Assembly: GCA_964619675.1 (NCBI GenBank)
Contig: CAZUEO010000005.1
Span: 15,162-79,161, forward strand
Source: an uncultured Planctomycetaceae bacterium
Lineage (GTDB): Bacteria; Planctomycetota; Phycisphaerae; Sedimentisphaerales; UBA12454
DNA length: 64,000 nt
Reading direction: 5' to 3'
Part shown: one piece after another, positions 1 through 64,000 of the stretch
Layout: every line of letters starts with the position of its first letter
How positions within the stretch are numbered: the first letter of the stretch is position 1
Notes under the pieces: model-generated
Database searches by the model: none
What the model saw: the letters and a program-made list of their open reading frames with translations, nothing else
What the model was told of the DNA's origin: nothing
Program-made: the position numbers and the translations under genes

Positions 1-716
1 CAGATGCCTTTAGAAGGGCGATTAAGAATATACCGGCGGCGGCAGGCGTTGAGGTTGCTATCGTAAAGACCAAGTACCCGCAGGGCGGCGAGAGGCAGCT
101 TATAAAATCGATACTTAACAGAGAGGTGCCGGCAGGCGGGATACCGCCGATGATAGGCGTGCTTGTTACGAACGTCGCCACGGCGGCGGCAATAGCACAA
201 GCAGTTGTGCTGGCCGGCCCCCTAACGCACCGGCCTGTTACAGTGTCGGGAAGCGGGATAAAACAGCCAGGTAATTTTTACGCTCCTGTCGGGATGGCAG
301 CAGGAGAGCTGATTGAACTTGCCGGCGGACTGACCAAGAAGGCGGCAAGGGTTGTGCTTGGCGGGCCGATGATGGGCTTTGCCATCGCTGACTTGTCGAC
401 GCCGATAACAAAAACGTCAGGTGCGATTGTTACCCTTACCGAGGAGGAAATAGGCAGAGCGAAAGTCAGCGGAAAAGAGACGCCGTGCATCCGCTGCGGC
501 AGATGTATCGCGGTTTGTCCGTCAAATATCAATCCGACAAAAATAGCTCACGCTGTCAAACGTAATATGCTTGATGTGGCTGAGCAGTATTATATGTCCG
601 TCTGTATCGAGTGCGGCGGCTGCAGTTATGTATGTCCTGCAAATATAGAGCTTGCAGGTTTTATAAAGACCGGGAAAATTCTTGTCGCGAGGCAGAAAAG
701 GCTTATGCCGAAATAA
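1..716 (+). CDS. rnfC: Rnf electron-transport complex subunit C, 5'-truncated by the window edge (the frame is open from base 3)
   Basis: Two 4Fe-4S ferredoxin motifs are present: CIRCGRCIAVCP and CIECGGCSYVCP. Frame 3 reads through from the window start (..VKTKYPQGGERQLIKS..). It is followed by rnfDGEAB. Confidence 0.9.
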   Translation, partial: DAFRRAIKNIPAAAGVEVAIVKTKYPQGGERQLIKSILNREVPAGGIPPMIGVLVTNVATAAAIAQAVVLAGPLTHRPVTVSGSGIKQPGNFYAPVGMAAGELIELAGGLTKKAARVVLGGPMMGFAIADLSTPITKTSGAIVTLTEEEIGRAKVSGKETPCIRCGRCIAVCPSNINPTKIAHAVKRNMLDVAEQYYMSVCIECGGCSYVCPANIELAGFIKTGKILVARQKRLMPK

Positions 717-734
717 ATCGCGAGAAAGCAATGG

Positions 735-1763
735 ATGTTAAGAAACATTAAAATATCGTCTTCGCCGCACATCAGCATTCATTTTCCGACGAGCCGGATA
801 ATGCTTAATGTGCTGCTCGGGCTTTTGCCGGCGTTTATTGCGGCGGTATGGTATTTCCGTACGAGGGCCGTGGTGCTTACGGTAGTTTGTGTCGCGGCCT
901 GCTGCCTGACGGAATGGCTGTGCAATATAATCGCCGGAAAAGCCAATTCGCTGGGTGATTTCAGCGCGGCGATAACGGGTGTCATACTGGCCTTTTCAGT
1001 TCCGCCTGCGCTGCCGGTCTGGGCAGCGATAATCGGCAGCGTCTTTGCAATAGCAATCGGCAAAATGGTCTTTGGCGGGCTTGGCGCAAATATATTTAAT
1101 CCCGCAATGGCTGGTCGCGCTTTTCTGACGGCCTCGTTCGGGGTTATGATGACTACCTGGACGGTGCCTGCGACGATAGACAAAAATATGCCCCAGATTT
1201 CGGTTGCAAATACTTCTGCCATAACGCAGGCAACACCTCTTGCGTGGAGCAAAGAGGCGATAAAAAGCAAGGATGCCCAAGGCAGTGCAAAAGTGGATGC
1301 GTCAACAGCAAATAATATGCTCAGGGATTTATTCTTCGGTCAAAGGGGCGGCTGTCTGGGTGAGACAAGCTCGCTTGCGTTGATAATCGGCGGGATATAC
1401 CTGCTGCTGACAGGGGTTATCAGTTTTCATATTCCTTTGGCAGTGCTGAGCTCTGCGGTTATAGTCTCGTCGATAGGTTATTTTACGGACAGCACTGCAT
1501 ATGCCTCTCCGTTTTTCCATCTGATGAGCGGCGGTATGCTGCTCGGGGCTTTTTTCATTGCCACAGACCCCGTTACGTCGCCGCTGACGAAAAAAGGAAT
1601 GTGGATATTCGGAATAGGCGTAGGAGGCCTGACAATGCTTATACGAATGGTCGGCGAATATCCCGAAGGTATGATGTTTTCTATTCTGCTGATGAATTCC
1701 GTTACGCCGCTGATAGACAGATTATGTAAAATTACGCCGGCAGGAGGCATGCCCAATGTTTAA
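735..1763 (+). CDS. rnfD: Rnf complex subunit D (NqrB/RnfD family membrane protein)
   Basis: It has an SSPH N-terminus, FNPAMAGRAF, and ATDPVTSP (the FMN-attachment Thr region). The protein is polytopic and sits in the operon context. Confidence 0.92.
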   Translation: MLRNIKISSSPHISIHFPTSRIMLNVLLGLLPAFIAAVWYFRTRAVVLTVVCVAACCLTEWLCNIIAGKANSLGDFSAAITGVILAFSVPPALPVWAAIIGSVFAIAIGKMVFGGLGANIFNPAMAGRAFLTASFGVMMTTWTVPATIDKNMPQISVANTSAITQATPLAWSKEAIKSKDAQGSAKVDASTANNMLRDLFFGQRGGCLGETSSLALIIGGIYLLLTGVISFHIPLAVLSSAVIVSSIGYFTDSTAYASPFFHLMSGGMLLGAFFIATDPVTSPLTKKGMWIFGIGVGGLTMLIRMVGEYPEGMMFSILLMNSVTPLIDRLCKITPAGGMPNV

Positions 1764-2370
1764 AGCAATAAGGCATTATGTTCAGCAGAGCTGGCTGCTG
1801 CTTGTCTCGGCCTTTGTTTTTGGTCTGCTGCTTGCGCTGGCCAATACCGCGTGGTCGCCGAGAGTCCAGCAAAATAAAAAGGATAAGCTCAACGGACTTA
1901 TGAAATCTCTCATAACCGATGCGAACAGGTTCGAGATTGTCTGTGAAGATGTGCAGGTGGATATTGGCAGGGGCAAAATCGTAAAGACGGATGTCTATAA
2001 AGCCGTTGGCGCTGACGGCAATGATGCGGGCTTCTGTTTCAGGGCGGAAGGGATGGGTTTTGCCGACAAGATTGAGCTTGTCATCGGTGTCGATGCGGCA
2101 TTTGAAAGAATAGCAGGTTACAGCGTTCTTGCCAGCAACGAGACCCCCGGCTTCGGTGACCGGATTAAGGGGGATTATTTCCGCAGGCAGTTTGCGGGCG
2201 CGCCGGTAATGAAACTTGGTTTATCAAAGAGCGGAGACGCCTGCAAAATTGATAATGAAGTTATAGCTATCAGTGGTGCGACGGTATCCAGCACCGCTGT
2301 CGTCAATGTTTTTAACAATTATCTTGAGCAGGTAAAAGAGCGGCTTAAACAGAAAGGACTTGTCAGGTAA
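1756..2370 (+). CDS. rnfG: Rnf complex subunit G (FMN-binding)
   Basis: It has an N-terminal TM helix and the FMN_bind motif ISGATVSS. An AGGAGG RBS precedes it, and it overlaps the rnfD stop. Confidence 0.88.
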   Translation: MFKAIRHYVQQSWLLLVSAFVFGLLLALANTAWSPRVQQNKKDKLNGLMKSLITDANRFEIVCEDVQVDIGRGKIVKTDVYKAVGADGNDAGFCFRAEGMGFADKIELVIGVDAAFERIAGYSVLASNETPGFGDRIKGDYFRRQFAGAPVMKLGLSKSGDACKIDNEVIAISGATVSSTAVVNVFNNYLEQVKERLKQKGLVR

Positions 2371-2981
2371 TGGCAGACAGGACAATGACGGCTTTGGATG
2401 CGGTGAAGGGCGGTTTGTGGACCGAGCTGCCGGTTCTGCGTCTGCTTCTCGGCATGTGTCCTACGCTTGCTGTTACGACTGCGGTAAAGCCTGCCCTGAC
2501 TATGGGACTGAGCGTTTTGTTTGTTCTTTTCTGCAGTAATATCGTCGTTAGTTTTATGCGGAAGCTTCTAAAGCCGCATCTGAGAATCCTGATGTTTACG
2601 CTGACGATTGCGACGTTTGTTACGATTGCGGATTTGTTTTTGCGGGCCTTTGTTCCGCGGATGAGTGAAATGCTCGGCCCTTACGTTCCGCTGATTATCG
2701 TCAACTGCATAATTATCGCCCGAGCCGAGGCCTGCGCAAGCAAAAACGGCATTTTCGTAAGCGCCGTCGATGCGATAAGCATGGGCATAGGTTTCACTGT
2801 CGTGCTTTGCATTCTCGCTGCCGTTCGGGAAATGCTGGCCGTGGGAACTGTTTGGGATATTCCCGTTTTATGGAAAGGTTTTGTGCCCTGGGCGGCGATG
2901 AGAATGCCCGTCGGGGCGTTTATTACGCTGGGGCTTATGATAGGACTTGTTAATTTTATGACGAAAACTAAGGCAAATTAA
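2370..2981 (+). CDS. rnfE: Rnf complex subunit E
   Basis: This is a polytopic RnfA/RnfE-family protein. Its start overlaps the upstream stop (TAATG), and its operon position fits. Confidence 0.88.
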   Translation: MADRTMTALDAVKGGLWTELPVLRLLLGMCPTLAVTTAVKPALTMGLSVLFVLFCSNIVVSFMRKLLKPHLRILMFTLTIATFVTIADLFLRAFVPRMSEMLGPYVPLIIVNCIIIARAEACASKNGIFVSAVDAISMGIGFTVVLCILAAVREMLAVGTVWDIPVLWKGFVPWAAMRMPVGAFITLGLMIGLVNFMTKTKAN

Positions 2982-3008
2982 GAATTAAAAATCCTGAAGG
3001 ATTCTGCA

Positions 3009-3599
3009 ATGGATACTTTTTATGTTTTATTAATGGCGTTTGTTTCGATTGTTGTGGTCAACAATCTTGTCTTTTCAAAATTTCTCGGCATCTGTCCTTA
3101 TCTGGGCGTCTCCGGCAGGATAGATATGGCTTTCGGTATGGGCATGGCGGTAACGTTTGTTATCACCCTTGCGGGCATTATGACATGGCTTATCGACCAT
3201 ATGATACTGATGCCTTACGGGCTGGAGATTACCCGGTATGTTTGTTTCATACTCGTAATAGCCGGCGCCGTGCAGCTTGTCGAGATGTACCTGCGGAAAT
3301 TTTTCCCGCCGTTGTATGAAAGCTTCGGCATATTTCTGCCGCTAATCACCACCAACTGCGCTATTTTAGGGCTTTGCCTGTTTCTTTATGTTTGGGGCAT
3401 TGATAATTTTGTTCAGGCCGCGGTGCTGAGCTTCGGCGCGGGAATTGGTTTTACGCTGGCGATATGCATAATGGCCGGCATCAGGGAGCAACTGAGATTT
3501 GCCGATGTGCCCAAATGTCTTGACGGGCCCCCGATTACTCTGATAACTGCCGGCCTGCTGGCGCTGGCGTTTATGGGCTTTGCAGGAATGATTAAATGA
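3009..3599 (+). CDS. rnfA: Rnf complex subunit A
   Basis: This is a polytopic RnfA/NqrE-family protein (FLPLITTNCAILG) in the expected operon position. Confidence 0.88.
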   Translation: MDTFYVLLMAFVSIVVVNNLVFSKFLGICPYLGVSGRIDMAFGMGMAVTFVITLAGIMTWLIDHMILMPYGLEITRYVCFILVIAGAVQLVEMYLRKFFPPLYESFGIFLPLITTNCAILGLCLFLYVWGIDNFVQAAVLSFGAGIGFTLAICIMAGIREQLRFADVPKCLDGPPITLITAGLLALAFMGFAGMIK

Positions 3600-4483
3600 T
3601 TTTAGCCGATATAATTTCACTTTGGAATTCTTCCTGGCCGGCAGGATTGATAATGCTGGTTTTGGGAGCGGGTTTCTCCATAGCACTTTTGATTGCCAGC
3701 AGGAAGCTGAAGGTCCAGATAGACCCGAGAATTGAGCGTATATATGGGGTTTTGCCGCGGATAGACTGCGGCGCGTGCGGTTTTGCAGGCTGTGCATCTT
3801 ATGCCAAAGCTGTTGCTGCCGACCCGCTGCTTATCGGCAAGTGTGCACCAGGCGGCAGTAGCTGTTCGGAAAAGATAGCGGAGATTCTCAGCCTGGCGGT
3901 CAGCGGCTCAAAGGTGCCTGTAAGGCCGATTGTTCATTGTCGTGCTCATACCGGCGACAGGACTTATCTGGCAAAGTACGGCGGCATACCAACCTGCACG
4001 AGCGCAAATGCACTTGCCAATGTGCAGGCCTGCAAGTTTGGCTGCCTTGGTTTTGGCGACTGCAAGGCGGCGTGTAAATTCGGCGCAATCGACATTATTG
4101 ATGGTCTTGCAACAATTAATTATGAAAAATGCACGGGCTGCACCGCCTGTTCGAAGGCCTGTCCCAGAGGACTTATCGAAATGGTGCCGTTCAGTTATGA
4201 GGCGATGATGACGGTTGCCTGTCGGAGCCGTGAAAACGCGAAGGATACCAAGGCTTTTTGTAAAGTCGGCTGTATCGCCTGCAGATTGTGCACAAAACAA
4301 AACGATGCCTTCAAAGTGACGGACAATCTTGCGAAGCTGGATTATGCAAAATATCAACAGGGTTCATCTTTTGAAACGGCGATGTTCAGGTGTCCTACCG
4401 GTGTTATTGTGTATCGCGGCAGAGGGGCGCCGCCTGACAGAGCCCCCACAGAAATATCGCAGCCTGCGGCACAAAAGACTTAA
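3596..4483 (+). CDS. rnfB: Rnf complex subunit B (polyferredoxin)
   Basis: It has an N-terminal TM helix, a CGACGFAGC cluster and several CxxCxxCxxxCP-type motifs. Its start overlaps the rnfA stop (ATGA). Confidence 0.88.
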   Translation: MILADIISLWNSSWPAGLIMLVLGAGFSIALLIASRKLKVQIDPRIERIYGVLPRIDCGACGFAGCASYAKAVAADPLLIGKCAPGGSSCSEKIAEILSLAVSGSKVPVRPIVHCRAHTGDRTYLAKYGGIPTCTSANALANVQACKFGCLGFGDCKAACKFGAIDIIDGLATINYEKCTGCTACSKACPRGLIEMVPFSYEAMMTVACRSRENAKDTKAFCKVGCIACRLCTKQNDAFKVTDNLAKLDYAKYQQGSSFETAMFRCPTGVIVYRGRGAPPDRAPTEISQPAAQKT

Positions 4484-4498
4484 ATTCAAAGCGGATGG

Positions 4499-5308
4499 TT
4501 ATGCACCGACGTGAGCCTTGAGATGGTGCTGTTTTTCATTGATTTTGCAGAGTTTGCACTTGCAGATGCCGACGCTTTTAAGATGGCTCGAACCTGTATA
4601 GTCCCGCGTTTCAACGAGAGAAGCGCCCTTTGCCTTCATTTTTCGGAAAGCGACGTCGGCCTTTCGCCTGTTGTGTGTGCCGACCGCGTCGGCGAAAATG
4701 GTTACCTTTTTGCCTCTCTGCAGAAGTCCCAGAACGGTTGCTGCCACGGCGCCTTCGGCCATGGCGCCGATAACGATAAATTCATCGGCTTTCAGCTCCG
4801 ACAGGAATCTTTCGGCGCGAGGCTCGTCAAATGGGTCATTACATCTTTTTTGCAGAATTATCTGGTCGTAATATACGAATATATCTCTTTGCAGGTCGGT
4901 GCAGCCATCGGCTGCGAGCACTACTCTCCTGTTGCGAAGCGTATATGATATTTTTCGCTGGCCGTTGGTGCCGATGACGCAGAACTCGTCGCCGTTTTTA
5001 CCGGCTTTGCACAGATTGGTTGAGACCACCCTGAGGTTTTTGGCTCTCGCCCAGGCCATAGCTCTTCTTATGTTCATAAGCACTCTGCGATGATTTCTGA
5101 TGCAGGCAGTGCCGCTGGCTATGAAAAAGTCCTTTTGTGTGTCAACATCTATCAAAACACGCCTTCGTCTTATTGTTATGGGCCTTATCATTTTCCCTGT
5201 TCCTAACCCCAAAAGCAGCTTTTTAGTTTCTACGCTATACGGTTCAAGAGGTTTCTCAAAATCTGTATCGAAATTTACCAGACTTGACTTGAGATTGTTT
5301 TGGGGCAC
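4499..5308 (-). CDS. Isochorismatase/cysteine-hydrolase-family protein; the start is uncertain (GTG at 5308 or ATG at about 5191)
   Basis: VLIDVDTQKDFF matches the family's D-containing strand 1, and ILQKRCNDPF matches the K region. The IVIGAMAEGAVAATV region aligns by eye to the nucleophile strand. Confidence 0.6.
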   Translation of the reverse strand: MPQNNLKSSLVNFDTDFEKPLEPYSVETKKLLLGLGTGKMIRPITIRRRRVLIDVDTQKDFFIASGTACIRNHRRVLMNIRRAMAWARAKNLRVVSTNLCKAGKNGDEFCVIGTNGQRKISYTLRNRRVVLAADGCTDLQRDIFVYYDQIILQKRCNDPFDEPRAERFLSELKADEFIVIGAMAEGAVAATVLGLLQRGKKVTIFADAVGTHNRRKADVAFRKMKAKGASLVETRDYTGSSHLKSVGICKCKLCKINEKQHHLKAHVGA

Positions 5309-5342
5309 AATAAGGCAGGCAGGAATAAAAAGGCTTTTTATA

Positions 5343-5975
5343 ATGGCAAAAAGGCAGTTGAAAGAGTATCCGGGTGTTGCATTGCGGCCTGAGGATATCG
5401 ACGGGAAAGTGAGTTTTTCTGACGTTTTCGGACGTAATAATCCGGTACATATTGAGATAGGCTCGGGCAGAGGTACTTTCCTGGTGAATCAGGCAAAAGT
5501 ATTTGAGAAGATAGATTTTCTCGGCATTGAGTGGGCAAGCAAATATTATAAATATGCGGTGGACAGAATTGGCAGACAGAGGATAGGAAATGTGCGGATA
5601 ATACGCACCGAGGCGGCATCTTTTATCGCTAACTCAATAAACAGCAGCACTGTCGAATGTTTTCATATCTATTTTCCCGACCCCTGGCCGAAGAAACGGC
5701 ATCATAAAAGGCGTTTTATCTGCGCAGAAAATGTCGCACAAATGACTCGCTGTCTCAAGAAAGGCGGCCTGATTAATATCACGACGGACTATGCTGAGTA
5801 TTTTGAGCAGATGCAGAATGTTTTTGAAGGATTTGCGGAAAAATTAAAGCCCATCAAATTTGTCAGGCCTGCCGGTGCTGAAGGCGATGAACTTGTCGGC
5901 ACAAACTACGAAAGAAAGTATCTTAAAGAGAAAAGGAATATTTTTACACTCGCGTTTAGGAAACTGTCCAAATGA
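5343..5975 (+). CDS. trmB: tRNA (guanine46-N7)-methyltransferase
   Basis: Motifs IEIGSGRGTF, FLGIEW and HIYFPDPWPKKRHHKRR are present. I chose the internal ATG at 5343 because the upstream 81 codons of the tracked ORF are antisense to the neighbouring gene. Confidence 0.88.
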   Translation: MAKRQLKEYPGVALRPEDIDGKVSFSDVFGRNNPVHIEIGSGRGTFLVNQAKVFEKIDFLGIEWASKYYKYAVDRIGRQRIGNVRIIRTEAASFIANSINSSTVECFHIYFPDPWPKKRHHKRRFICAENVAQMTRCLKKGGLINITTDYAEYFEQMQNVFEGFAEKLKPIKFVRPAGAEGDELVGTNYERKYLKEKRNIFTLAFRKLSK

Positions 5976-7315
5976 ACAACCAAAAGACGCTGACGGTGGG
6001 TTTTGTTGCATTAGGCTGTCCGAAAAATGTTGTCGATTCGGAACGAATGCTTGCGCTGATTGCTCAGGCAGGTTTTGTAATTGACTATGACGCCGACAAC
6101 GCCGATGTTGTGGTAATTAATACCTGTGGATTTATAAAACCTGCAATTGACGAGGCGGCAGAGGCGATAAACCGCGCCCTTGGGCGCAAGCGCAAGGGGA
6201 AAATAAAAAAAATCGTCATTGCAGGATGCCTGCCGGAGAGAATGAAGGAAACATTTCTGAAAAGATTCCCCGATGTCGATGCTGTCGTATGCTTGGGACA
6301 AAGAGATAATATAGCGGGCATAATTGAAAATCTTTTCAGTCGGTCCGGCGCAAAATTTTATGACAGTCCCGCCGACTGGACGCATAAAGTGCAAAAAGAT
6401 GCCGACAGACTCCTGATAAATCCTTCACACTGGGCGTATCTTCGAATAAGTGAAGGCTGCGATGTGAATTGTTCCTTCTGCACAATCCCGGCAATAAAGG
6501 GCCCCTTCAGAAGCAAGCCGCTGGAGGATATTATCGCAGAGGCCAATCAGCTTGCCGATGCAGGTGCTCTCGAACTGTCGGTTATTGCTCAGGACACCGC
6601 AAACTACGGCAGGGACCTCGGCCAGAAAGATGGTTTGCTGAAAGTTATCGGCGAGCTTGAAAAAATCGAGAAGCTCAGGTGGCTGCGGCTTATGTATCTT
6701 AATCCTGCCGGCATTACAGATAGTCTCATTGAGACAATCGCACAAAGTAAAAAGGTTGTGCATTATGTTGATGTGCCGATACAGCATATCAGCGACCAGG
6801 TTTTAAGAAATATGCACAGGCCTGGCACAAGGCAGAAGATTACAGAACTTATTGAAAAGCTGCATAAAAACATTCCTGATATTGTGCTGCGAACAACGGT
6901 GATTGTCGGTTTTCCCGGTGAGACTGAAGGGCAATTTGAAGAGCTTGTTGATTTTGTAAAGCAGATGCGTTTCGATGCGCTTGGTTGTTTTATCTTCTGG
7001 CCTGAAGAAGGCACAAAGGCGGCTCAGTTGGCTGGCCGGATTCCGCATGACATCAGGGAGCAAAGAAGACGACAGCTTATGCTTGTCCAGCAGGAAATAG
7101 CCTTTGAGAAAAACAGGTCTCGCAAGGGTGAGGTTATTGACTGCCTGGTTGATGAAAATCGTCCGGCAGGAGCGGCTGTAGGCAGGTTCTACGGGCAGGC
7201 GCCGCATATCGACAGCGTTTGCTTTATAGAGGGCTGTGATGATAAGGCGGGCAATTTTGTAAAAGCAAAAATTACCAGCTTTAAAGAATATGACCTGCTT
7301 GCTAAAAGGTGTTGA
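5972..7315 (+). CDS. rimO: Ribosomal protein S12 methylthiotransferase (MTTase family, radical SAM plus TRAM)
   Basis: The N-terminus VGFVALGCPKNVVDSE is RimO-like. The radical-SAM motif is EGCDVNCSFCTIP, and a C-terminal TRAM-like domain follows. Confidence 0.82.
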   Translation: MNNQKTLTVGFVALGCPKNVVDSERMLALIAQAGFVIDYDADNADVVVINTCGFIKPAIDEAAEAINRALGRKRKGKIKKIVIAGCLPERMKETFLKRFPDVDAVVCLGQRDNIAGIIENLFSRSGAKFYDSPADWTHKVQKDADRLLINPSHWAYLRISEGCDVNCSFCTIPAIKGPFRSKPLEDIIAEANQLADAGALELSVIAQDTANYGRDLGQKDGLLKVIGELEKIEKLRWLRLMYLNPAGITDSLIETIAQSKKVVHYVDVPIQHISDQVLRNMHRPGTRQKITELIEKLHKNIPDIVLRTTVIVGFPGETEGQFEELVDFVKQMRFDALGCFIFWPEEGTKAAQLAGRIPHDIREQRRRQLMLVQQEIAFEKNRSRKGEVIDCLVDENRPAGAAVGRFYGQAPHIDSVCFIEGCDDKAGNFVKAKITSFKEYDLLAKRC

Positions 7316-7347
7316 TTTTTCCTTCTACATTCTATATTCTACATTCT

Positions 7348-7962
7348 ATGGTAAGGCAGATACCGAACATCCTGACAGGCAGCAGATTAGTTCTGGCGGT
7401 GGTTTTTCTCGCGATGATTTTCTTCGAGCCGACACTGTCTGCCGACAGGGATATGTCTTTCCCGGGTTATCTTGACCTTGCGTTTGTAATTTTTGTCATC
7501 GCGGGCTTGACTGATATGTTTGACGGTCCGGTCGCCAGAAAATTAAATGTTGCAAGCAAATTCGGCAGGATGGTTGACCCGCTTGCGGATAAAATTCTCA
7601 TCTGCGGCTCGTTTGTCGTGTTTGCTCTTATTGGTCAGCCAAGATTGTTTAACCTTTCCAGCGCCCGGCTCGCTGTAATTCAATGGGGCTTTGCAGGGAT
7701 AATCATTGCAAGAGAAGCTTTTGTAACGGTCCTGCGGCATTACAGCGAGGCGAAGGGAATAAAATTCCCCGCGACAGTTTCAGGTAAATTAAAAATGTTT
7801 GTCCAGGCCTTTGCTGTCGGTACGATAGTTGTAAAGATGGCTCACGTCCAGACCGCTCAGTGGGGATATTGGTTTACGACGGTTACTTACGGCATCACGA
7901 TTTTAATTACCGTCATTAGCGGCTTTTTGAGCATAAGAAAGATAAAGCCGCCCCCGTTTTGA
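7348..7962 (+). CDS. pgsA: CDP-alcohol phosphatidyltransferase (phosphatidylglycerophosphate synthase-like)
   Basis: The motif DMFDGPVARK..G..VDPLADK matches D-x2-D-G-x2-A-R...G-x3-D-x3-D. The protein is polytopic, and the ATG at 7348 is preferred. Confidence 0.8.
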   Translation: MVRQIPNILTGSRLVLAVVFLAMIFFEPTLSADRDMSFPGYLDLAFVIFVIAGLTDMFDGPVARKLNVASKFGRMVDPLADKILICGSFVVFALIGQPRLFNLSSARLAVIQWGFAGIIIAREAFVTVLRHYSEAKGIKFPATVSGKLKMFVQAFAVGTIVVKMAHVQTAQWGYWFTTVTYGITILITVISGFLSIRKIKPPPF

Positions 7963-7975
7963 GGCCGTTTAATCG

Positions 7976-8004
7976 TTGACAGTTTCTCGGCATATCCTTA
8001 TACT
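7976..8004 (+). promoter_or_regulatory. Sigma70-like promoter candidate for ppdK
   Basis: TTGACA (7976-7981), a 17-nt spacer and TATACT (7999-8004) lie about 85 nt upstream of the ppdK ATG. Confidence 0.5.
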
Positions 8005-8089
8005 TATGCACCTCATTTTTGTTTTCAAATGGCGGTTTTTAATTTAACAGCCCGACGGCTTACTTATTTGTTTAAGGAGACTTACAGAG

Positions 8090-10810
8090 ATGGCTAAGAT
8101 TGAGAAAATGGTTTACTTCTTTGGCGCAGGCAAGGCCGAAGGAAACGCAAAAATGAAGGAGCTCCTCGGCGGCAAGGGAGCAAACCTTGCCGAGATGGCA
8201 AGTCTCGGCGTGCCTGTACCTCCGGGCTTTACAATCACGACAGAGGTATGCACTTATTTTTATCAGAATGAAAGAAAATACCCTGCTCAATTGAAGGTCG
8301 ATGTTGAAAAAGCACTTGCCGGAGTTGAGCAGATAATGGATAAAAAGTTCGGCGATGCCGCCAACCCGCTGCTGGTTTCCGTAAGAAGTGGTGCCAGAAG
8401 CAGTATGCCGGGAATGATGGAGACTGTTCTTAACGTCGGTCTTACTGAAAAAACTATCCCCGGTCTTGTCGCTCTTAGCGGCGATGAGAGATTTGTTTAT
8501 GATGCGTATCGCAGATTGATGATGATGTACAGCGATGTCGTTATGGAAAAGGCGGCAGGGATAGAACCTGCCGACGATATGGGTATCCGCAAGCAGCTTG
8601 AAAGAGTAATGAACGAATTGAAGAAACAAAAAGGCTGCAAAAGCGATGTTGACCTGACCACAGAGGACCTAAAAAACCTGTGCGCCCAATTTAAGGTAAA
8701 AATTAAAGAAGTGCTTAAAAAGGAATTTCCTGATGACCCTATGAAGCAGCTCTGGGGCGGCATCGAAGCGGTCTTTGCATCGTGGGACGGCAAAAGGGCT
8801 ATATCGTACAGGAAGATTGAAGGCATTCCCGATGACTGGGGCACCGCGGTAAACGTTCAGACAATGGTATTCGGCAATATGGGCCAGGATAGCGCTACGG
8901 GTGTGGCCTTTACGCGAAATCCAGGCAACGGTGAGAATAAATTTTACGGCGAATATCTTGTCAACGCACAGGGTGAAGATGTCGTGGCAGGTACAAGGAC
9001 ACCGGCGCCAATAAACGAATCCTCAAAAAGTGAGCATAATAAAGACGAAGTTTCTCTCGAAAAGAAGATGCCCGCGGCTTACAAGGAGTTGTTCGCAATA
9101 CAAGATAAGCTTGAAGAGCACTACCGCGATATGCTTGATATTGAATTTACTATTGAAAACAGCAAGCTGTTTATGCTGCAGTGCCGCGTCGGCAAACGCA
9201 ACGGGCCGGCCGCGGTGCGGATGGCCGTCGATATGCTGAAAGAAAAACTCATCACAAACCAAATGGCTTGTTTACGTGTAACTCCCGCACAGATCGATGA
9301 GCTTTTGCATCCGATTATCGACCCTGTTGCGGAAAGACAGCACAAGGCTGTTGCAAAAGGTCTGCCTGCAGGTCCCGGCGGAGCGAAAGGACAAATCGTT
9401 TTCTCCGCACCCGATGCGGTCGCATGGGCAAAGCAGGGCAAAAAGGTTATTCTCGTCCGCGAAGAAACTAACCCGGAAGACGTTGAAGGTATGCGAGCCG
9501 CTCAGGCTATCTTGACTGCTCGTGGTGGAATGACAAGCCATGCGGCACTGGTTGCAAGAGGCTGGGGCAGGTGCTGCATCGTCGGATGCGGCGTGCTGGA
9601 AGTCGAATATGCTAAAAAGCAGCTTCATGTTGACGGCAAGGTGCTTAAGGAAGGCGACTGGATTACGCTTAACGGCACAAAAGGGCTTGTTTATGAAGGT
9701 CAATTGCCGATGATAGATGCTTCACGGGAAAACAAAGAGCTCGATGACTTCTTGAAAATTTGTGATTCGGTAAGGAAACTCGGCATTCGCACCAATGCTG
9801 AAACGCCTGCCGATGCCGCAAAGGCAAGACAGTTCGGCGCAGAAGGTATAGGCTTATTCAGAACGGAGCATATGTTCTACGGCAAAGGTTCGGATGAAGC
9901 GTTGTTTTTGCTTCGCAAGATGATTATGAGCAATACCAAAGAAGAAAGGCAGAAAGCGATTGACCAGCTTTATCCGTTCGTCAAGAAGGATATAAAAGGC
10001 ACACTTGAGGCGATGGACAATCTGCCGGTGGTAATAAGGCTGCTTGACCCGCCGCTGCATGAGTTTGTACCGCAGGACGCCCAAAAACGGGCAGGCCTTG
10101 CGAAAGAACTTAATATCAACGCCGATGAGTTCAATAAACGTGCTGATTCACTGCACGAATCCAACCCGATGATGGGTCACCGCGGCGTAAGGCTGGGCAT
10201 TACTTATCCCGAAGTAAGCAGGATGCAGATAAAGGCTGTTTTTGAAGCTGCCGCCGAACTGATTAAGGCAGGTAAAAATCCGTATCCTGAAATAATGATA
10301 CCGGTTGTTTGTGATGTGAAGGAAATTGAATTCCAGCTACAAATTGCCAAAGAAGTTTACGCCGAGGTCTGCAAAAAGACCGGCGTTAAAGAAATTCGTC
10401 ATATGTTCGGTACAATGATTGAAATTCCTCGAGCGGCGCTTGTAGCCGGCCAAATTGCCGAAGTTGCCGAATTTTTCAGCTACGGCACAAACGACCTTAC
10501 TCAAATGGGCTTTGGTTTTTCACGCGACGACATTGGCGGTTTTCTGCCGGATTACGTCAGCAAGGGCATTTTGCCGGGCGACCCGTTCCAGAGCATTGAC
10601 CAGGTCGGCATCGGCGAATTAATTAAAATAGGTATCGAGCGCGGCAGGAAAGCCCGCAAAAATCTTGAGGTAGGCATCTGCGGCGAACACGGCGGCGACC
10701 CTGCAAGTATTGAATTTTGCCACAAAGTTGGTATGGATTATGTGTCCTGCTCGCCTTTCAGAGTGCCGATTGCAAGGCTCGCAGCAGCCCAGGCGGCGGT
10801 TAAAAATTGA
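8090..10810 (+). CDS. ppdK: Pyruvate, phosphate dikinase
   Basis: The 906-aa protein has the phosphohistidine swivel motif GGMTSHAALVARGWG and a PEP-utiliser C-terminal TIM barrel (GTNDLTQ). Confidence 0.95.
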   Translation: MAKIEKMVYFFGAGKAEGNAKMKELLGGKGANLAEMASLGVPVPPGFTITTEVCTYFYQNERKYPAQLKVDVEKALAGVEQIMDKKFGDAANPLLVSVRSGARSSMPGMMETVLNVGLTEKTIPGLVALSGDERFVYDAYRRLMMMYSDVVMEKAAGIEPADDMGIRKQLERVMNELKKQKGCKSDVDLTTEDLKNLCAQFKVKIKEVLKKEFPDDPMKQLWGGIEAVFASWDGKRAISYRKIEGIPDDWGTAVNVQTMVFGNMGQDSATGVAFTRNPGNGENKFYGEYLVNAQGEDVVAGTRTPAPINESSKSEHNKDEVSLEKKMPAAYKELFAIQDKLEEHYRDMLDIEFTIENSKLFMLQCRVGKRNGPAAVRMAVDMLKEKLITNQMACLRVTPAQIDELLHPIIDPVAERQHKAVAKGLPAGPGGAKGQIVFSAPDAVAWAKQGKKVILVREETNPEDVEGMRAAQAILTARGGMTSHAALVARGWGRCCIVGCGVLEVEYAKKQLHVDGKVLKEGDWITLNGTKGLVYEGQLPMIDASRENKELDDFLKICDSVRKLGIRTNAETPADAAKARQFGAEGIGLFRTEHMFYGKGSDEALFLLRKMIMSNTKEERQKAIDQLYPFVKKDIKGTLEAMDNLPVVIRLLDPPLHEFVPQDAQKRAGLAKELNINADEFNKRADSLHESNPMMGHRGVRLGITYPEVSRMQIKAVFEAAAELIKAGKNPYPEIMIPVVCDVKEIEFQLQIAKEVYAEVCKKTGVKEIRHMFGTMIEIPRAALVAGQIAEVAEFFSYGTNDLTQMGFGFSRDDIGGFLPDYVSKGILPGDPFQSIDQVGIGELIKIGIERGRKARKNLEVGICGEHGGDPASIEFCHKVGMDYVSCSPFRVPIARLAAAQAAVKN

Positions 10811-10811
10811 T

Positions 10812-10832
10812 TTGAGATTTCAAATTTGAAAT
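10812..10832. repeat. Heptanucleotide tandem array (ttgagat ttcaaat ttgaaat), YTSARAT family
   Basis: Three contiguous 7-nt units lie between the ppdK stop and tRNA-His. The unit family is the same as the arrays around the 4HB gene at 31.9-32.6 kb. Confidence 0.7.
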
Positions 10833-10840
10833 TGGTTAAT

Positions 10841-10915
10841 GGTGGGAGTAGCTCAGTTGGTTAGAGCATCAGATTGTGGATCTGAGGGTCGCGGGTTCGA
10901 TTCCCGTCTCTCACC
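10841..10915 (+). tRNA. tRNA-His (anticodon GTG), with an encoded G-1 and no encoded CCA
   Basis: A manual cloverleaf fold gives acceptor GTGGGAG/CTCTCAC, D arm GCTC..GAGC and anticodon stem TCAGA/TCTGA with loop TTGTGGA. The T arm is GCGGG-TTCGATT-CCCGT, and an extra 5' G pairs with discriminator C. Confidence 0.92.
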
Positions 10916-10920
10916 CGTAG

Positions 10921-10954
10921 AAAGGCGGCGGTTTAAACTGCCGCCTTGTTTATT
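10921..10954. terminator. Bidirectional intrinsic terminator between tRNA-His/ppdK (+) and dnaE (-)
   Basis: The AAGGCGGCGG-tttaaa-CTGCCGCCTT hairpin is flanked by an A-run upstream and TTGTTTATT downstream. Confidence 0.65.
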
Positions 10955-13900
10955 ATCTTGAAAGCTGAAGATTCTGTGCGCCGACGAGATTTTCCATCTG
11001 CCTGCAGAAATCGGTTGAAGGATTAACCGCCAGATTTTTACCCACAGCGGTTTTTATTGTAAGGCCCTTATTCGTTTTTACCGTAACATAAACAGGACTT
11101 CTGCCTCGATGAACTGAGCAGATGCTTTTTATGTGTGCGATTTTTTCTTTTGTTATCTCGGACTCGGCCAGAAGGATATTTATATTTTTTCCCGCCAGCC
11201 TCTGGCTGATACGGTCAAGCTCAATTAACTCATCGCAGATTATCTGCGGCATCTCGCGCGTAAAATCCAACCTGCCTTTTACGAACAAAACCTTATCAAC
11301 TTTGAGGATGTTTGTAAATCGTGCGTAGCAGTCCGACCACATTACAACCTCGCAGCTTCCCTGCAAATCCTCGAGGGTAAAAACGGCCATTTTTGAGCCG
11401 GCATTTCTGCCGTTCTTGGTAACGATGTTGCGGATTTTCTGAACCATTCCGCCGATTACAATTGTTTGACTTTCTCTGTCTTCGGTAAGCTGTGAAGTAT
11501 TCGCTGTGCTGTAAACGCTGATTGTGTCGGCGTATTTGCTCAGCGGATTTTTCGTTACATAAAGGCCGAGCACCTCTTTTTCGTAAGCCAGCATTTGTGT
11601 CTCCGGCCAGGCGGGCACATCAGGCAGTTTCTGGTGGTCTTTTTCGTAATCCGGTTTTGCAGCGCCTGCCTCAAATAGCCCTAATTGGCCCGCAGCGCGG
11701 TCGGTTTGCAGAATAGAACCCGCCTTCATTGCCGTTTCAAGCGCCGCGGTCATTTGTGCCCTGCTTCCGCCGAGCCTGTCGAAAGCTCCTGCCTTTATCA
11801 GGCCTTCGATTACCTGTTTATTGACGAGCCGTAAATCGACGTTCTCGCAGAAATGGAAAAGACTTCTGAATTGTCCCAGTTTTTTTCTTGAGATAATAAT
11901 TTGCTCGACCGCTTTTTCTCCGACACCTTTTACCACTGCCAGCCCGAAGCGTATCATCCCGCTGTCGGTTCTGTGCTGCTGCTGATAGATTACCGTAAAA
12001 TCGGTGAAGCTTTCATTTATGTCCGGCGGGGCAACGTCGATGCCCATCTGCCTGCATTCATTGATATAATCAGCCACCTTGTCGACATCGCCTTTTTCAT
12101 AGGTCAAAAGCGAAGCCATAAACTCTATCGGCCAGTAAACCTTCAGATAAGCGGTCTGAAAGGCGATGATTGAGTAACGTGTCGCGTGGCTTTTATTGAA
12201 GCCATAGCCTGCGAAGCGGTGTATAAGCTCAAAAATTTCATTTGCCTTTTCCCCGCTCAGACCTTTGCCGCCGCAGCCCTCGATGAATTTATGCTTTTGT
12301 TTTGAAATCACAGAGCCCTGTTTCTTGCTGATTGCCTTGATAAGCGTATAAGCCTGCCGCAGCGGTATATCGCCCAGCAGATTGCAGATTCGCATTACCT
12401 GTTCCTGATAGACCATAATGCCGAAGGTTTCCGCAAGCACATCTTCCATAATTTTGTGCGGCACGGACCATTTTGCCCCGTGTTTGCGGTCTATAAAGTC
12501 GCCGATTAGAGCCATCGGCCCCGGCCGGTAAAGCGCATTTGCCGCGATAAGCTCTTCAATACGGTCGGGACGCAATCGCATAAGCAAATCCTGCATACCG
12601 CCCGATTCGAACTGGAATATCCCTTTTGTTCTGCCGGCTGCGAAGACCTCAAAGACCTTCGGGTCGGTAAGGTCGATTTTTTCAATGTCGATTTTTTCGC
12701 CGTGAATCGATTCTACAAGTTCGATGGTTCGCTGAATAACGCTTAATGTCCGCAGGCCTAAAAAGTCCATTTTTAAAAGGCCGATTTTGTCTATCACAGG
12801 CCCTTCAAACTGCGTAATGATGTCTTCCGATTTCGGGTCGCGGTACAGCGGCACAAAATTCGTCAAAGGCTCATCGGCGATGACAACGCCGCAGGCGTGA
12901 ACTGAAGCGTGTCTCGTAAGACCTTCAAGCCTTTTACCTATCTCGATAACTTTTCTTGTTGTTGGGTTTGAATCATAGGCTTTTTTGAAGTCTGGTTCCT
13001 GCTTTAAAGCGTCTTCAAGTGTTATGCCGAGACTTGCCGGTACCATTTTTGCCAGCCTGTCGGCCTCGGCCAGCGGCACATCCAGCACCCTGCATACATC
13101 GCGGATTACAGCGCGGGCCTTCATTGTTCCGAAGGTGATTATCTGTGCGATGTGGCCGTATTTTCTGCGGACGTATTCAAGCGTTTTTGCCCTGCCGTCC
13201 TGGCAAATATCGATATCGATGTCAGGCATTTCATTTCGCTGCGGGTCCATAAAGCGCTCAAAGAGCAGGTCATAGCGAATCGGGTCAACGTTGCACAATC
13301 CCAGACAGTATCCGACTACCGTGCCGACTCCGCTGCCGCGTGCGCCGGTCGGGATGTTGTTCTCCGCCGCGTATCTGCAGAAGTCCCAGACAATCAAAAA
13401 ATAACTCGAAAAGCCTTTGCTCTCGATAACTTCAAGTTCGCGGTCAAGCCGCTGTTTTATTTCATCGGTGATTTTGCCATATCGCTTTTTCGCGCCTTCA
13501 TAGCATAGTTTCGTAAGAAATTCTTCAGGCGTTGAGCCGTCCTGCGGCCTGAATGTAGGCGAATGACGGTTTTTTGTGTCGATTTCAACGTTGCATCTGG
13601 CCGCGACAATCAAAGTATTATCGCAGGCCTCCGGAACGTCAGAGAACATTTCCCGCATTTGTTGGGGCGATTTAAAAAATACATCGGGTGGGTAAGTCAT
13701 TCTGTTTGTTTCTGTTACTCGTTTGCCGGTGCTTATGCAGGTAAGTGCATCGTGTGCCTCCCAGTCGTCGGCGTCTAAAAAATGTACATCGTTTGTCGCA
13801 AGTAACGGCAGCGACATCTTTTGCGCCAAATCCTTCACAGCCTCTCTAACGTGCGGTGCATCGCTCGGCTCGTGCTGCTGAATCTCGAGGAAAAATCTCT

Positions 13901-14414
13901 CGCTGCCGAATATTTTCAGATAATCTTCAACTGCTTTCCTGGCGGATTCAATATCCTGTTTTGCAAGGGCGGCGTTGACCTCGCCTTTCATACAAGCCGT
14001 TGAGCAGATAAGGCCTTCATTAAGTTGTGCCAGAATTTCTTTGTCGATTCGAGGCCGGTAATAAAAGCCTTCCGTATAACCGATACTTGCGAGCTTGAGC
14101 AGGTTGCGATAGCCGGTATTGTTTTCTGCCAGCAGAATAAGATGATATGCGGCGTTAGCGATTGAGGATTTTTGCCTATTGAAGCGCGAGTCCGGTGCAA
14201 CGTAAGCCTCGATTCCGATGATTGGTTTGATGTTTGCTGCCAGCGCTGCGGTGTAGAAATCGACGACGCCAAACATATTCCCGTGGTCGGTTATAGCTGC
14301 ACAGTCCATCCCCATTTCGCTGCATCGGCCAAAAAGCCTTTTCGGCACAATCGCCCCATCCAGCAGCGAAAACTGCGTATGCAGGTGCAAATGCGTAAAT
14401 CCCTTCTCCGCCAT
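10953..14414 (-). CDS. dnaE: DNA polymerase III alpha subunit
   Basis: The 1153-aa protein has an N-terminal PHP domain (FTHLHLHTQFSLLDGA), polymerase core motifs and an OB fold near the C-terminus. Confidence 0.95.
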   Translation of the reverse strand: MAEKGFTHLHLHTQFSLLDGAIVPKRLFGRCSEMGMDCAAITDHGNMFGVVDFYTAALAANIKPIIGIEAYVAPDSRFNRQKSSIANAAYHLILLAENNTGYRNLLKLASIGYTEGFYYRPRIDKEILAQLNEGLICSTACMKGEVNAALAKQDIESARKAVEDYLKIFGSERFFLEIQQHEPSDAPHVREAVKDLAQKMSLPLLATNDVHFLDADDWEAHDALTCISTGKRVTETNRMTYPPDVFFKSPQQMREMFSDVPEACDNTLIVAARCNVEIDTKNRHSPTFRPQDGSTPEEFLTKLCYEGAKKRYGKITDEIKQRLDRELEVIESKGFSSYFLIVWDFCRYAAENNIPTGARGSGVGTVVGYCLGLCNVDPIRYDLLFERFMDPQRNEMPDIDIDICQDGRAKTLEYVRRKYGHIAQIITFGTMKARAVIRDVCRVLDVPLAEADRLAKMVPASLGITLEDALKQEPDFKKAYDSNPTTRKVIEIGKRLEGLTRHASVHACGVVIADEPLTNFVPLYRDPKSEDIITQFEGPVIDKIGLLKMDFLGLRTLSVIQRTIELVESIHGEKIDIEKIDLTDPKVFEVFAAGRTKGIFQFESGGMQDLLMRLRPDRIEELIAANALYRPGPMALIGDFIDRKHGAKWSVPHKIMEDVLAETFGIMVYQEQVMRICNLLGDIPLRQAYTLIKAISKKQGSVISKQKHKFIEGCGGKGLSGEKANEIFELIHRFAGYGFNKSHATRYSIIAFQTAYLKVYWPIEFMASLLTYEKGDVDKVADYINECRQMGIDVAPPDINESFTDFTVIYQQQHRTDSGMIRFGLAVVKGVGEKAVEQIIISRKKLGQFRSLFHFCENVDLRLVNKQVIEGLIKAGAFDRLGGSRAQMTAALETAMKAGSILQTDRAAGQLGLFEAGAAKPDYEKDHQKLPDVPAWPETQMLAYEKEVLGLYVTKNPLSKYADTISVYSTANTSQLTEDRESQTIVIGGMVQKIRNIVTKNGRNAGSKMAVFTLEDLQGSCEVVMWSDCYARFTNILKVDKVLFVKGRLDFTREMPQIICDELIELDRISQRLAGKNINILLAESEITKEKIAHIKSICSVHRGRSPVYVTVKTNKGLTIKTAVGKNLAVNPSTDFCRQMENLVGAQNLQLSR

Positions 14415-14537
14415 ATCTTATGACCTTATGGATAATACGATAGTTCTTTTAATTGTCGCTTATTATAGAATCAGGAAGGACAATGGGGAAAAGAAAAAAT
14501 TAAATTTGTTGCCTCAGGCCTTTAAATTTTTAATTTT

Positions 14538-17500
14538 TTATCTTTGGAGGGCTTCTGACACACCGAGCAGCGAATCGGCTCTTCTGCAGCATTGCTCAAA
14601 AAATGCCTCCAGCCGGGTCTGAAATGTTACGTCTTCCGAGCCGTCGAAACTTATATTGAGTATCGGCATATAGTTACAGTCTTTGCTTATCTGCGGCGTT
14701 ATACTGCTGACGATTGTCGAGGGCATACAGCTGAAAGGCATAACATTTACCACACCGCTGTAGCCCTCGTGGAAAAACTCGACAGTTTTGGCGATACTCA
14801 AAATCGCCTCGCCTTCAAATGAATCATCCATATAAGGCCTGCTGCAGTGCAGAAGCTCTGTAATACTGTTGTCCGTCAATCTGCCGAATCTCTTTTCAAG
14901 CGGTGCAGCAAGTGATTTTTCTATCCGGTGTTCCAGGAAGTCGGTTGTAAGATTAACAAGATAGTTTTTGAATTCCCTGTTTCTTTTTGCTGTGGCTAAT
15001 CTTGTGAAGTTTGTGTAATAAATCCATTCGGCAAGCGAAGCAAGCGAGCAAACTGCCCCAAGCTCTTCGAGCCGCTTTATTATATTGTTGTTGGCGAAGG
15101 GATGACTTCTGACATAAATTTCGCCGACAATGCCTATCCTGGGTTTACGGGCGGTATAATCAAACTCAATCTGAGAAAATCTCTTCGCAATGTCGGCCAT
15201 AAGCTTCTTCCTCTGCCCGAAAGAATCTTTGTTTTCCGCAGCTTCTATCCAAAGCTTCAGACGTTCGTTATAAATCTGCTCAACAATATTTTTATCTTTT
15301 GCATAGGGTCGTACCTTTAAAAGAAGTTTGCCCATAAGGTCAATACCAACCATTGCAAACCAGGCATCGAGCATGAATCTTGAACGTCTCTTGTCTGTCG
15401 AACCGGCAAATTCCTCATAAAAGGTTGTATCCTGATTCGGCGAAATAATCTCAGCTTCGTCCATGCCCGCATATCCAAGCACAAGTCTTTGCAGACAATT
15501 GTACAGTCCAAGCCTGCATGGTCCGGAAGCGGAAGGCATGAAAAATGCGCTCTTTGCCGGGTCAAAATCTTTCCTTTGCGCGGCAACAAGCATATCGCCG
15601 GTTGTTATCGCACAGGGCAGGCATTCTTTGCCGGTTGTAAATTTTCTGCCGATGAGCAATCCCTGTTCATCGGCGCATTTCATAACTTTCGCGTTCCTGC
15701 CGTGAGCTTTCATTGCCGCTGCCATCCCGTAAGAGCAATCGCTCATATAAGGAATAAATATCTTTCGGTTACCGATGGCCTGCGAAGTATTTTTCACCTC
15801 AATTTTTGCCGCTTGTTTTGGCTTGTAGTGGCTGAGGCTGTCGAGGAAGGCTTCAAGCCTGGTAACAAGCCCCGCATCGGCGGAGTGTTCATCCAGCTCA
15901 AGAAACAGACAGGGTTTATCGGCCATGATGTTCTTGAAGAACGTCATCAGGAAAGAATCCGGTCCGCAGCTGAAATTCGACAGATACACTGCGAACAATC
16001 GCTTGTCCTGTTTTATAATTTCAGCGGCTCGCAGAATTTTCTGTCCTAAGCCCCAGTAAACGCTGCTGTGCAAAGCCTCATCGCCGATGGGCGCATCAGC
16101 GAAAGAGAGCATATCCATTGGTATTATGTCAACCCCCAGCCCGGCAAGCTTGTCCGCAAGACGCAGGTTTATATGGCTGTCGCAGCTGTTGTAAGGCCTG
16201 CCGATAAGTACAAACAGCCTGCCCGTATCGTCAGTCGAAGACAGAAGCTGGCGGCCTTTTTCAATAAGGCTCTTTTCAAATGCCTTTTGTGCCGCAAGGG
16301 CTTCCTGGAGCGCCTTTTTCGCCGGCGCCGGTTTTATTTTTAGTTGCGCTGCAAGTTTTACAAAGCTTTTGACCAGCTCTTTCCTGCCGTCGCCCAGCCG
16401 TATAACAGGCGAAAGTATTCTGCTGGCGCCCAGTTTGCCGGCAAATGCTGCTTTTACCTGATACGGCAGAGACTGGACATAAGGACAGAGCTTCGATGTC
16501 CTGTTCAGCTCAAAGGTGTTTTCAAGCGTTACAATGCTCGGCAGAAAGATATATTCAACTTCCTGCTCAATGAGTTCTGCAATATGACCAAAAGCGACCT
16601 TAACCGGAAAACAAGGTTCTGCCGTAACCGATTCAATGCCGCTTTTGACAGTTGACCTGCCGGAAGGCTGCGTTATGTAAGGCTCAAAGCCCATGCTTTT
16701 GAAAAATACGTTGAACAGCGGCAAATACTGCCAGTTTGCAAGGGCCATAGGTATACCGATTTTTTCCTTGCGTGTGACATCGGTTGGTTCATCGAGTCTT
16801 GCAAAACGCCGCAGCATCTGCTGGCGGTATTCAAAAGCGGGTGCTGACTTTTTGCGTTTTTTTGTCTTTGATACGTTATACCTGTCGCATCGCGAACCGT
16901 AATACAGCGGCTCACAGCCGGGCAGACTGACTTTTTTGATTTCACAATTATTCGAGCAATGCTCGCAGGTAAAGGTCTCGACCTCGTATTTAACCCCGAC
17001 AAGATTTTCGAAGCCTCTGAACCTGCTGGCGGCAGACGTGTTTTTCTCTTTCTGTTTTTTCATAAAATCTGCTGCGATTGCAGCGGCGCCGAGTGCGCCG
17101 GTTACCTCATGATGGTCCGGCACGCGGACGGGCTTGCCGAGAATTTTTTCAAACGCTGCCCAGACGGCCTTGTTAAATGCCGTTCCTCCCTGGAAAAAGA
17201 TATTATCACCGAGTTTTCTCCTGCCGACGACGCGATTGAGATAATTGGTTGCTATCGAATAGGCAAGTCCTGCGACGAGGTCTTTTGTCTCGGCTCCCTG
17301 CTGCTGATAATCAAGCAGGTCGGATTCCATAAACACCGTGCATCTTTCACCGAGTTTTATAGGTGCAGCGCTTTGAAAGGCAAGAGCTGCAAATTCGTCC
17401 TTTATGCTTATGTCGAGTCTTTCAGCCTGTTCTTCGAGAAACGAGCCTGTTCCCGCAGCGCAGGCGTGATTCATCTCGAAGTCAACAACAACACCGTCTT

Positions 17501-18908
17501 TGAGAGCGATGAACTTGCTGTCCTGCCCGCCGATTTCAAAGATAGTATCAACTGCGGGATTTACGATAGCAGCGCCGGTTGCCTGAGCGGTAATTTCATT
17601 TATCACGATGTCGGCGCCTATGAAATCGCCTGTAAGGTACCTGCCCGACCCTGTCGTCGCAGCGCCCTTTATTTCCACTCGCTCGCCGATTTCCTCGACA
17701 ACCATCTGCAGACCTTTTTTAACCGCCTCAAGCGGTCTGCCTGCCGTCATAAGATAAGCTTTTGCGAGCACATTATTTTGACTGTCGGACACAACGACGT
17801 TTGTGCTTATACTGCCGACGTCGACACCGAGATACGCCTTGATTTTTTCTTTGCCCTCTGGCGGCAATCGACGAATATCACCCTTTGGCGGAGCGAAAGA
17901 TGGTTTTGAAAGAGCCTCTCTGCGGCCAGCGTGCTCGAGAATTTCTTTCTGCGAATTAAGATATTCATACAATCCGTCAATTTTTAACTTGCCCGCCTCG
18001 GCTTTCGCCGAAGGCGAGGCCGGGCGGTTAGTTTTATTTGCAGCAAGTATTGCTCCGATTGCGCCGGTAAAGAAATGTTCTTTAGGAACTATAATTTGGC
18101 TGCTCTGGAGGCCGAGTGCCTGTTCGATTGCACGAGCTACTCCTGCGTTGGCTGCTACGCCGCCGGTAAAAATCACCGGCTTTACGAGTTCCCTGCCCCT
18201 GCCGAGATTGCTCTTTAAATTTCTGGCAAGAGCAAGACAAAGTCCTGCGATTATTTCTTCGGTGGGAGTGGCCTGCTGCTGGAGATGAATCATATCGCTT
18301 TTGGCAAAAACAGAACATCTGCCGGCAAGGGTCGGGACATTTTTTGCCGAGAGCGCCATTTTTCCGAATTCGTTTTCGATGTTGACGCCGAGCCGCTGTG
18401 CCTGCTGGTCGAGAAACGAGCCGGTCCCTGCCGCACAGGCGCTGTTCAGTGCGAAATCCGCCGGTGCCAGCCGGCCGTTTTCGGTCTTGAGGAAAATAAG
18501 CTTGCTGTCCTGGCCGCCCATCTCGATTACCGTTGCCTGGCTGAAATGCGGATACAAATTTATAATCGCCAAGGCCTGAGCCGAGACCTCATTGACATAA
18601 GGAATATCGAGCAGCGATGCTATCAGTCTCGATGCCGAGCCTGTAGCGGCGGCGGCTTCTATCCTGCTGATGTTTATGATTTTAAAAAGCTCATCGAGCT
18701 GCCCAGCGAGCATTTGAGCCGCTCTGCCTTTTGTACGCTGGTAGCTGCTGTAAATAATTTTCTGCTGCCCGTCAAGTACAACTACATCAGAGCTTGTCGA
18801 ACCAATATCGATACCGAGGCGAAAGCCTCCCTCGCCTTTGGCCGGTTCAGGTTTGTAAACAGGCACCGATGCCCAGCGGATTTTTTCAGGTCGATTTTTT
18901 GGCTGCAT
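14538..18908 (-). CDS. Giant fusion of two BadF/BadG/BcrA/BcrD-type ATPase (activase) modules with a 2-hydroxyacyl-CoA-dehydratase-like/DUF2229 C-terminal region
   Basis: Two ASKHA ATPase repeats are present (GIDIGSTSSD.., GVDVGSISTN.., each with an ACAAGTGSFL cluster-ligand motif). A Cys-rich linker (CEHCSNNCE) and a roughly 750-aa dehydratase-component-like region follow. Confidence 0.8.
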   Translation of the reverse strand: MQPKNRPEKIRWASVPVYKPEPAKGEGGFRLGIDIGSTSSDVVVLDGQQKIIYSSYQRTKGRAAQMLAGQLDELFKIINISRIEAAAATGSASRLIASLLDIPYVNEVSAQALAIINLYPHFSQATVIEMGGQDSKLIFLKTENGRLAPADFALNSACAAGTGSFLDQQAQRLGVNIENEFGKMALSAKNVPTLAGRCSVFAKSDMIHLQQQATPTEEIIAGLCLALARNLKSNLGRGRELVKPVIFTGGVAANAGVARAIEQALGLQSSQIIVPKEHFFTGAIGAILAANKTNRPASPSAKAEAGKLKIDGLYEYLNSQKEILEHAGRREALSKPSFAPPKGDIRRLPPEGKEKIKAYLGVDVGSISTNVVVSDSQNNVLAKAYLMTAGRPLEAVKKGLQMVVEEIGERVEIKGAATTGSGRYLTGDFIGADIVINEITAQATGAAIVNPAVDTIFEIGGQDSKFIALKDGVVVDFEMNHACAAGTGSFLEEQAERLDISIKDEFAALAFQSAAPIKLGERCTVFMESDLLDYQQQGAETKDLVAGLAYSIATNYLNRVVGRRKLGDNIFFQGGTAFNKAVWAAFEKILGKPVRVPDHHEVTGALGAAAIAADFMKKQKEKNTSAASRFRGFENLVGVKYEVETFTCEHCSNNCEIKKVSLPGCEPLYYGSRCDRYNVSKTKKRKKSAPAFEYRQQMLRRFARLDEPTDVTRKEKIGIPMALANWQYLPLFNVFFKSMGFEPYITQPSGRSTVKSGIESVTAEPCFPVKVAFGHIAELIEQEVEYIFLPSIVTLENTFELNRTSKLCPYVQSLPYQVKAAFAGKLGASRILSPVIRLGDGRKELVKSFVKLAAQLKIKPAPAKKALQEALAAQKAFEKSLIEKGRQLLSSTDDTGRLFVLIGRPYNSCDSHINLRLADKLAGLGVDIIPMDMLSFADAPIGDEALHSSVYWGLGQKILRAAEIIKQDKRLFAVYLSNFSCGPDSFLMTFFKNIMADKPCLFLELDEHSADAGLVTRLEAFLDSLSHYKPKQAAKIEVKNTSQAIGNRKIFIPYMSDCSYGMAAAMKAHGRNAKVMKCADEQGLLIGRKFTTGKECLPCAITTGDMLVAAQRKDFDPAKSAFFMPSASGPCRLGLYNCLQRLVLGYAGMDEAEIISPNQDTTFYEEFAGSTDKRRSRFMLDAWFAMVGIDLMGKLLLKVRPYAKDKNIVEQIYNERLKLWIEAAENKDSFGQRKKLMADIAKRFSQIEFDYTARKPRIGIVGEIYVRSHPFANNNIIKRLEELGAVCSLASLAEWIYYTNFTRLATAKRNREFKNYLVNLTTDFLEHRIEKSLAAPLEKRFGRLTDNSITELLHCSRPYMDDSFEGEAILSIAKTVEFFHEGYSGVVNVMPFSCMPSTIVSSITPQISKDCNYMPILNISFDGSEDVTFQTRLEAFFEQCCRRADSLLGVSEALQR

Positions 18909-18975
18909 TTCTTAAACTCTTCAAATTCCAACAAGCCGGGGCGTATTATATATGAGGCTGGAGGATATTTCAATC

Positions 18976-19830
18976 TTAAGATTTTCGCCGCAGTCCGTTT
19001 GCGACCTTCACCACATCGACCATTTGTGCGACATCGTGAACCCTGACGATTGAAACCCCTGCTGCCGTTGCCAGCGCAACCGCAGCAGCCGTGCCGAATA
19101 TCCTTTCCTTAGGCTCTTTTTTGCCCGTCAAAGCGCCGATAAAAGCCTTTCTGCTTGTGCCGAGCAGAACTTTATAACCACTGTTTACAAAAACATTAAT
19201 ATTGCGCAAAAGTTCCAGATTATGCTCCAGCGTCTTACCGAACCCGATACCCGGGTCAATGAATATTTTTTCTTTCTCAACTCCCGTCTTTTGAGCAGCC
19301 TTGGCTCTCTGAAGCAAATAATTAAGCACCTGGCGGACAACGTCTTTATACTTCGGCTCGATTTGCATTGTGGCCGGCTCGCCCTGAATGTGCATTAGTA
19401 TTACAGGCACTTTTTTTTCCGCAGCGAGCTGCGCCGTCCTTTTATCGCTTAGTGCGGTTATGTCATTTATTATCGCTGCGCCGCCGTCAAGAGCGGCTTT
19501 TGTAACTTCATAGTTTTTACTGTCGATGCTTATGGGAATTTTTACTTCTGCCGCGAGCTTTTCAATAACGGGTATCGCTCTTTCTATTTGCTCTTTTATA
19601 CTGACCGGCTTTGAGCCGGGGCGCGTGGATTCTGCGCCGACATCAATTATTGCTGCTCCCTGCTGTGCCATCCCAATGCCGTGCTCTACGGCCTTTTGTG
19701 TATCGAGAAAATCGCCCCCGTCGCTGAATGAATCGCTCGTTACATTCAAAACGCCCATAACAATACAGCCGTCAGAAAAATCAAGCTTTCCGCCAGGCCA
19801 GATTAAAATGTCGCGAGTTTTATCCTGCAA
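18976..19830 (-). CDS. folP: Dihydropteroate synthase
   Basis: The pterin-binding domain shows GVLNVTSDSFSDGG, IIDVGAESTRPG and DPGIGFGK. Confidence 0.92.
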   Translation of the reverse strand: MQDKTRDILIWPGGKLDFSDGCIVMGVLNVTSDSFSDGGDFLDTQKAVEHGIGMAQQGAAIIDVGAESTRPGSKPVSIKEQIERAIPVIEKLAAEVKIPISIDSKNYEVTKAALDGGAAIINDITALSDKRTAQLAAEKKVPVILMHIQGEPATMQIEPKYKDVVRQVLNYLLQRAKAAQKTGVEKEKIFIDPGIGFGKTLEHNLELLRNINVFVNSGYKVLLGTSRKAFIGALTGKKEPKERIFGTAAAVALATAAGVSIVRVHDVAQMVDVVKVANGLRRKS

Positions 19831-20953
19831 TTTTGAAGCCTAAACTATCAAAAACCTTTTTGAGTTTCTCATCGTTAACGGAAATAACTGTGTTCTGAAA
19901 TTCCCTGCGGACGGGATAATTTTTCCGCAAGGCGTCAAAATACGCCCTGCGATTTTCATCCTGCTGTCTTATTATCTGCCGCAATTTCTCATCGTCCTTT
20001 TTTATGTCGTAAAGTGTATTCACAGCTGCTGACAGCGACATATCAACAATCCGCTCGACATCTGCTTTAGGCAGAAAGTCTCTGGTTGCAAATCTCGGTT
20101 TAATCCCGAAATGTTTGCAGAAAGCATCATAAATCATAATCATCCCTGCTGCCTTGCCGTCGTAGGAATAGCCTGCGATATGAGGTGTTCCAAAATCGAC
20201 CATTTTCACAAGTTCAGTATCAATATTTGGCTCATTTTCCCAGACGTCTAAAACGCAAGCCTTTATTTTGCCGCTGCTTATGGCCTTTTTCAGGGCCGGG
20301 CTATCGTGCACCCTGCCGCGGGAGGTATTGATAAAAATTGCGCCGGTTTTTAAGGATTCGAAAAATTTTTCATCGGCCAGATGATAAGTTTTATCTTTTC
20401 CTTCAAGCGTCAGGGGTGTATGAAGCGTAACAATATCGCAGTCGAAAATTTCCTTTATAGGCCGGTATTTTTCATCACCTGTTTTTCTTTTCAGGGGCGG
20501 GTCATTTAAAACGGTCTTTATTCCGAGTGCCTTGGTCTTTTTTTCAACCCTGCTTCCGACATTGCCGACGCCGACAATGCCGATTGATTTTTCAGCCAAT
20601 TCAAAGTTGTATTTGTCGGCCAGATTTAAAAGCGCAGAGACCATATATTCAGCCACTGAGTTTGCGTTTGAGCCGGGCGCCGATGCAAAGCCGATTTTTT
20701 TTGCGGCGAGGTAATCAATGTTAACGTGCTCAAATCCGATTGTTGCCGTGCCGACAAATTTTACATTTGTGCCGTCGAGCAGTTCTCTGCCGACTTTCGT
20801 TATGCTGCGGACCAAAAGCGCATCGGCGTCTTTTAGAAGGCCCTGTGTAATTTTCCTGCCGCTTGCAGTTAAAACGTCCCCTGCCGAGCTGAAGCATTCT
20901 TTTGCAAAAGGTATATTTTCATCCGCAACAATCTTCATTAAACCTGCTTTCAA
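19820..20953 (-). CDS. pdxB: 4-phosphoerythronate dehydrogenase
   Basis: The MKIVADENIPFAKECF N-terminus is typical of PdxB. A D-2-hydroxyacid dehydrogenase NAD fold (GIVGVGNVGSRV) and a PdxB-type C-terminal dimerisation domain are present. Confidence 0.85.
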   Translation of the reverse strand: MKAGLMKIVADENIPFAKECFSSAGDVLTASGRKITQGLLKDADALLVRSITKVGRELLDGTNVKFVGTATIGFEHVNIDYLAAKKIGFASAPGSNANSVAEYMVSALLNLADKYNFELAEKSIGIVGVGNVGSRVEKKTKALGIKTVLNDPPLKRKTGDEKYRPIKEIFDCDIVTLHTPLTLEGKDKTYHLADEKFFESLKTGAIFINTSRGRVHDSPALKKAISSGKIKACVLDVWENEPNIDTELVKMVDFGTPHIAGYSYDGKAAGMIMIYDAFCKHFGIKPRFATRDFLPKADVERIVDMSLSAAVNTLYDIKKDDEKLRQIIRQQDENRRAYFDALRKNYPVRREFQNTVISVNDEKLKKVFDSLGFKIAG

Positions 20954-21029
20954 AGCTTTAAGTTATTATATATAATAAAAGCCTTGATACAATAGAGTTT
21001 TGATGCAGATGATAAAGGTAAATACCCGT

Positions 21030-22142
21030 TTAAGCTGGAACACGCTTTTCTGCTGCAAGCGATAAACTTAATTCTTCAACCAGTTTCTCCACAAGCTTTT
21101 TTACAGGTATGATTTCATTGCACTTGCCGGCATTTGAGCCGGCGAATGCGAAAGATTCGTCCATTTTGCCCTTTGCTGCGTTTGCCAGAACCTTCGCTAT
21201 GCAATATGGAGCCTTTTCAGGCTCACAGGTCCTAAGACACTTATAATTGCATTCGAAGGGCACAGTTTTGCCCTGCTTGATTTTCTCCACAAAACTGTTG
21301 TTTATAACTCTGCCCGGCAGGCCCACAGGGCTTTTGATGATTGTTATATCCCCCGCTTTGGCGTTTAAATAAGCCTGCTTAAAGTTGGGGTGAACATCGC
21401 ACTCATCCGTACAGACAAAACGCGTTGCCATCTGAACTCCTGAGACGCCTAATCTAAGGAAACGGGCAATATCTTCGCCGTCGAAAATTCCGCCCGCCGC
21501 AATTACTGGTATGATAGGCTCGAAAGAATTGGCTACGATAATTACATCCTCGACTATTTGCTCAAGAGTAAGAGCCGTATTTCCCGTTACGCTCTCGTAA
21601 GAATACCCTAAATGACCGCCTGCGTGAACGCCTTCCACAATCACGGCGTCGGGAAGTTTGTTGAAATGACTTTGCCATCTTCTGCAAATGATTTGAAAAG
21701 CTCTCGATGAGGAAATAATCGGAATCAGTTTAATATCTTTTCCGTTAAGGAATTTCGGCAAGTCCAGCGGCAGACCGGCTCCGGCAATTATCATATCAAC
21801 GTTTTCTTCAACCGCGGTTTTCACGAGATTTTCATAATCAGTAAGGGCAACCATTACATTGACACCGATTATCCCCTTGGTAAGGCTTCTGGCCTTTCTG
21901 ATTTCACCTCTCAAGGACTCGCTGTTAAAAACTAATAAATTGGTGCCCTGGAAATCCTCAAACATTCCAATCCCCGTACCGGCAATAATTCCTGCGCATC
22001 CGGTGTTTGCAGCAGCAGCAGCAAGTTTTGCCCCCGATACCCTGATGCCCATCCCGCCCTGTATTATAGGCGGGTTGATTGTTAAATTACCTATCTTCAA
22101 AACCGGTACGCTGTTTGCATACATAAGTGCCTCATTTAACAA
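21030..22142 (-). CDS. NAD(P)H-dependent flavin oxidoreductase of the nitronate monooxygenase / FabK-like enoyl-ACP reductase family
   Basis: PIIQGGMGIRVSGAKLAAAAANTGCAGII and AAGGIFDG are present, consistent with an FMN TIM-barrel family. Confidence 0.75.
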   Translation of the reverse strand: MLNEALMYANSVPVLKIGNLTINPPIIQGGMGIRVSGAKLAAAAANTGCAGIIAGTGIGMFEDFQGTNLLVFNSESLRGEIRKARSLTKGIIGVNVMVALTDYENLVKTAVEENVDMIIAGAGLPLDLPKFLNGKDIKLIPIISSSRAFQIICRRWQSHFNKLPDAVIVEGVHAGGHLGYSYESVTGNTALTLEQIVEDVIIVANSFEPIIPVIAAGGIFDGEDIARFLRLGVSGVQMATRFVCTDECDVHPNFKQAYLNAKAGDITIIKSPVGLPGRVINNSFVEKIKQGKTVPFECNYKCLRTCEPEKAPYCIAKVLANAAKGKMDESFAFAGSNAGKCNEIIPVKKLVEKLVEELSLSLAAEKRVPA

Positions 22143-22309
22143 AAGTTAGTACTAATAGGAGAAGTGTCGTTAAAGATGGTTGAGTATCGAAGTTTATATT
22201 ATTGTCAGGCGAATTTGTTTTTCAACGCCCCGTTATGCGACAATTCTGATTTAATACATATTACAGACTATAATATTATTATTACGACTTGTAAACAACA
22301 AATATTTTT

Positions 22310-23344
22310 TTAACCGCTAAGTTTAAAACCTGCAATTTTTTCATTGCAGTCGGGGCAATGACCGTTTTTGATTTTGTTTTTCGTCACATAAAAGCCTTTA
22401 CGTTCAACCAGCAATTGTTGACATTTTGGACAATAAGTATTTTCTCCCTTCGTTGTTTGCAGATTGCCGATGTAAATATAGCGCAGGCCTGCTGCCTTTG
22501 CGATTATCTCAGCCTTCTGAAGTGTGGACAGCGGCGTTGGCTGCGAATCGGAGAATTTATACTGCGGCCAGAATCTGCTGATGTGCCAGGGAACATCGGT
22601 GCCGCAGGTATTGATGAGAAATTCTGCAATTTTTTTCAGTTCCTCATCCGAATCGTTCTGTCCCGGCACAACGAGAGTAGTTACTTCCATCCATATCTTT
22701 GTGTGGTTGGCGATGTAATCAATCGTTTCAAGCACAGGTTTTAGTTTTGCCTTGCAGAGATTCTTATAGTAATCTTCGCTGAAGGATTTTAAATCGATAT
22801 TTATACCGTCGAGCCAGTCTGCCGCAAAATCGATTGCCTCTTTTGTCATATAGCCGTTTGAAACAAAGACGTTGGCAAGACCTTTCTGTTTTGCAAGTCT
22901 GCCGCAGTCGGCCGCAAGCTCCATAAATATCGTCGGCTCGGTATATGTGTATGCAATGCTCCTGCAGTCCGTTTTTAGTGCAAACTCTACAACCCTCGCA
23001 GGCTCAAGCGGCTGTCCCTCGATTTTGCCCTCGTCTTTTGCTATCTGGCTTATATGCCAGTTCTGGCAGAAGGCGCACTGGAAATTGCAGCCGGGCGCAG
23101 CTATGGAAAAACTTTTGCTGCCGGGCTGGAAATGAAAGAGCGGCTTTTTTTCAATCGGGTCGGGATTGGCTGCGCATAACGAATAATAATTAAGTGAATA
23201 CAATTTCCCGTCAACGTTTTTGCGAACGCAGCAATGTCCTAAAGAACCATCGTTTATCAGGCATCGCCAGTTGCAAAGGCCGCACTGCACCTTTTTATCG
23301 TCAAGAGGCTGATATAAAACGGCTTCTTTTAATTTGTCCGCCAT
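22310..23344 (-). CDS. AmmeMemoRadiSam-system radical SAM enzyme
   Basis: An N-terminal CGLCNWRC...GHC motif, DPIEKKPLFHF and the radical-SAM motif GCNFQCAFCQNW are present, with a C-terminal Cys pair. Confidence 0.8.
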   Translation of the reverse strand: MADKLKEAVLYQPLDDKKVQCGLCNWRCLINDGSLGHCCVRKNVDGKLYSLNYYSLCAANPDPIEKKPLFHFQPGSKSFSIAAPGCNFQCAFCQNWHISQIAKDEGKIEGQPLEPARVVEFALKTDCRSIAYTYTEPTIFMELAADCGRLAKQKGLANVFVSNGYMTKEAIDFAADWLDGINIDLKSFSEDYYKNLCKAKLKPVLETIDYIANHTKIWMEVTTLVVPGQNDSDEELKKIAEFLINTCGTDVPWHISRFWPQYKFSDSQPTPLSTLQKAEIIAKAAGLRYIYIGNLQTTKGENTYCPKCQQLLVERKGFYVTKNKIKNGHCPDCNEKIAGFKLSG

Positions 23345-23351
23345 ACTATTA

Positions 23352-26282
23352 TTATAACAGGCCGCAGGCCTTGGCCAAGATTTTAATCGGGTGTTCGACT
23401 TTTTTGCCGGTTATATGTTCAATCTGCATTTTGCAGGTTGAGCATTCTGTTAAAACGACATCTGCTCCTGATTTTTCTATTTTTTCTGCCAGTTTCCTGC
23501 CGATTTGCATTGAAAGCTCGTAATTTTTCTTTTGCATCCCGAACGTGCCCGCTATCCCGCAGCATCCGCCGTCAAGCTCTTTTACGTCAATCCCCGCAAG
23601 CTCTTTTAAAACCTTTATTGACGTGGGTTTATCTCCCAATGCAAGAAGATGGCAGGGCGTATGATGAACAAAAACGTTACCGTTTAGCCGTCGCCGGAAC
23701 GGCGATGAGTCATTCCCGCGTAAGCAGGAATCCAGTTTATTTTGGTTCATTAAGTTTTTCAGATATTCAAAAAGCTCATACGTATTTTCCGAAACCATCT
23801 TTGCTTCACTGCTATCTATAAAAAACCGCAAATCTTCTTTAAGACACAAGGCCGCGCTAGGCTCGGAGCAGACAATTTTATAACCCTGCCTTACGGCCTC
23901 GGACAGAGATTGAACATTATATTCTAAATCTTTTTTACTTGTTTTTATGTCGCCGTAAACAATGGCAGGTAGCGGCGCAGGCCTTTGTTTGGGAATAGTT
24001 ACATCGATATTATTGAATCTTAAAAATTTTATAACGGCAAAGCCAAGTTCGTGGTCGTTATAATTAACAAAGGTATCCGTAAAATACGCAACCTTATCGA
24101 CAGGGTTTTGTAATTTAGGCTGCTCTGCTAAATATTTGTTTGCTTTTCTTATAAAAGTCGAGAAGCCGAATTTCGGCATTTTTCTTCTTTTATCTATGCC
24201 TGTTAAAATTTGCATAATCCATCTGGCAGGCGCAAGGCTCATAAAAATATTGCTCAGCGGCGCAAAAGCAGAGGCGAGCATACTCATATAGCGGTTGGAA
24301 GCCAAAATCTTTGCTGTGCGGCTCTTTGTCAATTTCGTGCGGACTTCCATCATCATTTTTGGAACATCCACACCCGAAGGGCAATCAATCACGCAAGCCC
24401 TGCAATTCAGGCAGGTTGCGAGAATTTCTCTGAATTTCTTCGATTCTAAATCCTGCTCTGTCAGAATTCCCTTTGCCCAGGCGCTGAGCAGATTTGCTCT
24501 TGCGCGAGAAGAAAACATCTCATCTCCTGTTGCACGAAACACAGGACACATCCGCAAGCCCTCTTCATTACTTCGGCAAACCCCGCAGCCGCTGCATTGA
24601 ACAAGCTCAAACTTAAATTCGTCAGGCTTAAAATTAAGTTTTGTCTTTACTCTCTCGTCGATAATTTTATTTTTGCCGCGCAGGTCCTGTGTCATTATAT
24701 CGGTTCTGTCGCTGATGATTTTGCCCGGGTTGAGAATATTCGAAGGGTCAAAGATTTTCTTTATCTGTCTTAAAATTTCATAATATTCATTGCCGAACTG
24801 TTTCCTGATAAATGCCGCTCGCACCAGGCCGTCGGCATGTTCGCCGCTTATCGAGCCGCCCAGCGACCAGGCAAGCGAGAAAACCTCATCGGCTATCTGT
24901 GTCATTTTTTTAACATCGTCGGGCTTTGACAAATCCAGATAAGGCCTTATATGCAGTTCGCCGTCGCCCGCATGGCCGTAATAGGCCATATCAACTTCGT
25001 ATTTTCTGCCGATTTTCTCAAGCCCCCTCACATAGTCGGCCAGCCTCGTATTCTCAACGGAAACATCCTCAACGAAGGCAACAGGCTGTTTCAAGCCCTT
25101 TACCCTGCTTAAAAGCGGCACCGCATCCTTTCGGCATTTCCACAACCTCTTTTGCACGGCAGGCTCGAAGATGGTTGTCTTGTTGAACGCAAGAGAACTG
25201 ACCGCCAAAATAGTTTTTCCAATTTTGTCTTTAACTTCCGGCACCGTCTGGCCTGAATGCTCGACAAGCAGACTTGCAGCCGAGACAGGATTGAGAATAT
25301 TGCGATACTGCTCGAAGGCGTCTCTTGCGATTTTAATCAGTCTGCTGTCCATCAGCTCGCAGGCGTCGGCGCCGCAATTGACAATCAGCGGCACTGCTTT
25401 AGCCGTTTTCTCAAGCGAATCGAATTCAAACTGCACTACTGCTTTGACCTGCTCCGCATCAACCGTCCGCAGCGTAATTTCAGTAAAAACCGCCAGTGTG
25501 CCTTCAGAACCTGCGAGAAGTTTGGCCATATCAATTTTGTTGCCCTGAACAATCTCTGCGATATTGTATCCGCTGTGGCTGCGTTTTGTTTTCGGCTGAG
25601 CCTTTTCAATAATCGAAGCATTTGAATTCAGCAGTTCAAAACATTTTTGCGAAATGGTTAGCCCCAACCCCTGTGGTCGGGAGTTTAGCTCAACATTATT
25701 TACAAATTCAGCAGCCGTACCGTCCGCAAGAACCGCCTTTATTTTTTCAACATACTGGGCGATGTAACCATATTTTAGTGAGTGTGAACCGGTAGCGTTA
25801 TTTGCGACAACGCCGCCTGCTGTAGCGCGGTTGCTGCTTGACGGGTCCGGCCCGATTTTTTTGCCGAACTTCGCAAGGAAACTATTAACCTCGTCAAGCA
25901 CAACGCCCGGCTGGCAGACTACAGTGCTTACATCGGTGCTTGCGCCGATAATCTTGTTCATATAGCGGGTCGTATCGAGCATAATGCCGCTCGTTAGCGA
26001 CTCTCCCGCAAGGCCGCTGCCCGCCCCGCGAGCAACGACAGGTATATTATTGCGATAAGCGTATCTTACAACAATAGCAACGTCGTCTTCATTTTTGGGC
26101 GCAACGACGCAAAGCGGGATTATCTGGTAAATGCTCGCATCGGTGCTGAACGCCGCGCGCGTAAAAATATCAGCCAAACAATCGCCCGCTATCAATTGCG
26201 AAATTTCTTTGGCAATCTGCTGCGGTGCTGAAGAACTTTTGACAGGTCTGTTCATTTGACTTTCATTATAGTTTATTTTCAT
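23352..26282 (-). CDS. YdiJ-like FAD-linked oxidase fused to 4Fe-4S and CCG (GlcF/HdrD-like) domains
   Basis: The N-terminal FAD_binding_4 region (RGAGSGLAGES), two ferredoxin-type Cys clusters (CSGCGVCRS, CLNCRACVIDCP) and a C-terminal CCGIAGTFG motif are present. The protein is 976 aa. Confidence 0.85.
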   Translation of the reverse strand: MKINYNESQMNRPVKSSSAPQQIAKEISQLIAGDCLADIFTRAAFSTDASIYQIIPLCVVAPKNEDDVAIVVRYAYRNNIPVVARGAGSGLAGESLTSGIMLDTTRYMNKIIGASTDVSTVVCQPGVVLDEVNSFLAKFGKKIGPDPSSSNRATAGGVVANNATGSHSLKYGYIAQYVEKIKAVLADGTAAEFVNNVELNSRPQGLGLTISQKCFELLNSNASIIEKAQPKTKRSHSGYNIAEIVQGNKIDMAKLLAGSEGTLAVFTEITLRTVDAEQVKAVVQFEFDSLEKTAKAVPLIVNCGADACELMDSRLIKIARDAFEQYRNILNPVSAASLLVEHSGQTVPEVKDKIGKTILAVSSLAFNKTTIFEPAVQKRLWKCRKDAVPLLSRVKGLKQPVAFVEDVSVENTRLADYVRGLEKIGRKYEVDMAYYGHAGDGELHIRPYLDLSKPDDVKKMTQIADEVFSLAWSLGGSISGEHADGLVRAAFIRKQFGNEYYEILRQIKKIFDPSNILNPGKIISDRTDIMTQDLRGKNKIIDERVKTKLNFKPDEFKFELVQCSGCGVCRSNEEGLRMCPVFRATGDEMFSSRARANLLSAWAKGILTEQDLESKKFREILATCLNCRACVIDCPSGVDVPKMMMEVRTKLTKSRTAKILASNRYMSMLASAFAPLSNIFMSLAPARWIMQILTGIDKRRKMPKFGFSTFIRKANKYLAEQPKLQNPVDKVAYFTDTFVNYNDHELGFAVIKFLRFNNIDVTIPKQRPAPLPAIVYGDIKTSKKDLEYNVQSLSEAVRQGYKIVCSEPSAALCLKEDLRFFIDSSEAKMVSENTYELFEYLKNLMNQNKLDSCLRGNDSSPFRRRLNGNVFVHHTPCHLLALGDKPTSIKVLKELAGIDVKELDGGCCGIAGTFGMQKKNYELSMQIGRKLAEKIEKSGADVVLTECSTCKMQIEHITGKKVEHPIKILAKACGLL

Positions 26283-26916
26283 TATTTTGTCTATGCCTGC
26301 GGCGCGGCTTTTCTGCCCTGCTTCTCAAATCCTCCTGCAGCAGATAGCTTCTGAATGGCTCATTTTTGAAACACGGGAAGTTCAGCGGCGCGTATTCTTC
26401 TTCCTGCTGCTGCAGCACAAATTTATCGCGTGCCATAGCCGCGACGATTCGGTTATGCGGGCTGTCAGGCAGTTGGAATGATAATTGTTTGCCGCCGCTT
26501 AGCTGATATGTTGCCTGGCAGTATTTTCCACACTTCCTGTTCTTTAGGCAGACACCGATAAATCCTGTTCCGTTTTTGCATTTCTTATTCAGGTTATTTT
26601 GTCTTTTGGTTACAATCCGCAGATTTTCTCTTCGGTTATCAAGCGGGTCTCTGTTCCTGTGGTCGACGAGCTGGCCTTCTTTGGCATTCATTACGAACCG
26701 TGAAAGCCGCAGGTGCCTTTGTGGCGGTTTATCTCCGACGATAATTACCGGATAGCCTTCGCTTGCGATTTGGATTGTCTTGATATCGCCGTTGTATTTT
26801 CTGTAAGGCGGTTCGTGTCGGGTGCTGAAAATTTTGTAATAGATATCCGCATCGACTTTTACGAGTCGGCCTCTGACTTTGAACATCAGGTAATCGATTT
26901 TGCATTTAGTTGCCAT
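26266..26916 (-). CDS. Free-standing HNH endonuclease with a C-terminal AP2-like DNA-binding domain
   Basis: VDHRNRDPLDNRRENLRIVTKRQNNLN is an HNH_3 motif, followed by GFIGVCLKN..KYCQATYQL..FQLP (AP2-like). The ATG at 26916 is preceded by GGAGAG, and the upstream 28 codons of the tracked ORF were rejected. Confidence 0.75.
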   Translation of the reverse strand: MATKCKIDYLMFKVRGRLVKVDADIYYKIFSTRHEPPYRKYNGDIKTIQIASEGYPVIIVGDKPPQRHLRLSRFVMNAKEGQLVDHRNRDPLDNRRENLRIVTKRQNNLNKKCKNGTGFIGVCLKNRKCGKYCQATYQLSGGKQLSFQLPDSPHNRIVAAMARDKFVLQQQEEEYAPLNFPCFKNEPFRSYLLQEDLRSRAEKPRRRHRQNNENKL

Positions 26917-27004
26917 ACGTTCTCTCCAAATGTCGAATTCAAAAAATTTTAAATATTGAATTTTACATCTTAAATTAGTTATTTGCTTGCCAAATAACAC
27001 AGCT

Positions 27005-27033
27005 ATTTTACTATATTATCTAACAAAAGTCAA
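27005..27033 (-). promoter_or_regulatory. Sigma70-like promoter candidate for the HNH / YdiJ-like transcription unit
   Basis: On the minus strand, TTGACT (27033-27028), a 17-nt spacer and TAAAAT (27010-27005) lie about 90 nt upstream of the ATG at 26916. Confidence 0.45.
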
Positions 27034-27287
27034 GGGAAAATGATACTTTTTTTTAAAAAAAGTGTCATCCCGAGCGCGGTCAAAGGGTCTATATTCCTCT
27101 AAAAATGCGGATTTACATAGTTTGCCAGCCGCCAAAGGCATTGCATCATAGCGTAGGTGAGAAAATCCGGGTAATCTGTGTTTAAGAGTTAATACGCAAC
27201 CGTCTTACGTCATACGAAACGAGCAGCGCCCGTCTCGACGCGGTGTCGAGCCGCGGCGGGCAACCGCGACCTTTTGACGATTTCCCC

Positions 27288-28139
27288 TTATTTTTTACCG
27301 TCGTCCCTTATATCTTCGAATGAAACCTGCAGTCCCTGCAGGTCTGTTACGCTTATTTCTCCTTTGATAAACTGCCGAACAGCGGGCAGTGTGCTGTTTT
27401 TGATTGTTTCTGCGTTGCCGTCAACGATTACTTTGCCGTTATGCAGCATTATAATCCGGTCTGCTATCTTATATGCGCTGTTCATATCGTGTGTAACCAC
27501 TATGGTTGTAACGCCGAGCTCTTTTCTCAGTTTCAAAATCAGTTCGTTAATAATATCCGCTCTTACAGGGTCAAGTCCCGTTGTCGGCTCATCGTAGAGG
27601 ATAACTTCCGGATTCAGTGCGATTGCCCTTGCAAGTGCGACCCTTTTTTTCTGTCCGCCGGAGAGCCTTGCCGGATAATAATTTTGAAAGCCGTCCATTC
27701 CCATCATTGCAAGCTTGGTCCTGACAATCTCGTCGAGCTTTTTATGGTCTTTGATATGCTGCTGCTGCTCGACCGGGAAGATGATATTTTCATAAACGGT
27801 CATACTGTCGAACAGTGCCCCGCTTTGGAACAGAAAGCCCATCTGCGTGCGGATATCGCCGAGTTTGCTCTCAGGCAGGTTATCGATTCGCTGACCGTGA
27901 AAATAGACTTCCCCTGAGCCAGGCCGCAGTAGTACTATTATATGTTTTATGAGTACGGTTTTTCCGCATCCGCTTGGCCCGATTATAGCGGTAGTCTTGC
28001 CCTTTTCGAAGGCAAGCGAGATATCGTTAAGCACGACATTTTTTCCGAACCTTTTGACAAGGTTTTTAAGAACGATTATTCTATCGCCTGACCGCCTTTG
28101 GCGGACCTCGCTTTGAGCGGGTTTTATTTCCTTTTCCAT
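27288..28139 (-). CDS. mlaF: ABC transporter ATP-binding protein, MlaF/Ttg2A-like
   Basis: Walker A GPSGCGKT, signature LSGGQKKRVALARA and Walker B ILYDEPTTGLD are present. Its partner permease is at 34970-35806. Confidence 0.8.
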   Translation of the reverse strand: MEKEIKPAQSEVRQRRSGDRIIVLKNLVKRFGKNVVLNDISLAFEKGKTTAIIGPSGCGKTVLIKHIIVLLRPGSGEVYFHGQRIDNLPESKLGDIRTQMGFLFQSGALFDSMTVYENIIFPVEQQQHIKDHKKLDEIVRTKLAMMGMDGFQNYYPARLSGGQKKRVALARAIALNPEVILYDEPTTGLDPVRADIINELILKLRKELGVTTIVVTHDMNSAYKIADRIIMLHNGKVIVDGNAETIKNSTLPAVRQFIKGEISVTDLQGLQVSFEDIRDDGKK

Positions 28140-28151
28140 TTCAACCTTATT

Positions 28152-28982
28152 TTATTTATTGCCTTTAAAAAGTTTTTTGTTTTCAGGCCGCTGCAGATAG
28201 TTTTGTCTCGAAATTACTCTTTTACTGGACTTTGATTCAAGGTCTTTGCGTGCCTTTCCTGCAACATCGCCTCCTTCGACAGCGGCTTGCTTATTTTCGT
28301 CAAATCTCTGTGCATCGCGATTTCTGGTTATTTCTGTTGTGGCCGCCTCACCAAGCATAGAAAAAATTAGCTCGAGGTCTGTCATATGATCTCGCAGATT
28401 TTCGCGGTCAAGTCCTTTAAGTTTCTTATATTCGCCTGGCGTTAAACCAAAAGCCGCTTTCGATATTTCCGCGGTTAATATCCCATATTCTGTTTGTTCC
28501 TTAACGCCCCGGGTCTTCCATTCGTCGGTAAGTTCTTCCCGAACAGCTATCCCCCGCATACGTTTTTCTATCCAGTTATCGGAGTATCCCTTGGCCTTGT
28601 AAAGTGCGCGGGTTCTTTTTGTCGCCAGTTCCGGGTCTTCAATTTCCCGGATGCGTTCATAACCGACCCTTGCCAGCCAGCGTTTAAAAGGCTCTGCTTT
28701 GGGGCTTGGTATTGACTGAATTATGCGGAAAATACCTTCCGTATCGGCACAATTTACCTTCTGTGGGCCGCCGTCGGTATCTATCAAAAGGGTATGTACA
28801 AATTGTACCCATCCTTTGGATAGCTGTGGGTCTCGTTTCCGCATTTTATTGATGTATTGTTTTGGGTCATTGGAATCAGTCAGCGCAAAAACGACATCTT
28901 CGACAACGAACCACCATTCGTCTTTATGAATAGTTTTTCTTATTTCCTTGCCTTTGAATACTGCTATTTTTGTCGTTTCCAT
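28152..28982 (-). CDS. Bro-N domain protein (DinD-like, 276 aa)
   Basis: The N-terminal Bro-N-like region is FKGKEIRKTIHKDEWWFVVEDVVFAL. The C-terminal region has a DinD-like length and pattern (LRDHMTDLELIFSMLGEAATTEI). Confidence 0.65.
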   Translation of the reverse strand: METTKIAVFKGKEIRKTIHKDEWWFVVEDVVFALTDSNDPKQYINKMRKRDPQLSKGWVQFVHTLLIDTDGGPQKVNCADTEGIFRIIQSIPSPKAEPFKRWLARVGYERIREIEDPELATKRTRALYKAKGYSDNWIEKRMRGIAVREELTDEWKTRGVKEQTEYGILTAEISKAAFGLTPGEYKKLKGLDRENLRDHMTDLELIFSMLGEAATTEITRNRDAQRFDENKQAAVEGGDVAGKARKDLESKSSKRVISRQNYLQRPENKKLFKGNK

Positions 28983-29128
28983 TTTGACCTTATTTTATAA
29001 TTTATTCCCCTCGTCCGCAACAGTTCTTTTCGTGGTTAGCCCTGCCAACACTTTGGCGGGGTTTGTCATTTTTTTACGTATTTTGGATGCAGTTGCTGCC
29101 TTCGGTTCGGTAATCAATTGTTCCCCTG

Positions 29129-29163
29129 CCCCGTGAGATGCCGCTTCGGCTATCTCATCGGGG
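29129..29163. repeat. Bulged hairpin element, copy L (CCCCGTGAGAT-gccgcttcggct-ATCTCA-t-CGGGG)
   Basis: It forms an 11-bp stem with one bulged T plus a 3-bp inner stem. A second copy with compensatory changes lies at 34645-34679. Confidence 0.8.
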
Positions 29164-29220
29164 TCATCGCAGCCCTCGGCAGCAACTATAATTCTTGCGA
29201 CAGTTTACCCCGACAGTTTA

Positions 29221-29238
29221 TCCCTGCAAAAGCAGGGA
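29221..29238. repeat. Perfect 7-bp hairpin TCCCTGC-aaaa-GCAGGGA, preceded by a 13-nt tandem duplication (cgacagtttaYcc x2, 29198-29223)
   Basis: I read it directly from the sequence. It resembles the in-frame hairpin at 23712-23731. Confidence 0.7.
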
Positions 29239-29280
29239 AAGGTAGGGGCCATTTGCTTTGCTCCTATTTATTTATCTTTG

Positions 29281-31908
29281 CTAATTCAATATCACATCAT
29301 TAAGAGTTTTTACGGGGGCTTTAAAACTGACATCCTTAAATTGCTCGAAATGCTTTTTGCCGCACTTGATTTTTTGTTGTTCTTCTTGTCGCAATTCCTC
29401 TATGCGATTTGTCCCTTTGGTTTCTGCAACAAAATAAACTTTCTTATCTCCTTCATAAACCAGTGCCCAATCAGGATTATATGTACCGAGCGGAGTTTCT
29501 ATCTTAAACCAGAAAGGCAGTTTGAGATAAAACTTGATATCATCTCTTTTTTCACAGTCTTTTGCAAATTCCTTTTCCGTATAGCTTTCTATTTGAACAT
29601 AATCATAAACGGTTTTTTCTTTTTTCATAACTTCGAATAAATCGTCAAGGTATCCGTAAAGTTCTTCACTGTCAAAAAGCCTCTGTTCCCAGTATGAATC
29701 TGCTATCTTTTCATATTTAATCCCATCAACCATCATTTCATTTAGAACCTCGTTTATCTCGACACAAACTTTATCCATAAACTGCTGAGGGTTGATAAAT
29801 ACATCATCAATTTTGCCCGATTCAAGTAAAATGCGGCAAATGGTATCACGGGTTAATCTGGTCTTGTTCTGAATGTATGAAAGAATATCCGGGACGGTTT
29901 CTATATCGCCATATAAATCCCTACTGGATTGTGTTCTGAGTTCTGCCGTAACAGCGGTTTTATCAATTTCAATATCGGCTTTGGTCCTTATCAGTTTTGG
30001 CTTTGTGATTTTAATATCACCTATTTTTTTGCCTGCCCTCTTTATCAATTCATTGGTATCATAATCAACGCTGTAATGGGTCTTCTGCTTAATTTTATCC
30101 CATAAGAGTTTAAAATTCTCATCAAGCTGTAAATTCTTTTGCAGCTTTATTTGTTTTTTCTTCTTTTTGTTCTTAATCCTGCCGCCGAAACTAACGCCGC
30201 ATTCTTCTTCAATCTCAGACTGTAGGGCTTTTGCAAAATCTTCATAATATTCATTCGCTATAACGGTAAGAATATTTATGTTTTCATCAAATACTCTTTT
30301 ACCATCCTGATTTACAGGCAGTCTCATACCTCTGCCGATCTCCTGTCTTTTCTTTAGTGTTGATTGTGTTTCATTCAGTGTGCATATTTGAAATACGTTT
30401 GGATTATCCCAGCCTTCGCGTAAGGCCGAATGTGAAAATATAAATCTCAAAGGTTCGTTCACATCAAGAAGCCGTTCTTTGTCTTTCATTATCAGTTGAT
30501 ACGCACTATCATCGTCTATGGTATCCCTCCCTTCGCGAGAATCCTTCCAGTTTCCTTTTTTATCCTGCGCGAAATAACCATTGTGAGCCTGCCGGGCCTT
30601 ATAATTCAGCAACCCTTTATATTTGTTTTGGTTTCTTGCCTTTTCGTAAAATTCTTCAAACCATAAAGCTATTTTGCCTTTAACAGGATTTTCATTTTCA
30701 TAATTGCGGTAATTAGCCACTCTGTCGATAAAGAACAGTGTTAAAACTTTTATCCCCTTATCTTTTAATCGTTTTTCCTTTTCAAAATGATTATTTATTG
30801 TGCTTTCAATTTGATACCTCATTATCTCATCGGTCAGCCCGCCTTGTTTTTGCCCGACATTAATAGTTATACCGTTATTAAATGTTATGCCCTCCCTGTC
30901 TATTTCACTTACAATAAATCCCTCTTTATACAGGTCCCTTTTGTTTGACTTTTCATAAAGGTCGTCGCCAACCGAAACATTCACATCTTTTTTCACGACC
31001 CCCTCGTTTGTATTAACATCTATTTTCAGCTTTGCGATTATTTTTCTAGTTTGCGGTTTTATGCTTTTTACTTCAATATACGCCAGGTTGAAATTATCTG
31101 CCTCTGTTATCCCATCAACCTCAATTCTTTTGACAAGCCCCAAATCATAAGCCCTTACGGGGTCAAGCCGGTAAATTTCATTGTATCTTACCGTATGTGT
31201 TGCGGAATATCGAAGCGTGCATAATGGATTAAGATTTGCTATCGCCTGCCTCCTGATATCCGTCTCCATATTTTGAGGCTCATCTACGATAACTATCGGT
31301 CTTGTCGCCTTGATAAACTCTGCCGGCACTCCCCAGTCGCTTTGCTGAAAAAATATGTTTCCTGCCCTTGTGAACTGGTCTATATTCATTACCATTATCT
31401 GCAAAGTGTTGGTCGTTGCAAAATTTCTGGCAAGCCCTCTTTTTTTAGGGTCAAATTCGTGGTAATCCAGTGTCGGCTTTTCATAGAGCATATCAAAATG
31501 CTCTTTTGTTATTTCAAGGTTCTTTAATACGCCTTCTTTAATCGCCAGGCTCGGCACAACAATAATAAACTTCTTAAAACCGTAATTTTTATGTAATTCG
31601 TGTATCGTCCGCAGATAAACATAAGTTTTGCCCGTGCCGGTTTCCATCTCTATTGAAAAATGAAAACCATCGAGTTTATTTGAGACTTCTATTTCATTTC
31701 TCTGCTGAATAATTTGAAGATTTTTTAATATTGTTTCATTGTCAAGGATTAAATTATTCGCAACAACGCTCAAAAATGTTCCGCCAACTGATGTAGCCTT
31801 TGCATAGGCAAAATCGCTCGCCCCCGCAGGTTGACCCGCAAATATTTCAACCGTTGCATTTATAGCATCTTTCTGAAATTCCTGATTTGCGTCAAATTGA
31901 AGTTTCAT
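29281..31908 (-). CDS. res: Type III restriction endonuclease, Res subunit
   Basis: The MKLQFDANQEFQKDAI N-terminus, helicase motif I METGTGKT, motif II IVIVDEPQNM and a C-terminal PD-(D/E)xK region (NPDWALV..FVAETKG) are present. The ATG at 31908 is preferred over 31938. Confidence 0.88.
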   Translation of the reverse strand: MKLQFDANQEFQKDAINATVEIFAGQPAGASDFAYAKATSVGGTFLSVVANNLILDNETILKNLQIIQQRNEIEVSNKLDGFHFSIEMETGTGKTYVYLRTIHELHKNYGFKKFIIVVPSLAIKEGVLKNLEITKEHFDMLYEKPTLDYHEFDPKKRGLARNFATTNTLQIMVMNIDQFTRAGNIFFQQSDWGVPAEFIKATRPIVIVDEPQNMETDIRRQAIANLNPLCTLRYSATHTVRYNEIYRLDPVRAYDLGLVKRIEVDGITEADNFNLAYIEVKSIKPQTRKIIAKLKIDVNTNEGVVKKDVNVSVGDDLYEKSNKRDLYKEGFIVSEIDREGITFNNGITINVGQKQGGLTDEIMRYQIESTINNHFEKEKRLKDKGIKVLTLFFIDRVANYRNYENENPVKGKIALWFEEFYEKARNQNKYKGLLNYKARQAHNGYFAQDKKGNWKDSREGRDTIDDDSAYQLIMKDKERLLDVNEPLRFIFSHSALREGWDNPNVFQICTLNETQSTLKKRQEIGRGMRLPVNQDGKRVFDENINILTVIANEYYEDFAKALQSEIEEECGVSFGGRIKNKKKKKQIKLQKNLQLDENFKLLWDKIKQKTHYSVDYDTNELIKRAGKKIGDIKITKPKLIRTKADIEIDKTAVTAELRTQSSRDLYGDIETVPDILSYIQNKTRLTRDTICRILLESGKIDDVFINPQQFMDKVCVEINEVLNEMMVDGIKYEKIADSYWEQRLFDSEELYGYLDDLFEVMKKEKTVYDYVQIESYTEKEFAKDCEKRDDIKFYLKLPFWFKIETPLGTYNPDWALVYEGDKKVYFVAETKGTNRIEELRQEEQQKIKCGKKHFEQFKDVSFKAPVKTLNDVILN

Positions 31909-31913
31909 TTTGC

Positions 31914-31944
31914 ACCAATTTGAAATTTGAAATCTCAAATCTGA
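31914..31944. repeat. Direct repeat, left copy (core 27-mer atttgaaatttgaaatctcaaatctga at 31918-31944)
   Basis: It is identical over 27 nt, and 30/31 over the extended match, to 32468-32498. It is itself built of 7-nt units (31921-31948), and AATCTCA-aatc-TGAGATT forms a hairpin at 31931-31948. Confidence 0.9.
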
Positions 31945-31946
31945 GA

Positions 31947-32450
31947 TTATTTATCTTCTGGATAATCCTGCGGCCTGGCCTTTCTCAAAGTTTCCTGAAT
32001 TTGTTTTTCAAACGCATCTGCACGTCTTTTCGCTTCATATATGCCGCGTGTATTTTCATTTAAATGCCGTTGTCCTTTTATATCGCTGTTTTGCAGGCTG
32101 TCCGCCCATCCGCGTATCTGCCGTGAGCACGATTCCGCTTTTGATTTGAGATCTGAAATCTGAGATTTCAGATGTGCCGCTTCTGGAAACAGTTCTGTAA
32201 AAAGCAGCATTGAGCGTGTTTCTCCGCACGAGCCGCGGGAGATATATAAGAAGGCGAGCAGTTCCGCCGTTGAGCCGCGCTCAAATCCTTCTGCTATATT
32301 ATTCGAAACTGAAAGCGAAGAACGACGCATCTGGTCGCGAAGGTCCCCGGGCTGATTGAAGAACTTGTCTTTAGTCAGCTCATACACTCCTTTGGCCAGT
32401 TCTATCGCTAACTGCCACACCGGTAAATCTTCAAACCGCTCATATTTCAT
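31947..32450 (-). CDS. Four-helix-bundle protein (23S rRNA-intervening-sequence protein family), copy 1, with an extended C-terminus
   Basis: FEDLPVWQLAIELAKGVYELT..LRDQMRRSSLSVSNNIAEGFERGS..FLYISRGSCGETRS matches the family signature. It is inserted between mod and res. Confidence 0.85.
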   Translation of the reverse strand: MKYERFEDLPVWQLAIELAKGVYELTKDKFFNQPGDLRDQMRRSSLSVSNNIAEGFERGSTAELLAFLYISRGSCGETRSMLLFTELFPEAAHLKSQISDLKSKAESCSRQIRGWADSLQNSDIKGQRHLNENTRGIYEAKRRADAFEKQIQETLRKARPQDYPEDK

Positions 32451-32467
32451 CTTTTTTATCCTTCAAA

Positions 32468-32574
32468 ACCTATTTGAAATTTGAAATCTCAAATCTGATA
32501 TCCGTTTATGAAATCTGAAACTTCAAATCTGCTATTTTTTAGTTTTCTGAAATTTGAGATTTTAAATCTGAGAT
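32468..32574. repeat. Direct repeat, right copy (32468-32498), plus two more 4-unit heptamer arrays (32509-32536 and 32547-32574)
   Basis: The arrays read tgaaatt tgaaatc tcaaatc tgatatc / tgaaatc tgaaact tcaaatc tgctatt / ctgaaat ttgagat tttaaat ctgagat. Together they fill the mod-4HB intergenic gap. Confidence 0.9.
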
Positions 32575-32577
32575 TCG

Positions 32578-34449
32578 TCATATTACTTTAAATTCTATTC
32601 TTTCGCCTTCCATCTGCAGAGCCGTATTCGTCTTTAACCGGTCGTTATTACTAAAAGCAATATCAAGGCAGGTAAACCTCTGGGGCTTTTCTTTTATAAT
32701 CTTTTCGACGAATTTTTTTGTTATTTTCTCTGCAAGGCAGATAATCTCCATACCGTCCGCAAGACTGAAATAATCAATTGAATCAAAATTTTTCTTTTCA
32801 ATCTTTACATTCAAATCAAATCGGCTGTTTTTAAGAATAATCTCAAAGAGCATATCTTCAACGGCCGCACCCTTTTTCGTATTATCAACGAACATCTTCA
32901 TCTGCTCTTTTAATTGGCCGGCCGTTTTTATATCTTCTCGCCACTGCTTGAAATTACTCTGCTCTAATTTAAAGACCTTAAATCCCAAATCCAATTTGTT
33001 TTTGTCAAATTTGAGATTCCCTTCTATCTCCTTTTTTATCTTTTCCGCCGCCCGCCGGAGCCTTTCCTTGCCTATTTCAGCTATTGTCTTAAAGCCCGCT
33101 TTATATGCCTCGCTGTCTTCTTCGCAAGGCTCTGCCAACTGAACGCAGATAAATTTCCTGTTCCCGCCATCTTCAGCATTCAAAGCCATTACTGCGTGTG
33201 CCGTTGTACAAGACCCGGCAAAAAAATCGAGAACGATATCATCTTCACCTAAGCCTTGTACTAACAGCTCTCTAATTAATTCTGTAGGCTTTGGGAACTC
33301 CATATATCTAGCTTTAAATAATTCTTCTAATTCATTGGTTCCATTTCTTGTATATATATCAGGTGCTATAATCGAAGAATAACCCGTGAACTCGTCATTA
33401 AGTTCAGAAAGAAATATTTTTCTGCGTGGTCTTCCTTTTTGTGACTGCGGCCAGATTATCCTATCTTCTTCAATCAATTTTTGCATGGTGTTTTTATCAT
33501 ATCGCCACCCCATTTTAGGTTTGCCATAATTAATACCAGTCTTGGGATTTATTAAGTCATAATGACAATTAGGCCTTTGTTCTTCCGGCAATAAACCTAC
33601 CATATTTCCGCTTACCCAGTCTCCTCTTGGATCATTGTCTGGATTTTTGTATTGTTCTTTATTTCTTTCTGAACCTCTTATCCTATTTCCTGAAGTTCTC
33701 GTATAAACAAGTACATATTCATGATCGATCGAAACGCCCGTGATATTTCGATTATCTTTATTTTGACGGCTTTTCCAAATAAGTTGCGCAACAAAACTTT
33801 CCTCTCCAAAAATTTCATTCATAATCATTCGCAGGTTATAGACTTCGTTGTCATCGATTGAAACAAAAATAACGCCGTCATCACGGAGCAGATTTCTTGC
33901 CAGAAAAAGTCTCGGATATATCATTGAAAGCCAGTTTGAATGAAAATGGCCTGCATCTTTACTGTTCTTTCGCCAGAAACCGTCTTTTGTAAGTAGTCCT
34001 TCGGCGTCTTTTATCCCTGCCCGCAGTTCGTAATCTTCTTTCTCCTCTTTGAATCTGTCGGGATAAATAAAACTGTCGTTGCCGGTATTATATGGCGGGT
34101 CGATATAAATCATCTTTATTTTGCCGTAATAGGTTTTTTGCAGGACTTTAAGGACCTCTAAATTATCCCCTTCAATAAAAATATTTTCTGAGCTCTGAGA
34201 TTTCAAATCTGAGATTTTCAGTGTTGCTGTCGTGGTTTCTTGTATATGGCGAAAGCACTCGCTTTTTCCCGCCCAGCTTAGGCCGTATCGTTCATTATTT
34301 GTATCGAGTTCTTCGCCGAGTGTTTGTTTTAGTTTGTCTGGGCTGATTTTGCCTTCGGCAAAAATCTCTGGGAAGCGGGATTTGAGCAGTTCCGCAAGTT
34401 CTTTTTGTGGGCTTGCCGAATTGCCGTCTATTTTATGTATCTTTGCCAT
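32578..34449 (-). CDS. mod: Type III DNA methyltransferase, Mod subunit (beta-class N6-adenine)
   Basis: IYIDPPYNTGND (motif IV) lies upstream of VLDFFAGSCTT (motif I). The 623-aa gene is adjacent to res. Confidence 0.88.
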   Translation of the reverse strand: MAKIHKIDGNSASPQKELAELLKSRFPEIFAEGKISPDKLKQTLGEELDTNNERYGLSWAGKSECFRHIQETTTATLKISDLKSQSSENIFIEGDNLEVLKVLQKTYYGKIKMIYIDPPYNTGNDSFIYPDRFKEEKEDYELRAGIKDAEGLLTKDGFWRKNSKDAGHFHSNWLSMIYPRLFLARNLLRDDGVIFVSIDDNEVYNLRMIMNEIFGEESFVAQLIWKSRQNKDNRNITGVSIDHEYVLVYTRTSGNRIRGSERNKEQYKNPDNDPRGDWVSGNMVGLLPEEQRPNCHYDLINPKTGINYGKPKMGWRYDKNTMQKLIEEDRIIWPQSQKGRPRRKIFLSELNDEFTGYSSIIAPDIYTRNGTNELEELFKARYMEFPKPTELIRELLVQGLGEDDIVLDFFAGSCTTAHAVMALNAEDGGNRKFICVQLAEPCEEDSEAYKAGFKTIAEIGKERLRRAAEKIKKEIEGNLKFDKNKLDLGFKVFKLEQSNFKQWREDIKTAGQLKEQMKMFVDNTKKGAAVEDMLFEIILKNSRFDLNVKIEKKNFDSIDYFSLADGMEIICLAEKITKKFVEKIIKEKPQRFTCLDIAFSNNDRLKTNTALQMEGERIEFKVI

Positions 34450-34644
34450 TCGCTTATTTCTCCTTTGCTTCTAATTCGGCTCGATTTTCCCCTATTTTCT
34501 GCCATTCTTTTTTTCCCCAGATTTTTAAATCCGTGCCCGATTCCTTAATTCTGTCTACTGAATTCTCCGTAAGGAGTCCATAGGACTGTATTCTGAATTC
34601 TCTTTTCCGCCATTCCTTTATTTCTCCTATGTTTACCCCGCCTG

Positions 34645-34679
34645 CCCTGTGAGATGTCTCTTAGACTATCTCATCAGGG
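34645..34679. repeat. Bulged hairpin element, copy R (CCCTGTGAGAT-gtctcttagact-ATCTCA-t-CAGGG)
   Basis: Its architecture matches 29129-29163. C:G becomes T:A in both the outer stem and the inner stem. Confidence 0.8.
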
Positions 34680-34711
34680 TGAGATATCCGCCCGCAGGCG
34701 GCTCCTTTCAC

Positions 34712-34739
34712 CAAATACCATATACTAAATGCCAAATAC
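34712..34739. repeat. Heptanucleotide array caaatac catatac taaatgc caaatac
   Basis: Four contiguous 7-nt units, read directly from the sequence. Confidence 0.8.
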
Positions 34740-34790
34740 TCTGGACTTCTTTGTACTCTTCGTGCCCTCTGTGGTGAGAGTTTAGTGTAC

Positions 34791-34869
34791 ATTTTTAATT
34801 TTTATTTGTCGTTTTTATTTTTTATTTTTTATATTTGATATTTTTTACTGGCGACCAGCGACCAGCGAC
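34791..34869. repeat. Heptanucleotide arrays: an ATTTTTW-type run of 8 units (34791-34846), then gcgacca x2.7 (34851-34869)
   Basis: The 7-nt register is maintained across attttta attttta tttgtcg tttttat tttttat tttttat atttgat atttttt, followed by gcgacca gcgacca gcgac. Confidence 0.8.
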
Positions 34870-34940
34870 TAATTATCGACTCGGCTATTCGACTTTCAAC
34901 TCTTGCCCGCCGCAGGCGGGCCGGCGGTTCCATTATTCTG

Positions 34941-34968
34941 TAATCTATAATCTACAATCTGTAATCTG
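34941..34968. repeat. Heptanucleotide array taatcta taatcta caatctg taatctg, abutting the mlaE stop
   Basis: Four contiguous 7-nt units end 1 nt before the mlaE stop codon (34970-34972). Confidence 0.85.
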
Positions 34969-34969
34969 C

Positions 34970-35806
34970 TTAAAGCAGTATTTTCAATGGCCACAATGTT
35001 GAGTAAATAGCCTTGAATACCACTACCAGGACAAAGTCTATCGCCAGTATCAGGATAAAACTGCCGACGAACCCTTCTGTACACGCCTGGCCTACGCCAT
35101 GAGCACCTTCTTTGCAGTGGAAGCCTTTATAGCAGCTTACGCCTGCGATTGCTGCTCCGAAGAAGAAGCCTTTTACAACGCCTATTGAGATATCCCACAT
35201 TTCGACGCCTCCGGCGCTGAGGCTCCAGTAGGCTTTGCTATTGATACCGAGGTAGGGTACGCTGATGAAGTATCCGCCGAGGATACCGAGGATATCGGCA
35301 TAGATTATCAGGAATGGTGTAAGGAGCAGGCAGGCTATTAATCGTGGAGCCACGAGGTATTTTATTGGGTCGGTGCCCATACTGCGGACTGCCAGTATTT
35401 GTTCTGTTACGTTCATTGTGCCGAGTTCTGCGGTAAGTGCTCCGCCGACTCTGCCGGCGAGCATAACTGCTGCCAGCACAGGCCCCAGTTCTTTTACGAC
35501 TGACAGGTTAATTAGTACGCCAAGATGTTCTTCAATTCCCAGCCCTGCAAGCTGGTCATAGGCCTGAATCGCAAGCACCATCCCCACAAACGCTCCGGTG
35601 ATAGCAACGACGAGTACGCTGCGGACGCCGATGGCGAGCATCTGATTCCATATCAATGGATAAGTCGGGGGCCTTAAACACGCTGCAAAGGAGGCGACTA
35701 AAGATTCAGCCTGAAACCTGGCGAATCTGCCGCAGTTGCCCACAGCGGTAACTACCCAGCCGCCCAACTGCTCCAGCATCGAACTTCTTGTTTGCTGCTG
35801 TGCCAT
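34970..35806 (-). CDS. mlaE: ABC transporter permease, MlaE/Ttg2B-like
   Basis: The MlaE-family pattern is present (ILAVRSMGTDPIKYLVAPRLIA), with a polytopic C-terminal half. Confidence 0.82.
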   Translation of the reverse strand: MAQQQTRSSMLEQLGGWVVTAVGNCGRFARFQAESLVASFAACLRPPTYPLIWNQMLAIGVRSVLVVAITGAFVGMVLAIQAYDQLAGLGIEEHLGVLINLSVVKELGPVLAAVMLAGRVGGALTAELGTMNVTEQILAVRSMGTDPIKYLVAPRLIACLLLTPFLIIYADILGILGGYFISVPYLGINSKAYWSLSAGGVEMWDISIGVVKGFFFGAAIAGVSCYKGFHCKEGAHGVGQACTEGFVGSFILILAIDFVLVVVFKAIYSTLWPLKILL

Positions 35807-35807
35807 A

Positions 35808-45057: not shown

Positions 45058-45963
45058 TTAGAATTTCGTCATTTTGCGAAGCTGCTCAAGGCGGGCGTCT
45101 ATAACATTTCTGCCGGCAGCGGTAAGGGCTGAAAGCGAAAAGCCCTCGATAACCAATGAAGCGGCTGCCGTTCCATAGGCAGTAGCAGTTCTGATGTGTT
45201 CGGTATCGGTCTTGTCGGCGTTTGCCAGGTAACCTAAAGCCGCACCAGCGAAGACATCTCCTGCTCCCGTCGGGTCCTTAATGTCTTTGGTCGGATAGGC
45301 CGGCAGAACAAACCAGTTGCCGCTGCTTTCCAGTGAAATCGCGCCGTGTGAGCCTTTCTTGATAATTACCGTCTTGGGGCCCATTTCCAGCAGCTCTTGT
45401 GCGGCAATGGCCAGATTGTCAACTTTAGTCAGCATCTTTGCCTCGCCCTCGTTAAGTATCAGCGCATCTATCCGGTGCAGCAGTTTTTTTAATTCGTCGG
45501 CCTGATTCTCAATCCAGCAGTTCATCGTATCAGCAACGACGAATTTAGGTTTTTTAAGCTGTTCGAGAAGCTGGAGTTGCAGTGAAGGATGGGTATTTGC
45601 GAGAAATACAAATTCGCTGTCTCTGAAATGCTCCGGCACAATCGGCGGCCGTTCGGCGAGCACGTTCAGCTGGATCGCATCGGTCAGCGCATGACTCATA
45701 TCGCCCTGATAAGAGCCTTTCCATCTGAAGGTTTTGCTGCCCGCTCTTACCTCAAGGCCTGAAAGGTCAATGTCCCTGCCGGCAAAAGTCTTTGCCAAAT
45801 CAAAGGGACAGTCATCGCCTACAACGCCGACAAACCGCACCGGTGAAAAGAAACTCGCCGCCATACTGAAATAAACAGCCGACCCGCCCAGACAGCTTTC
45901 GCTCTTGCCGAATGGCGTTGTTACCGTGTCAATCCCTATAGAACCCGTTACAAGCAAACTCAT
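45058..45963 (-). CDS. PfkB-family carbohydrate/nucleoside kinase
   Basis: The N-terminal GSIGIDTV and the C-terminal DPTGAGDVFAGA signature are present. Confidence 0.8.
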   Translation of the reverse strand: MSLLVTGSIGIDTVTTPFGKSESCLGGSAVYFSMAASFFSPVRFVGVVGDDCPFDLAKTFAGRDIDLSGLEVRAGSKTFRWKGSYQGDMSHALTDAIQLNVLAERPPIVPEHFRDSEFVFLANTHPSLQLQLLEQLKKPKFVVADTMNCWIENQADELKKLLHRIDALILNEGEAKMLTKVDNLAIAAQELLEMGPKTVIIKKGSHGAISLESSGNWFVLPAYPTKDIKDPTGAGDVFAGAALGYLANADKTDTEHIRTATAYGTAAASLVIEGFSLSALTAAGRNVIDARLEQLRKMTKF

Positions 45964-45981
45964 AAATCACCCTTTTATATC

Positions 45982-46030
45982 AAAAATAAAAACTAAAAAA
46001 TAAAAACTACATATAAAAATTAAAAATTAT
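45982..46030. repeat. Heptanucleotide array (aaaaata aaaacta)x2, then catataa aaattaa aaattat
   Basis: Seven contiguous 7-nt units run into the stop codon of 4HB copy 2 (46027-46029). Confidence 0.8.
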
Positions 46031-46398
46031 TTCTTGCCCTTTAGTGTTAGAAGGCTTGAGCCGAAGATATTGGAAATTTCACCCAGCTCTTTTAAAAACC
46101 ACTCTGACTTGTCCGGTTTTATGCGTTTACTGTCTCTCAGGAGCGCCAGCCAAACCTTGCTTTCATTGGCAGATTTCAGAGAAATGTGAAAATAATTGGT
46201 AAAGTCTTTTTTACTGCTCGCGGTTTGTCCTTCAATGTAATTTGCCAAAATACTCGTTCCACTTTTTAATAACTGGTCACCAAGACGTTTTGATACGTTA
46301 TCATCGGGGAGTTGGTCGAGCAGTTCAATAAGGCGCAGCGCAAAATTGTAAAGGCGTTTTTTAAAGTCATTTTCAAATTTTTCTTTGTCGTTTTTCAT
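46027..46398 (-). CDS. Four-helix-bundle protein (23S rRNA-IVS protein family), copy 2
   Basis: RLYNFALRLIELLDQLP..LGDQLLKSGTSILANYIEGQ..FTNYFHISLKSANESKVWLALL matches the family pattern. The protein is 123 aa. Confidence 0.8.
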   Translation of the reverse strand: MKNDKEKFENDFKKRLYNFALRLIELLDQLPDDNVSKRLGDQLLKSGTSILANYIEGQTASSKKDFTNYFHISLKSANESKVWLALLRDSKRIKPDKSEWFLKELGEISNIFGSSLLTLKGKK

Positions 46399-46423
46399 TT
46401 TTATATTTTATTTTTTATATTCC
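46396..46423. repeat. Heptanucleotide array cattttt atatttt atttttt atattcc
   Basis: The array contains the 4HB-2 start codon (46396-46398), the gltX stop (46401-46403) and the last gltX codons (..GNIKNKI*). Confidence 0.8.
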
Positions 46424-48041
46424 CAAAGTTATCTATTGCCCTGTCGATTCTTTTGATAGTTTCCTCGATGCCGAGCATATCTACCGACTCAAATATCGGC
46501 AGCGAGACGGTTGTTCCGCAGATTGCCAGCCGCAGCGGCTGGGCAACTTTGCCGAGGCCTGCCTCTTTTTCCTCGGCTAAGGCCCGCAGCATTTTTGCTA
46601 TCGCCTGCTCGGTAATCACCTCAATTTCTGTCAGGCGTCTCTTCAGCTCTGCAAGCATTAAAAGCCCTTCGCCGTTGTTTTTTAGCAGGACCTTTTCGAC
46701 ATCCTTTTCGTTATATTCTATTTTATCACAGTCGATAAATAAAAAAGCGCTTTTTTGCTCAATCTCGGCGAGCGTTCTTGCGCCGATACCTGCTGTCAGT
46801 ATCCGCAAAAGCAGTTTGTCATCGGCGTTTGCCGCAGGAGAATTTGTGCCTTTGAGAAAATTCCTGTATCTTTTCAAAAGTTTTTCTTTATCCAGCAGCT
46901 TTATATGTCCTGTGTTGAACGCCAGCAGTTTTTTTCTGTCGAACAAGCTGTTTGTCTTATTGAATCGCGAGGGGTCAAAGGTATCAATAAGCTCCTGCAT
47001 CGTTAAAATCTCTTTATTACCCGGGGGACTGTAACCTAAAAGGGCTATAAAATTGACGAGCGCCTCGGGCAGATAGCCGCTTTTGAAAAAATCGACAATG
47101 TTTACTTCGGGCAGCTCGACATTCAGAAATTCGGCCATCGCGTCAATGGCGGGCTGGTCGGGCAGCCAATCGCCGGTGAGAAATTCCTCCAATTGCTGAA
47201 TTGAAATCCCGCCGGCGGAGGCAAGCTCCTGCCCAGCCGGATTTTCTGTTCTTTTTATCGCGTCTTTCAGGACTTTTGCCCTGTCTCGCTTTGACATTTT
47301 TCCGCCGGCATTGCTGACGGTAACGGACATATGAGCGTAAAGGGGCGTTTTAAAGCCGAGCGCATTTTGCAGCGCGATATGGCTCGGCGTGTTCATCAGA
47401 TGTTCCTGTCCTCGCAGAACGTGCGTAACACCCATAAGCTCATCGTCAACGACGCAGGCAAAATGATATGTCGGCAGGCCGTCGCTTTTTAGAATTATAA
47501 AATCGCTGATTTGGCTGCCGTCAAATTTCACCTGCCTGCGGATAACATCATCCACGATGATTTGGTCGCTGCCCATACAAAAGCGCACCGTGACGGGCTT
47601 GCCCTGCGAACGAGCCTGCTCTGTCTGGCTGCTGTCTGGAAACCTGGCAGGGCGGGGATAAAGGAAATTCTTTTTTTCTGCAGCGGCTTTCTGCCGCATT
47701 TGTTCAAGCTCCTGGGTTGTATCAAAGCAATAATAAGCCTTGCCCTGCTCGACGAGCTGCTTCGCATATTTTTCGTATATGGCTTTTCGCTGCGACTGAA
47801 AGTACGGCTCGGCAGGCCCGCCAACCTCGGGGCCTTCGTCCCAATCAAGGCCCAGCCAGCGCAAATCGTTCATCACCTGCTTTGCGGCAGTGGGCGTGTT
47901 TCTGCTCTGGTCAGTGTCCTCAATGCGCAAGATGAATTTGCCGCCTGATTTACGAGCCCAAAGCAGACTAAACAGCGCGGTCCTCGCCCCGCCAATGTGA
48001 AGATAGCCTGTCGGCGAAGGTGCAAATCTCGTTACTGCCAT
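46401..48041 (-). CDS. gltX: Glutamate--tRNA ligase
   Basis: The HIGH motif (YLHIGGARTALF) and the KMSKS motif (GKMSKRD) are present. At 546 aa the C-terminus is long. Confidence 0.9.
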   Translation of the reverse strand: MAVTRFAPSPTGYLHIGGARTALFSLLWARKSGGKFILRIEDTDQSRNTPTAAKQVMNDLRWLGLDWDEGPEVGGPAEPYFQSQRKAIYEKYAKQLVEQGKAYYCFDTTQELEQMRQKAAAEKKNFLYPRPARFPDSSQTEQARSQGKPVTVRFCMGSDQIIVDDVIRRQVKFDGSQISDFIILKSDGLPTYHFACVVDDELMGVTHVLRGQEHLMNTPSHIALQNALGFKTPLYAHMSVTVSNAGGKMSKRDRAKVLKDAIKRTENPAGQELASAGGISIQQLEEFLTGDWLPDQPAIDAMAEFLNVELPEVNIVDFFKSGYLPEALVNFIALLGYSPPGNKEILTMQELIDTFDPSRFNKTNSLFDRKKLLAFNTGHIKLLDKEKLLKRYRNFLKGTNSPAANADDKLLLRILTAGIGARTLAEIEQKSAFLFIDCDKIEYNEKDVEKVLLKNNGEGLLMLAELKRRLTEIEVITEQAIAKMLRALAEEKEAGLGKVAQPLRLAICGTTVSLPIFESVDMLGIEETIKRIDRAIDNFGNIKNKI

Positions 48042-48116
48042 TACTTGCCTTTCTTTAAAGACTTAGAGATGTCAAATTTAAACCCATAAGCGGCTAAAGT
48101 CAAGAGTGTGTTGATT

Positions 48117-50591
48117 CTATGCGGTGGTCTTGCGGTTTTTTGAGCAGAATTGGCTCATGAGTTTCATGCCAGCCGTTGTTTTTTCCTCCGAGCCGTCCAT
48201 ATTCGCAAAGGCCTCGACCAGTTCCACAAGCTTGGGGTCTGCGGGCTTTAAGCCGAACTGGTGAGCGAGATTTAGGATTGCTGCGTCAAGGCCGTAACGC
48301 ATAGCAACCTCAGTATAGGCACGGGCGACGCCGATTTTCCTGCCGGGCAGGTCTCGCACACAATTAGTTATGCCGAGTGAGAAATGACATTTCCGCAGCT
48401 GCGGGTCGGTCTTTATCTTCCTGATAGCATTGAACGTTCGATATGTGTAACTCGCCACGCCGGGCTGCATCGGCATATCAATCGCAAGAGGAAATACCGT
48501 GGAATCAAAGAAGATTTCCTGAGGCTTAAAGCCGTACTTGCCGACGGCTGCATCGTAAATTGTCTTTGCCAGGTTATAAAGGTCATCGACTCCGCCGGTA
48601 GCGTCTGCATCTACAGCCTTTGTTTCGCTGATGAGCAGGCCGATAAATTTATAATCGAAGTGTTTTTTAAGCGGCATTATGTTATCAATCGTGTGAACTT
48701 TTACGGAGTTTACGAGTGGCGGCGTCACTTTTTCATTGGTGTCGTACCATTCTTTCAGGCCTGCAATCAGCACGTTATCATCGCCGCTGTCGATGCAGAC
48801 CGGCACAGCTCTGCCGTATTTGCGGACTAATTTTACGTATTTTTTCATCAGCTTTACCGCAAAGGCAGGGTCTGATTCTCCGAACTGGTCGATATTGACT
48901 GCGATATAATCTGCGCCATCATCGGCCTGCGATTCTATCAGTGCTTTTATGTAATCAAGCTGCGGGCTGGGCTGCTCGAAGGCATTGTCGCCCAGCTCGT
49001 GAAGCTGCTTCATAATCTGGCCGGTTTTGGGTATCGAGGCGTGTATAAGCTCGCCTGTGCTGATGAGCGGGTTTTTCTGCGTATGGTCTTTGCCAAAAAG
49101 ATAATTCAGTATCGAGGCTGTGTGCTCAAGTTCGGGTCTTCTGGGTTTGTTGATGGTTTTTCGCAAGTTTTCAAGTCCGCCTGCCTGTGCCGCCGCTGCC
49201 TTGTAGATGCGGTCGCCGATGCAGGTTATCTCGAGATTGTTTCCGCATTTGCCTTCGACGGTTGAGTCGCCGCAGGGCGCGTTGTGCATTCCTTTTTCGC
49301 AGCCGCCGATTGTGCAAAGGCCAAAGTCCTCGGGCAGGCAGCAATCGCCGCATTCTTCACATTCAAACAGGCAGTACTTGACCGGTTTTTCCACTGCGAA
49401 GAAAGTTTTATAGAAAAAGCCATTGCCTTTGTCTGCACCGAGGAATTTCATTGTCTTTTTAAGAATATGATAGCCGGGATACTGCGTGTCAAAGAGGGCA
49501 GCGTGCATAAAATTAAAGAAACACAGCTTAAAGGTCTTTCTGAATTTGGCGAGCGGTTTTCTGCTGCCTGCGTCGTCGTAGAGGTAGTAAGCTTCTTTGG
49601 CAGGCCAGCAGAGATTGTCTTTGAACTGCTGCCAGCCGTCGCCTATTTCGGCGGCGCGTTTTAGAATCTTTATGAACGTTTCATAATCAGGCAGTCCGCC
49701 GACATCGACGCCTGCAGCGCCGATGGATTTGTACATCGCAATCTGCTGGGCGGCGCGCTCGACGTGCTGGTCGATATTTTCGCTGCAGATCTTTTCGAGA
49801 AGCTCATCGCTGACAAAACAGCCTGGCAGTTTTATGTCGTGCATTAATCTCGGGGCAGGCGTAATCGTGCTGAGAAGATAAACGTTGCCGATGACAGGGA
49901 TGTCGATTTTTTCATCCGTAAGATACCGCATTAATTCAACGCTTTTTTTCCAGTCCCAGCCGACCTGAGTTATGAGGAATTTTGCGCCGGATGCGATTTT
50001 CTTTTCCATTTTGAAGTACTGCTGGAGCAGGGACTCTTCGTTATATTTAAACGGCGAGACGGCGGCGCCTGGGAAAAACTGCGGCACAGATTGAAGGCTC
50101 TGCGGCTTTGCTGATATGATGGCGCTGTTATTTAAGCGGCCAATCAGGTTGAGCAGGCCGAGGGATTCGAGTTCAAAGACGCCTTTTGCTTCTGTCGGTT
50201 TGTCGCCTGTAATAGCAAGCAGGCTTTCGATACCTGCTGATTTATGGGTATTTAAAAGACTTAATATAGCGTCTTTGTTCATATCTTTGCAGGTTACGTG
50301 TGGGATAAAGTCGAGCCGGCCGAGCAGATTATTGGTTATTGCAAAATGATGAACGTCTGCTGGTTCGAGATTAGCGACTCCTCCCGGGCTTTGCGGGTTG
50401 GTTATGCCGACAAAGTCAAAATCGGCAGGTATGTCTTTGCCGTCGGCCTGGCTGTGAGCCTGAAGGAATTTTCTAATCGGCTCATAGCTGAAATTAGGCC
50501 CGCCGGTAAGCTCGGCAACAATGATAAATTTATCCCTGCTTTCCAGTGCCCGACTTAATCTTTTTTTTGTGCCTGATTTCATTAAAAACAT
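48117..50591 (-). CDS. Three-domain fusion: methylenetetrahydrofolate reductase (MetF-like), a Cys-rich MTHFR C-terminal (MetV-like) domain and a pterin-binding (methyl-THF methyltransferase-like) domain
   Basis: The MTHFR core shows HVTCKD..LLAITGDKP, followed by CEECGDCCLPEDFGLCTIGGCEKGMHNAPCGDS. The C-terminal region (ADYIAVNIDQFG..PVCIDSGDDNVLIAGLK..PLVNSV) resembles MetH/AcsE pterin barrels. Confidence 0.7.
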   Translation of the reverse strand: MFLMKSGTKKRLSRALESRDKFIIVAELTGGPNFSYEPIRKFLQAHSQADGKDIPADFDFVGITNPQSPGGVANLEPADVHHFAITNNLLGRLDFIPHVTCKDMNKDAILSLLNTHKSAGIESLLAITGDKPTEAKGVFELESLGLLNLIGRLNNSAIISAKPQSLQSVPQFFPGAAVSPFKYNEESLLQQYFKMEKKIASGAKFLITQVGWDWKKSVELMRYLTDEKIDIPVIGNVYLLSTITPAPRLMHDIKLPGCFVSDELLEKICSENIDQHVERAAQQIAMYKSIGAAGVDVGGLPDYETFIKILKRAAEIGDGWQQFKDNLCWPAKEAYYLYDDAGSRKPLAKFRKTFKLCFFNFMHAALFDTQYPGYHILKKTMKFLGADKGNGFFYKTFFAVEKPVKYCLFECEECGDCCLPEDFGLCTIGGCEKGMHNAPCGDSTVEGKCGNNLEITCIGDRIYKAAAAQAGGLENLRKTINKPRRPELEHTASILNYLFGKDHTQKNPLISTGELIHASIPKTGQIMKQLHELGDNAFEQPSPQLDYIKALIESQADDGADYIAVNIDQFGESDPAFAVKLMKKYVKLVRKYGRAVPVCIDSGDDNVLIAGLKEWYDTNEKVTPPLVNSVKVHTIDNIMPLKKHFDYKFIGLLISETKAVDADATGGVDDLYNLAKTIYDAAVGKYGFKPQEIFFDSTVFPLAIDMPMQPGVASYTYRTFNAIRKIKTDPQLRKCHFSLGITNCVRDLPGRKIGVARAYTEVAMRYGLDAAILNLAHQFGLKPADPKLVELVEAFANMDGSEEKTTAGMKLMSQFCSKNRKTTA

Positions 50592-51116
50592 TCCTTTTGG
50601 AGATTATTAGTTAAGCCGACTTAATATAATAAACTCTGTTAAAATAACCACTATAAATGCAAAGCCTTTTTTTGACATTATGTTGCTGATAAGAATATTC
50701 ATTTGCGAAAAGATAAGTCTTTAATTCTGTGGACAGAATGTTGATAACACTATTGTGGTGTTAAGATAAACATTTTGCGGAGAGCGGAGAAAGTGATGAA
50801 ATTGCGAGCTGTTTTTTTATGAAGTTGAGCAATTTTGTGAAGGGGGCCGACGGTCGTTGTTGTAACCTGTTTTGTAATAGACAGTTAAGAAAATGACGTA
50901 TAGCTTTGTTTTTTTTATGGGCATACTGATTGGTATGTGAATGAATTCAACAGGAGTTTAAGGTTTATCTGCGTCGTTAATCTTTAACGACTGCGCAAAA
51001 AGGTGGATAACTATGCTTGCTAATAGATGTATAGCTTTTGTATACCAAAAGACTTACGGCCAATTGGCGTTTAGTTTTGCAGTTATTCCTGACGATTTAG
51101 CCTTCGCGCATTTGTG

Positions 51117-52169
51117 CTATGGCGGATAAAATTCGAGGATTTTTTGCTTCAGTTTCTTGCACACTTTGCCTGGATTTTCAGCTTTGCAGATGCAGGATGA
51201 TACTGCAATTCTTCTTGCGCCGGCCTGCAGAACCTTTTCAATCGTTTCCGGATTTATACCGCCGACTGCAACGGCTTCAATGGGTTTATCTTTAAGAAAC
51301 TGAATTGCTCTGGTTATGTACTCAAGACCGGCAACTTTTGCCTGTTGTTTGGTATCTGTCGAAAAAACTGAACCCAACCCGACGTAGTGCGGCATTTGTT
51401 CAATTGCTTTAGTAAGTTCATCCATAGAATGTGTGCTTATTCCCGTAATTAAAGGCGCAAGCTGGCACTTGCGAGCTTCTGCAGGCGGCAGGTCGTCCTG
51501 GCCGAGGTGAATTCCATCGGCCTGCGCTGCAACGGCGATGTCCGCTCTGTCATTGATTATACTGATTATGTTATAATGTTTACATAACTCGACAAATTTT
51601 TTAGCCAGTGCGACCAGACCGGCATCGGTCATTTTTTTTGCTCGCAACTGCAGGCAGTCGGCCCCGTTTTGGGCCGCAGCCTTTGCCACTTTAAGAGCAT
51701 CCGGGCAGCTTTCAACTGTTATAATGCCGTAAAGCCTCACTTTTGCGAATCTTAAGGCACAGGAGCTAAAGAGGGATATATCTTTTTCGAGAACGTAACA
51801 ATCATAGCGAAGCTGCTCTAATATGCCGGCGATAGTTGTATCTATGGTTGCGGCAGCTTCGGTGAGGACCCTCATTGCCTCTGTGGTTCTTGCAAAGCCG
51901 GCGGTAACGCAGTCTTCGAATCCGCCTCGTTTCATCTGGTCGGCAACTTTTATTTCGCGGCCGACGTCATTTTCAGTATCACGAGCGGCAACAAGCCGTT
52001 GCGTATCGAGCCTGCTGACCGCAGAGCTCAACTGATGCCTGATTTGTTTGCAGCGGCTGCTGAGATGTTCATTGTTCAGGGCGAATCGGCAGAACTCTTC
52101 TGCTATCCGCAGGCCTTCGCGTGCGCGGTTGAAATTAGCATCTATAATTCTGTAAATCGCTCTATTCAT
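51117..52169 (-). CDS. thiE: Thiamine-phosphate synthase with an N-terminal extension domain
   Basis: The C-terminal ThiE barrel shows CLQLRAKK, ADGIHLGQDD and GLGSVFSTDTK. The N-terminal region of about 130 aa (IIDANFNRAREGLRIAEEFCRF) is as seen in long ThiE forms. Confidence 0.8.
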   Translation of the reverse strand: MNRAIYRIIDANFNRAREGLRIAEEFCRFALNNEHLSSRCKQIRHQLSSAVSRLDTQRLVAARDTENDVGREIKVADQMKRGGFEDCVTAGFARTTEAMRVLTEAAATIDTTIAGILEQLRYDCYVLEKDISLFSSCALRFAKVRLYGIITVESCPDALKVAKAAAQNGADCLQLRAKKMTDAGLVALAKKFVELCKHYNIISIINDRADIAVAAQADGIHLGQDDLPPAEARKCQLAPLITGISTHSMDELTKAIEQMPHYVGLGSVFSTDTKQQAKVAGLEYITRAIQFLKDKPIEAVAVGGINPETIEKVLQAGARRIAVSSCICKAENPGKVCKKLKQKILEFYPP

Positions 52170-52235
52170 AGCACTGGAGATTATAAGATATATGCGGGAA
52201 AGTTAAAGCGGGAAAGTAGTTATGGTGTCCTGCGC

Positions 52236-52269
52236 ATAAAAAAGGAGCTGCCTCCTCCTGGCCAGCTCC
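52236..52269 (-). terminator. Intrinsic terminator (minus strand)
   Basis: On the minus strand, GGAGCTG-gccaggaggagg-CAGCTCC is followed by TTTTTTAT. Confidence 0.65.
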
Positions 52270-52686
52270 AGAACCAAACGCAATTTATATTTACAGGGCT
52301 CTTTTTTTTAGTTTTTTTAGCCCTGGTTGCGTCCACAGGGGGGCTTTACTTACTTCTCCTCCTCCGGGGAATTTCAGAAAGCCCCCCCCGAAAAAGTCAA
52401 AGGGTGTTCCAAAATCAAGCAAAGGTTATGCCAGAATTTTTTAAGGATGGAATCTGTCAGATGAAATTACTGCAAGCTATGAATATTGAGAAGGTTAGCA
52501 CTAATCCGGCAACGTAAAAATACGAAAATGATATGTTAAAATTTAGCAATGTGTTGTATTTTGGCAACATCAGGAGTGATAATAATGCTGAAAAACTGTT
52601 TTTTATGGGCTCTAGCGCCTTGCAGAACAAAAATATGGCAGGATGTTTAAAAAAAGCAACAGCTATCTTATCTAAGCGCGTCCTTT

Positions 52687-54669
52687 TTACCGCTTGTCAT
52701 AAATAGCTCTTGGTTCCCTATTATTAGTCTGGCACAGCCAGTTATCGAAAAGGCGCTGATATTTTTCAATGCTGTCGGGGCTTAGGTCGATAAACATTTC
52801 TCTTTGCCATTTGAGGATTTCTGAGATTAGGGAACACTGCCGGTTTTCGGAATTTTTTGCCGGAATGAGCTTTCCTTCAGACTCTCCGGGGTCTTCTGTC
52901 AGGTCAAATTCGATGACCATTCTGTTTGTCGGGTCATAAATGAATTTATGTCGGCCTGATATGAAACCGGCCGGCCCGTTATTCATCCAGGTCGAGAAGA
53001 ACAGCTTTCTGCCGGCAGGGTCGGCCGCCAGCGCGTTTATGCCGTCAAAGCCGGCGTTGGCAATATCAAAGCCCATAAGACCGAGCAATGTCGGCGTAAC
53101 ATCGAGAAGGCTGACCGGAAAATCAATTTTGACGGGCTTCTTAATCAATTTAGGCGATTTTACAAACCAGAACACCCTCAGCGCCTCGTCATAGGGAATT
53201 CTTGCATGGCCGAATGTGCCGTGCTGGCCAAAGGCTTCACCGTGGTCGCCAATGATGCAGAAAATAAGGTTTTTTTCATCCGTTGCCAGCGACAGTCTTT
53301 TGTAAAAGCTCGCCAGAAAAGAATCGGTGTATTCAATAACCCTGCGGTATTTTTTCACAGGTTCGTCATTTTTTTTGTTAGCGGGTTTGTACCAGGCCGG
53401 CAATTCATAAGGGTCATGTGTTGCTGAGCCGAGTATGGTTATCATAAAAGGTCTTTCAGATTGTCCAATCCAGCGGCAGACAGGTTCAATTAATTCAAAT
53501 TCGTCAGCGGCCAGATAGCCAAGATGTGTATTTGCATCGCCGATATCCTCGCGTGCGAAAAACCTGTCAAAGCCGAGATTGTGCGCGAGCCCCGGCCTTG
53601 CCTCGAAGATGCCCGCTGCGGACTGGAAAAAAGCGGTGCGGTATCCGCAGCAATTTTCCAGAATAGTGACGATACTCTGGAAAGGAGTATTTTTTACGGC
53701 AGCTTCAATGTAATCCTGGCTGATAGACGGATACCTGCCGGTGTGAATTGCAAACAAAGCTTTTGTGGTATGCGTGGCGATTGTACGGCAATCGGTAAAA
53801 TCAGCACAGCTATCTGCCAGTTTCGCAAAGAACGGCACATTTGCACCGTCTTTGTTGAATAATTTAGTCTGGCCGGGTGCGATTCCCTCGAGAATGACAA
53901 TAACGAGATTGAATTTTGCTGCGGACCTGCGGTGCGGCAGAGAAGTTTGTTCTTCGTCAGCCAATGGTATTTTTCTAACGTGCCTTGTTGTAGTTTTGGG
54001 AGCATTATTTCGAATTATGCCGGCGAATATTGATTTGACCGCTTTGAACTGGCTGTTGTATCGCAGTTCAGCGAATGTTTTTGTTACATCGCTTGTTTGT
54101 GAGATTTTCGCCGCGATGCCGCAGGCGACAAGCAGAATGACGTATATAATCAGTCTTGTTTGTATATGTTTTCTGGTGAATCCCGGCAATAACGGTTTTG
54201 CCAGGACATAAAAGAAGAATGCAAGGGCGATAGCGCTGGGCCCGAGAAGTGCGATGGCGGCAATGGGTCTTGTTGCCAGATGATGGCCTATTATCTGGAA
54301 TCTGCTGAGCGGGTCGTAGAAGAGCGGCAGCAGTACGGCAGGCAGGACCTGAGTTCCTGTGGCGATGAGCCAGCCGGCATTGATTACAGACCAGGTGCAG
54401 ACAAGGGCGGCGACGATGAGTATGCCTCTTATTGTCCGGTTGCGCTGCCAGAAGAAGCATACAAGCACGCACAGCAGCTCAATTGTCGCGAGCACAGCGA
54501 CATCGGCGGCAATCCAGCCGGGATACTGGCCGAGGCGGTTTATGTGAATTGCCCAGTAAAATTTCGCCAGCAGGGTGTACAAGAGTGCGCCGGTAACGAT
54601 AAGACTGGCTGCGTGGGCGATAAGAAAATTGAAAAACCTTTTAGGCCCCGTTTTCGGCTGTTCGTTCAT
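52687..54669 (-). CDS. Membrane-anchored sulfatase-like transferase (LTA synthase / phosphoglycerol-transferase family)
   Basis: A polytopic N-terminal region of about 200 aa precedes an alkaline-phosphatase-superfamily domain (LVIVILEGI.., HTTKALFAIHTGRYPS, GDHGEAFGQHG). Confidence 0.75.
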   Translation of the reverse strand: MNEQPKTGPKRFFNFLIAHAASLIVTGALLYTLLAKFYWAIHINRLGQYPGWIAADVAVLATIELLCVLVCFFWQRNRTIRGILIVAALVCTWSVINAGWLIATGTQVLPAVLLPLFYDPLSRFQIIGHHLATRPIAAIALLGPSAIALAFFFYVLAKPLLPGFTRKHIQTRLIIYVILLVACGIAAKISQTSDVTKTFAELRYNSQFKAVKSIFAGIIRNNAPKTTTRHVRKIPLADEEQTSLPHRRSAAKFNLVIVILEGIAPGQTKLFNKDGANVPFFAKLADSCADFTDCRTIATHTTKALFAIHTGRYPSISQDYIEAAVKNTPFQSIVTILENCCGYRTAFFQSAAGIFEARPGLAHNLGFDRFFAREDIGDANTHLGYLAADEFELIEPVCRWIGQSERPFMITILGSATHDPYELPAWYKPANKKNDEPVKKYRRVIEYTDSFLASFYKRLSLATDEKNLIFCIIGDHGEAFGQHGTFGHARIPYDEALRVFWFVKSPKLIKKPVKIDFPVSLLDVTPTLLGLMGFDIANAGFDGINALAADPAGRKLFFSTWMNNGPAGFISGRHKFIYDPTNRMVIEFDLTEDPGESEGKLIPAKNSENRQCSLISEILKWQREMFIDLSPDSIEKYQRLFDNWLCQTNNREPRAIYDKR

Positions 54670-54674
54670 AATGA

Positions 54675-54977
54675 TTAGATATCTGTATCCTGTTCTCCGC
54701 TAGGGGATGCCTCACGGCAGATTCGGATTTTGACATTGCTTCTGACGTCGCCACCTTTTTTGTCGGTTTTTACGGTGTTTATAAAGATTCTGGCGGCATT
54801 AAAGCAGCATATGAATCCGACTATAATAAATATTGCGGCGGCGATAACGGCAAGGACCTCCTTGAGAATCCAGACGAGTGTGCCGAAGCCGATAAGCAAA
54901 AGGCCTACAATAAACAGGACTTTTGCATAGCCTTTCGAAAGCTGTTTGAACGAATCTGAGTAGAGTTTAAAGAACAT
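54675..54977 (-). CDS. Small membrane protein (2 TM), function unknown
   Basis: The ORF has two hydrophobic helices and is tightly spaced with the downstream gene. No recognisable motif was seen. Confidence 0.4.
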   Translation of the reverse strand: MFFKLYSDSFKQLSKGYAKVLFIVGLLLIGFGTLVWILKEVLAVIAAAIFIIVGFICCFNAARIFINTVKTDKKGGDVRSNVKIRICREASPSGEQDTDI

Positions 54978-54980
54978 AAA

Positions 54981-55021
54981 AAACGATTATCCCGCACCTA
55001 AAGTTTTTTTAGGTGCGGGAT
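54981..55021 (-). terminator. Intrinsic terminator downstream of groEL
   Basis: A perfect 11-bp stem ATCCCGCACCT / AGGTGCGGGAT (54989-54999 and 55011-55021) is followed by a T-run on the minus strand (aatcgtttttt). Confidence 0.7.
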
Positions 55022-55025
55022 TCCT

Positions 55026-55067
55026 TAATTTTTCATTTTAAATTTTGATTTTTTAATTTTTTTAATA
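55026..55067. repeat. Heptanucleotide array taatttt tcatttt aaatttt gattttt taatttt tttaata
   Basis: Six contiguous NNATTTT-type units overlap the groEL stop codon and its last codons. Confidence 0.8.
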
Positions 55068-56687
55068 CATTCCTCCGCCATGCGGGGGCATCGGCGGCGT
55101 TTCTTTCTTTTCCGGTATTTCGCTGACGACCGCATCTGTTGTCAGCAGCAGTGAAGCAATTGAGGCTCCGTTTTGCAGGGCAATGCGTTCGACCTTTGTC
55201 GGGACAATAACGCCGAGCTCAATCATATTGCCGTACTCTTTTCTCATGGCGTCATAGCCGAAGTTTACATCGCTGCTGTCGGAAACCTTTTGAGCAACGA
55301 TTGAGCCGTCAAGGCCTGCATTTACGGCAATCTGCTTTATTGGCGCAACGACTGCCCTTTTTACGATATCAACGCCGATTTTCTCATCGTCTTTTGCCTT
55401 TATTTTATCGAGTGCCTTCAGTGCTCGCAGCATAGAGACCCCGCCGCCGGGCAGGATACCTTCCTCGACGGCCGCCCTGCAGGCGTGAAGAGCGTCCTCG
55501 ACACGGGCTTTCTTTTCTTTCATTTCGGCTTCTGTCGCAGCGCCGACGTTAATCTGTGCGACGCCTCCGGAGAGCTTGGCAAGTCTTTCCTGAAGTTTTT
55601 CAATATCATAGTCGCTGGTTGTCGTTTCGATTTCCTTCTTTATCTGCTCGATACGGCCTTTAATGGCTTCGGTTGAGCCTGCACCTTCGACGATGGTGGT
55701 ATTTTCTTTGTCGATAGTAATCCGCTTGGCCTGGCCGAGCTGCGAGATGTCAATGTTTTCAAGGTTGATTCCGAGGTCTTCAAAAACAGGCTCTCCGCCG
55801 GTAATGACACCTATATCGGCAAGCATAGCCTTGCGCCTGTCGCCGAAGCCGGGTGCCTTTACCGCTGCACACTGCAGAACGCCGCGAAGCTTGTTTACGA
55901 CTAGCGTTGCAAGCGCTTCGCCTTCGACTTCTTCGGCGATAATCAGCAGAGGCTTGCCGGCCTTGGCAATTTTTTCAAGCAGCGGCACAAGCGATTTTAT
56001 CGAGCTGATTTTCTTTTCGTGAATGAGGATATACGGTTTTTCAAGGACACAGGTCATATTTTCGTAGTTGTTCATGAAGTGCGGGCTGATGTATCCTTTG
56101 TCGAACTGCATACCCTCGACCAGTTCGACGGTTGTTTCAAGGCTCTGGCCTTCCTCGACGGTAATAACGCCGTCTTTGCCGACCTTTTCCATAGCCTGGG
56201 CCATTGTTTTGCCGATTTGGGCGTCCTGATTAGCCGAGCAGGTCGCTACCTGTTCGATTTGTTTTTCTGATTCGACAGATGTGCTCATCCTCTTGAGTTC
56301 TTCAACTATTTTTTCAACTGCCATATCAATGCCGCGTTTTACCTGCATAGGGTTGGCACCCGCGGTGATATTTTTGAGACCTTCCTCGAAAATAGACTCG
56401 GCAAGGATTGTCGCGGTAGTCGTGCCGTCGCCTGCGACGGTGCTGGTTTTGCTGGCAACTTCCTTGACCATCTGGGCGCCCATATTTTCGTATGAATCTT
56501 CCAGCTCGATTTCCTTTGCGACGGTAACGCCGTCCTTTGTGACGGTCGGTGAACCATAAGATTTTTCAAGTATGACGTTTCTTCCGCAAGGCCCCAGCGT
56601 AACTTTTACTGCCTGGGCAAGTTTTTTGATGCCCTGACGGATTGCCTCGCGGGCCTCGGTGTTAAAAGCAATTTTTTTTGCTGCCAT
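55062..56687 (-). CDS. groL: Chaperonin GroEL
   Basis: [21 protein letters not shown] and [12 protein letters not shown] are present. The protein is 541 aa. Confidence 0.97.
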
Positions 56688-56718
56688 TTTATAATCTCCT
56701 GATATTATTTATTTGGAT

Positions 56719-57009
56719 TTATTTTTCGATAACTGCCATAATGTCCGATTCTTCCATAATCAGATATTCTTTGCCGTCGAGTTTGACTTCTGTGCCTGCG
56801 TAGCTTGTAAAGAGAACCTCATCACCCTTTTTCACCTGCATTTCGCTTCTTGAGCCGTCATCGAGCAGTTTTCCAGTGCCGATGCTGATGACCTTGCCCC
56901 GCTGAGGCTTTTCCTTGGCGGTGTCCGGCAGGACGATTCCGCCTGCTGTTTTGTTCTCAGCCTCGATGCGCTCGACAATAACCTTGTCAGCCAATGGTCG
57001 AATTTTCAT
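56719..57009 (-). CDS. groS: Co-chaperonin GroES
   Basis: [16 protein letters not shown] is present. The ATG at 57009 is preceded by AAAGGAG, so the GTG at 57027 was rejected. Confidence 0.93.
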
Positions 57010-57062
57010 TGCCTTATCTCCTTTCACGACAAAAAACCCTGTAAACTTAGTTTGTTTTTATT

Positions 57063-57515
57063 CTAACAATTTAACGCAAAAACGCTACTGCCATACCTTT
57101 TCAAAAAGAGTTTATGAAGCTGGCTTTGCAGCAGCAGGATGTCCACGGGCTTATTTATCACGCTGAACACATCCAGCTCAAGCGCTTCCGACAACAGCTT
57201 TTGCTCAGCACTGTCTGCGATGAGAATACAAGGCAGCAGCGGAAATCCCGAGCGTATCATTTTTATTACCACCAGGCCGCTGAGCGCTTCGCAGTCCATA
57301 TCAACGATGGCGGTATGTATCCGCCTGTGCTGCAGGGTGCTGAGGGCCTGGGCGGCATTTTTTACCAGCAATAGCTGGATGCCTCTTGAGTTGAATATCT
57401 GCCTTACAGCCTCCGGCCAAGCCCAACAGGCATCATTTATCAATACATTTATGTCTGTAGTCACAATCTGTCTATAAAGAAACGTTACCTTGATAAAGTG
57501 CAAATAATGTGCCAC
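57063..57515 (-). CDS. Stand-alone response-regulator receiver (CheY-like) domain protein; the start is uncertain
   Basis: The REC pattern is present: VLINDA, HTAIVDMD (phospho-acceptor Asp region), ILIADS and INKPV (conserved Lys-Pro). Confidence 0.55.
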   Translation of the reverse strand: MAHYLHFIKVTFLYRQIVTTDINVLINDACWAWPEAVRQIFNSRGIQLLLVKNAAQALSTLQHRRIHTAIVDMDCEALSGLVVIKMIRSGFPLLPCILIADSAEQKLLSEALELDVFSVINKPVDILLLQSQLHKLFLKRYGSSVFALNC

Positions 57516-57763
57516 AGGTTGAATAACGCAATATTAAATCGCAACTGTTTTATAAATATAGACTTAAAAAACAGGACACGGAAAGGCTGCTTTATTTAAT
57601 CTGCCCTTTTACTTTATTATCCGCCAGAATGACAGTTGCTCTTTTATAAGTCGAAAATCAGCAAAAAGTTAATAATACTAAGAATTTTTTTAATTTTATT
57701 AATTTTTAACTTGATATTATTAAAGTACAGGTTAATATTAGTAAATATATATGGAAGTATCCA

Positions 57764-58693
57764 ATGTATAAAAACATTAGAAAAGTCATTTTATTCGTCA
57801 GTTTAACTTTCTTCTTTAGTTGGTTTATGGCAATTTCGTTTTTTGCTTTTGGAGGCAAGTGGTTTACCCCTGCGCCGTTTGTGATAACTATTATCTATAT
57901 GTTTATCCCAATGGTCATAGCCATTATTGTCCAGAAGTTTATCTACAAGGAACCTCTGAAGAGACCTTTGGGGATTTCGTTTAAATTGAATCGTTGGTTC
58001 GTGGTCGCGTGGTTACTCCCCCCTATTATCGCTTTTGCCTCGCTGGGGGTTAGTTTACTTTTCCCTAACGTCCAATACTCTGCCGGAATGGAAAATTTCT
58101 TTGAAAGATTTGAATTTATGCTTACAGCGAAACAATTACAGCAAATGAAAAACCAACTTGCCAACTCATTTATTCATCCAATTTGGATTGCCTTACTACA
58201 AGGACTTATAGCTGGAATTAGTGTCAATGCAATTGCCGGTTTTGGTGAAGAATTGGGATGGAGAGGATTCCTCCAAAGAGAACTTGACTTTATGGGGTTT
58301 TGGAAGTCATCAATAGTTATTGGTGTTATCTGGGGGATATGGCATGCCCCAATCATTCTCCATGGGCATAATTATCCTCAACATCCTTTCACTGGCGTAG
58401 TTATGATGATATTTTTCACTTTATTATGGTCGCCAATATTCAGCTATATCCGGCTTAAGGCGAATTCCGTCGTCGCCGCTGCTGTTTTCCATGGCTCGCT
58501 CAACGGCACTGCGGCATTGTCTTTGATGTTTACCGAGGGAGGCAATGATTTAATCCTTGGTATTCCGGGATTGGCCGGGTTTATTGTTCTTATTGTTGTG
58601 AATATAGGTTTATTGCTGTTTGATTGTATGCTGGCTAAAAAATCTATTATGTTTAAAAAGCATGGTTTTCAAATAGAAAGGTCGGAGTTATGA
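57764..58693 (+). CDS. CPBP-family intramembrane glutamic endopeptidase (CAAX protease/Abi)
   Basis: GFGEELGWRGFL (EExxxR), WGIWHAPIILHGH and AAVFHGSLNG motifs are present in a polytopic protein. Confidence 0.8.
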   Translation: MYKNIRKVILFVSLTFFFSWFMAISFFAFGGKWFTPAPFVITIIYMFIPMVIAIIVQKFIYKEPLKRPLGISFKLNRWFVVAWLLPPIIAFASLGVSLLFPNVQYSAGMENFFERFEFMLTAKQLQQMKNQLANSFIHPIWIALLQGLIAGISVNAIAGFGEELGWRGFLQRELDFMGFWKSSIVIGVIWGIWHAPIILHGHNYPQHPFTGVVMMIFFTLLWSPIFSYIRLKANSVVAAAVFHGSLNGTAALSLMFTEGGNDLILGIPGLAGFIVLIVVNIGLLLFDCMLAKKSIMFKKHGFQIERSEL

Positions 58694-58965
58694 AAAAATT
58701 ACCAGCTATATGCCCTGCATGTCAGAACCAGCTAAATATCAAAAAGTTATCCTGCCAGAAATGCAGTACTGAGATAGAAGGGCTTTTTGAGCTGCCGCCT
58801 CTGGCCAGATTGTCTGTTGAAGACCAGGAGTTTACCCTGCAATTCGTCAAATGCAGCGGGTCTTTGAAGGAAATGGCTCGACTGCTGAAACTAAGCTATC
58901 CGACCGTACGGAATCAGCTTGATAAGATAATTGAACAGATTAAGGATGTTGAAAATCAGGAATAA
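58690..58965 (+). CDS. DUF2089-family zinc-ribbon/HTH protein
   Basis: The zinc ribbon CPACQNQL..CQKCSTEIEG is followed by SLKEMARLLKLSYPTVRNQLDKII. Its start overlaps the CPBP stop (ATGA). Confidence 0.7.
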   Translation: MKKLPAICPACQNQLNIKKLSCQKCSTEIEGLFELPPLARLSVEDQEFTLQFVKCSGSLKEMARLLKLSYPTVRNQLDKIIEQIKDVENQE

Positions 58966-58985
58966 GATTTTGGAAGGAAATAACA

Positions 58986-59636
58986 ATGGTTGATGACGAA
59001 ATTGAGAGAGGAAATCAGCAGAAAAATGCACTGCAGCAGTGGCTGTTTAATCCGTTTCAGTTTATTGCCGGCGGCAGTGCATTGCTAATTGGTTTGGCAA
59101 TTACTTTAATAACTGCGTATTTAGGCTCGTTGAGCAATACGCATTTTGACGGCGTATTGGATTTACACATCGGCAAAGCCGCACCATTATGGTTCTTTCT
59201 AACTGAGGTGTTAATCGACTGGCTTTGTATATCTGTGGTGCTGCTGATTGCCGGTTTTATCGTATCGCATTCGTCTTTTAGAATAATCGATGTTTTTAGT
59301 ACACAGGCCTTGGCCAGAGCCCCTTATCTTTTTGCCGCCATAGCGGTGATGCCCAAAGGTTTTGTCAGATTTGCCGAATATCTGGCGTCCAAAGCTATGC
59401 AACAGGCGCCGACGAGCACGATTCAGAATAGCGACGCACTATTCTTTGTGCTTGGAACTGTCGTTGTTATTTTGATGCTCGTTTGGATGGTGACTTTGAT
59501 GTACCGTGCCTATTCGGTGTCGTGCAATGTTAAAGGCGGCAGGGCTGTCGGCAGTTTCATTGCGGGTTTGATTATTGCGGAAATTTTGTCCAAGACAGCC
59601 ATTTGGCAATTGGCTGTGCGGACGGGCCTGCTCTAA
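58986..59636 (+). CDS. Polytopic membrane protein (possibly Yip1-like), function unknown
   Basis: It has 4-5 hydrophobic helices and follows the DUF2089 gene by 20 nt. Confidence 0.45.
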   Translation: MVDDEIERGNQQKNALQQWLFNPFQFIAGGSALLIGLAITLITAYLGSLSNTHFDGVLDLHIGKAAPLWFFLTEVLIDWLCISVVLLIAGFIVSHSSFRIIDVFSTQALARAPYLFAAIAVMPKGFVRFAEYLASKAMQQAPTSTIQNSDALFFVLGTVVVILMLVWMVTLMYRAYSVSCNVKGGRAVGSFIAGLIIAEILSKTAIWQLAVRTGLL

Positions 59637-59716
59637 CAGTCTCAAGGTTGATAATTATTTCTTACCTGCTATAATCCTTAACCTTGTGCTTTCATTATTT
59701 TTAAGGTTAGGGAAAA

Positions 59717-61147
59717 ATGGAGTTTCAGCAACTATACGCAAAAGTCAGGCAATTACTGGATAAATATAATCAGAGCCATCTGCTGACATTTTGGTCTGAA
59801 TTAGATGAAAAGCAGCAGCATAATCTGCTTACTCAGATTGAGCAGTTGGAATTTGACCGAATTGAGGAGAAAATCAATCAATATATCAAAAATCCTGTTT
59901 CTCGTGGGTCGTCCGGAGATTTTTCCGCAGCCCCCGCGTATTCTGCCTTGCCGAAAACAGCACAGCAGAAGGAAAAATACGGCATTGCAAAGCAGCTCGG
60001 CATGGAATTAATATCAAGCGGCAAGGTCGCTGCCTTTGTCGTTGCCGGCGGACAGGGTACGAGACTTGGGTTCGATGTGCCAAAGGGAGATTTTGCAATC
60101 AGCCCTGTCAAAAACAAAACTTTGTTTCGGCTCTTTGCCGAGCAGATTGCGGCGGCAGGCAAAAAATTCAATTTTCAGCCGAGATGGTATGTAATGACAA
60201 GCCCTCTTAATCACGCGCAGACGCTGGAGATTTTCAGACGGAATGATTTTTACGGTTTTAAGCCTGAGGATGTTTTTATTTTTCAGCAGGGCATCGAAGT
60301 AAATTTTTCAATGGATGGTAAAATTTTGCTGGCTGAAAAAGGCGCTTTATCCGCATCTCCCGATGGCCATGGCGGCAGTTTGAAGGCTCTTTACCAAAGC
60401 GGTGCCGCTGCCGATATGAAAAGGTGCGGTATTGATTACATCAGCTATTTTCAGGTTGATAATCCTTTGATTAATATTTTTGACCCGCTCTTTATCGGGC
60501 TGCACGTGATGGATAAAGCCGAGATGTCGTCGAAGGCTCTCGCAAAAGCAGGACCATTTGAAAGGGTCGGCAGTTTTTATCAGGTTGACGGGAAAATCAG
60601 GGTGATTGAGTACAGCGACCTGCGCAAGGAGCTTGCGGAAAAGAAAAATCCTGACGGTTCACTGGTTTTTTCGCTTGGCAGTATTGCGATTCACATAATA
60701 AATCGTTCTTTTGTTGAGCGGCTTAACATAAAAGGTTTTGCCCTGCCCTATCATAGAGCGGTCAAAAAAATACCTTATATTGATTTGCGGACCGGCAGGG
60801 CAGTCGAACCTCAAAAGCCCAACGGTGTTAAACTTGAGACATTTGTGTTTGATGCCCTGTCTCTTGCTCAAAGGTCCGTCATTCTCAAAATATCCCGCAG
60901 TGAAGAATTCGCACCGGTGAAAAATGCCGTCGGCACTGACAGTCCGCAGGTAGCGAAGAAAATGATGACAGCCCGTGCAGCATCATGGCTGATGCAGGCA
61001 GGCATAAAAGTTCCCGCCAAGCCTGACGGCTCAATAGATTGCAGAATTGAAATCTCGCCGTTTTTTGCGGTGTGTGAGGAGGATGTTTTGGAAAAGAAAG
61101 ACAAAGTCGGCCTGATTAAGCCGGGCGATGCGATTTATCTGGAATAG
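59717..61147 (+). CDS. UDPGP type 1 family nucleotidyltransferase (UDP-N-acetylhexosamine pyrophosphorylase-like)
   Basis: VVAGGQGTRLGFDVPKG, PDGHGG and FQVDNPL motifs of the eukaryote-type UAP/UGP family are present. Confidence 0.75.
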   Translation: MEFQQLYAKVRQLLDKYNQSHLLTFWSELDEKQQHNLLTQIEQLEFDRIEEKINQYIKNPVSRGSSGDFSAAPAYSALPKTAQQKEKYGIAKQLGMELISSGKVAAFVVAGGQGTRLGFDVPKGDFAISPVKNKTLFRLFAEQIAAAGKKFNFQPRWYVMTSPLNHAQTLEIFRRNDFYGFKPEDVFIFQQGIEVNFSMDGKILLAEKGALSASPDGHGGSLKALYQSGAAADMKRCGIDYISYFQVDNPLINIFDPLFIGLHVMDKAEMSSKALAKAGPFERVGSFYQVDGKIRVIEYSDLRKELAEKKNPDGSLVFSLGSIAIHIINRSFVERLNIKGFALPYHRAVKKIPYIDLRTGRAVEPQKPNGVKLETFVFDALSLAQRSVILKISRSEEFAPVKNAVGTDSPQVAKKMMTARAASWLMQAGIKVPAKPDGSIDCRIEISPFFAVCEEDVLEKKDKVGLIKPGDAIYLE

Positions 61148-61160
61148 GCAGGAGACGGTT

Positions 61161-61619
61161 CTACTTTTGGAAGTGTTCCTGCAGCCATTGAAATTCCTGC
61201 TGTTTCTGTTGCGCTGTGAGGGTTTGCTCGAACTGTTTTTTGTTCATCCATTCAATTTCGCCGCTGAGCCACAGCACGATGCTGCCGGCCTTTACGAATC
61301 CTCTGTAGTTTTTTTCTGAATATGCGAGAATTGTGCTGTTGGGCTCAGAGCCGAGCTCTATCCAGGGAGCCCTGTAGTAAAGACCGGAGAGTCTGACCGC
61401 ACCGATTTGATCTATGTATTGTTTTACGTAGTTCTCCGGCGGTAATGAACCGCGGGTTTTTCGGTATCGCAGGACTTCTGCGCTGACCAGCTCCATTGCA
61501 CGCATGGCCTCGGAACGGTTGATTGCGTTTTTAATGTTTGCAAAACTGACCACCATAGCTACGGTAAAGACCACAACTGTAACGATATTGGCAACAAGTT
61601 TTTTCTGCTGTGTGTTCAA
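61161..61619 (-). CDS. N-terminally membrane-anchored protein, function unknown
   Basis: A single TM helix (LVANIVTVVVFTVAMVVSF) is present, with no recognisable motif. Confidence 0.4.
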   Translation of the reverse strand: MNTQQKKLVANIVTVVVFTVAMVVSFANIKNAINRSEAMRAMELVSAEVLRYRKTRGSLPPENYVKQYIDQIGAVRLSGLYYRAPWIELGSEPNSTILAYSEKNYRGFVKAGSIVLWLSGEIEWMNKKQFEQTLTAQQKQQEFQWLQEHFQK

Positions 61620-61633
61620 TGCAATTCCACCTT

Positions 61634-64000: not shown

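What the first reader, a model, noticed from the sequence alone, without database searches (positions are those of the whole stretch)
10812..55067. Many short tandem arrays with strict 7-nt periodicity (STRR-like), in several unit families
I read at least 13 arrays directly, most of them exactly 4 units (28 nt) long. YTSARAT family: 10812-10832, 31921-31948, 32142-32176, 32475-32502, 32509-32536, 32547-32574 and 34188-34222. CAAATAC family: 34712-34739. ATTTTTW/AAAAATA family: 34791-34846, 45982-46030, 46396-46423 and 55026-55067. GCGACCA: 34851-34869. TAATCTR: 34941-34968. They are not randomly placed. They hug both four-helix-bundle genes, a cassette-remnant zone, and the exact 3' ends of ppdK, mlaE, gltX and groEL. 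Heptanucleotide tandem repeats (STRR) are an established feature of heterocystous cyanobacteria. This backbone (Rnf, PPDK, dockerin/RCC1) is not cyanobacterial. The association with 23S-IVS-family 4HB genes is, to my knowledge, not formally described. The arrays could be recombination or insertion substrates, protein-binding sites or replication-slippage products.
Basis: partly seen in the sequence, partly recalled or inferred. Interest (0 to 1): 0.8.

Follow-up and report, generated by a model that had tools for sequence, protein, structure and literature searches.

The report
Heptamer arrays bracket four-helix-bundle gene cassettes
Short runs of 7-base repeats in this planctomycete genome are real, and one repeat family forms the conserved ends (plus an in-gene copy) of a small four-helix-bundle gene wedged between other genes, which ties two long-unexplained bacterial oddities together.

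Summary
The period-7 arrays are real: 7 strict arrays in the window against 0.02 expected, and none at periods 5, 6 or 8-12. The AT-rich "family" shows only a weak period-7 signal.

The TYTSARA arrays are not generic repeats. They are the ends of a PF05635 four-helix-bundle (4HB) gene cassette sitting exactly between the type III mod and res genes.
- **Enrichment.** In 80 homologous loci from several phyla, heptamer arrays reach 2.9/kb within 200 bp of the gene and 0.095/kb elsewhere.
- **Empty sites.** Orthologous mod-res junctions without the gene overlap as ATGA and carry no arrays.
- **In-gene copy.** A fifth array inside the gene encodes HLKSxISxLKS and is under synonymous-codon constraint.
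- **Independent case.** In Lysobacterales, the accB-4HB-accC cassette (PDB 2GSC family) carries 4 x GGGAATN and 4 x NATTCCC arms with compensatory changes.

The only published precedent found is in Coxiella, where heptamers precede the 4HB ORF of the 23S intervening sequence.

Inferred mechanism: cis-acting structured boundary and expression modules of 4HB cassettes, reshaped by slippage. The in-gene copy suggests a sequence-specific reader, possibly the 4HB protein.

This is a new variant of known kinds. Interest is about 0.65.

The parts
31947..32450 (-). 4HB-1 gene: 167-aa PF05635/TIGR02436 four-helix-bundle protein. It is the cargo of the cassette inserted between mod and res.
   Evidence: Pfam E=4e-25. 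TIGR02436 at 84 bits. There are 7974 homologues; the best 120 are 75-95% identical and 164-181 aa long.
32451..32577 (-). 5' arm of the cassette, running from the mod stop to the 4HB-1 ATG. It holds three TYTSARA arrays (32547-32574, 32509-32536, 32475-32502) followed by an AAGGA Shine-Dalgarno-like site.
   Evidence: Sequence read directly. As RNA it folds to -24.6 kcal/mol, z=-3.1 against shuffles. It is absent from empty orthologous junctions.
32142..32176 (-). In-gene TYTSARA array encoding HLKSQISDLKS at the start of helix 4.
   Evidence: The peptide is conserved. Across 75 genes the four most codon-constrained columns of the whole gene lie here: AAA 61/61, CAT 92%, TCT 88%, TCA 87%. In the 26-gene subset, GC3 is 0.26 here against 0.60 in the rest of the gene.
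31909..31948 (-). 3' arm of the cassette, running from the 4HB-1 stop to the res ATG. The array at 31917-31948 is a near-exact direct repeat of 32472-32502.
   Evidence: The same-locus direct alignment score is 28.
32578..34449 (-). Type III restriction-modification mod gene (host operon, upstream of the cassette).
   Evidence: PF01555. Orthologues were found in 79 metagenome loci.
29281..31908 (-). Type III res gene (host operon, downstream of the cassette). The true start is the ATG at 31908.
   Evidence: PF04851 and PF19778. The MKLQFDANQ start is shared with orthologues.
34188..34222 (-). Solo TYTSARA patch in frame inside mod. It encodes TLKISDLKSQSS and replaces the ancestral linker PxRxESVDFDKT.
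   Evidence: Present only in the window and its closest relative L083. All other orthologues keep the ancestral linker.
10812..10832 (.). Solo 3-unit TYTSARA array between the ppdK stop and a tRNA gene.
46027..46398 (-). 4HB-2 gene: 123-aa PF05635 protein. It is the cargo of a second cassette, between gltX and a pfkB-family kinase.
   Evidence: In other Sedimentisphaerales, relatives sit either in the same gltX-pfkB site or between leuC and leuD.
46396..46423 (-). 5' arm of the 4HB-2 cassette. These are A-rich heptamers on the gene strand. They encode the last gltX codons and end in the 4HB-2 ATG. The period-7 signal is weak.
45982..46030 (-). 3' arm of the 4HB-2 cassette. These are T-rich heptamers on the gene strand, complementary in composition to the 5' arm.
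   Evidence: Shift-7 identity is 0.74. The same layout is seen in L176 and L166/L183.
34941..34968 (.). TAATCTR x4 array directly after the mlaE stop.
34712..34869 (.). Three further arrays in the 520-bp mlaE-mod spacer: CAAATAC x4, an AT-rich run at 34791-34846, and GCGACCA x2.7.
   Evidence: No gene remnant or Rfam match was found there.
7323..7349 (+). It fills the spacer between a stop (7315) and the next start, and supplies the ATG (7347) of the CDP-alcohol phosphatidyltransferase gene.
55026..55067 (.). AT-rich run after the groEL stop. Its period-7 signal is marginal.

Best explanation
What it is (well supported). The YTSARAT/TYTSARA arrays are integral cis-parts of a small gene cassette with no associated recombinase gene. 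Its layout is: arrays, Shine-Dalgarno site, a 167-aa PF05635 four-helix-bundle gene carrying one more array in its coding sequence, then arrays again. The cassette sits exactly between the stop of one gene and the start of the next. Here that is between the type III mod and res genes, whose stop and start overlap as ATGA when the site is empty. The same design recurs with other 4HB subfamilies and other repeat units: 4HB-2 in this window, the accB-4HB-accC cassette of Lysobacterales, and the Coxiella 23S intervening sequence.

How it works (inferred). The arrays act on the operon transcript as structured, repeat-built boundary modules.
- They fold into hairpins or into a stem that encloses the ORF.
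- They mark the inserted ORF off from the host message. In Coxiella RNase III cuts at the first repeat.
- They carry or directly precede the start sites of the 4HB gene and of the downstream host gene, so the insertion is expressed without being polar.
- Their length and unit make-up drift by 7-nt slippage. The drift is strongest in hosts that are generally prone to heptamer arrays.

The in-gene copy is held at the nucleotide level even where flanking arrays are absent. This points to a sequence-specific reader that travels with the cassette, most simply the 4HB protein binding its own message or gene.
For: Shown:
- Heptamer arrays reach 2.90/kb within 200 bp of 4HB-1 homologues against 0.095/kb farther away. 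Periods 5, 6 and 8-10 are near zero. The far intergenic background is 0.383/kb.
- 78 of 90 near arrays are TYTSARA, against 12 of 104 far arrays.
- Empty orthologous mod-res junctions (L083, L084, L091, L098, L102, L149) have an ATGA overlap and no arrays. Seven filled junctions have 4HB-1 plus arrays.
- The last 5' unit abuts a conserved AGGAGAGAAAAG-ATG. The 3' arrays start at the stop codon.
- The in-gene array is under synonymous constraint. It expanded in frame by 21 nt in Pirellulales-type homologues.
- Arrays are more structured than shuffles: mean z about -1.6, and -3.1 for the window 5' arm.
- In Lysobacterales, across six genera, 4 x GGGAATN follow the accB stop and 4 x NATTCCC end in the accC ATG. 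95.8% of cells pair, 5 pairs carry compensatory changes, and 0 of 500 shuffles reach the covariation score.
- 4HB-2 relatives sit between gltX and pfkB or between leuC and leuD, with A-rich 5' arms and T-rich 3' arms.
- The neighbours of 4HB-1 homologues belong to more than 100 families, and none of the 25 most frequent families on either side is a transposase or integrase.

From the literature: the Coxiella intervening sequence has a Shine-Dalgarno site, 3-4 GACAGAT heptamers, then the S23p ORF, with the RNase III site at the first repeat (PMC4990558).
Against: - No transcript or processing data exist for these organisms.
- For the TYTSARA family, the 5' and 3' arms are direct repeats rather than inverted ones (median score 19 against 15 cross-locus, p=8e-4; inverted not raised).
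- A locus's own 5' x 3' RNA duplex is weaker than cross-locus pairs (-33.3 against -38.1 kcal/mol). An enclosing stem of the intervening-sequence type is therefore not selected in this family.
- Over 74 loci the mean duplex z is only -0.57.
- The mix of G and C at the central unit position in the in-gene array shows no selection for a hairpin.
- Flanking arrays follow host lineage: 39/49 Planctomycetota, 4/8 Verrucomicrobiota, 2/9 Desulfobacterota. They are therefore dispensable for the gene.
- Other 4HB insertions at the same junction have no arrays (L086, L117, L103, L137).
Confidence: 0.45

Rival explanations
1. The arrays are binding sites for the 4HB protein itself. Homologues crystallise with five chains per entry, and arrays are typically 4-5 units long. 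On this view the cassette is a regulator flanked by its own operators, and in some genomes (Xanthomonas GGGAATC) the same protein would read arrays genome-wide.
For: - The unit sequence travels with the gene across phyla.
- Different 4HB subfamilies have different units within one genome: TYTSARA against A-rich in this window, and AGTGGAT next to a second 4HB in L046.
- The in-gene array is constrained at synonymous sites irrespective of hairpin potential, even where flanks lack arrays.
- PDB entries 2GSC and 2RLD each hold 5 chains.
- The related DGR protein Avd works in a complex with RNA (my own knowledge).
Against: - There is no binding data.
- Units differ within the 4HB-2 subfamily at 75-92% protein identity: AAAAATA against AGCAAAA/ATCAAAA.
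- Most other heptamer arrays in these loci are not near any 4HB gene.
- Some 4HB cassettes have no arrays.
Confidence: 0.25
2. The arrays are DNA-level recombination or insertion substrates. Direct repeats at both ends would let the cassette be excised and re-inserted, and arrays would be hot spots for other small insertions.
For: - Same-locus arms are direct repeats more alike than cross-locus arms. In the window 27 nt are identical.
- L005 has 74-nt direct repeats, and L148 has duplicated mod 3' ends at the junction.
- An array patch replaced a linker inside mod.
- A hairpin mini-element of about 35 nt is nested in arrays in L005, L007 and L009, and in frame in the in-gene array of L022.
- 4HB-1 homologues lie in more than 100 different contexts.
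Against: - Empty junctions carry no array to recombine with.
- TYTSARA arrays are almost absent away from the gene: 5 arrays beyond 500 bp in 1.09 Mb.
- Each of the 80 loci kept comes from a different genome assembly.
- None of the 25 most frequent neighbour families on either side is a recombinase.
- The Lysobacterales cassette has stayed in one site across six genera.
Confidence: 0.15
3. The arrays are neutral products of a host-specific 7-nt replication-slippage bias in intergenic DNA, with no function tied to the 4HB genes.
For: - Heptamer arrays of many unit families are a general intergenic feature of these genomes: 0.383/kb against 0.007 for period 6 and 0.046 for period 8.
- Array lengths vary from 28 to 175 nt, with near-perfect runs in L024, L044 and L054.
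- Flanking arrays track the host's background array density.
- A slippage explanation for heptamer excess has been proposed before (PMC4692102).
Against: - The same unit family stays with the gene across phyla and is enriched well over 50-fold next to it.
- The in-gene copy is under synonymous constraint.
- In Lysobacterales there are exactly 4+4 units with register-specific compensatory changes across six genera.
Confidence: 0.1

Closest known systems
23S rRNA intervening sequences that carry an S23p/PF05635 ORF (Leptospira, Coxiella burnetii)
   Same: The cargo is the same protein family. In Coxiella, 3-4 tandem heptamers (GACAGAT) lie between the Shine-Dalgarno site and the ORF, their copy number varies between strains, and RNase III cuts at the first repeat (PMC4990558). 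In both cases a small ORF is inserted into a host transcript and bounded by repeat-built sequence. The Lysobacterales cassette has complementary ends like the stem of an intervening sequence.
   Different: Here the host transcript is an mRNA operon (mod-res, gltX-pfkB; elsewhere accB-accC, leuC-leuD, hsdM-hsdS), not rRNA. No rRNA lies in the window. The TYTSARA arms are direct quasi-palindromic repeats rather than inverted ends. There are arrays on both sides and one inside the gene.
STRR sequences of heterocystous cyanobacteria and heptameric simple repeats of Xanthomonas (GGGAATC), Nostoc (GGGGAYT) and Beggiatoaceae/Bacteroidetes (TAACTGA)
   Same: All are imperfect tandem heptamers, mostly about four units, lying between genes, often just upstream of start codons or as inverted pairs, with several unit families (PMC4692102, PMC4679880). 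The Xanthomonas GGGAATC family is the very unit that brackets the XCC0516-type 4HB gene.
   Different: The passages of those papers read or term-searched here make no link to 4HB genes; only PMC4679880 was searched for the 4HB, S23 and intervening-sequence terms. The host here is a planctomycete. TYTSARA arrays are not dispersed genome-wide but confined to the cassette. The unit is its own degenerate reverse complement.
Avd accessory proteins of diversity-generating retroelements
   Same: The fold family is the same (PF05635-like; PMC10053308). An Avd-type protein working on RNA from its own locus is a precedent for a protein that reads its own gene region (my own knowledge).
   Different: NF033474 scores 21 bits for 4HB-2 against a cut-off of 80, and does not match 4HB-1. 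The flanking genes are mod/res and gltX/pfkB, with no reverse transcriptase or template/variable repeats next to them.
Phase-variable repeats in type III mod genes (phasevarions)
   Same: There is a short tandem repeat in the 5' part of a type III mod ORF (34188-34222).
   Different: The repeat is imperfect (shift-7 identity 0.57), in frame, and the same length in the closest relative. It replaces a linker rather than varying in copy number.

Membership tests
PF05635 / TIGR02436 four-helix-bundle (23S rRNA intervening-sequence protein) family | Protein matches the family profile above its curated cut-off | tested here: met
   4HB-1: Pfam 88.5 bits (cut-off 33.8) and TIGR02436 84.2 bits (cut-off 24). 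4HB-2: 71 and 83.8 bits.
23S rRNA intervening-sequence element | Inserted in a 23S rRNA helix | tested here: not met
   The Rfam gathering scan of the whole window finds only one tRNA. The flanking genes are protein-coding.
23S rRNA intervening-sequence element | Complementary 5' and 3' ends forming a stem that encloses the ORF | tested here: inconclusive
   Met in the Lysobacterales cassette: 24 pairs, 95.8% paired, 5 compensatory. The window cassette can form a 20-bp 5'-3' duplex (z=-4.5). Across the family, however, a locus's own arms pair worse than cross-locus arms.
23S rRNA intervening-sequence element | Excision by RNase III | not testable with these tools
   Needs RNA end-mapping. It has been shown only for Coxiella (PMC4990558).
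STRR (cyanobacterial short tandemly repeated repetitive sequences) | Tandem heptanucleotide units, mainly intergenic | tested here: met
STRR (cyanobacterial short tandemly repeated repetitive sequences) | Host is a heterocystous cyanobacterium, with the STRR1-3 unit sequences (units recalled from memory) | tested here: not met
   Homologues and neighbours are Phycisphaerae/Sedimentisphaerales. The units are TYTSARA, TAATCTR, TTCTAYA and others.
STRR (cyanobacterial short tandemly repeated repetitive sequences) | One unit family dispersed at many sites in the genome | tested here: not met
   TYTSARA arrays are confined to the cassette: 78 near against 5 beyond 500 bp in 1.09 Mb. Whole-genome counts for this organism could not be made.
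DGR accessory protein Avd | Matches the Avd equivalog and lies beside a reverse transcriptase and template/variable repeats | tested here: not met
   NF033474 scores 21.4 bits against a cut-off of 80 for 4HB-2 and does not match 4HB-1. The neighbours are mod/res and gltX/pfkB. The rest of the window was not scanned for a reverse transcriptase.
Phasevarion repeat in a type III mod gene | Perfect tandem repeat whose copy number shifts the mod reading frame | tested here: not met
   The repeat is imperfect and in frame, and has the same length in L083.
MITE / REP-type dispersed repeat | Many dispersed copies with terminal inverted repeats and target-site duplication | tested here: not met
   Each of the 80 loci kept comes from a different assembly. 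TYTSARA is rare away from the gene. The ATGA at both ends of the insert is equally explained by the need to keep the mod stop and the res start.

The most novel reading that the evidence does not exclude
PF05635 four-helix-bundle proteins and heptamer tandem arrays form a two-part system. On this reading the 4HB oligomer is the sequence-specific reader of runs of 4-5 heptamers, on RNA or DNA. Each 4HB subfamily would have its own unit, and the cassette arms and in-gene copy would be its autoregulatory sites. In lineages rich in both (Xanthomonas, Nostoc, Bacteroidetes, Planctomycetota) the hundreds of 'orphan' heptamer arrays would be its genome-wide targets. That would give a function both to STRR-type repeats (unexplained since 1990) and to the intervening-sequence/4HB protein family (unexplained since 1993).
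Probability: 0.2. Interest if true: 0.85.

Novelty: new variant of a known kind. Interest (0 to 1): 0.65.

Why it matters
Heptamer tandem repeats (STRR and its relatives) and the four-helix-bundle proteins first seen in rRNA intervening sequences are two widespread bacterial features with no agreed function. Neither has had a tractable handle.

This work shows that they form one conserved module in several phyla. The module is inserted with base-pair precision between operon genes, often in restriction-modification and CRISPR operons. One repeat copy is held under nucleotide-level selection inside the gene.

Both puzzles therefore become a single testable question. The test can be run in a model organism, because Xanthomonas campestris has a solved structure for this protein (XCC0516, PDB 2GSC) and 186 catalogued GGGAATC arrays.

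Tried and rejected
- **Upstream G-centred against downstream C-centred units as clean terminal inverted repeats of the TYTSARA cassette.** Rejected. Upstream counts are 109 G against 102 C; downstream 86 against 155.
- **Enclosing 5'-3' stem as a general feature of 4HB-1 loci.** Not supported.
- **Far arrays as flanks of other 4HB paralogues.** Rejected. A profile search found only 86 4HB ORFs, almost all of them the queried gene.
- **Far arrays as inverted pairs.** Only 2 of 58 by my criterion.
- **Known RNA families.** None in the window apart from a tRNA, and none in 34400-35000 even at E<=1.
- **Sigma-70 promoter or terminator consensus in 31800-35100.** Promoter-like sites are at the shuffle expectation (7 found, 6.9 expected). 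Terminator-like sites are 6 against 2.8 ± 1.5 expected, and none lies in an array.
- **PADLOC defence models.** No match to either 4HB protein.
- **Phage carriage.** No 4HB-1 relative in 2.9 million viral contigs.
- **Literature.** No paper linking heptamer repeats with four-helix-bundle or TIGR02436 genes, apart from the Coxiella description. The Elhai 2008 paper on small dispersed repeats could not be retrieved.
- **Source contig.** Look-ups by exact protein gave only 1-2 kb Logan contigs.
- **Hammerhead-like CTGATGAG at about 34670.** Read by eye only; there is no GAAA core and no Rfam hit.

Full report

I scored self-identity at a shift of p over 3p positions, requiring at least 80% matches. 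The window then has 7 period-7 arrays against 0.02 expected in 100 locally dinucleotide-shuffled copies. Periods 5, 6 and 8-12 give none, and period 4 is at expectation.

Tandem Repeats Finder recovers nine of the listed arrays.

Shift-7 identity by array is as follows:
- YTSARAT arrays: 0.57-0.81.
- TAATCTR: 0.86.
- GCGACCA: 1.0.
- CAAATAC: 0.71.

The AT-rich 'family' is weaker. Two arrays peak at shift 7 (0.78 and 0.74). The arrays at 46396-46423 and 55026-55067 hardly exceed other shifts, and TRF assigns them several rival periods.

**2. Gene map**

- 29281-31908(-) is a type III res gene and 32578-34449(-) is its mod gene.
- Between them lies 31947-32450(-), a 167-aa PF05635/TIGR02436 four-helix-bundle (4HB) gene.
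- A second 4HB gene of 123 aa, 26% identical, lies at 46027-46398(-) between gltX and a pfkB-family kinase.
- Arrays abut both 4HB genes on both sides.
- Further arrays follow the ppdK stop (then a tRNA), the mlaE stop and the groEL stop.
- The 'gltX 3' end' array overlaps the last gltX codons and ends in the 4HB-2 ATG.
- The array at 7323-7349 fills a stop-to-start spacer and supplies the next gene's ATG.
- The unit TYTSARA is its own degenerate reverse complement, so these arrays are strand-symmetric and fold on themselves.

**3. The arrays belong to the 4HB gene**

The 167-aa protein has thousands of relatives. The best 120 are 75-95% identical and 164-181 aa long, and the named ones come from Phycisphaerae, Sedimentisphaerales or Planctomycetota.

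One scan of species-representative genomes returned 80 loci. These come from Planctomycetota, Verrucomicrobiota, Desulfobacterota, Acidobacteriota, Omnitrophota and others, at 58-96% identity. In these loci:
- Period-7 arrays occur at 2.90/kb within 200 bp of the gene and 0.095/kb farther away. Periods 5, 6 and 8-10 are essentially absent near the gene.
- Against far intergenic DNA alone (0.383/kb) the excess is still about 7.6-fold.
- For TYTSARA-type arrays the contrast is 78 of 90 near against 12 of 104 far. Only 5 lie beyond 500 bp in 1.09 Mb.
- The same unit family is seen in all these phyla.
- Each of the 80 loci kept comes from a different genome assembly.
- No relative was found in 2.9 million viral contigs.

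**4. Empty and filled sites**

A metagenome scan with the res protein gave 79 orthologous type III loci.
- In six of them (L083, L084, L091, L098, L102, L149) mod and res overlap as ATGA, and there are no arrays.
- In seven (L088, L097, L101, L109, L129, L140, L148) a 4HB-1 homologue with TYTSARA arrays on both sides lies between the mod stop and the res ATG.

The arrays are therefore part of the insert, not a pre-existing target.

The 5' arm ends in a conserved TTTCAGA-AGGAGAGAAAAG-ATG. The 3' arm starts at the stop codon and is followed by about 20 conserved bases before the res ATG.

The neighbours of the 80 genome loci belong to more than 100 Pfam families. Restriction-modification and CRISPR genes are prominent among them: ResIII 8, MmeI 2 and Cas7 2 upstream; N6_Mtase 4, Eco57I 4, N6_N4_Mtase 4, Cas4 4, Methylase_S 3 and Cas1 1 downstream. 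None of the 25 most frequent families on either side is a transposase or integrase.

**5. The in-gene array**

The array at 32142-32176 encodes HLKSQISDLKS, which is conserved in the family. Across 75 genes, the four most codon-constrained columns of the whole gene all lie in this motif:
- Lys AAA in 61 of 61.
- His CAT in 92%.
- Ser TCT in 88%. TCT makes up 9% of Ser codons elsewhere in the 26 genes.
- Ser TCA in 87%.

GC3 is 0.26 in the motif against 0.60 in the rest of the gene. This includes hosts with GC3 above 0.7.

The variable residues (Q/E, D/N) are exactly those allowed by the degenerate unit positions. The mix of G- and C-centred units shows no selection for a hairpin. Pirellulales-type homologues carry one more heptad (SEISDLR-SEISDLK), which is three units or 21 nt in frame. 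The motif persists in Desulfobacterota (8 of 9 loci), where flanking arrays are mostly absent.

Something therefore reads this sequence as nucleic acid.

**6. Structure of the arms**

Arrays next to the gene are moderately more structured than shuffles (mean z about -1.6). The window's 127-nt 5' arm folds to -24.6 kcal/mol, z=-3.1.

In this family the two arms are direct repeats. Same-locus arms are more alike in direct orientation than cross-locus arms (median 19 against 15, p=8e-4), but not in inverted orientation. A locus's own 5' x 3' RNA duplex is weaker than cross-locus pairs (-33.3 against -38.1 kcal/mol). The window's cassette can form a 20-bp 5'-3' duplex (z=-4.5). Over 74 loci, however, the mean z is only -0.57. 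A stem enclosing the ORF is therefore not a selected feature of the TYTSARA family.

**7. Host dependence and general background**

| Lineage | Loci with flanking arrays | Far heptamer arrays per kb |
|---|---|---|
| Planctomycetota | 39/49 | 0.114 |
| Verrucomicrobiota | 4/8 | 0.040 |
| Desulfobacterota | 2/9 | 0.014 |

In far intergenic DNA of all loci, period 7 is 55 times as frequent as period 6 and 8 times as frequent as period 8. Many other unit families occur there, such as GTCCTCC, ATCCAGC, CAGTGGT, AACGTTC and TAACCAA, and they are not next to 4HB genes. Array length ranges from 28 to 175 nt, with near-perfect runs in some loci.

So a host-level tendency to make heptamer arrays exists. 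The cassette arms are its gene-specific, sequence-conserved instance.

**8. Independent cases**

(a) *Coxiella.* The 23S intervening sequence has a Shine-Dalgarno site, three tandem GACAGAT heptamers plus a degenerate fourth, then the S23p (4HB) ORF. Copy number varies between strains, and the RNase III 5' cut is at the first repeat (PMC4990558).

(b) *Lysobacterales.* The closest solved structure to 4HB-1 is XCC0516 of Xanthomonas campestris (2GSC, 5 chains).
- Its gene lies between accB and accC in Xanthomonas, Rhodanobacter, Lysobacter, Pseudoxanthomonas, Dyella and Dokdonella.
- In all of these, four GGGAATN units follow the accB stop and four NATTCCC units end in the accC ATG.
- Taken as a 24-pair interrupted stem (6 pairs plus one mismatch per unit), 95.8% of cells pair and 5 pairs show changes on both sides.
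- No shuffle of 500 reaches the covariation score, and sliding the partner by 1-3 columns collapses pairing.
- Caveat: the structure was derived from these sequences, and gene conversion between inverted arms would give the same pattern.
- GGGAATC is the heptamer that Rehm et al. catalogued at 186 sites in this species, mostly four units long and often as inverted pairs. The passages I read make no link to this gene (PMC4692102).

(c) *4HB-2 subfamily.* It sits between gltX and pfkB (92% identity) or between leuC and leuD (75-78% identity). It has A-rich 5' heptamers ending in the ATG and T-rich 3' heptamers.

(d) *Two distant 4HB inserts at the mod-res junction.* These have 9-nt repeats of opposite sense up- and downstream. 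Five others have no repeats at all.

**9. DNA-level events at arrays**

- The array inside mod (34188-34222) replaces the ancestral PxRxESVDFDKT linker. This is so only in the window and its closest relative, and the patch is in frame and 9 nt shorter.
- A hairpin mini-element of about 35 nt (CACACGCAGCGAAGCGCAGAGCCCGYTTCGGAAA) is nested in TYTSARA arrays of L005, L007 and L009. In L022 it lies in frame in the in-gene array (the 10-aa insert is visible).
- L148 carries duplicated mod 3' ends at the junction.

Arrays are therefore also sites of DNA rearrangement.

**10. Interpretation**

Firmly supported: the arrays are cis-parts of 4HB gene cassettes that occupy stop-to-start junctions of operons.

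Inferred: they work on the transcript as structured boundary and expression modules. They would delimit the inserted ORF and provide or precede the start sites of the 4HB gene and the next host gene. They are reshaped by 7-nt slippage.

The in-gene copy argues for a sequence-specific reader that travels with the gene. The 4HB protein is the obvious candidate. I rank that as the main rival and complement rather than the primary claim, because nothing here tests binding. Recombination-substrate and neutral-slippage readings explain some observations but not the gene-specific conservation.

**11. Comparison and novelty**

The literature searches found heptamer-repeat papers and 4HB/intervening-sequence papers. 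They found no work joining the two beyond the Coxiella description.

The cassette is not an rRNA intervening sequence (there is no rRNA here). It is not a cyanobacterial STRR, not a DGR Avd locus, not a phasevarion repeat, and not a MITE. It works most like an ORF-bearing intervening sequence transplanted into mRNA operons.

I class it as a new variant of known kinds.

Noticed in passing
L085-L159 (orthologues of window 29281-34449), at the mod-res junction: The junction between type III mod and res is a hot spot for inserted genes. Besides 4HB genes it holds, in different metagenome contigs, Bro-N (5), RhuM (3), SIR2 (3), ThsB-TIR (2), Shedu SduA (2), HerA, AAA_15/OLD-TOPRIM, DUF5131 and DUF3800. 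The gaps range from 350 to 3683 bp, against an ATGA overlap in empty sites.
   Followed up: partly
L005 9887-10720, L007 ~9900-9945, L009 ~9900-9935 and (-) 2210, L022 ~10290-10330: A hairpin mini-element of about 35 nt (66 nt in L005), CACACGCAGCGAAGCGCAGAGCCCGYTTCGGAAA, is nested inside TYTSARA arrays. In L022 it lies in frame inside the 4HB coding sequence and adds 10 residues. It looks like a very small mobile repeat that targets heptamer arrays.
   Followed up: partly
window 27288-28982: The two genes downstream of res look like further defence genes. 28152-28982 (Bro-N) matches the PADLOC candidate PDC-S13 at E=6e-113, and 27288-28139 is an ABC-type ATPase matching mad3. The region 27288-34449 is therefore a defence island.
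   Followed up: no
L162-L165, L186-L196: A 4HB gene (XCC0516 family, PDB 2GSC) has been kept between accB and accC across six genera of Lysobacterales. It splits a housekeeping operon of fatty-acid synthesis. In Xanthomonas the annotated start lies inside the 5' heptamer array.
   Followed up: yes
L166-L175, L183-L185: Relatives of the window's second 4HB gene (75-78% identical) lie between leuC and leuD in other Sedimentisphaerales. Again this splits the two subunit genes of one enzyme.
   Followed up: partly
L148 ~3318-3400; L032 ~1900-2060: There are scars at cassette junctions. In L148 the last ~20 bases of mod (gagtttaaggtgatatgaRaaag) are repeated two to three times before the arrays. 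In L032 the upstream flank reads as an hsdS N-terminal fragment fused to an hsdM C-terminal end.
   Followed up: no
window 42713-43053: A 177-bp tandem repeat (1.9 copies, 75% matches) lies inside ORF 42291-43262(-). It is probably an internal protein repeat.
   Followed up: no
window 34640-34935: Two GC-rich hairpins (GCCGCCTGCGGGCGG at ~34690 and GCCCGCCGCAGGCGGGC at ~34905) sit among the arrays in the mlaE-mod spacer. A sigma-70-like site (TTGAAA-16-GATAAT, 10 of 12) lies at 34899-34872(-), upstream of mod.
   Followed up: no
   Followed up: no

What the first reader, a model, noticed from the sequence alone, without database searches (positions are those of the whole stretch)
28140..34969. 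A 6.8-kb nested accessory island splits an mlaE-mlaF ABC transporter pair
The MlaE-like permease gene ends at 34970 and the MlaF-like ATPase gene starts at 28139. In mla/ttg2-type loci these two genes are normally adjacent or overlapping. Here they are separated by a roughly 520-bp repeat-rich non-coding zone, then mod, 4HB, res and the Bro-N/DinD-like gene, all on the same strand as mlaEF. The Bro-N stop is only 12 nt from the mlaF start, so mlaF expression probably now depends on read-through from island genes. No integrase, transposase or tRNA target is present. Instead, each of the three modules has its own flanking repeat pair, described in separate findings. The island looks AT-richer than its flanks by eye.
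Basis: partly seen in the sequence, partly recalled or inferred. Interest (0 to 1): 0.7.

Follow-up and report, generated by a model that had tools for sequence, protein, structure and literature searches.

The report
Defence-gene island splitting mlaE–mlaF operon
A restriction-modification system and a small DNA-binding "candidate defence" gene have been inserted, without any recombinase gene of their own, between two normally adjacent lipid-transporter genes of a Phycisphaerae bacterium; this is a real but fairly ordinary defence islet with some unusual junction details.

Summary
On the minus strand the order is alaS, mlaE (34970-35806), 520 nt non-coding, mod, a 4HB/PF05635 gene, res, 298 nt non-coding, a Bro-N gene, then mlaF (27288-28139) 12 nt later.

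- **Synteny:** In 73 of 80 related Phycisphaerae/Sedimentisphaerales loci, mlaF directly follows mlaE (median gap 67 nt). The 6.8 kb is therefore derived.
- **Composite origin:** It was built by at least two events.
  - **RM cassette:** a low-GC, intact Type III cassette. Relatives 80-85% identical sit in at least four unrelated chromosomal contexts and already carry the 4HB gene.
  - **Bro-N gene:** it matches PADLOC candidate PDC-S13 and has a DdrC-like predicted fold. It sits exactly at the mlaF start, with a roughly 31-nt duplication of the ribosome-binding and start region. Two relatives have it at this site without the RM.
- **Hairpin pair:** The pair bracketing the RM belongs to a clade-wide REP-like repeat family (at least 120 metagenome hits). 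It is not part of the RM cassette.
- **Mobility genes:** No integrase, transposase or tRNA target is present.
- **Likely mechanism (inferred):** recombination-mediated cassette gain at an insertion hot spot. Only insertions that keep mlaF translatable would survive.
- **Untested:** read-through expression of mlaF is plausible but not shown.

Interest is moderate: a new member of a known kind.

The parts
34970..35806 (-). mlaE permease, upstream flank of the island, intact
   Evidence: PF02405 E 1.2e-73, TIGR00056 above cut-off. It is 71-89% identical to MlaE in 80 related loci.
34450..34969 (-). 520-nt non-coding zone, a mosaic of clade-wide repeats. It holds an 8-mer tandem array (34932-34965), a GC-only hairpin (~34905-34921), an A-rich repeat (34790-34859) and hairpin W1.
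   Evidence: No ORF of 60 aa or more on the minus strand apart from one overlapping mlaE. The predicted fold has z = -3.0. blastn coverage by other loci: the A-rich element in about 30 loci, the hairpin in more than 110.
34640..34681 (-). REP-like hairpin W1 (ACCCUGAUGAGAUAG-UCU-AAG-AGA-CAUCUCACAGGGCAGG), upstream of mod
   Evidence: Covariance-model hit, 66.9 bits, E 1.8e-16. 85% identical to W2, with compensatory changes in the inner stem.
34609..34634 (-). Upstream duplicate of the mod ribosome-binding and start region (the mod copy is at 34445-34470)
   Evidence: Repeat family D4, 85% over 26 nt. Local alignment score 33, against a maximum of 30 in shuffles.
32578..34449 (-). Type III mod methyltransferase, intact. 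The target-recognition segment (about 33247-33771) is not homologous to relatives.
   Evidence: PADLOC MTase_III E 2.5e-192. Matches EcoP15I Mod and H. pylori Mod structures by sequence. DPPY at residue 117 and FAGSCTT at 410, both conserved in relatives. DNA homology to L202 and L204 breaks at 33771-33247.
31909..32577 (-). Embedded 4HB cassette. The ORF (31947-32450, PF05635/TIGR02436) is flanked by GATTTSA-type short-repeat arrays that are mutually complementary. The cassette is bounded by a duplicated ATGA.
   Evidence: Pfam E 4e-25. L201 has mod and res overlapping at ATGA with no insert. Predicted flank duplex energies are -29.1 kcal/mol (window), -27.7 (L202) and -22.8 (L204). Direct repeat D1 is 94% identical; inverted repeat I1 is 79% complementary.
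29281..31908 (-). Type III res subunit, intact (875 aa from the ATG at 31908)
   Evidence: PADLOC REase_III E 1.4e-284. EcoP15I Res E 1.2e-57. GTGKT, DEPQ and PD...ETK motifs are present. A database protein 100% identical to it is also 875 aa.
28983..29280 (-). 298-nt non-coding zone. It holds hairpin W2 inside a larger conserved structured element (29027-29193).
   Evidence: Predicted fold z = -3.1. 85-95% identical to elements in L092, L187, L161, L140 and L138.
29124..29165 (-). REP-like hairpin W2, downstream of res, in the same orientation as W1
   Evidence: Covariance-model hit, 67.5 bits, E 1.1e-16.
28152..28982 (-). Bro-N-domain gene, a PADLOC candidate PDC-S13 with a DdrC-like predicted fold
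   Evidence: PF02498 E 3e-12. PDC-S13 E 5.9e-113 over the full length. phrog_15286 E 2e-83. AlphaFold2 pLDDT 80.5, and the top Foldseek match is DdrC, E 8.5e-8. Present at the same site in L004 and L006.
28124..28155 (-). Downstream copy of the ~31-nt direct repeat that brackets Bro-N (upstream copy at 28967-28998). It contains the mlaF ribosome-binding site and ATG.
   Evidence: Repeat D6, 81%. Score 38, against a maximum of 29 in shuffles and a next-best of 22 among 861 start-context pairs.
27288..28139 (-). mlaF ATPase, downstream flank, intact
   Evidence: ABC_tran E 5e-32; best NCBIfam hit is MlaF. 63-81% identical to the ATPase that directly follows mlaE in relatives.
26266..27000 (-). 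HNH_3 homing-endonuclease-like gene. It is a separate, second insertion between mlaF and the FAD oxidase and is not part of the 6.8 kb.
   Evidence: PF13392 E 6e-9; phrog_99 HNH endonuclease. Absent from this position in most relatives, where mlaF and the FAD oxidase are contiguous.

Best explanation
The segment is a small, recombinase-free defence islet. At least two separate insertions built it inside an ancestrally compact, probably translationally coupled mlaE-mlaF operon of a Sedimentisphaerales-type (Phycisphaerae) bacterium.

**Shown**
1. The ancestral state is mlaE stop, 6-17 nt, then mlaF start.
2. A 276-aa Bro-N DNA-binding gene (PDC-S13 family) sits exactly at the mlaF start codon. 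It uses what was the mlaF leader, and a second copy of the ~31-nt ribosome-binding and start region now serves mlaF.
3. A complete, low-GC Type III restriction-modification cassette lies between mlaE and Bro-N. It already carried a 4HB (PF05635) gene embedded at the mod-stop/res-start overlap.
4. Close relatives of this cassette occupy several unrelated chromosomal sites. Homology to them ends at the mod ribosome-binding site and the res stop codon.
5. The two non-coding zones are mosaics of clade-wide short repeats, including one REP-like hairpin on each side of the RM.

**Inferred**
- The cassettes arrived by horizontal transfer. They were fixed by host recombination: either homologous recombination through conserved flanks or dispersed repeats, as in neisserial minimal mobile elements, or illegitimate insertion with target duplication.
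- Selection kept only those insertions that are co-oriented and preserve a ribosome-binding site for mlaF.
- Functionally, Mod methylates and Res restricts foreign DNA.
- The 4HB and Bro-N genes are hitch-hiking embedded genes of unproven, possibly defence-related, function.
- mlaF is now transcribed from an island promoter or by read-through, as the last gene of a mod-4HB-res-BroN-mlaF unit.
For: **Synteny**
- mlaF directly follows mlaE in 73 of 80 loci. Compact junctions occur in L003, L005, L010, L013 and L034.

**Bro-N**
- L004 and L006 have Bro-N alone at this site.
- The sequence upstream of Bro-N in L006 matches the mlaF leader of L001.
- The direct repeat is an outlier among gene starts.
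- The nearest Bro-N relatives (88-89% identical) lie in other contexts. One is in the same genome as L017, where mlaEF is contiguous.

**RM cassette**
- The RM is intact.
- RM relatives occur in at least four other contexts. Homology to the window spans only 34466-29291.
- The empty mod/res junction (ATGA) is seen in L201.
- mod and res have low GC.

**Hot spot and mobility**
- Other contents occupy or adjoin the same cluster: Hachiman plus HNH after mlaE in L012, and ABC-3C-type genes between mlaF and HNH in L001.
- No mobility genes are present.

**Published parallels**
- Embedded genes in defence operons (bioRxiv 10.1101/2024.01.29.577857).
- Minimal mobile elements (PMC1538595).
Against: - No donor sequence or same-species empty site is available, so the insertion mechanism and the exact ends of the RM-bearing segment are not defined. 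The 503-nt and 298-nt non-coding flanks have no homologue next to RM relatives.
- The two hairpins bracket the RM more neatly than chance predicts (P about 0.013). A pure flank-recombination model does not explain this.
- The distribution of Bro-N on the tree needs either at least two gains at the same site or at least three precise losses.
- Promoter and terminator calls are consensus scans that were not calibrated for Planctomycetota. Counts are close to shuffled expectation: 24 found against 18.7 expected.
- The window comes from a metagenome-assembled genome, so mis-assembly cannot be excluded formally.
Confidence: 0.72

Rival explanations
1. The RM module is the cargo of a non-autonomous, hairpin-ended element. 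A single-strand (Y1/HUH, IS200/IS605- or REP/RAYT-like) transposase encoded elsewhere would mobilise it. Hairpins W1 and W2 would be its left and right ends.
For: - An exhaustive search finds exactly two hairpins in 64 kb. They are in the same orientation, one on each side of the RM. The chance of that placement is about 0.013.
- The hairpin keeps its structure through compensatory changes: 29 cells changed on both sides against 10.4 expected, with 0 of 500 shuffles reaching that value.
- The family is abundant and dispersed, with at least 120 metagenome stretches.
- A weaker copy lies about 670 nt after res in L201.
Against: - RM relatives in L202-L210 have no hairpins nearby.
- Homology between RM copies stops at the coding block, roughly 175-215 nt inside the hairpins at the mod end and 125 nt at the res end.
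- Hairpin pairs occur with no cargo (L002, 262 nt apart). Most copies are single or in tandem arrays.
- No transposase is present in the window.
- The sequence between each hairpin and the RM is made of other clade-wide repeats.
Confidence: 0.1
2. Bro-N (PDC-S13) and the 4HB gene are ORF-sized, operon-invading selfish cassettes. They insert at translational junctions (start codons or ATGA overlaps) by a dedicated but undescribed mechanism that duplicates the junction. On this reading the island reflects that activity rather than passive recombination.
For: - A ~31-nt junction duplication flanks Bro-N.
- ATGA or ATGAAAC is duplicated at the 4HB ends in the window, L202 and L204.
- A ~50-nt duplicate of the res start flanks another small insert in L207.
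- The mod ribosome-binding and start region is duplicated.
- Bro-N homologues are 75-89% identical across phyla and sit in many contexts. One is embedded between cas4 and cas1 in Arcobacter.
- The 4HB gene with the same repeat-array flanks occurs in a non-RM context, L155.
Against: - Bro-N copies in other loci show no conserved ends or junction duplication.
- The predicted Bro-N fold is a DdrC-like DNA binder with no nuclease or recombinase domain. The 4HB protein is a small helical bundle.
- The duplicated copies are only 81-85% identical. That fits remnants of allele replacement, or selection on surviving insertions, as well as it fits a mechanism.
Confidence: 0.13
3. The arrangement is an assembly artefact, or the split order is ancestral and relatives lost the intervening genes.
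For: The source is a metagenome-assembled genome, and short repeats lie at both borders of the RM.
Against: - MlaE, Res and Bro-N proteins 100% identical to the window's are each recorded on a contig of the same length, 103,913 nt.
- The repeats are only about 40 nt long.
- The Bro-N/mlaF junction is independently present in L004.
- Contiguous mlaEF is found across the whole clade, including deep branches at 71-75% identity. That makes loss in all of them implausible.
Confidence: 0.04

Closest known systems
Type III restriction-modification systems (EcoP15I/EcoP1I type)
   Same: - Mod has DPPY and an FxGxG-like motif. Res has SF2 helicase motifs and a C-terminal PD-(D/E)XK nuclease.
- mod lies upstream of res on one strand.
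- Both subunits are sequence homologues of EcoP15I.
- The target-recognition segment of Mod differs from its close relatives. I read that as a swapped target-recognition domain, on the general knowledge that Mod specificity segments vary between related systems.
   Different: A 167-aa PF05635 four-helix-bundle gene is embedded between mod and res. In the un-interrupted relative L201 these two genes overlap by ATGA. Activity and recognition motif are not known.
Minimal mobile elements of Neisseria (Saunders & Snyder 2002; PMC1538595)
   Same: - A defined site between conserved chromosomal genes holds different whole-gene cassettes, or nothing, in different lineages.
- No transposase or integrase is present.
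- RM systems are typical cargo, as I recall from the literature on these elements.
- These features match.
   Different: - Here the site lies inside an operon, between partner genes.
- Exchange by transformation and flank homology has not been demonstrated.
- The comparison spans different species or genera of uncultured bacteria, not strains of one species.
Genes 'embedded' in defence systems and PADLOC phage-defence candidates (Payne et al., bioRxiv 10.1101/2024.01.29.577857)
   Same: - Co-oriented extra genes are nested between the genes of a defence operon (here 4HB between mod and res).
- The Bro-N gene matches candidate family PDC-S13 over its full length.
- A homologue is embedded in a type I-B cas operon.
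   Different: [quoted passage not shown]
- Here the PDC-S13 gene is embedded in a housekeeping transporter operon (also in L004 and L006, without any RM). This weakens the inference that embedding implies defence for this family.
- PDC candidates are untested.
23S rRNA intervening sequences that carry a PF05635 ('S23p') ORF, for example in Coxiella burnetii (PMC4990558)
   Same: - The ORF family is the same.
- The ORF is bracketed by complementary sequences predicted to form a long stem.
- The Coxiella element is described as selfish, horizontally acquired, and excised from RNA by RNase III.
   Different: - Here the cassette lies in a protein-coding operon, not in rRNA.
- Its flanks are arrays of short GATTTSA repeats.
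- RNase III processing is only a conjecture.
REP/BIME-type repetitive extragenic palindromes
   Same: A short imperfect palindrome with conserved bulges, many dispersed intergenic copies, tandem and mosaic arrangements with other short repeats, and stems that covary.
   Different: - The sequence is different, and there is no Rfam family for it.
- No associated RAYT gene was seen.
- Copies are often nested inside locus-specific short tandem arrays.
RM gene insertion with long target duplication, described for Helicobacter pylori RM genes (Kobayashi laboratory, around 2000). This is my recollection of the literature and was not retrieved here.
   Same: An accessory gene is inserted in a conserved gene order, flanked by a direct repeat tens of nucleotides long that derives from the target.
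   Different: Here the clear duplication flanks the Bro-N gene and small inserts at gene starts, not the RM module itself.

Membership tests
Type III restriction-modification system | Mod subunit: N6-adenine methyltransferase with the DPPY catalytic motif and an AdoMet-binding FxGxG-type motif | tested here: met
   DPPY at residue 117. FAGSCTT at 410, with Cys in place of the last Gly; this is conserved in relatives L202 and L204. PADLOC MTase_III E 2.5e-192. EcoP15I Mod E 1e-77.
Type III restriction-modification system | Res subunit: SF2 helicase/ATPase motifs plus a PD-(D/E)XK endonuclease domain | tested here: met
   GTGKT, DEPQ and PD...ETK motifs. ResIII plus RE_endonuc domains. REase_III E 1.4e-284. 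EcoP15I Res E 1e-57.
Type III restriction-modification system | mod immediately upstream of res in one operon | tested here: inconclusive
   Strand and order are correct, but a 669-nt 4HB cassette intervenes. The relative L201 shows the canonical ATGA overlap.
Type III restriction-modification system | Hemimethylation of a short asymmetric site, and ATP-dependent cleavage that needs two inversely oriented sites | not testable with these tools
   Needs methylome data and biochemistry.
Classical integrase-mediated genomic island | Integrase or recombinase gene, and a tRNA or tmRNA attachment site with flanking att repeats | tested here: not met
   No such Pfam or NCBIfam domain in any of the island ORFs scanned. 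The only tRNA is at 10842.
Classical integrase-mediated genomic island | Absent from relatives and compositionally deviant | tested here: met
   73 of 80 relatives have the empty site. GC is 0.387 for mod and 0.371 for res, against 0.46-0.52 in the flanks.
Minimal-mobile-element-type hot spot | The same site between conserved genes holds alternative cassettes or is empty, and no mobility genes are present | tested here: met
   States seen: empty; Bro-N only (L004, L006); RM plus Bro-N (window); Hachiman plus HNH after mlaE (L012).
Minimal-mobile-element-type hot spot | Exchange by homologous recombination in the flanking genes | not testable with these tools
   Needs within-species population data or transformation experiments.
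Integron gene-cassette array | attC sites (R''/L''...L'/R', with GTTRRRY) after each cassette, and an IntI integrase | tested here: not met
   The hairpin lacks the GTTRRRY/RYYYAAC boxes on inspection of the sequences. Hairpins flank only the RM. No integrase is present.
IS200/IS605-type or REP/RAYT-mobilised element | Subterminal hairpins at both ends in the same orientation | tested here: inconclusive
   Two co-oriented hairpins bracket the RM. However, they lie 125-215 nt outside the conserved cassette and are absent from other RM copies.
IS200/IS605-type or REP/RAYT-mobilised element | A Y1 (HUH) transposase acting in cis or in trans | not tested
   None is found among the roughly 20 window ORFs that were scanned. 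The rest of the genome is not available.
PADLOC candidate PDC-S13 | Full-length match to the family profile | tested here: met
   E 5.9e-113, residues 1-270 against profile positions 1-274 of 286.
PADLOC candidate PDC-S13 | Anti-phage activity | not testable with these tools
   The source paper itself describes PDC families as untested candidates.
MlaFE-type ABC transporter pair | MlaE-family permease | tested here: met
   PF02405 E 1e-73. TIGR00056 scores 233.5 bits against a cut-off of 212.
MlaFE-type ABC transporter pair | Cognate MlaF-type ATPase | tested here: inconclusive
   The best NCBIfam hit is MlaF, but at 214 bits it is below the equivalog cut-off of 441. Partnership is inferred from adjacency of the orthologues in 73 of 80 relatives.
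MlaFE-type ABC transporter pair | MlaD (MCE) and other partners nearby | tested here: inconclusive
   No MCE-domain protein was found among the roughly 20 window ORFs scanned. The remaining window ORFs and the rest of the genome were not examined.

The most novel reading that the evidence does not exclude
The island may record a recombinase-free, junction-targeted mode of gene mobility in Phycisphaerae. On this reading, ORF-sized cassettes (the PDC-S13/Bro-N gene, the PF05635 4HB gene with its repeat-array stems, and small non-coding inserts) enter operons precisely at start codons or stop/start overlaps and duplicate the translation-initiation region. A new covarying hairpin repeat family would mark or promote these events. 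It would also mean that 'embedding' of PDC-S13 and 4HB genes in defence operons reflects selfish operon invasion rather than defence function.
Probability: 0.13. Interest if true: 0.7.

Novelty: new member of a known kind. Interest (0 to 1): 0.4.

Why it matters
- **Operon disruption without gene loss.** A defence islet can be wedged inside a tightly coupled transporter operon without inactivating it. This has a testable consequence: mlaF expression is now tied to defence-gene transcription.
- **Reagents and cases for follow-up.**
  - A conserved mod-4HB-res Type III variant with an un-interrupted relative, suitable for testing what the embedded PF05635 gene does.
  - A PDC-S13 gene embedded in a housekeeping operon. 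This is a caution for 'guilt-by-embedding' predictions.
  - An uncharacterised structured repeat family that is abundant in sediment Phycisphaerae.
- **Overall weight.** None of this overturns current understanding. RM mobility without dedicated recombinases and defence hot spots are already established.

Tried and rejected
- **Own-contig look-ups.** Exact-sequence look-ups of the window's MlaE, MlaF and Res found nothing on record. The source contig and same-species variants could therefore not be examined.
- **Rfam.** There were no hits at gathering threshold on the window, or at E <= 1 on 28900-35000. The hairpin is not a curated RNA family.
- **Hammerhead reading.** The 'CUGAUGAG' in hairpin W1 does not indicate a hammerhead ribozyme. 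No GAAA follows the stem, most copies read CCGAUGAG, and Rfam gave no hit.
- **Viral contigs.** The hairpin pattern has 0 matches.
- **HNH-hairpin association.** 31 of 122 hairpin loci have an HNH_3 homologue, but distance and orientation are inconsistent. I treated this as co-abundance within the clade, not as one element.
- **Integron or attC reading.** Rejected because there are no R boxes and no IntI.
- **Literature.** Searches on PF05635/four-helix-bundle genes in RM systems, and on PDC-S13 by name, found nothing specific.
- **Conserved Bro-N cassette ends.** None were found across loci.
- **Promoter and terminator scan.** Counts were close to shuffled expectation, so it was not used as evidence of function.
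- **DinD label.** No NCBIfam match, and the fold search points to DdrC-like proteins instead.

Full report
**1. What is in the sequence**

The minus strand of 23.3-38.5 kb encodes the following, in order:
- alaS (35808-38492)
- mlaE (34970-35806; PF02405, E 1e-73)
- a 520-nt gap
- a Type III mod (32578-34449)
- a PF05635/TIGR02436 four-helix-bundle gene, here called 4HB (31947-32450)
- a Type III res (29281-31908; a database protein 100% identical to it is also 875 aa)
- a 298-nt gap
- a Bro-N-domain gene (28152-28982)
- mlaF (27288-28139), 12 nt after the Bro-N stop
- an HNH_3 gene (26266-27000)
- a large FAD-oxidase/GlpC-like fusion gene (23352-26282)

The wider neighbourhood is core chromosome, with dnaE, folP, recA and alaS. 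No integrase or transposase domain is present, and the only tRNA lies 17 kb away. mod and res have low GC (0.387 and 0.371) against 0.46-0.52 in the flanks. The 4HB gene, Bro-N and the 298-nt gap are not deviant.

**2. It is an insertion**

MlaE homologues identify the organism as a Phycisphaerae/Sedimentisphaerales MAG. I fetched 80 related genome loci at 71-89% MlaE identity.
- In 73 of them the mlaF orthologue follows mlaE directly. The median gap between alignments is 67 nt and the largest is about 205 nt. The FAD oxidase usually follows mlaF.
- One locus (L004) has a 966-nt gap that is exactly a Bro-N gene.
- Four loci are cut off too early. One of these (L006) shows a Bro-N gene beginning after mlaE.
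- Two (L012, L014) lack mlaF downstream.
- The compact junctions read mlaE-TAA, 6-17 nt, then the mlaF start (L003, L005, L010, L013, L034).

The window has no second mlaE or mlaF, and both genes are full length with intact motifs.

**3. The island is composite**

*(a) Bro-N.*
- The gene matches PADLOC candidate PDC-S13 over its full length (E 6e-113) and phrog_15286.
- An AlphaFold2 model (pLDDT 80.5) resembles the DNA-break-binding protein DdrC of Deinococcus over its whole length (Foldseek E 8.5e-8). No enzymatic domain is apparent.
- The family is very widespread and conserved. 8000 hits were scored, and the best 120 are 75-89% identical yet come from Planctomycetota, Omnitrophica, Patescibacteria and Chloroflexi.
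- The closest relatives (88-89%) lie in unrelated contexts. One is in the same genome as L017, whose mlaEF is contiguous.
- A 46%-identical homologue is embedded between cas4 and cas1 on an Arcobacter plasmid.
- In the window, a ~31-nt direct repeat brackets the gene (28967-28998 and 28124-28155). It is by far the strongest similarity among 861 pairs of gene-start contexts, scoring 38 against a next-best of 22.
- In L006 the sequence upstream of Bro-N matches the mlaF leader of the empty site in L001. Bro-N therefore entered exactly at the mlaF start codon, and mlaF received a second copy of the ribosome-binding region.
- Neighbour-joining trees of the flanking genes place the window with L001 and L002 (no Bro-N). 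They place L004 and L006 with L005 (no Bro-N). This needs either repeated gain at the same site or repeated loss; precise loss through the direct repeat is possible.

*(b) The RM cassette.*
- Both subunits are homologous to EcoP15I and carry all catalytic motifs.
- Res homologues 80-85% identical occur in at least four other contexts:
  - DUF4056 | RM (L202, L203)
  - SH3 | RM | HNH-AP2 (L204-L206)
  - LepA | RM (L207, L208)
  - FolC | RM | DUF4139 (L209, L210)
- DNA homology to the window runs only from 34466, which is 17 nt before the mod ATG, to about 29291. It breaks at 33771-33247, which I read as a swapped Mod target-recognition domain.
- The flanking non-coding zones have no counterpart next to those relatives.

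*(c) The 4HB gene.*
- It is shared, at the same position, by L202-L208. It was therefore inside the cassette before the cassette arrived here.
- L201 shows the un-interrupted state, with the mod stop and res start overlapping as ATGA. In the filled copies ATGA (ATGAAAC in L204) is present at both ends.
- The ORF is flanked by arrays of GATTTSA-type short repeats that are mutually complementary. Predicted duplexes are -23 to -29 kcal/mol in three loci with different sequences.
- A 4HB gene with the same kind of flanks occurs in a non-RM context, L155.
- This resembles the PF05635 ORFs inside 23S rRNA intervening sequences, which are regarded as selfish and are excised by RNase III (PMC4990558).
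- L209 has a different ~1-kb insert at the mod/res junction. L207 has a further small insert flanked by a ~50-nt duplicate of the res start.

**4. The repeats in the non-coding zones**

- The 40-nt pair at 34640-34681 and 29124-29165 is a long imperfect hairpin. An exhaustive covariance-model search finds only these two copies in the window, and they are co-oriented.
- It is not specific to the island.
- The variable stem positions covary: 29 cells are changed on both sides against 10.4 in shuffles. The invariant stem positions were fixed by my search pattern and carry no information.
- Copies are single, paired without cargo (L002) or tandem. They are often nested in locus-specific short tandem arrays.
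- In 1.17 Mb of related loci there are six copies. All but a weak one in L201 are away from RM genes.
- Other parts of both zones are also clade-wide repeats. One is an A-rich element at 34790-34859, which also occurs immediately after Bro-N in L211-L216.
- There is no Rfam match.
- The placement of one hairpin on each side of the RM has a chance probability of about 0.013. I regard that as suggestive only.

**5. How it most likely works**

*Shown:* the ancestral compact operon, the two or more insertion layers, an intact RM, cassette homologues at other sites, and the absence of mobility genes.

*Inferred:*
- Acquisition was by horizontal transfer. Fixation was by host recombination, either through conserved flanks or dispersed repeats (as in minimal mobile elements; PMC1538595) or by illegitimate insertion with target duplication.
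- Selection removed insertions that would uncouple mlaF from a ribosome-binding site or face the wrong way.
- The cluster is an insertion hot spot:
  - Hachiman plus HNH follow mlaE in L012.
  - HNH and an HATPase_c_3 gene follow mlaE in L014.
  - ABC-3C-type genes lie between mlaF and HNH in L001.
  - The HNH gene itself is a lineage-specific insert in front of the FAD oxidase.
- mlaF expression from the island or by read-through is plausible but not demonstrated.
  - Consistent with it: co-orientation, the 12-nt spacer, and no minus-strand terminator-like site in either non-coding zone. The only two such sites in the island are weak 5-bp stems inside the 4HB ORF. A promoter-like site lies at 34899-34872.
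  - Consistent with uncoupling from mlaE: a GC-only hairpin right after mlaE.
  - The scan was not calibrated for this phylum, and its counts are close to shuffled expectation.

**6. Comparison with known systems, and novelty**

- RM systems that move without their own recombinase, defence hot spots, and genes embedded in defence operons (bioRxiv 10.1101/2024.01.29.577857) are all described. The island is a new member of a known kind.
- Less ordinary features:
  - a conserved Type III variant with an embedded PF05635 cassette
  - a PDC-S13 gene embedded in a housekeeping operon with a clean start-region duplication
  - an uncharacterised covarying hairpin repeat family
- These motivate a low-probability novel reading, junction-targeted cassette mobility. 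I could not test it further.

**7. Limits**

- No same-species comparator or donor sequence was available.
- The exact ends of the RM-bearing segment are undefined.
- All functional statements about transcription, methylation, RNase III processing and defence are inferences.

Noticed in passing
window 34640-34681 and 29124-29165; L081-L200; L002:17610-17913: An uncharacterised REP-like hairpin family with the consensus ACCCCGAUGAGAUAG-NNN-AAG-NNN-CAUCUCACGGGGCARG. It has two conserved single-A bulges and a covarying inner stem. It gave at least 120 metagenome hits (mostly freshwater sediment), none in viral contigs, and has no Rfam family. C-A mismatches in the outer stem would be G-U pairs on the opposite strand, so the functional strand is unclear.
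   Followed up: partly
window 34932-34965, 32451-32577, 31912-31946; L001, L004, L016 after mlaE; many of L081-L200: Short degenerate tandem arrays of 7-9-nt units follow stop codons and flank hairpins and 4HB genes. The units include CAGATTA, GATTTGA, CACGAATTA, GGTGAACA and CGTATCT. The unit sequence differs between loci. I have no explanation for them.
   Followed up: partly
window 26266-27000 (promoter-like site at 27033-27005): An HNH_3 homing-endonuclease-like gene overlaps the start of the FAD oxidase by 17 nt. Only the closest relatives (L001, L002, L004, L005) have it at this position. Homologues are very frequent in this clade: 31 of 122 hairpin-bearing metagenome loci, sometimes two per contig, and next to RM copies in L204-L206. 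In L001, L002, L004 and L005, 2-4 kb of extra sequence separates it from mlaF. Only the L001 genes there were scanned, and they are ABC-3C-type.
   Followed up: partly
window 28152-28982; P0242-P0360; L221:5995-6891: The Bro-N/PDC-S13 protein is 75-89% identical across distant phyla (Patescibacteria, Omnitrophica, Chloroflexi, Planctomycetota). In Arcobacter cloacae pACLO a homologue sits between cas4 and cas1b of a type I-B CRISPR-Cas operon. Its predicted fold resembles Deinococcus DdrC.
   Followed up: partly
window 33247-33771: The central part of mod has no DNA homology to otherwise 80-82% identical relatives (L202, L204). This looks like a swapped target-recognition domain and implies a different methylation specificity.
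   Followed up: no
window 34609-34634 versus 34445-34470: A second copy of the mod ribosome-binding site and ATG lies 164 nt upstream of the real one. It heads a 22-codon ORF. Between the two copies are two 29-nt direct repeats (34539-34567 and 34574-34602).
   Followed up: partly
L207:6847-7054; L209:5983-7000: Other mod/res junctions in this RM family carry further inserts. L207 has a ~100-nt segment flanked by an 83%-identical ~50-nt duplicate of the res start. L209 has a ~1-kb segment with small ORFs in place of the 4HB gene.
   Followed up: partly
window 34790-34859; L211-L216:5833-5883; L140, L161, L107, L156, L004: An A-rich repeat element (…aaatatcaaatataaaaaataaaaaataaaaacgacaaataaaaattaaaaatg…) recurs in about 30 fetched loci. 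It often lies just upstream of hairpins, and immediately downstream of the Bro-N gene in an unrelated context.
   Followed up: no
L012:6592-10099; L014:1152-3825: In two relatives mlaE is not followed by mlaF within 6.5-10 kb. In L012 a Hachiman-like pair (HamA plus a helicase) and an HNH gene follow mlaE. In L014 an HNH gene and an HATPase_c_3 protein follow it. Where mlaF went in these genomes is unknown.
   Followed up: partly

What the first reader, a model, noticed from the sequence alone, without database searches (positions are those of the whole stretch)
29129..34679. Two copies of a bulged hairpin with compensatory base changes bracket the res-4HB-mod module
Copy L (29129-29163) reads CCCCGTGAGAT gccgcttcggct ATCTCA T CGGGG. 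Copy R (34645-34679) reads CCCTGTGAGAT gtctcttagact ATCTCA T CAGGG. Both form an 11-bp outer stem with the same single bulged T, plus a 3-bp inner stem and a 5-nt loop. The copies differ at two stem positions, and in both cases the partner base has changed as well: outer C:G becomes T:A, and inner C:G becomes T:A. Pairing is therefore preserved, which is the classical signature of selection on structure. Both copies are in the same orientation and are preceded by a similar ccc(c)tgcc/cctgcc tract. They lie just outside res (stop at 29281) and mod (start at 34449). They could be cassette boundaries or recombination sites, RNA processing or stability elements of the island transcript, or a REP-like family.
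Basis: seen in the sequence. Interest (0 to 1): 0.7.

Follow-up and report, generated by a model that had tools for sequence, protein, structure and literature searches.

The report
Dispersed palindromic repeat, not cassette boundary
The two hairpins are real and structurally conserved, but they are two independent copies of a 40-base palindromic repeat scattered through Sedimentisphaerales (Planctomycetota) genomes and often attached to small HNH-AP2 nuclease genes, not the boundaries of the restriction-modification module.

Summary
Both 35-nt hairpins are at the stated coordinates and fold strongly. They differ by three, not two, fully compensated base pairs.

They are not a private pair. 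A genome scan found about 100 copies in about 24 Planctomycetota (Phycisphaerae/Sedimentisphaerales) species genomes. The consensus is YYTR-CCCYG-TGAGAT-G-NNN-YTT-NNN-C-T-ATCTCA-T-CRGGG-T. Covariation is family-wide. G:T wobbles (52) far outnumber A:C mismatches (2), so one strand is the structured one. Copies are intergenic, mostly antisense to neighbouring genes, sometimes nested, tandem or in-frame within a gene. They vary in presence between relatives. Exact 40-mers of L and of R occur in another genome, so the L/R differences are subfamily differences.

Many copies sit at the 3' end of small HNH-AP2 endonuclease genes, sometimes containing the stop codon.

All 28 relatives checked have mlaE and mlaF adjacent. 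The window carries a 6.7-kb island (Bro-N plus mod-4HB-res) between them. The hairpins lie about 200 nt and 1 kb inside that island. Close homologues of the module elsewhere mostly lack them.

Verdict: a REP/MITE-like element family of a new variant. The cassette-boundary reading is not supported. How the elements move is unknown; the nuclease link is a hypothesis.

The parts
29125..29164 (+). Copy L of the 40-nt palindromic element: prefix CCTGCC, a 15-bp stem with two bulged T's, loop CTT, and a 3' T. Subfamily CCG...GCCG/CGGC.
   Evidence: (68.5 bits). Identical 40-mers occur in L038 and L075.
34641..34680 (+). Copy R of the same element. Subfamily CTG...CAG with inner stem GTCT/AGAC.
   Evidence: (65.8 bits). 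An identical 40-mer occurs in L020, and a 52-nt stretch is 98% identical to L062.
34631..34712 (+). Remnant of an older TTTACC-type copy into which R is nested: GTTTACCCCG | R | TGAGATATCCGCCCGCAGGCGG.... Its 3' arm is degenerate.
   Evidence: Read from the sequence. L062 has the same nested junction, and L026 has the same large-loop variant.
29203..29241 (+). Partial or miniature relatives: GTTTACCCCG, then TTTATCCCTG-CAAAAG-CAGGGA, which keeps the outer stem only.
   Evidence: Weak model hit of 12.3 bits, reported on the opposite (-) strand (29207-29241).
29033..29070 (+). Hairpin of a second repeat family (GGTTAGCCC...GGGGTTTGTCAT followed by a T-run), next to copy L.
   Evidence: terminator-like hit on +. 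The same family appears in L087, L011 and L194.
28147..34887 (-). Island absent from all relatives: about 200 nt of spacer, hairpin R, mod, 4HB, res, hairpin L, Bro-N. It is inserted between mlaE and mlaF.
   Evidence: In 28 of 28 related loci mlaE and mlaF are adjacent. The 13-nt duplicated mlaF start region lies at 34888-34900 and 28134-28146. G+C is 37-39% against about 47% in the flanks.
32578..34449 (-). mod (N6_N4_Mtase), type III methyltransferase.
31947..32450 (-). Four-helix-bundle protein (23S_rRNA_IVP family) between mod and res. This position is conserved in all homologous modules.
29281..31938 (-). res (ResIII helicase plus RE_endonuc), type III restriction subunit.
28152..28982 (-). 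Bro-N domain gene, part of the island. The same res-hairpin-BroN order is found in L182.
26266..27000 (-). HNH-AP2-like endonuclease gene of a divergent subfamily with no attached hairpin. It is inserted between mlaF and the FAD-oxidase gene and is absent there in L086.
   Evidence: (HNH_3), (4e-42 to the family HMM).

Best explanation
L and R are two independently placed members of a lineage-specific family of 40-nt palindromic repeats. The family is REP/MITE-like and populates the non-coding DNA of Sedimentisphaerales/Phycisphaerae genomes.

Shown:
- The unit is YYTR + CCCYG-TGAGAT-G-NNN-YTT-NNN-C-(T)-ATCTCA-(T)-CRGGG + T.
- Its hairpin is maintained by compensatory change.
- Only one strand tolerates wobble pairs, so the element acts as a single strand of fixed polarity. 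In the window that is the + strand, antisense to res and mod.
- Copies are gained and lost between close relatives, insert into the 5' arm of other copies, form 39-nt tandem arrays, and can sit in-frame inside a gene.
- A 'TTTACC' subtype forms the 3' end of small HNH-AP2 endonuclease genes. The codons F-T-P-stop can be encoded by the prefix and 5' arm.
- The CCTGCC/CTTGCC subtypes, to which L and R belong, occur solo.

Inferred:
- The elements are selfish DNA that propagates through a hairpin-forming single-stranded intermediate.
- The most likely helper is a structure-specific nuclease supplied in trans. HNH-AP2 is the only recurrent candidate.
- They accumulate where insertions are tolerated, such as the spacers of a recently acquired Bro-N + type III R-M island.
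- Their bracketing of res-4HB-mod follows from that preference and from one copy lying in the res/Bro-N spacer. It is not a recombination function.
- In the island's mRNA the reverse complements would still fold and could incidentally affect 5'/3' stability.
For: Family and distribution:
- One search found 94 stretches. Nearly all are Planctomycetota MAGs, with up to about 17 loci per genome. My own estimate is about 17 chance hits, and 5 hits are non-planctomycete.
- Searches give 101 copies, 76 of them distinct 40-mers.
- The viral, phage and plasmid collections gave no family member. Rfam has no match.

Structure:
- Searches give 98.1% of cells paired, 6 pairs with double changes, and 0 of 500 shuffles reaching the observed covariation.
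- Variant arms are compensated.

Strand asymmetry:
- One search counts 52 G:T/T:G against 2 A:C/C:A. At pair 8:36 the search pattern allowed both, and the counts are 25 against 0.

Mobility:
- L083 and L086 carry copies where the window has none, and the reverse also holds.
- An in-frame insert lies in the FAD-oxidase gene of L097.
- There are 6 hits in 765 kb of mlaE-anchored relatives; 5 of them, including every strong one, are in the four closest loci.

Context:
- Co-directional antisense 29 against sense 6; convergent 24 against divergent 9.

HNH-AP2 link:
- AP2, HNH_3 and Bro-N are the top recurrent neighbours among 124 flanking ORFs.
- There are 29 HMM hits (28 in the 89 loci plus the window's own gene). 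In 11 of 20 full-length genes a hairpin lies at or within about 60 nt after the stop in the sense orientation, and in 2 more it is antisense. The stop codon is inside the stem in L031, L056 and L089.

Not cassette ends:
- define the island boundaries.
- Searches give the contexts of Res homologues.
- L and R are exact copies of subfamilies seen elsewhere.
Against: - No transposase or recombinase has been tied to the element, and the mode of spread is unproven.
- The HNH-AP2 link was measured mostly in loci chosen because they hold a hairpin. In five HNH-AP2 contexts found through proteins, only one had a canonical copy nearby (117 nt upstream, antisense). One had a hairpin of a second family over its stop codon, one had small GTTTACC hairpins, and two had none. 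Only 1 of 120 homologues ends in F-T-P.
- The only two copies in 64 kb both flank the R-M genes. I estimate p of about 0.02 under uniform intergenic placement.
- Variant copies lie downstream of res in two other contexts (L176, L182). Some tie to this island family is therefore not excluded.
- Gene calls behind the orientation counts are crude ORF calls.
Confidence: 0.8

Rival explanations
1. The hairpins are attC-like single-strand recombination sites, and hairpin-gene-hairpin units are mobile cassettes. This would include res-4HB-mod here and the HNH-AP2 gene itself. Such units would be moved by a structure-specific enzyme, or by nuclease-induced break repair between hairpins.
For: - L and R are in direct orientation around the module.
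- Two extrahelical T's lie on one arm, with single-strand polarity.
- The structured strand is antisense to the enclosed genes, as for attC bottom strands (established knowledge of integrons).
- In L054 a canonical copy lies about 17 nt before the HNH-AP2 start codon and a variant copy lies after the stop. L089 has the same canonical copy before the start, but its sequence ends a few bases into the downstream variant.
- Bracketing by chance is about p = 0.02.
- The mod-4HB-res module sits in several unrelated contexts, so it is mobile by some route.
Against: - The island ends are about 28147 and 34887, not the hairpins, and Bro-N lies between L and the island end.
- Homologous modules in L177, L179/180 and L183 have no hairpin on either side.
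- L and R are different subfamilies with identical copies elsewhere.
- Most copies are solo, nested or tandem.
- There is no integrase among the recurrent neighbours.
- There is no GTTRRRY/RYYYAAC core, read directly from the consensus.
Confidence: 0.08
2. The hairpins are RNA elements of the island transcript: a 5'-UTR stem-loop before mod and a 3' stem-loop after res. They would protect the mRNA or terminate transcription.
For: - On the minus (mRNA) strand both copies fold just as well: -22.8 and -18.4 kcal/mol.
- Their positions fit a 5' UTR and a 3' UTR.
- A promoter-like site at 34899-34872 on the minus strand would place R inside the mod leader (not above chance).
- REPs in E. coli stabilise upstream mRNA (established knowledge).
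Against: - The family-wide wobble pattern puts the selected structure on the opposite strand.
- Copies are antisense to co-directional host genes 29 to 6.
- There is no U-tract after either strand's hairpin.
- Homologous modules work without them.
Confidence: 0.07
3. They are canonical REP elements or IS200/IS605-type ends, mobilised by a Y1 HUH transposase (a RAYT or TnpA) that recognises the bulged hairpin on single-stranded DNA.
For: - Size, palindromy, copy number, the 3'-end and convergent bias, a conserved unpaired 5' tetranucleotide, strand polarity, and the lack of TSD and TIR all fit.
- These match features described for REPs (PMC3733652) and for IS608 ends (established knowledge).
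Against: - There is no GTAG or CGTC tag in the consensus.
- No Y1 transposase is among the recurrent neighbours.
- The one RAYT-like gene found in 1.6 Mb is flanked by unrelated classic GTAG REPs.
- Copies are not arranged as inverted REPIN pairs.
Confidence: 0.1
4. The solo copies are inert relics. Each marks a former HNH-AP2 gene whose coding part was deleted. The structure is selected only in the gene-attached copies, as the 3' stem-loop of the nuclease mRNA.
For: - The hairpin is in the sense orientation and overlaps the stop codon in several HNH-AP2 genes.
- HNH-AP2 genes usually converge on the downstream host gene. That would leave antisense relics.
- G:U wobbles fit an RNA role in those transcripts.
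Against: - Solo copies start at a fixed 6-nt prefix rather than at ragged deletion ends.
- The CCTGCC/CTTGCC subtypes are never gene-attached, yet they are the commonest, and they insert into gene-attached TTTACC copies (L014, L062).
- Tandem 39-nt arrays and an in-frame copy inside a gene are not deletion products.
Confidence: 0.12

Closest known systems
REP / BIME elements and REPINs with their RAYT transposases (E. coli, Pseudomonas; GTAG- and CGTC-tagged families, PMC3733652)
   Same: - A short imperfect palindrome of 35-40 nt with an unpaired conserved 5' tetranucleotide.
- Tens of copies per genome, extragenic, and favouring 3' ends and convergent gaps.
- G:T pairing on one strand.
- Subfamilies with complementary stem changes.
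- Clustered copies.
   Different: - No GTAG or CGTC tag.
- No RAYT association seen.
- Copies are direct, tandem or nested, not inverted pairs.
- The stem is longer (15 bp) with two fixed bulged T's.
- It is attached to HNH-AP2 nuclease genes.
Integron attC sites
   Same: - Conserved by structure more than by sequence in the centre.
- Extrahelical bases on one strand.
- Acts as a folded single strand.
- The functional strand is antisense to adjacent genes.
- Can flank genes in direct orientation.
   Different: - No R'/R'' core sites.
- 40 nt against 57-141 nt.
- No IntI integrase.
- Not at insertion boundaries.
- Mostly solo.
IS200/IS605 subterminal hairpins and their non-autonomous derivatives (PATEs)
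   Same: - Bulged hairpins of fixed polarity at both ends of a segment.
- No target duplication.
- No terminal inverted repeats.
   Different: - No TnpA or TnpB nearby.
- The hairpins are not at the ends of the inserted DNA.
- The element is the hairpin alone.
Rickettsia palindromic elements (RPEs)
   Same: A palindromic repeat that can insert in-frame into protein-coding genes, as in the FAD-oxidase gene of L097.
   Different: RPEs are 100-150 bp. Here coding insertions are rare, and the lineage is different.
Free-standing HNH homing endonuclease genes, including HNH-AP2 proteins of phages and cyanobacteria
   Same: - Small intergenic HNH_3 + AP2 genes.
- Multi-copy.
- Inserted between conserved host genes and variable between relatives.
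   Different: To my knowledge, and in the searched literature, no dispersed hairpin repeat has been described as their 3' module. Homing has not been shown here.

Membership tests
REP/RAYT system | Unpaired GTAG or CGTC tag at one end of the palindrome | tested here: not met
   The consensus 5' flank is YYTR (CCTG, CTTG or TTTA) and the 3' flank is T. A true GTAG REP pair is seen in L140 and is unrelated.
REP/RAYT system | A RAYT (Y1 HUH) gene flanked by the same repeats in the genome | tested here: inconclusive
   No Y1 gene is among the recurrent neighbours. tblastn over 1.6 Mb found one RAYT-like gene, flanked by other REPs.
REP/RAYT system | Short, multi-copy extragenic palindrome with a bias to 3' ends of genes | tested here: met
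Integron attC | Inverse core RYYYAAC and core GTTRRRY at the base of the stem | tested here: not met
   The stem base is CCCYG/CRGGG with no GTT/AAC.
Integron attC | Lies at cassette junctions next to an intI gene and attI | tested here: not met
   No integrase was found in the ten ORFs of 23.3-41.2 kb scanned around the island, and none recurs beside copies. The island junctions are elsewhere.
Integron attC | Extrahelical bases and single-strand polarity | tested here: met
   Two bulged T's and the wobble asymmetry.
IS200/IS605 ends or PATE | Hairpins are subterminal to the mobile segment, and TnpA is present in the genome | tested here: not met
   The hairpins are about 200 nt and 1 kb inside the inserted DNA. 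No TnpA hit was found (a weak test).
MITE (DDE-type) | Terminal inverted repeats plus a target-site duplication | tested here: not met
   Flanking inverted repeats are no more frequent than in controls. No consistent duplication was found.
Intrinsic terminator | G+C-rich stem followed directly by a U-tract on the transcribed strand | tested here: not met
   Neither strand of L or R is followed by a T-run. The scan did not list them.
Known RNA families (Rfam 15, including hammerhead) | A covariance-model match | tested here: not met
   No hit even at E up to 10 across 28900-35000. The CUGAUGAG on the minus strand of R lacks the GAAA and helix III parts of a hammerhead, read directly from the sequence.
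3' module of the HNH-AP2 gene unit | Lies at or within about 60 nt after the stop codon of an HNH-AP2 gene, in the sense orientation | tested here: not met
   This holds for 11 of 20 genes in other loci, but not for L or R. The window's HNH-like gene at 26266-27000 has no hairpin. L and R are of the solo CCTGCC subtype.

The most novel reading that the evidence does not exclude
The hairpin family and the HNH-AP2 genes form one mobile system of a kind not yet described. The nuclease would recognise the folded or duplex hairpin and cut in its 5' arm, which is where the nested copies sit. Repair would then copy either a bare 39-40-nt unit or any hairpin-flanked segment into the break: the nuclease gene itself, and possibly defence modules such as mod-4HB-res. 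The hairpins would then be landing pads and cassette borders of a nuclease-driven, transposase-free element.
Probability: 0.15. Interest if true: 0.8.

Novelty: new variant of a known kind. Interest (0 to 1): 0.5.

Why it matters
The result turns an apparent private pair of 'cassette ends' into a defined, searchable repeat family, with a consensus, a structure and a covariance model. The family belongs to a poorly studied bacterial order known mostly from metagenomes.

For annotation, these copies should be masked as repeats. They should not be read as regulatory or recombination sites of the neighbouring defence genes.

For biology, the family is a REP-like element with no RAYT signature. It is physically joined to HNH-AP2 nuclease genes, inserts into itself, and can enter coding sequence. 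If the nuclease link is functional, it would be a new way for small palindromic repeats, and perhaps their cargo, to move. It would also give a testable role to bacterial AP2-domain nucleases.

Tried and rejected
- Rfam at gathering and at permissive thresholds gave nothing.
- A hammerhead reading of CUGAUGAG on the minus strand of R was rejected. L has CCGAUGAG, and there is no GAAA or helix III.
- Exact-protein look-ups of window proteins (MlaE, Mod, and the exact Res P0001) found nothing on record, so the source contig could not be retrieved.
- The viral-contig scan gave one chance-like hit that lacks the prefix and inner stem. Phage and plasmid BLAST gave only chance fragments.
- A loose fuzzy regex for divergent hairpins gave 460 mostly false hits and was dropped in favour of the covariance model.
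- The promoter-like box found upstream of HNH-AP2 genes is absent from the window.
- Tests for terminal inverted repeats and target duplications around the units showed no signal beyond low-complexity flanks.
- The C-termini of 120 HNH-AP2 homologues were checked as a context-free test of stop-in-hairpin. Only 1 ends in F-T-P, so that arrangement is a minority.
- Literature searches for HNH-AP2 plus repeats, REPs in Planctomycetes, and Sedimentisphaerales plus HNH found no description of this family.
- The exact insertion point in nested copies could not be fixed. It falls after CCCCG, after GAGA, or after GAGATG in different cases.
Full report
**1. The observation**

The quoted sequences are at the quoted coordinates. 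Each 35-mer folds into one long hairpin. The RNA energies are -22.8 kcal/mol for L and -18.4 for R, with z-scores near -5, and none of 200 shuffles folds as well. The same fold is predicted with DNA parameters.

It has 15 base pairs in three blocks (5, 6 and 4), separated by two single bulged T's on the 3' arm, and a 3-nt loop CTT.

L and R differ at six positions. These form three fully compensated pairs: C:G to T:A twice and G:C to T:A once.

The repeat is 40 nt long, including the CCTGCC prefix and a trailing T (D5). A covariance model run without filters finds only these two full copies in the 64-kb window.

All neighbouring genes are on the minus strand:
- alaS, 35808-38492
- mlaE, 34970-35806
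- mod, 32578-34449
- a 23S-IVP four-helix protein, 31947-32450
- res, 29281-31938
- a Bro-N gene, 28152-28982
- an mlaF-like ABC ATPase, 27288-28139
- an HNH gene, 26266-27000

The hairpins are therefore antisense to the genes they flank.

**2. A dispersed family**

I scanned one genome for each of 185,579 species with CYGTGAGAT-N12-ATCTCATCRG. This returned 94 stretches. Five are from other phyla and lack the prefix and inner stem. My own calculation expects about 17 chance matches. All the rest are Planctomycetota MAGs labelled Phycisphaerae, Sedimentisphaerales or similar. There are about 24 species genomes, with up to 17 loci in one genome.

The 76 distinct 40-mers give the consensus YYTR-CCCYG-TGAGAT-G-NNN-YTT-NNN-C-T-ATCTCA-T-CRGGG-T.

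On this alignment 98.1% of cells are paired and six pairs show double changes. None of 500 shuffles, and no slid register, approaches the observed covariation.

More divergent copies found with the model carry compensated changes in the 'invariant' middle stem as well: TGGGAT/ATCCCA, TGAAGT/ACTTCA, TTAGAT/ATCTAA and TTAGAC/GTCTAA.

There is no Rfam match. There is no copy in the viral contigs, phage records or plasmids.

**3. Polarity**

Across the stem there are 52 G:T or T:G cells but only 2 A:C or C:A cells. At pair 8:36 the search pattern allowed both kinds, and the counts are 25 against 0. Selection therefore acts on the strand as written, not on its complement. This is the signature of a single-stranded form, RNA or DNA, of fixed polarity.

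I called genes crudely from ORFs. On that basis, copies between co-directional genes are antisense 29 times and sense 6 times. Copies lie between convergent genes 24 times and between divergent genes 9 times. All six hits in an independently chosen 765-kb set are also antisense.

**4. Signs of mobility**

- Copies sit inside the 5' arm of other copies, for example in L014, L035, L038, L040, L062 and L089. R itself is nested in a degenerate TTTACC-type copy: GTTTACCCCG|R|TGAGAT....
- Copies form head-to-tail arrays with a 39-nt period (L081).
- Copies come and go between relatives. L083 has two copies downstream of the FAD-oxidase gene where the window has an 8-nt gap. L086 has one upstream of mlaE where the window has none.
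- In L097 a variant copy lies in-frame inside the FAD-oxidase gene and adds 13 residues.
- No terminal inverted repeats or target duplications accompany the units.
- Exact 40-mers of L occur in L038 and L075, and of R in L020, all from another genome. R plus 12 flanking bases is 98% identical to L062.

The differences between L and R are therefore differences between pre-existing subfamilies. They are not co-evolution of a pair.

**5. Partner genes**

I clustered all ORFs of the hairpin loci. This gave one large family present in a third of them. These are 190-215-residue proteins with HNH_3 and AP2 domains.

Among the 124 ORFs next to hairpins, AP2 (7), Bro-N (3) and HNH_3 (3) are the only families that recur more than twice. 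No transposase or integrase recurs.

An HMM of the family finds 29 genes or fragments: 28 in the 89 loci plus the window's own gene. In 11 of 20 full-length genes a hairpin lies at or within about 60 nt after the stop codon in the sense orientation. In 2 more it is antisense. In L031, L056 and L089 the last codons F-T-P-stop are TTT-ACC-CCG-TGA, that is, the prefix and 5' arm of the element. Only the TTTACC subtype is gene-attached. The CCTGCC and CTTGCC subtypes, which include L and R, are solo and can invade the gene-attached copies.

At least 10 of these genes also share a conserved promoter-like box and heptamer-like leaders.

There is a caveat, because these loci were chosen for hairpins. 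I also found five gene contexts through proteins instead. One has a canonical copy 117 nt upstream in antisense. One has a hairpin of a second family (GTTTAGCCCC...) over its stop codon. One has small GTTTACC hairpins. Two have none. Only 1 of 120 homologues ends in F-T-P.

The link is therefore real but not obligatory. Its meaning is inferred, and could be a 3' RNA stem-loop, a landing site, or shared tolerance of junk DNA.

The window's own HNH gene (26266-27000) belongs to a divergent subfamily without hairpins.

**6. Are L and R the borders of the R-M module?**

The answer is no, for three reasons.

First, the island borders are elsewhere. In 28 of 28 related loci where both genes are visible (MlaE 74-91% identical), and also in L086, mlaE and mlaF are adjacent. 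The window alone carries 6.7 kb between them. Junction alignment puts the island at about 28147-34887. The Bro-N stop lies 12 nt before the mlaF start. A 13-nt copy of the mlaF start region lies at the other end. The hairpins are about 200 nt and about 1 kb inside this island.

Second, the module moves without the hairpins. The mod-4HB-res module is itself mobile. Res homologues of 80-85% identity sit in at least five other contexts. Three of these show both flanks and have no hairpin (L177, L179/180, L183). L176 has one variant copy 670 nt after res. L182 has the order res, nested variant hairpin, Bro-N, as in the window. Copy L thus occupies a spacer that is occupied in a sister island. Copy R has no counterpart.

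Third, the bracketing is only mildly unusual. Under uniform placement in the window's intergenic DNA, one copy in each flanking gap has p of about 0.02. This is suggestive of a preference for island DNA, but not of a border function.

**7. What it is and how it works**

The best-supported reading is a selfish REP/MITE-like palindromic element that needs its hairpin, on one strand, for its own propagation.

The steps that are shown are the family, the structure, the polarity, the turnover, the self-insertion and the attachment to HNH-AP2 genes. The steps that are inferred are a single-stranded intermediate and a trans-acting structure-specific nuclease, with HNH-AP2 as the only recurrent candidate.

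The family fails the defining tests for several known classes:
- Canonical REP/RAYT: there is no GTAG or CGTC tag, and the one RAYT-like gene seen is flanked by unrelated GTAG REPs.
- attC: there are no core sites and no integrase.
- IS200/IS605 ends, DDE-type MITEs and intrinsic terminators.

An incidental effect on the island mRNA is possible, because the complements of L and R fold equally well. The family's polarity argues against that being the selected role.

**8. Novelty and score**

Small palindromic repeat families are a known kind. I found no description of this one, nor of any hairpin repeat joined to HNH-AP2 genes.

I rate it a new variant of a known kind, with interest 0.5. The specific cassette-boundary idea is not supported.

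The most novel reading still open is a nuclease-driven hairpin mobile system that can carry cargo. I give it about 0.15.

Noticed in passing
window 28147-34887, with 34888-34900 and 28134-28146: The Bro-N + mod-4HB-res island is absent from all 28 relatives. It is bounded by a 13-nt duplication of the mlaF ribosome-binding and start region (GTTGAAAGTCGAA / GGTTGAAATGGAA). The proximal copy supplies the -35 of a promoter-like site at 34899-34872 on the minus strand.
   Followed up: partly
window 26266-27000 (-): An HNH-AP2-like gene of a divergent subfamily is inserted between mlaF and the FAD-oxidase gene, and its end overlaps the latter's start. It is absent at this junction in L086, L100 and L112. 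The closest relatives (L096-L101) have 1.6-3.9 kb of other variable DNA there.
   Followed up: partly
L097 15377-15416; window about 25656-25680: A variant hairpin lies in-frame inside the FAD-oxidase gene of L097 and adds the residues PIRQQKLCLTGQA. At the same spot the window has a 7-residue insert (RPQGLGL) containing GGTTAGCCCC, the start of a second repeat family. This protein loop appears to be a hot spot for palindrome insertion.
   Followed up: partly
window 29033-29070 (+); L194 about 3595-3630; L087: A second hairpin family, GGTTAGCCC(C)...GGGGTTTG(C)GTCAT, is often found next to the first. In L194 the HNH-AP2 stop codon TAG lies in its GTTTAGCCCC start, which parallels GTTTACCCCGTGA in the first family.
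   Followed up: partly
window 34938-34967, 31914-31947, 32468-32574, 34182-34215: Heptamer-like tandem tracts (AGATTAC AGATTGT AGATTAT...; TTGAAATTTGAAATCTCAAATCTGAGAT) lie in island spacers and at gene starts. Similar low-complexity tracts flank many solo hairpins and fill the leaders of HNH-AP2 genes in other genomes.
   Followed up: no
window 29090-29100 and 29179-29188: A 10-nt inverted repeat, AGTTGCTGCC / GGCAGCAACT, encloses hairpin L and about 40 nt of flank. This is not a family feature, because flanking inverted repeats are no more common than in controls.
   Followed up: yes
L010, L013, L014, L028, L044, L048, L051, L054, L078, L092, L097 (positions): A conserved promoter-like box...TCGAAAATTCGTCAAAAACGCGCAAGTTTTT..TAATACGGAG, lies 100-170 nt upstream of HNH-AP2 start codons. 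It has no Rfam match and is absent from the window.
   Followed up: partly
So canonical REP/RAYT systems also exist in this wider group.
   Followed up: yes
L177, L179, L182, L183 and window 29281-34449: The three-gene order mod, 23S-rRNA-IVP four-helix protein, res is conserved in every homologous context seen. The small protein is therefore a stable part of this type III system.
   Followed up: no
L028 1-2654: A 23S rRNA gene and two tRNA genes have no 16S gene reported upstream, which suggests unlinked rRNA genes. A hairpin copy and an HNH-AP2 gene lie just upstream.
   Followed up: no

What the first reader, a model, noticed from the sequence alone, without database searches (positions are those of the whole stretch)
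31914..32498. Four-helix-bundle gene between Type III mod and res is bracketed by an exact 27-bp direct repeat
The 27-mer atttgaaatttgaaatctcaaatctga occurs at 31918-31944 and again at 32472-32498. The extended match is 30/31 from 31914 and 32468. The two copies enclose only the 4HB ORF (31947-32450). The left copy overlaps the 4HB stop and lies 10 nt from the res start codon. It also folds as AATCTCA-aatc-TGAGATT, while the right copy has lost that hairpin. This geometry is what a cassette inserted by site-specific or slippage-mediated duplication would leave. It also means recombination between the copies would cleanly excise the 4HB gene and restore a compact mod-res operon. From memory, 4HB genes are often embedded in R-M operons in annotated genomes, but their role and mobility mechanism are unexplained.
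Basis: seen in the sequence. Interest (0 to 1): 0.75.

Follow-up and report, generated by a model that had tools for sequence, protein, structure and literature searches.

The report
Repeat-bounded 4HB gene cassette in R-M operon
The 27-base repeat is real, but it is the best-matching stretch of two arrays of 7-base units that travel with a small, widely scattered four-helix-bundle gene, the same protein family and the same end-repeat layout as the "intervening sequences" of ribosomal RNA, here sitting in a swappable slot between the two genes of a restriction-modification operon.

Summary
Observation confirmed: the exact 27-mer occurs twice (31918-31944, 32472-32498; 34 nt with 2 mismatches) and brackets only the 4HB gene. 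It is not a target-site duplication. It belongs to arrays of heptads (SARATYT in gene orientation, a palindromic hexamer plus one base). In 80 genome loci from many phyla, 135 of 141 such arrays lie within 250 bp of this 4HB subfamily. A further array inside the ORF (codons 93-102) is held at synonymous sites. Relatives of this Type III operon carry about 60 other cargo gene clusters, or none, between mod and res, without heptads. Operons about 93% identical break homology exactly at the mod stop and the res ATG. Other 4HB subfamilies carry other units, with the upstream array complementary to the downstream one. These include a second cassette in this window and a classical 23S rRNA IVS. Best reading: an IVS-type 4HB cassette living in an mRNA operon, with the 27-mer a recent homogenisation between its two end arrays. 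What the arrays do (RNA stem, recombination substrate or protein binding) is inferred, not shown.

The parts
32578..34449 (-). Type III R-M methyltransferase gene (mod)
   Evidence: Pfam N6_N4_Mtase 3.9e-34. PADLOC MTase_III 2.5e-192.
34191..34217 (-). In-frame heptad patch inside mod, encoding (K)ISDLKSQS
   Evidence: Zero-mismatch match to the three-heptad pattern. It replaces the segment P-x-x-x-ESVDFD-x-T that is conserved in about 35 Mod relatives, including those that carry the 4HB cassette.
32546..32577 (-). Distal upstream heptad block, starting right after the mod stop codon
   Evidence: It is 79% complementary over 33 nt to the downstream array (I1) and pairs with it in the MFE fold.
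32509..32530 (-). Middle upstream heptad block
   Evidence: In the MFE fold it forms a local hairpin with the proximal block.
32468..32501 (-). Proximal upstream heptad array; this is the right copy of the repeat (exact 27-mer 32472-32498)
   Evidence: DNA homology with cassettes in unrelated contexts starts here (query positions about 344-353).
32451..32471 (-). Shine-Dalgarno spacer of the 4HB gene (aggttttgaaGGAtaaaaaag before the ATG)
   Evidence: Relatives conserve cagaaGGAGagaaaag-ATG. The last upstream heptad ends 13-30 nt before the ATG in most loci.
31947..32450 (-). Four-helix-bundle protein gene (167 aa; PF05635 / TIGR02436, S23p/Avd-like)
   Evidence: Pfam 4e-25 and NCBIfam TIGR02436 6.5e-24. 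PDB 2GSC 2.1e-08 by sequence. The AF2 model has 4 helices plus a C-terminal helix, and the best Foldseek hits are 2GSC and 2RLD. dN/dS is 0.03-0.09.
32142..32175 (-). Internal heptad array (codons 93-102, HLKSQISDLK, start of helix 4)
   Evidence: In 76 genes, synonymous codons conform to the heptad consensus 87-96% of the time inside this stretch and 6-59% outside it (Ser p=8e-49).
31914..31947 (-). Downstream heptad array; this is the left copy of the repeat (exact 27-mer 31918-31944), ending 9 nt before the res ATG
   Evidence: Homology with cassettes elsewhere ends here (query positions 930-934), and homology with Res-only relatives starts at the res ATG (940-943).
29281..31908 (-). Type III restriction subunit gene (res), start taken at the ATG at 31908
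   Evidence: Pfam ResIII plus RE_endonuc. PADLOC REase_III 1.4e-284.
28152..28982 (-). Bro-N domain gene downstream of res (defence candidate PDC-S13)
   Evidence: Pfam Bro-N 3.2e-12. PADLOC PDC-S13 5.9e-113. Homologues occupy the mod-res slot in other relatives or lie directly upstream of heptad 4HB genes.
10808..10834 (.). Solo heptad array with no 4HB gene, between the PPDK stop and tRNA-His
45982..46425 (-). Second 4HB cassette of another subfamily: ORF 46027-46398, upstream (ATAAAAA)n at 46399-46425, downstream (TTTTTAT)n at 45982-46026
   Evidence: Pfam PF05635 1.2e-19. Arrays found by TRF and by reading. Complement score 14 against a baseline 99th percentile of 10.3; direct score 8. Neighbours are a Glu/Gln-tRNA synthetase and a PfkB kinase.

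Best explanation
The two 27-mers are parts of the terminal heptad arrays of a compact 4HB gene cassette, laid out as array, SD, 4HB ORF with an internal array, array. The cassette is built like a 23S rRNA intervening sequence: an S23p/Avd-family ORF bounded by mutually complementary end repeats. Here it resides between cistrons of an mRNA operon. The arrays belong to the cassette, not to the target. The cassette reached the mod-res junction, a slot where cargo genes are exchanged, most likely by homologous recombination through the conserved mod 3' end and res 5' end (inferred). Because the heptad unit (ARATYT + S) is its own reverse complement, the two end arrays are both inverted and direct repeats of each other. 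The exact 27-mer (34 nt with 2 mismatches) is best explained as a recent short-patch conversion or unequal exchange between the two arrays (inferred). The same process would also keep the internal array heptad-like and would have written the in-frame patch in mod. Most likely role of the arrays (inferred, about 0.3-0.4): in the mod-4HB-res transcript the upstream and downstream arrays pair into an imperfect stem that closes off the 4HB ORF and is a substrate for RNase III, as shown experimentally for rRNA IVSs, so the insert is tolerated inside a transcription unit. The biochemical function of the 4HB protein stays unknown, but it is under strong purifying selection and has its own SD, so it is expressed and needed by host or element.
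For: Arrays travel with the gene:
- In 80 genome loci with 58-96% identical 4HB proteins, from Phycisphaerae, Pirellulales, Verrucomicrobiota, Desulfobacterales, Acidobacteriota, Omnitrophota and others, 135 of 141 heptad arrays in 703 kb lie within 250 bp of the 4HB gene.
- Upstream arrays end 13-30 nt before the ATG and downstream arrays start 3-20 nt after the stop.
- The array persists even in a GC-rich contig (L178).
- None of the 79 other loci has a close Mod or Res homologue. Neighbours range from R-M and CRISPR genes to housekeeping genes. The 95-96% identical proteins sit upstream of dprA.
- DNA homology between cassettes in different contexts begins at the proximal upstream array and ends at the end of the downstream array.

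Slot behaviour:
- variable cargo; scattered carriers in the Res tree; homology breakpoints at the mod stop and res ATG between 89-95% identical operons.
- L088 keeps a mod-tail / cassette / res-head fragment.

End-repeat rule in other subfamilies:
- The 9-mer subfamily, in 5 unrelated contexts, has (GTGNGAARR)n upstream and the complement downstream.
- The second cassette in this window has A/T heptads.
- L113 is a true IVS inside LSU rRNA.
- Complement scores are 11-22 against a baseline 99th percentile of 10.3, with direct scores at baseline.
- In the heptad subfamily the commonest upstream unit, GAGATTT, is the array complement of the commonest downstream unit, CAAATCT.
- MFE folds close the ORF with an array-array stem.
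- RNase III excision at the terminal-repeat stem of an S23p-encoding IVS is published (PMC4990558).

Homogenisation:
- Same-locus upstream/downstream exact strings have median 15 nt against 11 nt cross-locus (p=3.5e-4).
- L085 has 23 nt and L093 20 nt, with different sequences.
- The window's downstream array is of the atypical 'upstream' type.

Other support:
- Internal array constraint.
- Purifying selection: dN/dS 0.03-0.09 with dS 0.9 or more.
Against: - No experiment or transcript data are available, so RNA pairing and RNase III cleavage are inferred.
- The stems are imperfect (window: 33 nt at 79%).
- The MFE z-score is modest (-1.67 for the window, -2.95 for L087).
- Duplex energies of the flanks are not better than those of random genomic segment pairs.
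- There is no same-locus excess of duplex stability and no preference for the sense strand.
- Only 31% of heptad-subfamily loci exceed the baseline 99th percentile for complementarity.
- Subfamily-specific, sequence-conserved units are more than a mere stem needs, which points to sequence-specific recognition by some factor.
- The RNA-stem idea does not explain the conserved internal array.
- The mechanism that brings a cassette into a wholly new context is unknown.
Confidence: 0.55

Rival explanations
1. One reading: the 4HB gene was inserted by a site-specific or slippage-type event that duplicated a 27-bp target sequence. Empty sites should then carry one 27-mer.
For: An exact 27-mer brackets only the 4HB gene. 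Identity of 27 nt or more between arrays of different loci is rare (1 of 506). A compact mod-res junction exists in one relative (L160).
Against: The compact junction and more than 50 junctions with other cargo contain no heptads. The arrays accompany the 4HB gene in unrelated contexts, so they are element-borne. Other subfamilies have inverted flanks, not direct ones. No integrase or transposase lies between 23.3 and 38.5 kb.
Confidence: 0.08
2. Campbell-type integration: a circular or linear cassette carrying one array recombined with a pre-existing solo heptad array at the junction. The 27-mer marks the crossover region, and excision would reverse the event.
For: Solo arrays without a 4HB gene exist (10808-10834 in the window; 6 in the loci). 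Same-locus upstream and downstream arrays are more alike than cross-locus pairs. L085 and L093 also have exact upstream/downstream repeats of 20-23 nt. 27 bp is near the minimum length for RecA-dependent exchange (general knowledge).
Against: Solo arrays are rare, and none was seen at a mod-res junction. Near-isogenic operons differ by whole-cargo replacement with breakpoints at the mod stop and res ATG, not at arrays. This model does not explain the inverted arrays of other subfamilies. No circular form or excision junction could be searched for.
Confidence: 0.15
3. The heptad arrays are cooperative binding sites on DNA or RNA for a sequence-specific protein, possibly the 4HB protein itself. 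This would resemble the 7-bp heptad operators of the omega repressor of pSM19035, or the subterminal repeats bound by transposases. Binding would control expression of the 4HB gene or res, or mark the element's ends for mobility.
For: Each 4HB subfamily keeps its own unit across contexts and phyla. There are three arrays per cassette, including one held at synonymous sites. The spacing is strictly 7 bp with invariant A2, A4, T5 and T7. Avd, a homologue, binds nucleic acid within the DGR complex (own knowledge; homology noted in PMC10053308).
Against: No DNA-binding motif or sequence-specific binding is known for PF05635. The protein is near neutral (pI 7.7). The strand asymmetry of downstream arrays (AAATCT 137 vs AGATTT 29) is unexpected for a purely palindromic duplex site. 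Nothing was tested directly.
Confidence: 0.2
4. The arrays are phase-variable simple-sequence repeats that switch the Type III R-M system on and off, as in phasevarions.
For: Type III mod genes often carry simple repeats (general knowledge; PMC1557822). There is a repeat patch inside mod.
Against: The units are imperfect. The mod patch is in frame and only 27 nt long. The arrays follow the 4HB gene into non-R-M contexts and are absent from the other R-M relatives.
Confidence: 0.03

Closest known systems
23S rRNA intervening sequences encoding S23p (Leptospira, Coxiella burnetii)
   Same: Both carry an ORF of the same protein family (PF05635). Both are bounded by complementary terminal repeats and sit inside a host transcription unit. 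Both show sporadic, horizontally scattered distribution. A real example (L113) turned up in the same data set. Stem cleavage by RNase III is published (PMC4990558).
   Different: This element lies between protein-coding cistrons, not in rRNA. Its ends are tandem arrays of 7-nt units rather than unique inverted repeats. It has a conserved SD, and strong purifying selection shows the protein is made, whereas the Coxiella S23p appears not to be synthesised. It also has an extra internal array.
Accessory or defence genes embedded in R-M operons (e.g. PrrC inside the EcoprrI hsd locus; own knowledge)
   Same: Same-strand cargo sits between the modification and restriction genes. In relatives the slot holds Shedu, RhuM, Bro-N/PDC-S13, SIR2+HerA, RES/HEPN and Fic genes.
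   Different: The 4HB cargo has no known defence role (no PADLOC hit). It also occurs among housekeeping genes, and it brings its own flanking arrays.
Integron gene cassettes with attC
   Same: A promoterless single-gene unit with an imperfectly palindromic recombination-site-like end, inserted in the orientation of transcription.
   Different: The cargo is always the same gene family. There are repeats at both ends, no attC R/L box architecture and no integrase nearby. The units are tandem heptads.
Heptad operators of the omega repressor (pSM19035) and subterminal repeats of transposons (own knowledge)
   Same: Arrays of contiguous 7-bp units in direct or inverted orientation, and short repeats clustered at both ends of an element.
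   Different: No RHH repressor or transposase is encoded here, and binding has not been tested.
Avd of diversity-generating retroelements
   Same: Homologous four-helix-bundle fold (weak PF22296 bAvd hits in relatives; homology noted in PMC10053308).
   Different: No reverse transcriptase or TR/VR pair is adjacent. The heptad variation is by transitions at R/Y positions, not adenine-specific.

Membership tests
PF05635 / TIGR02436 four-helix-bundle (23S rRNA IVS protein, S23p) family | Significant match to the family HMMs above the curated cut-offs | tested here: met
   Pfam 88.5 bits (cut-off 33.8), E=4e-25, covering 105 of 106 model positions. TIGR02436 84.2 bits (cut-off 24).
PF05635 / TIGR02436 four-helix-bundle (23S rRNA IVS protein, S23p) family | Four-helix-bundle fold like the solved members 2GSC and 2RLD | tested here: met
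   The AF2 model (pLDDT 68.8) has helices 10-25, 36-58, 61-87 and 89-120, plus an extra helix 132-158. The top Foldseek hits are 2GSC and 2RLD (probability 1.00, TM on target 0.62-0.65, but E only 0.02-0.07). Sequence hit to 2GSC 2.1e-08.
Type III restriction-modification system | Mod methyltransferase plus Res helicase-nuclease in one operon | tested here: met
   Mod: N6_N4_Mtase, PADLOC MTase_III 2.5e-192. Res: ResIII plus RE_endonuc, REase_III 1.4e-284. Same strand, order mod-4HB-res.
rRNA intervening sequence (IVS) | Located inside a 16S or 23S rRNA gene | tested here: not met
   The element lies between mod and res. There is no Rfam hit in 31500-33000. Therefore 'IVS-type', not an IVS.
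rRNA intervening sequence (IVS) | Complementary terminal repeats that can close the element in a stem | tested here: inconclusive
   33 nt at 79% complementarity. Complement score 14 against a baseline 99th percentile of 10.3. A closing stem appears in the MFE fold. However, the z-score is -1.67 and duplex energy is not exceptional.
rRNA intervening sequence (IVS) | Excision from the transcript by RNase III | not testable with these tools
   Needs RNA data or an in vitro cleavage assay.
Transposon or insertion with target-site duplication | The direct repeat derives from the target: a single copy at empty sites, lying outside the element's own ends | tested here: not met
   Junctions without the 4HB gene carry no heptads. 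The repeat lies inside arrays that move with the gene.
Integron gene cassette | attC site and an integron integrase/attI platform | tested here: not met
   None of the nine large minus-strand ORFs scanned between 23.3 and 38.5 kb is an integrase or recombinase. The repeats are tandem heptads at both ends.
Phase-variable simple-sequence repeat (phasevarion) | A perfect tandem repeat tract in the coding region or promoter whose length changes switch expression | tested here: not met
   The units are imperfect (TRF 62-80% matches). The arrays are tied to the 4HB gene and not to R-M relatives.

The most novel reading that the evidence does not exclude
PF05635 four-helix-bundle genes together with their subfamily-specific terminal arrays form a previously unrecognised class of tiny autonomous elements. 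The protein would recognise its own array units (as DNA or RNA) and promote copying of the cassette, and of short array patches, into new transcription units. That would include rRNA genes, which would explain the origin of ORF-bearing rRNA intervening sequences.
Probability: 0.15. Interest if true: 0.9.

Novelty: new variant of a known kind. Interest (0 to 1): 0.62.

Why it matters
PF05635/TIGR02436 proteins are extremely common: at least 8000 clusters at 90% identity came up for each of two subfamilies queried here. They are annotated only as 'four helix bundle protein', and they recur inside R-M and CRISPR loci and in rRNA IVSs with no known role. This analysis shows a common cassette architecture. 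End arrays are complementary and specific to each protein subfamily. They are conserved across phyla and contexts, and in one subfamily an array is also held inside the ORF at synonymous sites. This ties operon-embedded 4HB genes to rRNA IVSs and turns two old questions into testable ones. What is S23p for, and where do IVSs come from? The tests are RNase III processing of operon transcripts, binding of the protein to its array, and array-driven recombination. The work also documents a sharply bounded cargo-exchange slot between mod and res in one Type III R-M lineage. That slot is of interest for defence-island biology.

Tried and rejected
- RNA.duplexfold energies of 140-nt flanks looked impressive (-50 to -120 kcal/mol). 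Random genomic segment pairs give a mean of -69.9, so I dropped energies as evidence and used an ungapped complement score instead.
- Comparing sense and antisense duplex stability to detect RNA-level selection gave no consistent signal.
- A conserved hairpin in the internal array is not general. The perfect 10-bp hairpin is specific to the window.
- Rfam found no family in 31500-33000.
- The promoter and terminator scan showed nothing at the cassette beyond shuffle expectation.
- Viral contig scans with three 4HB queries returned 0, 0 and 1 locus, so phages are not an evident vehicle.
- Literature searches (PF05635; four helix bundle + R-M; S23p) found nothing describing flanking arrays or operon-embedded IVS-type cassettes. 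Only the Coxiella IVS paper and a DGR paper were useful. The library is incomplete, so prior description cannot be excluded.
- A look-up of the window's Res protein for the source record returned nothing, so the organism is inferred only as Phycisphaerae/Sedimentisphaerales-like from homologue names.
- Chance or low complexity is rejected by shuffles.
- Adenine-specific, DGR-like mutagenesis is rejected because the invariant heptad positions are A and T.
Full report
**1. The observation**

The 27-mer ATTTGAAATTTGAAATCTCAAATCTGA occurs exactly twice in the window, at 31918-31944 and 32472-32498. No copy appears in 100 shuffles, and no further copy appears with up to 3 mismatches. The similarity extends to 34 nt with two mismatches (31914-31947 and 32468-32501).

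All genes here are on the minus strand:
- mod, 34449-32578 (N6_N4_Mtase; PADLOC MTase_III 2.5e-192)
- a 167-aa four-helix-bundle (4HB) gene, 32450-31947 (PF05635 4e-25; TIGR02436 6.5e-24)
- res, from the ATG at 31908 down to 29281 (ResIII + RE_endonuc; REase_III 1.4e-284)

The copies enclose the 4HB ORF and its 21-nt SD spacer. An independent Logan assembly is base-for-base identical over 31642-33948. Two small corrections: the exact 27-mer stops 2 nt short of the 4HB stop codon, and it lies 9 nt from the res ATG.

**2. What the repeat is made of**

Both copies are stretches of imperfect 7-nt tandem units (TRF period 7).
- On the + strand the unit is ARATYTS. In gene orientation it is SARATYT, a palindromic hexamer ARATYT plus one C/G, so an array reads the same on both strands.
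- A three-unit pattern finds 19 hits in the window against 0.8 expected.
- The hits cluster in five places:
  - the 4HB-res spacer (31916-31949)
  - three blocks in the mod-4HB spacer (32470-32576)
  - inside the 4HB ORF (32142-32175, encoding HLKSQISDLKSK)
  - inside mod (34191-34217, encoding ISDLKSQ)
  - between the PPDK stop and tRNA-His (10808-10834)

**3. The arrays belong to the 4HB gene, not to the site**

- A genome scan with the 4HB protein returned 80 loci, 58-96% identical. They come from Phycisphaerae/Sedimentisphaerales, Pirellulales, Verrucomicrobiota, Desulfobacterales, Acidobacteriota, Omnitrophota, Armatimonadetes and others.
- In those 703 kb, 135 of 141 heptad arrays (3 or more units) lie within 250 bp of the 4HB gene. 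Most loci have arrays upstream, inside and downstream.
- Upstream arrays end 13-30 nt before the ATG, leaving a conserved GGAG. Downstream arrays start 3-20 nt after the stop. An AT-rich array survives even in a GC-rich contig (L178).
- None of the other 79 loci has a close Mod or Res homologue.
- Neighbours are very diverse: R-M methylases, HsdS, MmeI, Cas7/Cas1/Cas4, and also tRNA synthetases, dehydrogenases and peptidases. The 95-96% identical proteins lie upstream of dprA.
- blastn of the window cassette against cassettes in unrelated contexts gives homology from the proximal upstream array (the right 27-mer) to the end of the downstream array (the left 27-mer). Res relatives that lack this cassette align only from the res ATG onward.

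**4. The mod-res junction is a cargo-exchange slot**

- Eighty metagenomic relatives of Res (54-86% identity) were fetched.
- Only L160 has a compact 14-nt mod-res junction. All others have 349-3882 nt filled by one or two same-strand genes from about 60 unrelated clusters.
- The cargo includes Shedu SduA_C, RhuM, Bro-N, DUF5131, SIR2+HerA, RES/HEPN, Fic and other 4HB subfamilies.
- Heptads occur only where the heptad-type 4HB is present (L085, L093, L121; L102 is cut at the contig end). They are absent from the other junctions.
- On an NJ tree of the Res N-terminal half (no support values), the heptad-4HB carriers are scattered among carriers of other cargo.
- L085 (heptad 4HB) and L082/L083 (unrelated 195-aa and 114-aa ORFs) are 89-95% identical at the DNA level in mod and res. 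Homology stops exactly at the mod stop codon and resumes at the res ATG.
- L088 retains a decayed junction downstream of an intact operon: 18 nt of res head, 30 nt of mod tail, the heptad cassette, then a 33-codon res head.
- The simplest reading (inferred) is exchange of the whole inter-cistronic cargo by homologous recombination through the conserved mod tail (…IEFKVI*) and res head (ATGAAACTTCAATTTGA…).

**5. Is the 27-mer an insertion footprint?**

No evidence supports a target-site origin. No junction has a single 27-mer or any heptad without the 4HB gene. Three findings point the other way:
- Upstream and downstream arrays of the same locus share longer exact strings than arrays of different loci (median 15 vs 11 nt, p=3.5e-4). 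Strings of 27 nt or more occur in 1 of 506 cross-locus pairs.
- Relatives at the same junction have their own, different exact repeats: L085 23 nt, L093 20 nt, L121 13 nt.
- Downstream arrays are normally of the AAATCT type (137 vs 29 AGATTT). The window's downstream array is of the AGATTT type, like its upstream array.

Synonymous divergence between the window cassette and its closest relative is already about 0.9. Exact 20-27-nt identities must therefore be recent. I conclude (inferred) that the 27-mer reflects recent short-patch conversion or unequal exchange between the cassette's two end arrays. Integration by recombination with a pre-existing solo array cannot be excluded.

**6. Nucleotide-level constraint inside the ORF, and ectopic patches**

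- In 76 aligned genes, codons 93-102 (H-L-K-S-Q/E-I-S-D/N-L-K) use heptad-conforming synonymous codons far more often than the same amino acids elsewhere in the gene:

| Amino acid (conforming codon) | Inside codons 93-102 | Elsewhere in the gene | p |
|---|---|---|---|
| Ser | 87% | 24% | 8e-49 |
| Lys (AAA) | 96% | 59% | |
| Arg (AGA) | 87% | 6% | |
| Asp (GAT) | 96% | 44% | |

- The protein as a whole is under strong purifying selection (dN/dS 0.03-0.09) with saturated synonymous sites.
- In the AF2 model the motif is the start of helix 4.
- The window's mod gene carries a heptad patch that replaces, in frame, the segment P-x-x-x-ESVDFD-x-T conserved in about 35 relatives.
- L006 has a similar in-frame patch inside the neighbouring N6_Mtase-Methylase_S gene.
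- Three heptads span 21 nt, or seven codons. Any reading frame of an array therefore gives the same amphipathic heptad peptide (Q/E-I-S-D/N-L-K/R-S/F), which may be why such patches are tolerated.

**7. A general rule for 4HB genes**

Other subfamilies carry other units, and the upstream array is the complement of the downstream array.
- The 9-mer subfamily has (GTGNGAARR)n upstream and (YYTTCNCAC)n downstream in five unrelated contexts:
  - mod-res (L087/L101, 37% identical to the window protein)
  - beta-lactamase and PurL
  - an acyltransferase and a NucS-like gene
  - near a cold-shock gene
  - hsdR-hsdS
- A second 4HB gene in this very window (46027-46398, PF05635 1.2e-19) lies between a Glu/Gln-tRNA synthetase and a PfkB kinase. 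It has (ATAAAAA)n upstream and (TTTTTAT)n downstream.
- L113 is a textbook case: the 4HB ORF sits inside an LSU rRNA gene, closed by a perfect 13-bp stem.

I scored ungapped complementarity (+1/-2) of 140-nt flanks. The baseline from 184 random genomic segment pairs has a 99th percentile of 10.3 and a maximum of 12.

| Case | Complement score |
|---|---|
| L087 | 11 |
| L101 | 12 |
| L162 | 13 |
| L113 (IVS) | 13 |
| L167 | 14 |
| Window, second cassette | 14 |
| Window, heptad cassette | 14 |
| L165 | 15 |
| L169 | 22 |

- L045 scored 7.
- Direct-repeat scores are at baseline for all cases except the window heptad cassette, which scores 28.
- In the heptad subfamily the commonest upstream unit, GAGATTT, is the array complement of the commonest downstream unit, CAAATCT.
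- This is the architecture of the S23p-encoding rRNA IVSs. Their terminal inverted repeats form the stem that RNase III cuts (PMC4990558).

**8. How it most likely works**

Shown:
- a cassette with element-borne end arrays
- a swappable slot
- purifying selection on the protein
- nucleotide-level constraint on the internal array

Inferred:
- In the operon transcript the end arrays pair and close off the ORF. MFE folds show this for the window and for L087. This would give an RNase III substrate, so the insert is tolerated in a transcription unit.
- At the DNA level the arrays recombine with each other. That would explain the 27-mer, the maintenance of the internal array and the mod patch.

Cautions:
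- The stems are imperfect.
- Fold z-scores are modest (-1.67 and -2.95).
- Duplex energies are no better than random genomic pairs.
- There is no sense-strand preference.
- Only 31% of heptad loci exceed the baseline for complementarity.
- The subfamily-specific conservation of the unit sequence suggests recognition by a protein, possibly the 4HB itself. That remains a live rival, and it is the most novel reading.

**9. Comparison with what is known, and novelty**

- The protein is a clear member of PF05635/TIGR02436, and the operon is a clear Type III R-M system.
- The element is not an IVS in the strict sense because it is not in rRNA, but it is built like one.
- It resembles accessory genes embedded in R-M operons in position, and integron cassettes only superficially.
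- I found no description of array-bounded 4HB cassettes in operons in the searchable literature. That library is incomplete.
- I rate the finding as a new variant of a known kind.

**10. Verdict**

The feature is a real, repeat-bounded 4HB cassette in a cargo slot. The 27-mer is part of the cassette's own arrays, not an insertion scar. Interest 0.62.

Noticed in passing
window 45982-46425: A second 4HB gene of another subfamily (46027-46398, minus strand; PF05635 1.2e-19) sits between a Glu/Gln-tRNA synthetase gene and a PfkB kinase gene. It is flanked by complementary A/T heptad arrays: (ATAAAAA)n upstream, overlapping the stop of the synthetase gene, and (TTTTTAT)n downstream.
   Followed up: partly
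window 34191-34217: An in-frame heptad patch inside mod replaces a segment (PxxxESVDFDxT) conserved in about 35 Mod relatives. A similar in-frame patch lies in the methyltransferase gene next to the cassette in L006 (6874-6902).
   Followed up: partly
window 28140-34970: The mod-4HB-res-bro block is a low-GC island (0.36-0.41 against about 0.5). It is inserted between mlaE (34970-35806) and an ABC ATPase gene (27288-28139) that would normally be adjacent partners.
   Followed up: no
window 28152-28982: The Bro-N protein matches the PADLOC single-gene defence candidate PDC-S13 (5.9e-113). Its homologues occupy the mod-res slot in L115, L128, L129 and L142, and lie directly upstream of heptad-type 4HB genes in L067 and L068.
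   Followed up: partly
window 34450-34969: The spacer between mlaE and mod is a patchwork of other period-7 arrays: AGATTNN x5 at 34937-34968, GTCGCTG x3 at 34851-34869, and ATAAAAA-type at 34791-34847. It also holds two GC-rich hairpins. These may be remnants of other cassettes.
   Followed up: no
window 10808-10834: A solo heptad array with no 4HB gene lies between the PPDK stop codon and tRNA-His (10842-10916).
   Followed up: no
window 26266-27000; L171-L174 about 4784-5452: An HNH_3 (homing-endonuclease-like) gene lies 5 kb from the cassette. A 61% identical homologue lies 1.3 kb from the 95%-identical 4HB cassette in the dprA context. Weaker HNH hits lie near cassettes in L008, L012, L014 and L054. 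No baseline frequency is known.
   Followed up: partly
L088 7560-8410: A decayed second mod-res junction: 18 nt of res head, 30 nt of mod tail, an intact heptad 4HB cassette, then a 33-codon res head. It lies downstream of an intact mod-4HB(9-mer type)-res-bro operon. The cassette has outlived its R-M system.
   Followed up: partly
L113 3185-5413: A classical 23S rRNA intervening sequence with a 4HB ORF (3476-3862), closed by a perfect 13-bp stem. It happened to lie next to a Res relative.
   Followed up: yes
window 42713-43053: A 177-bp tandem duplication (1.9 copies, 75% matches) reported by TRF.
   Followed up: no
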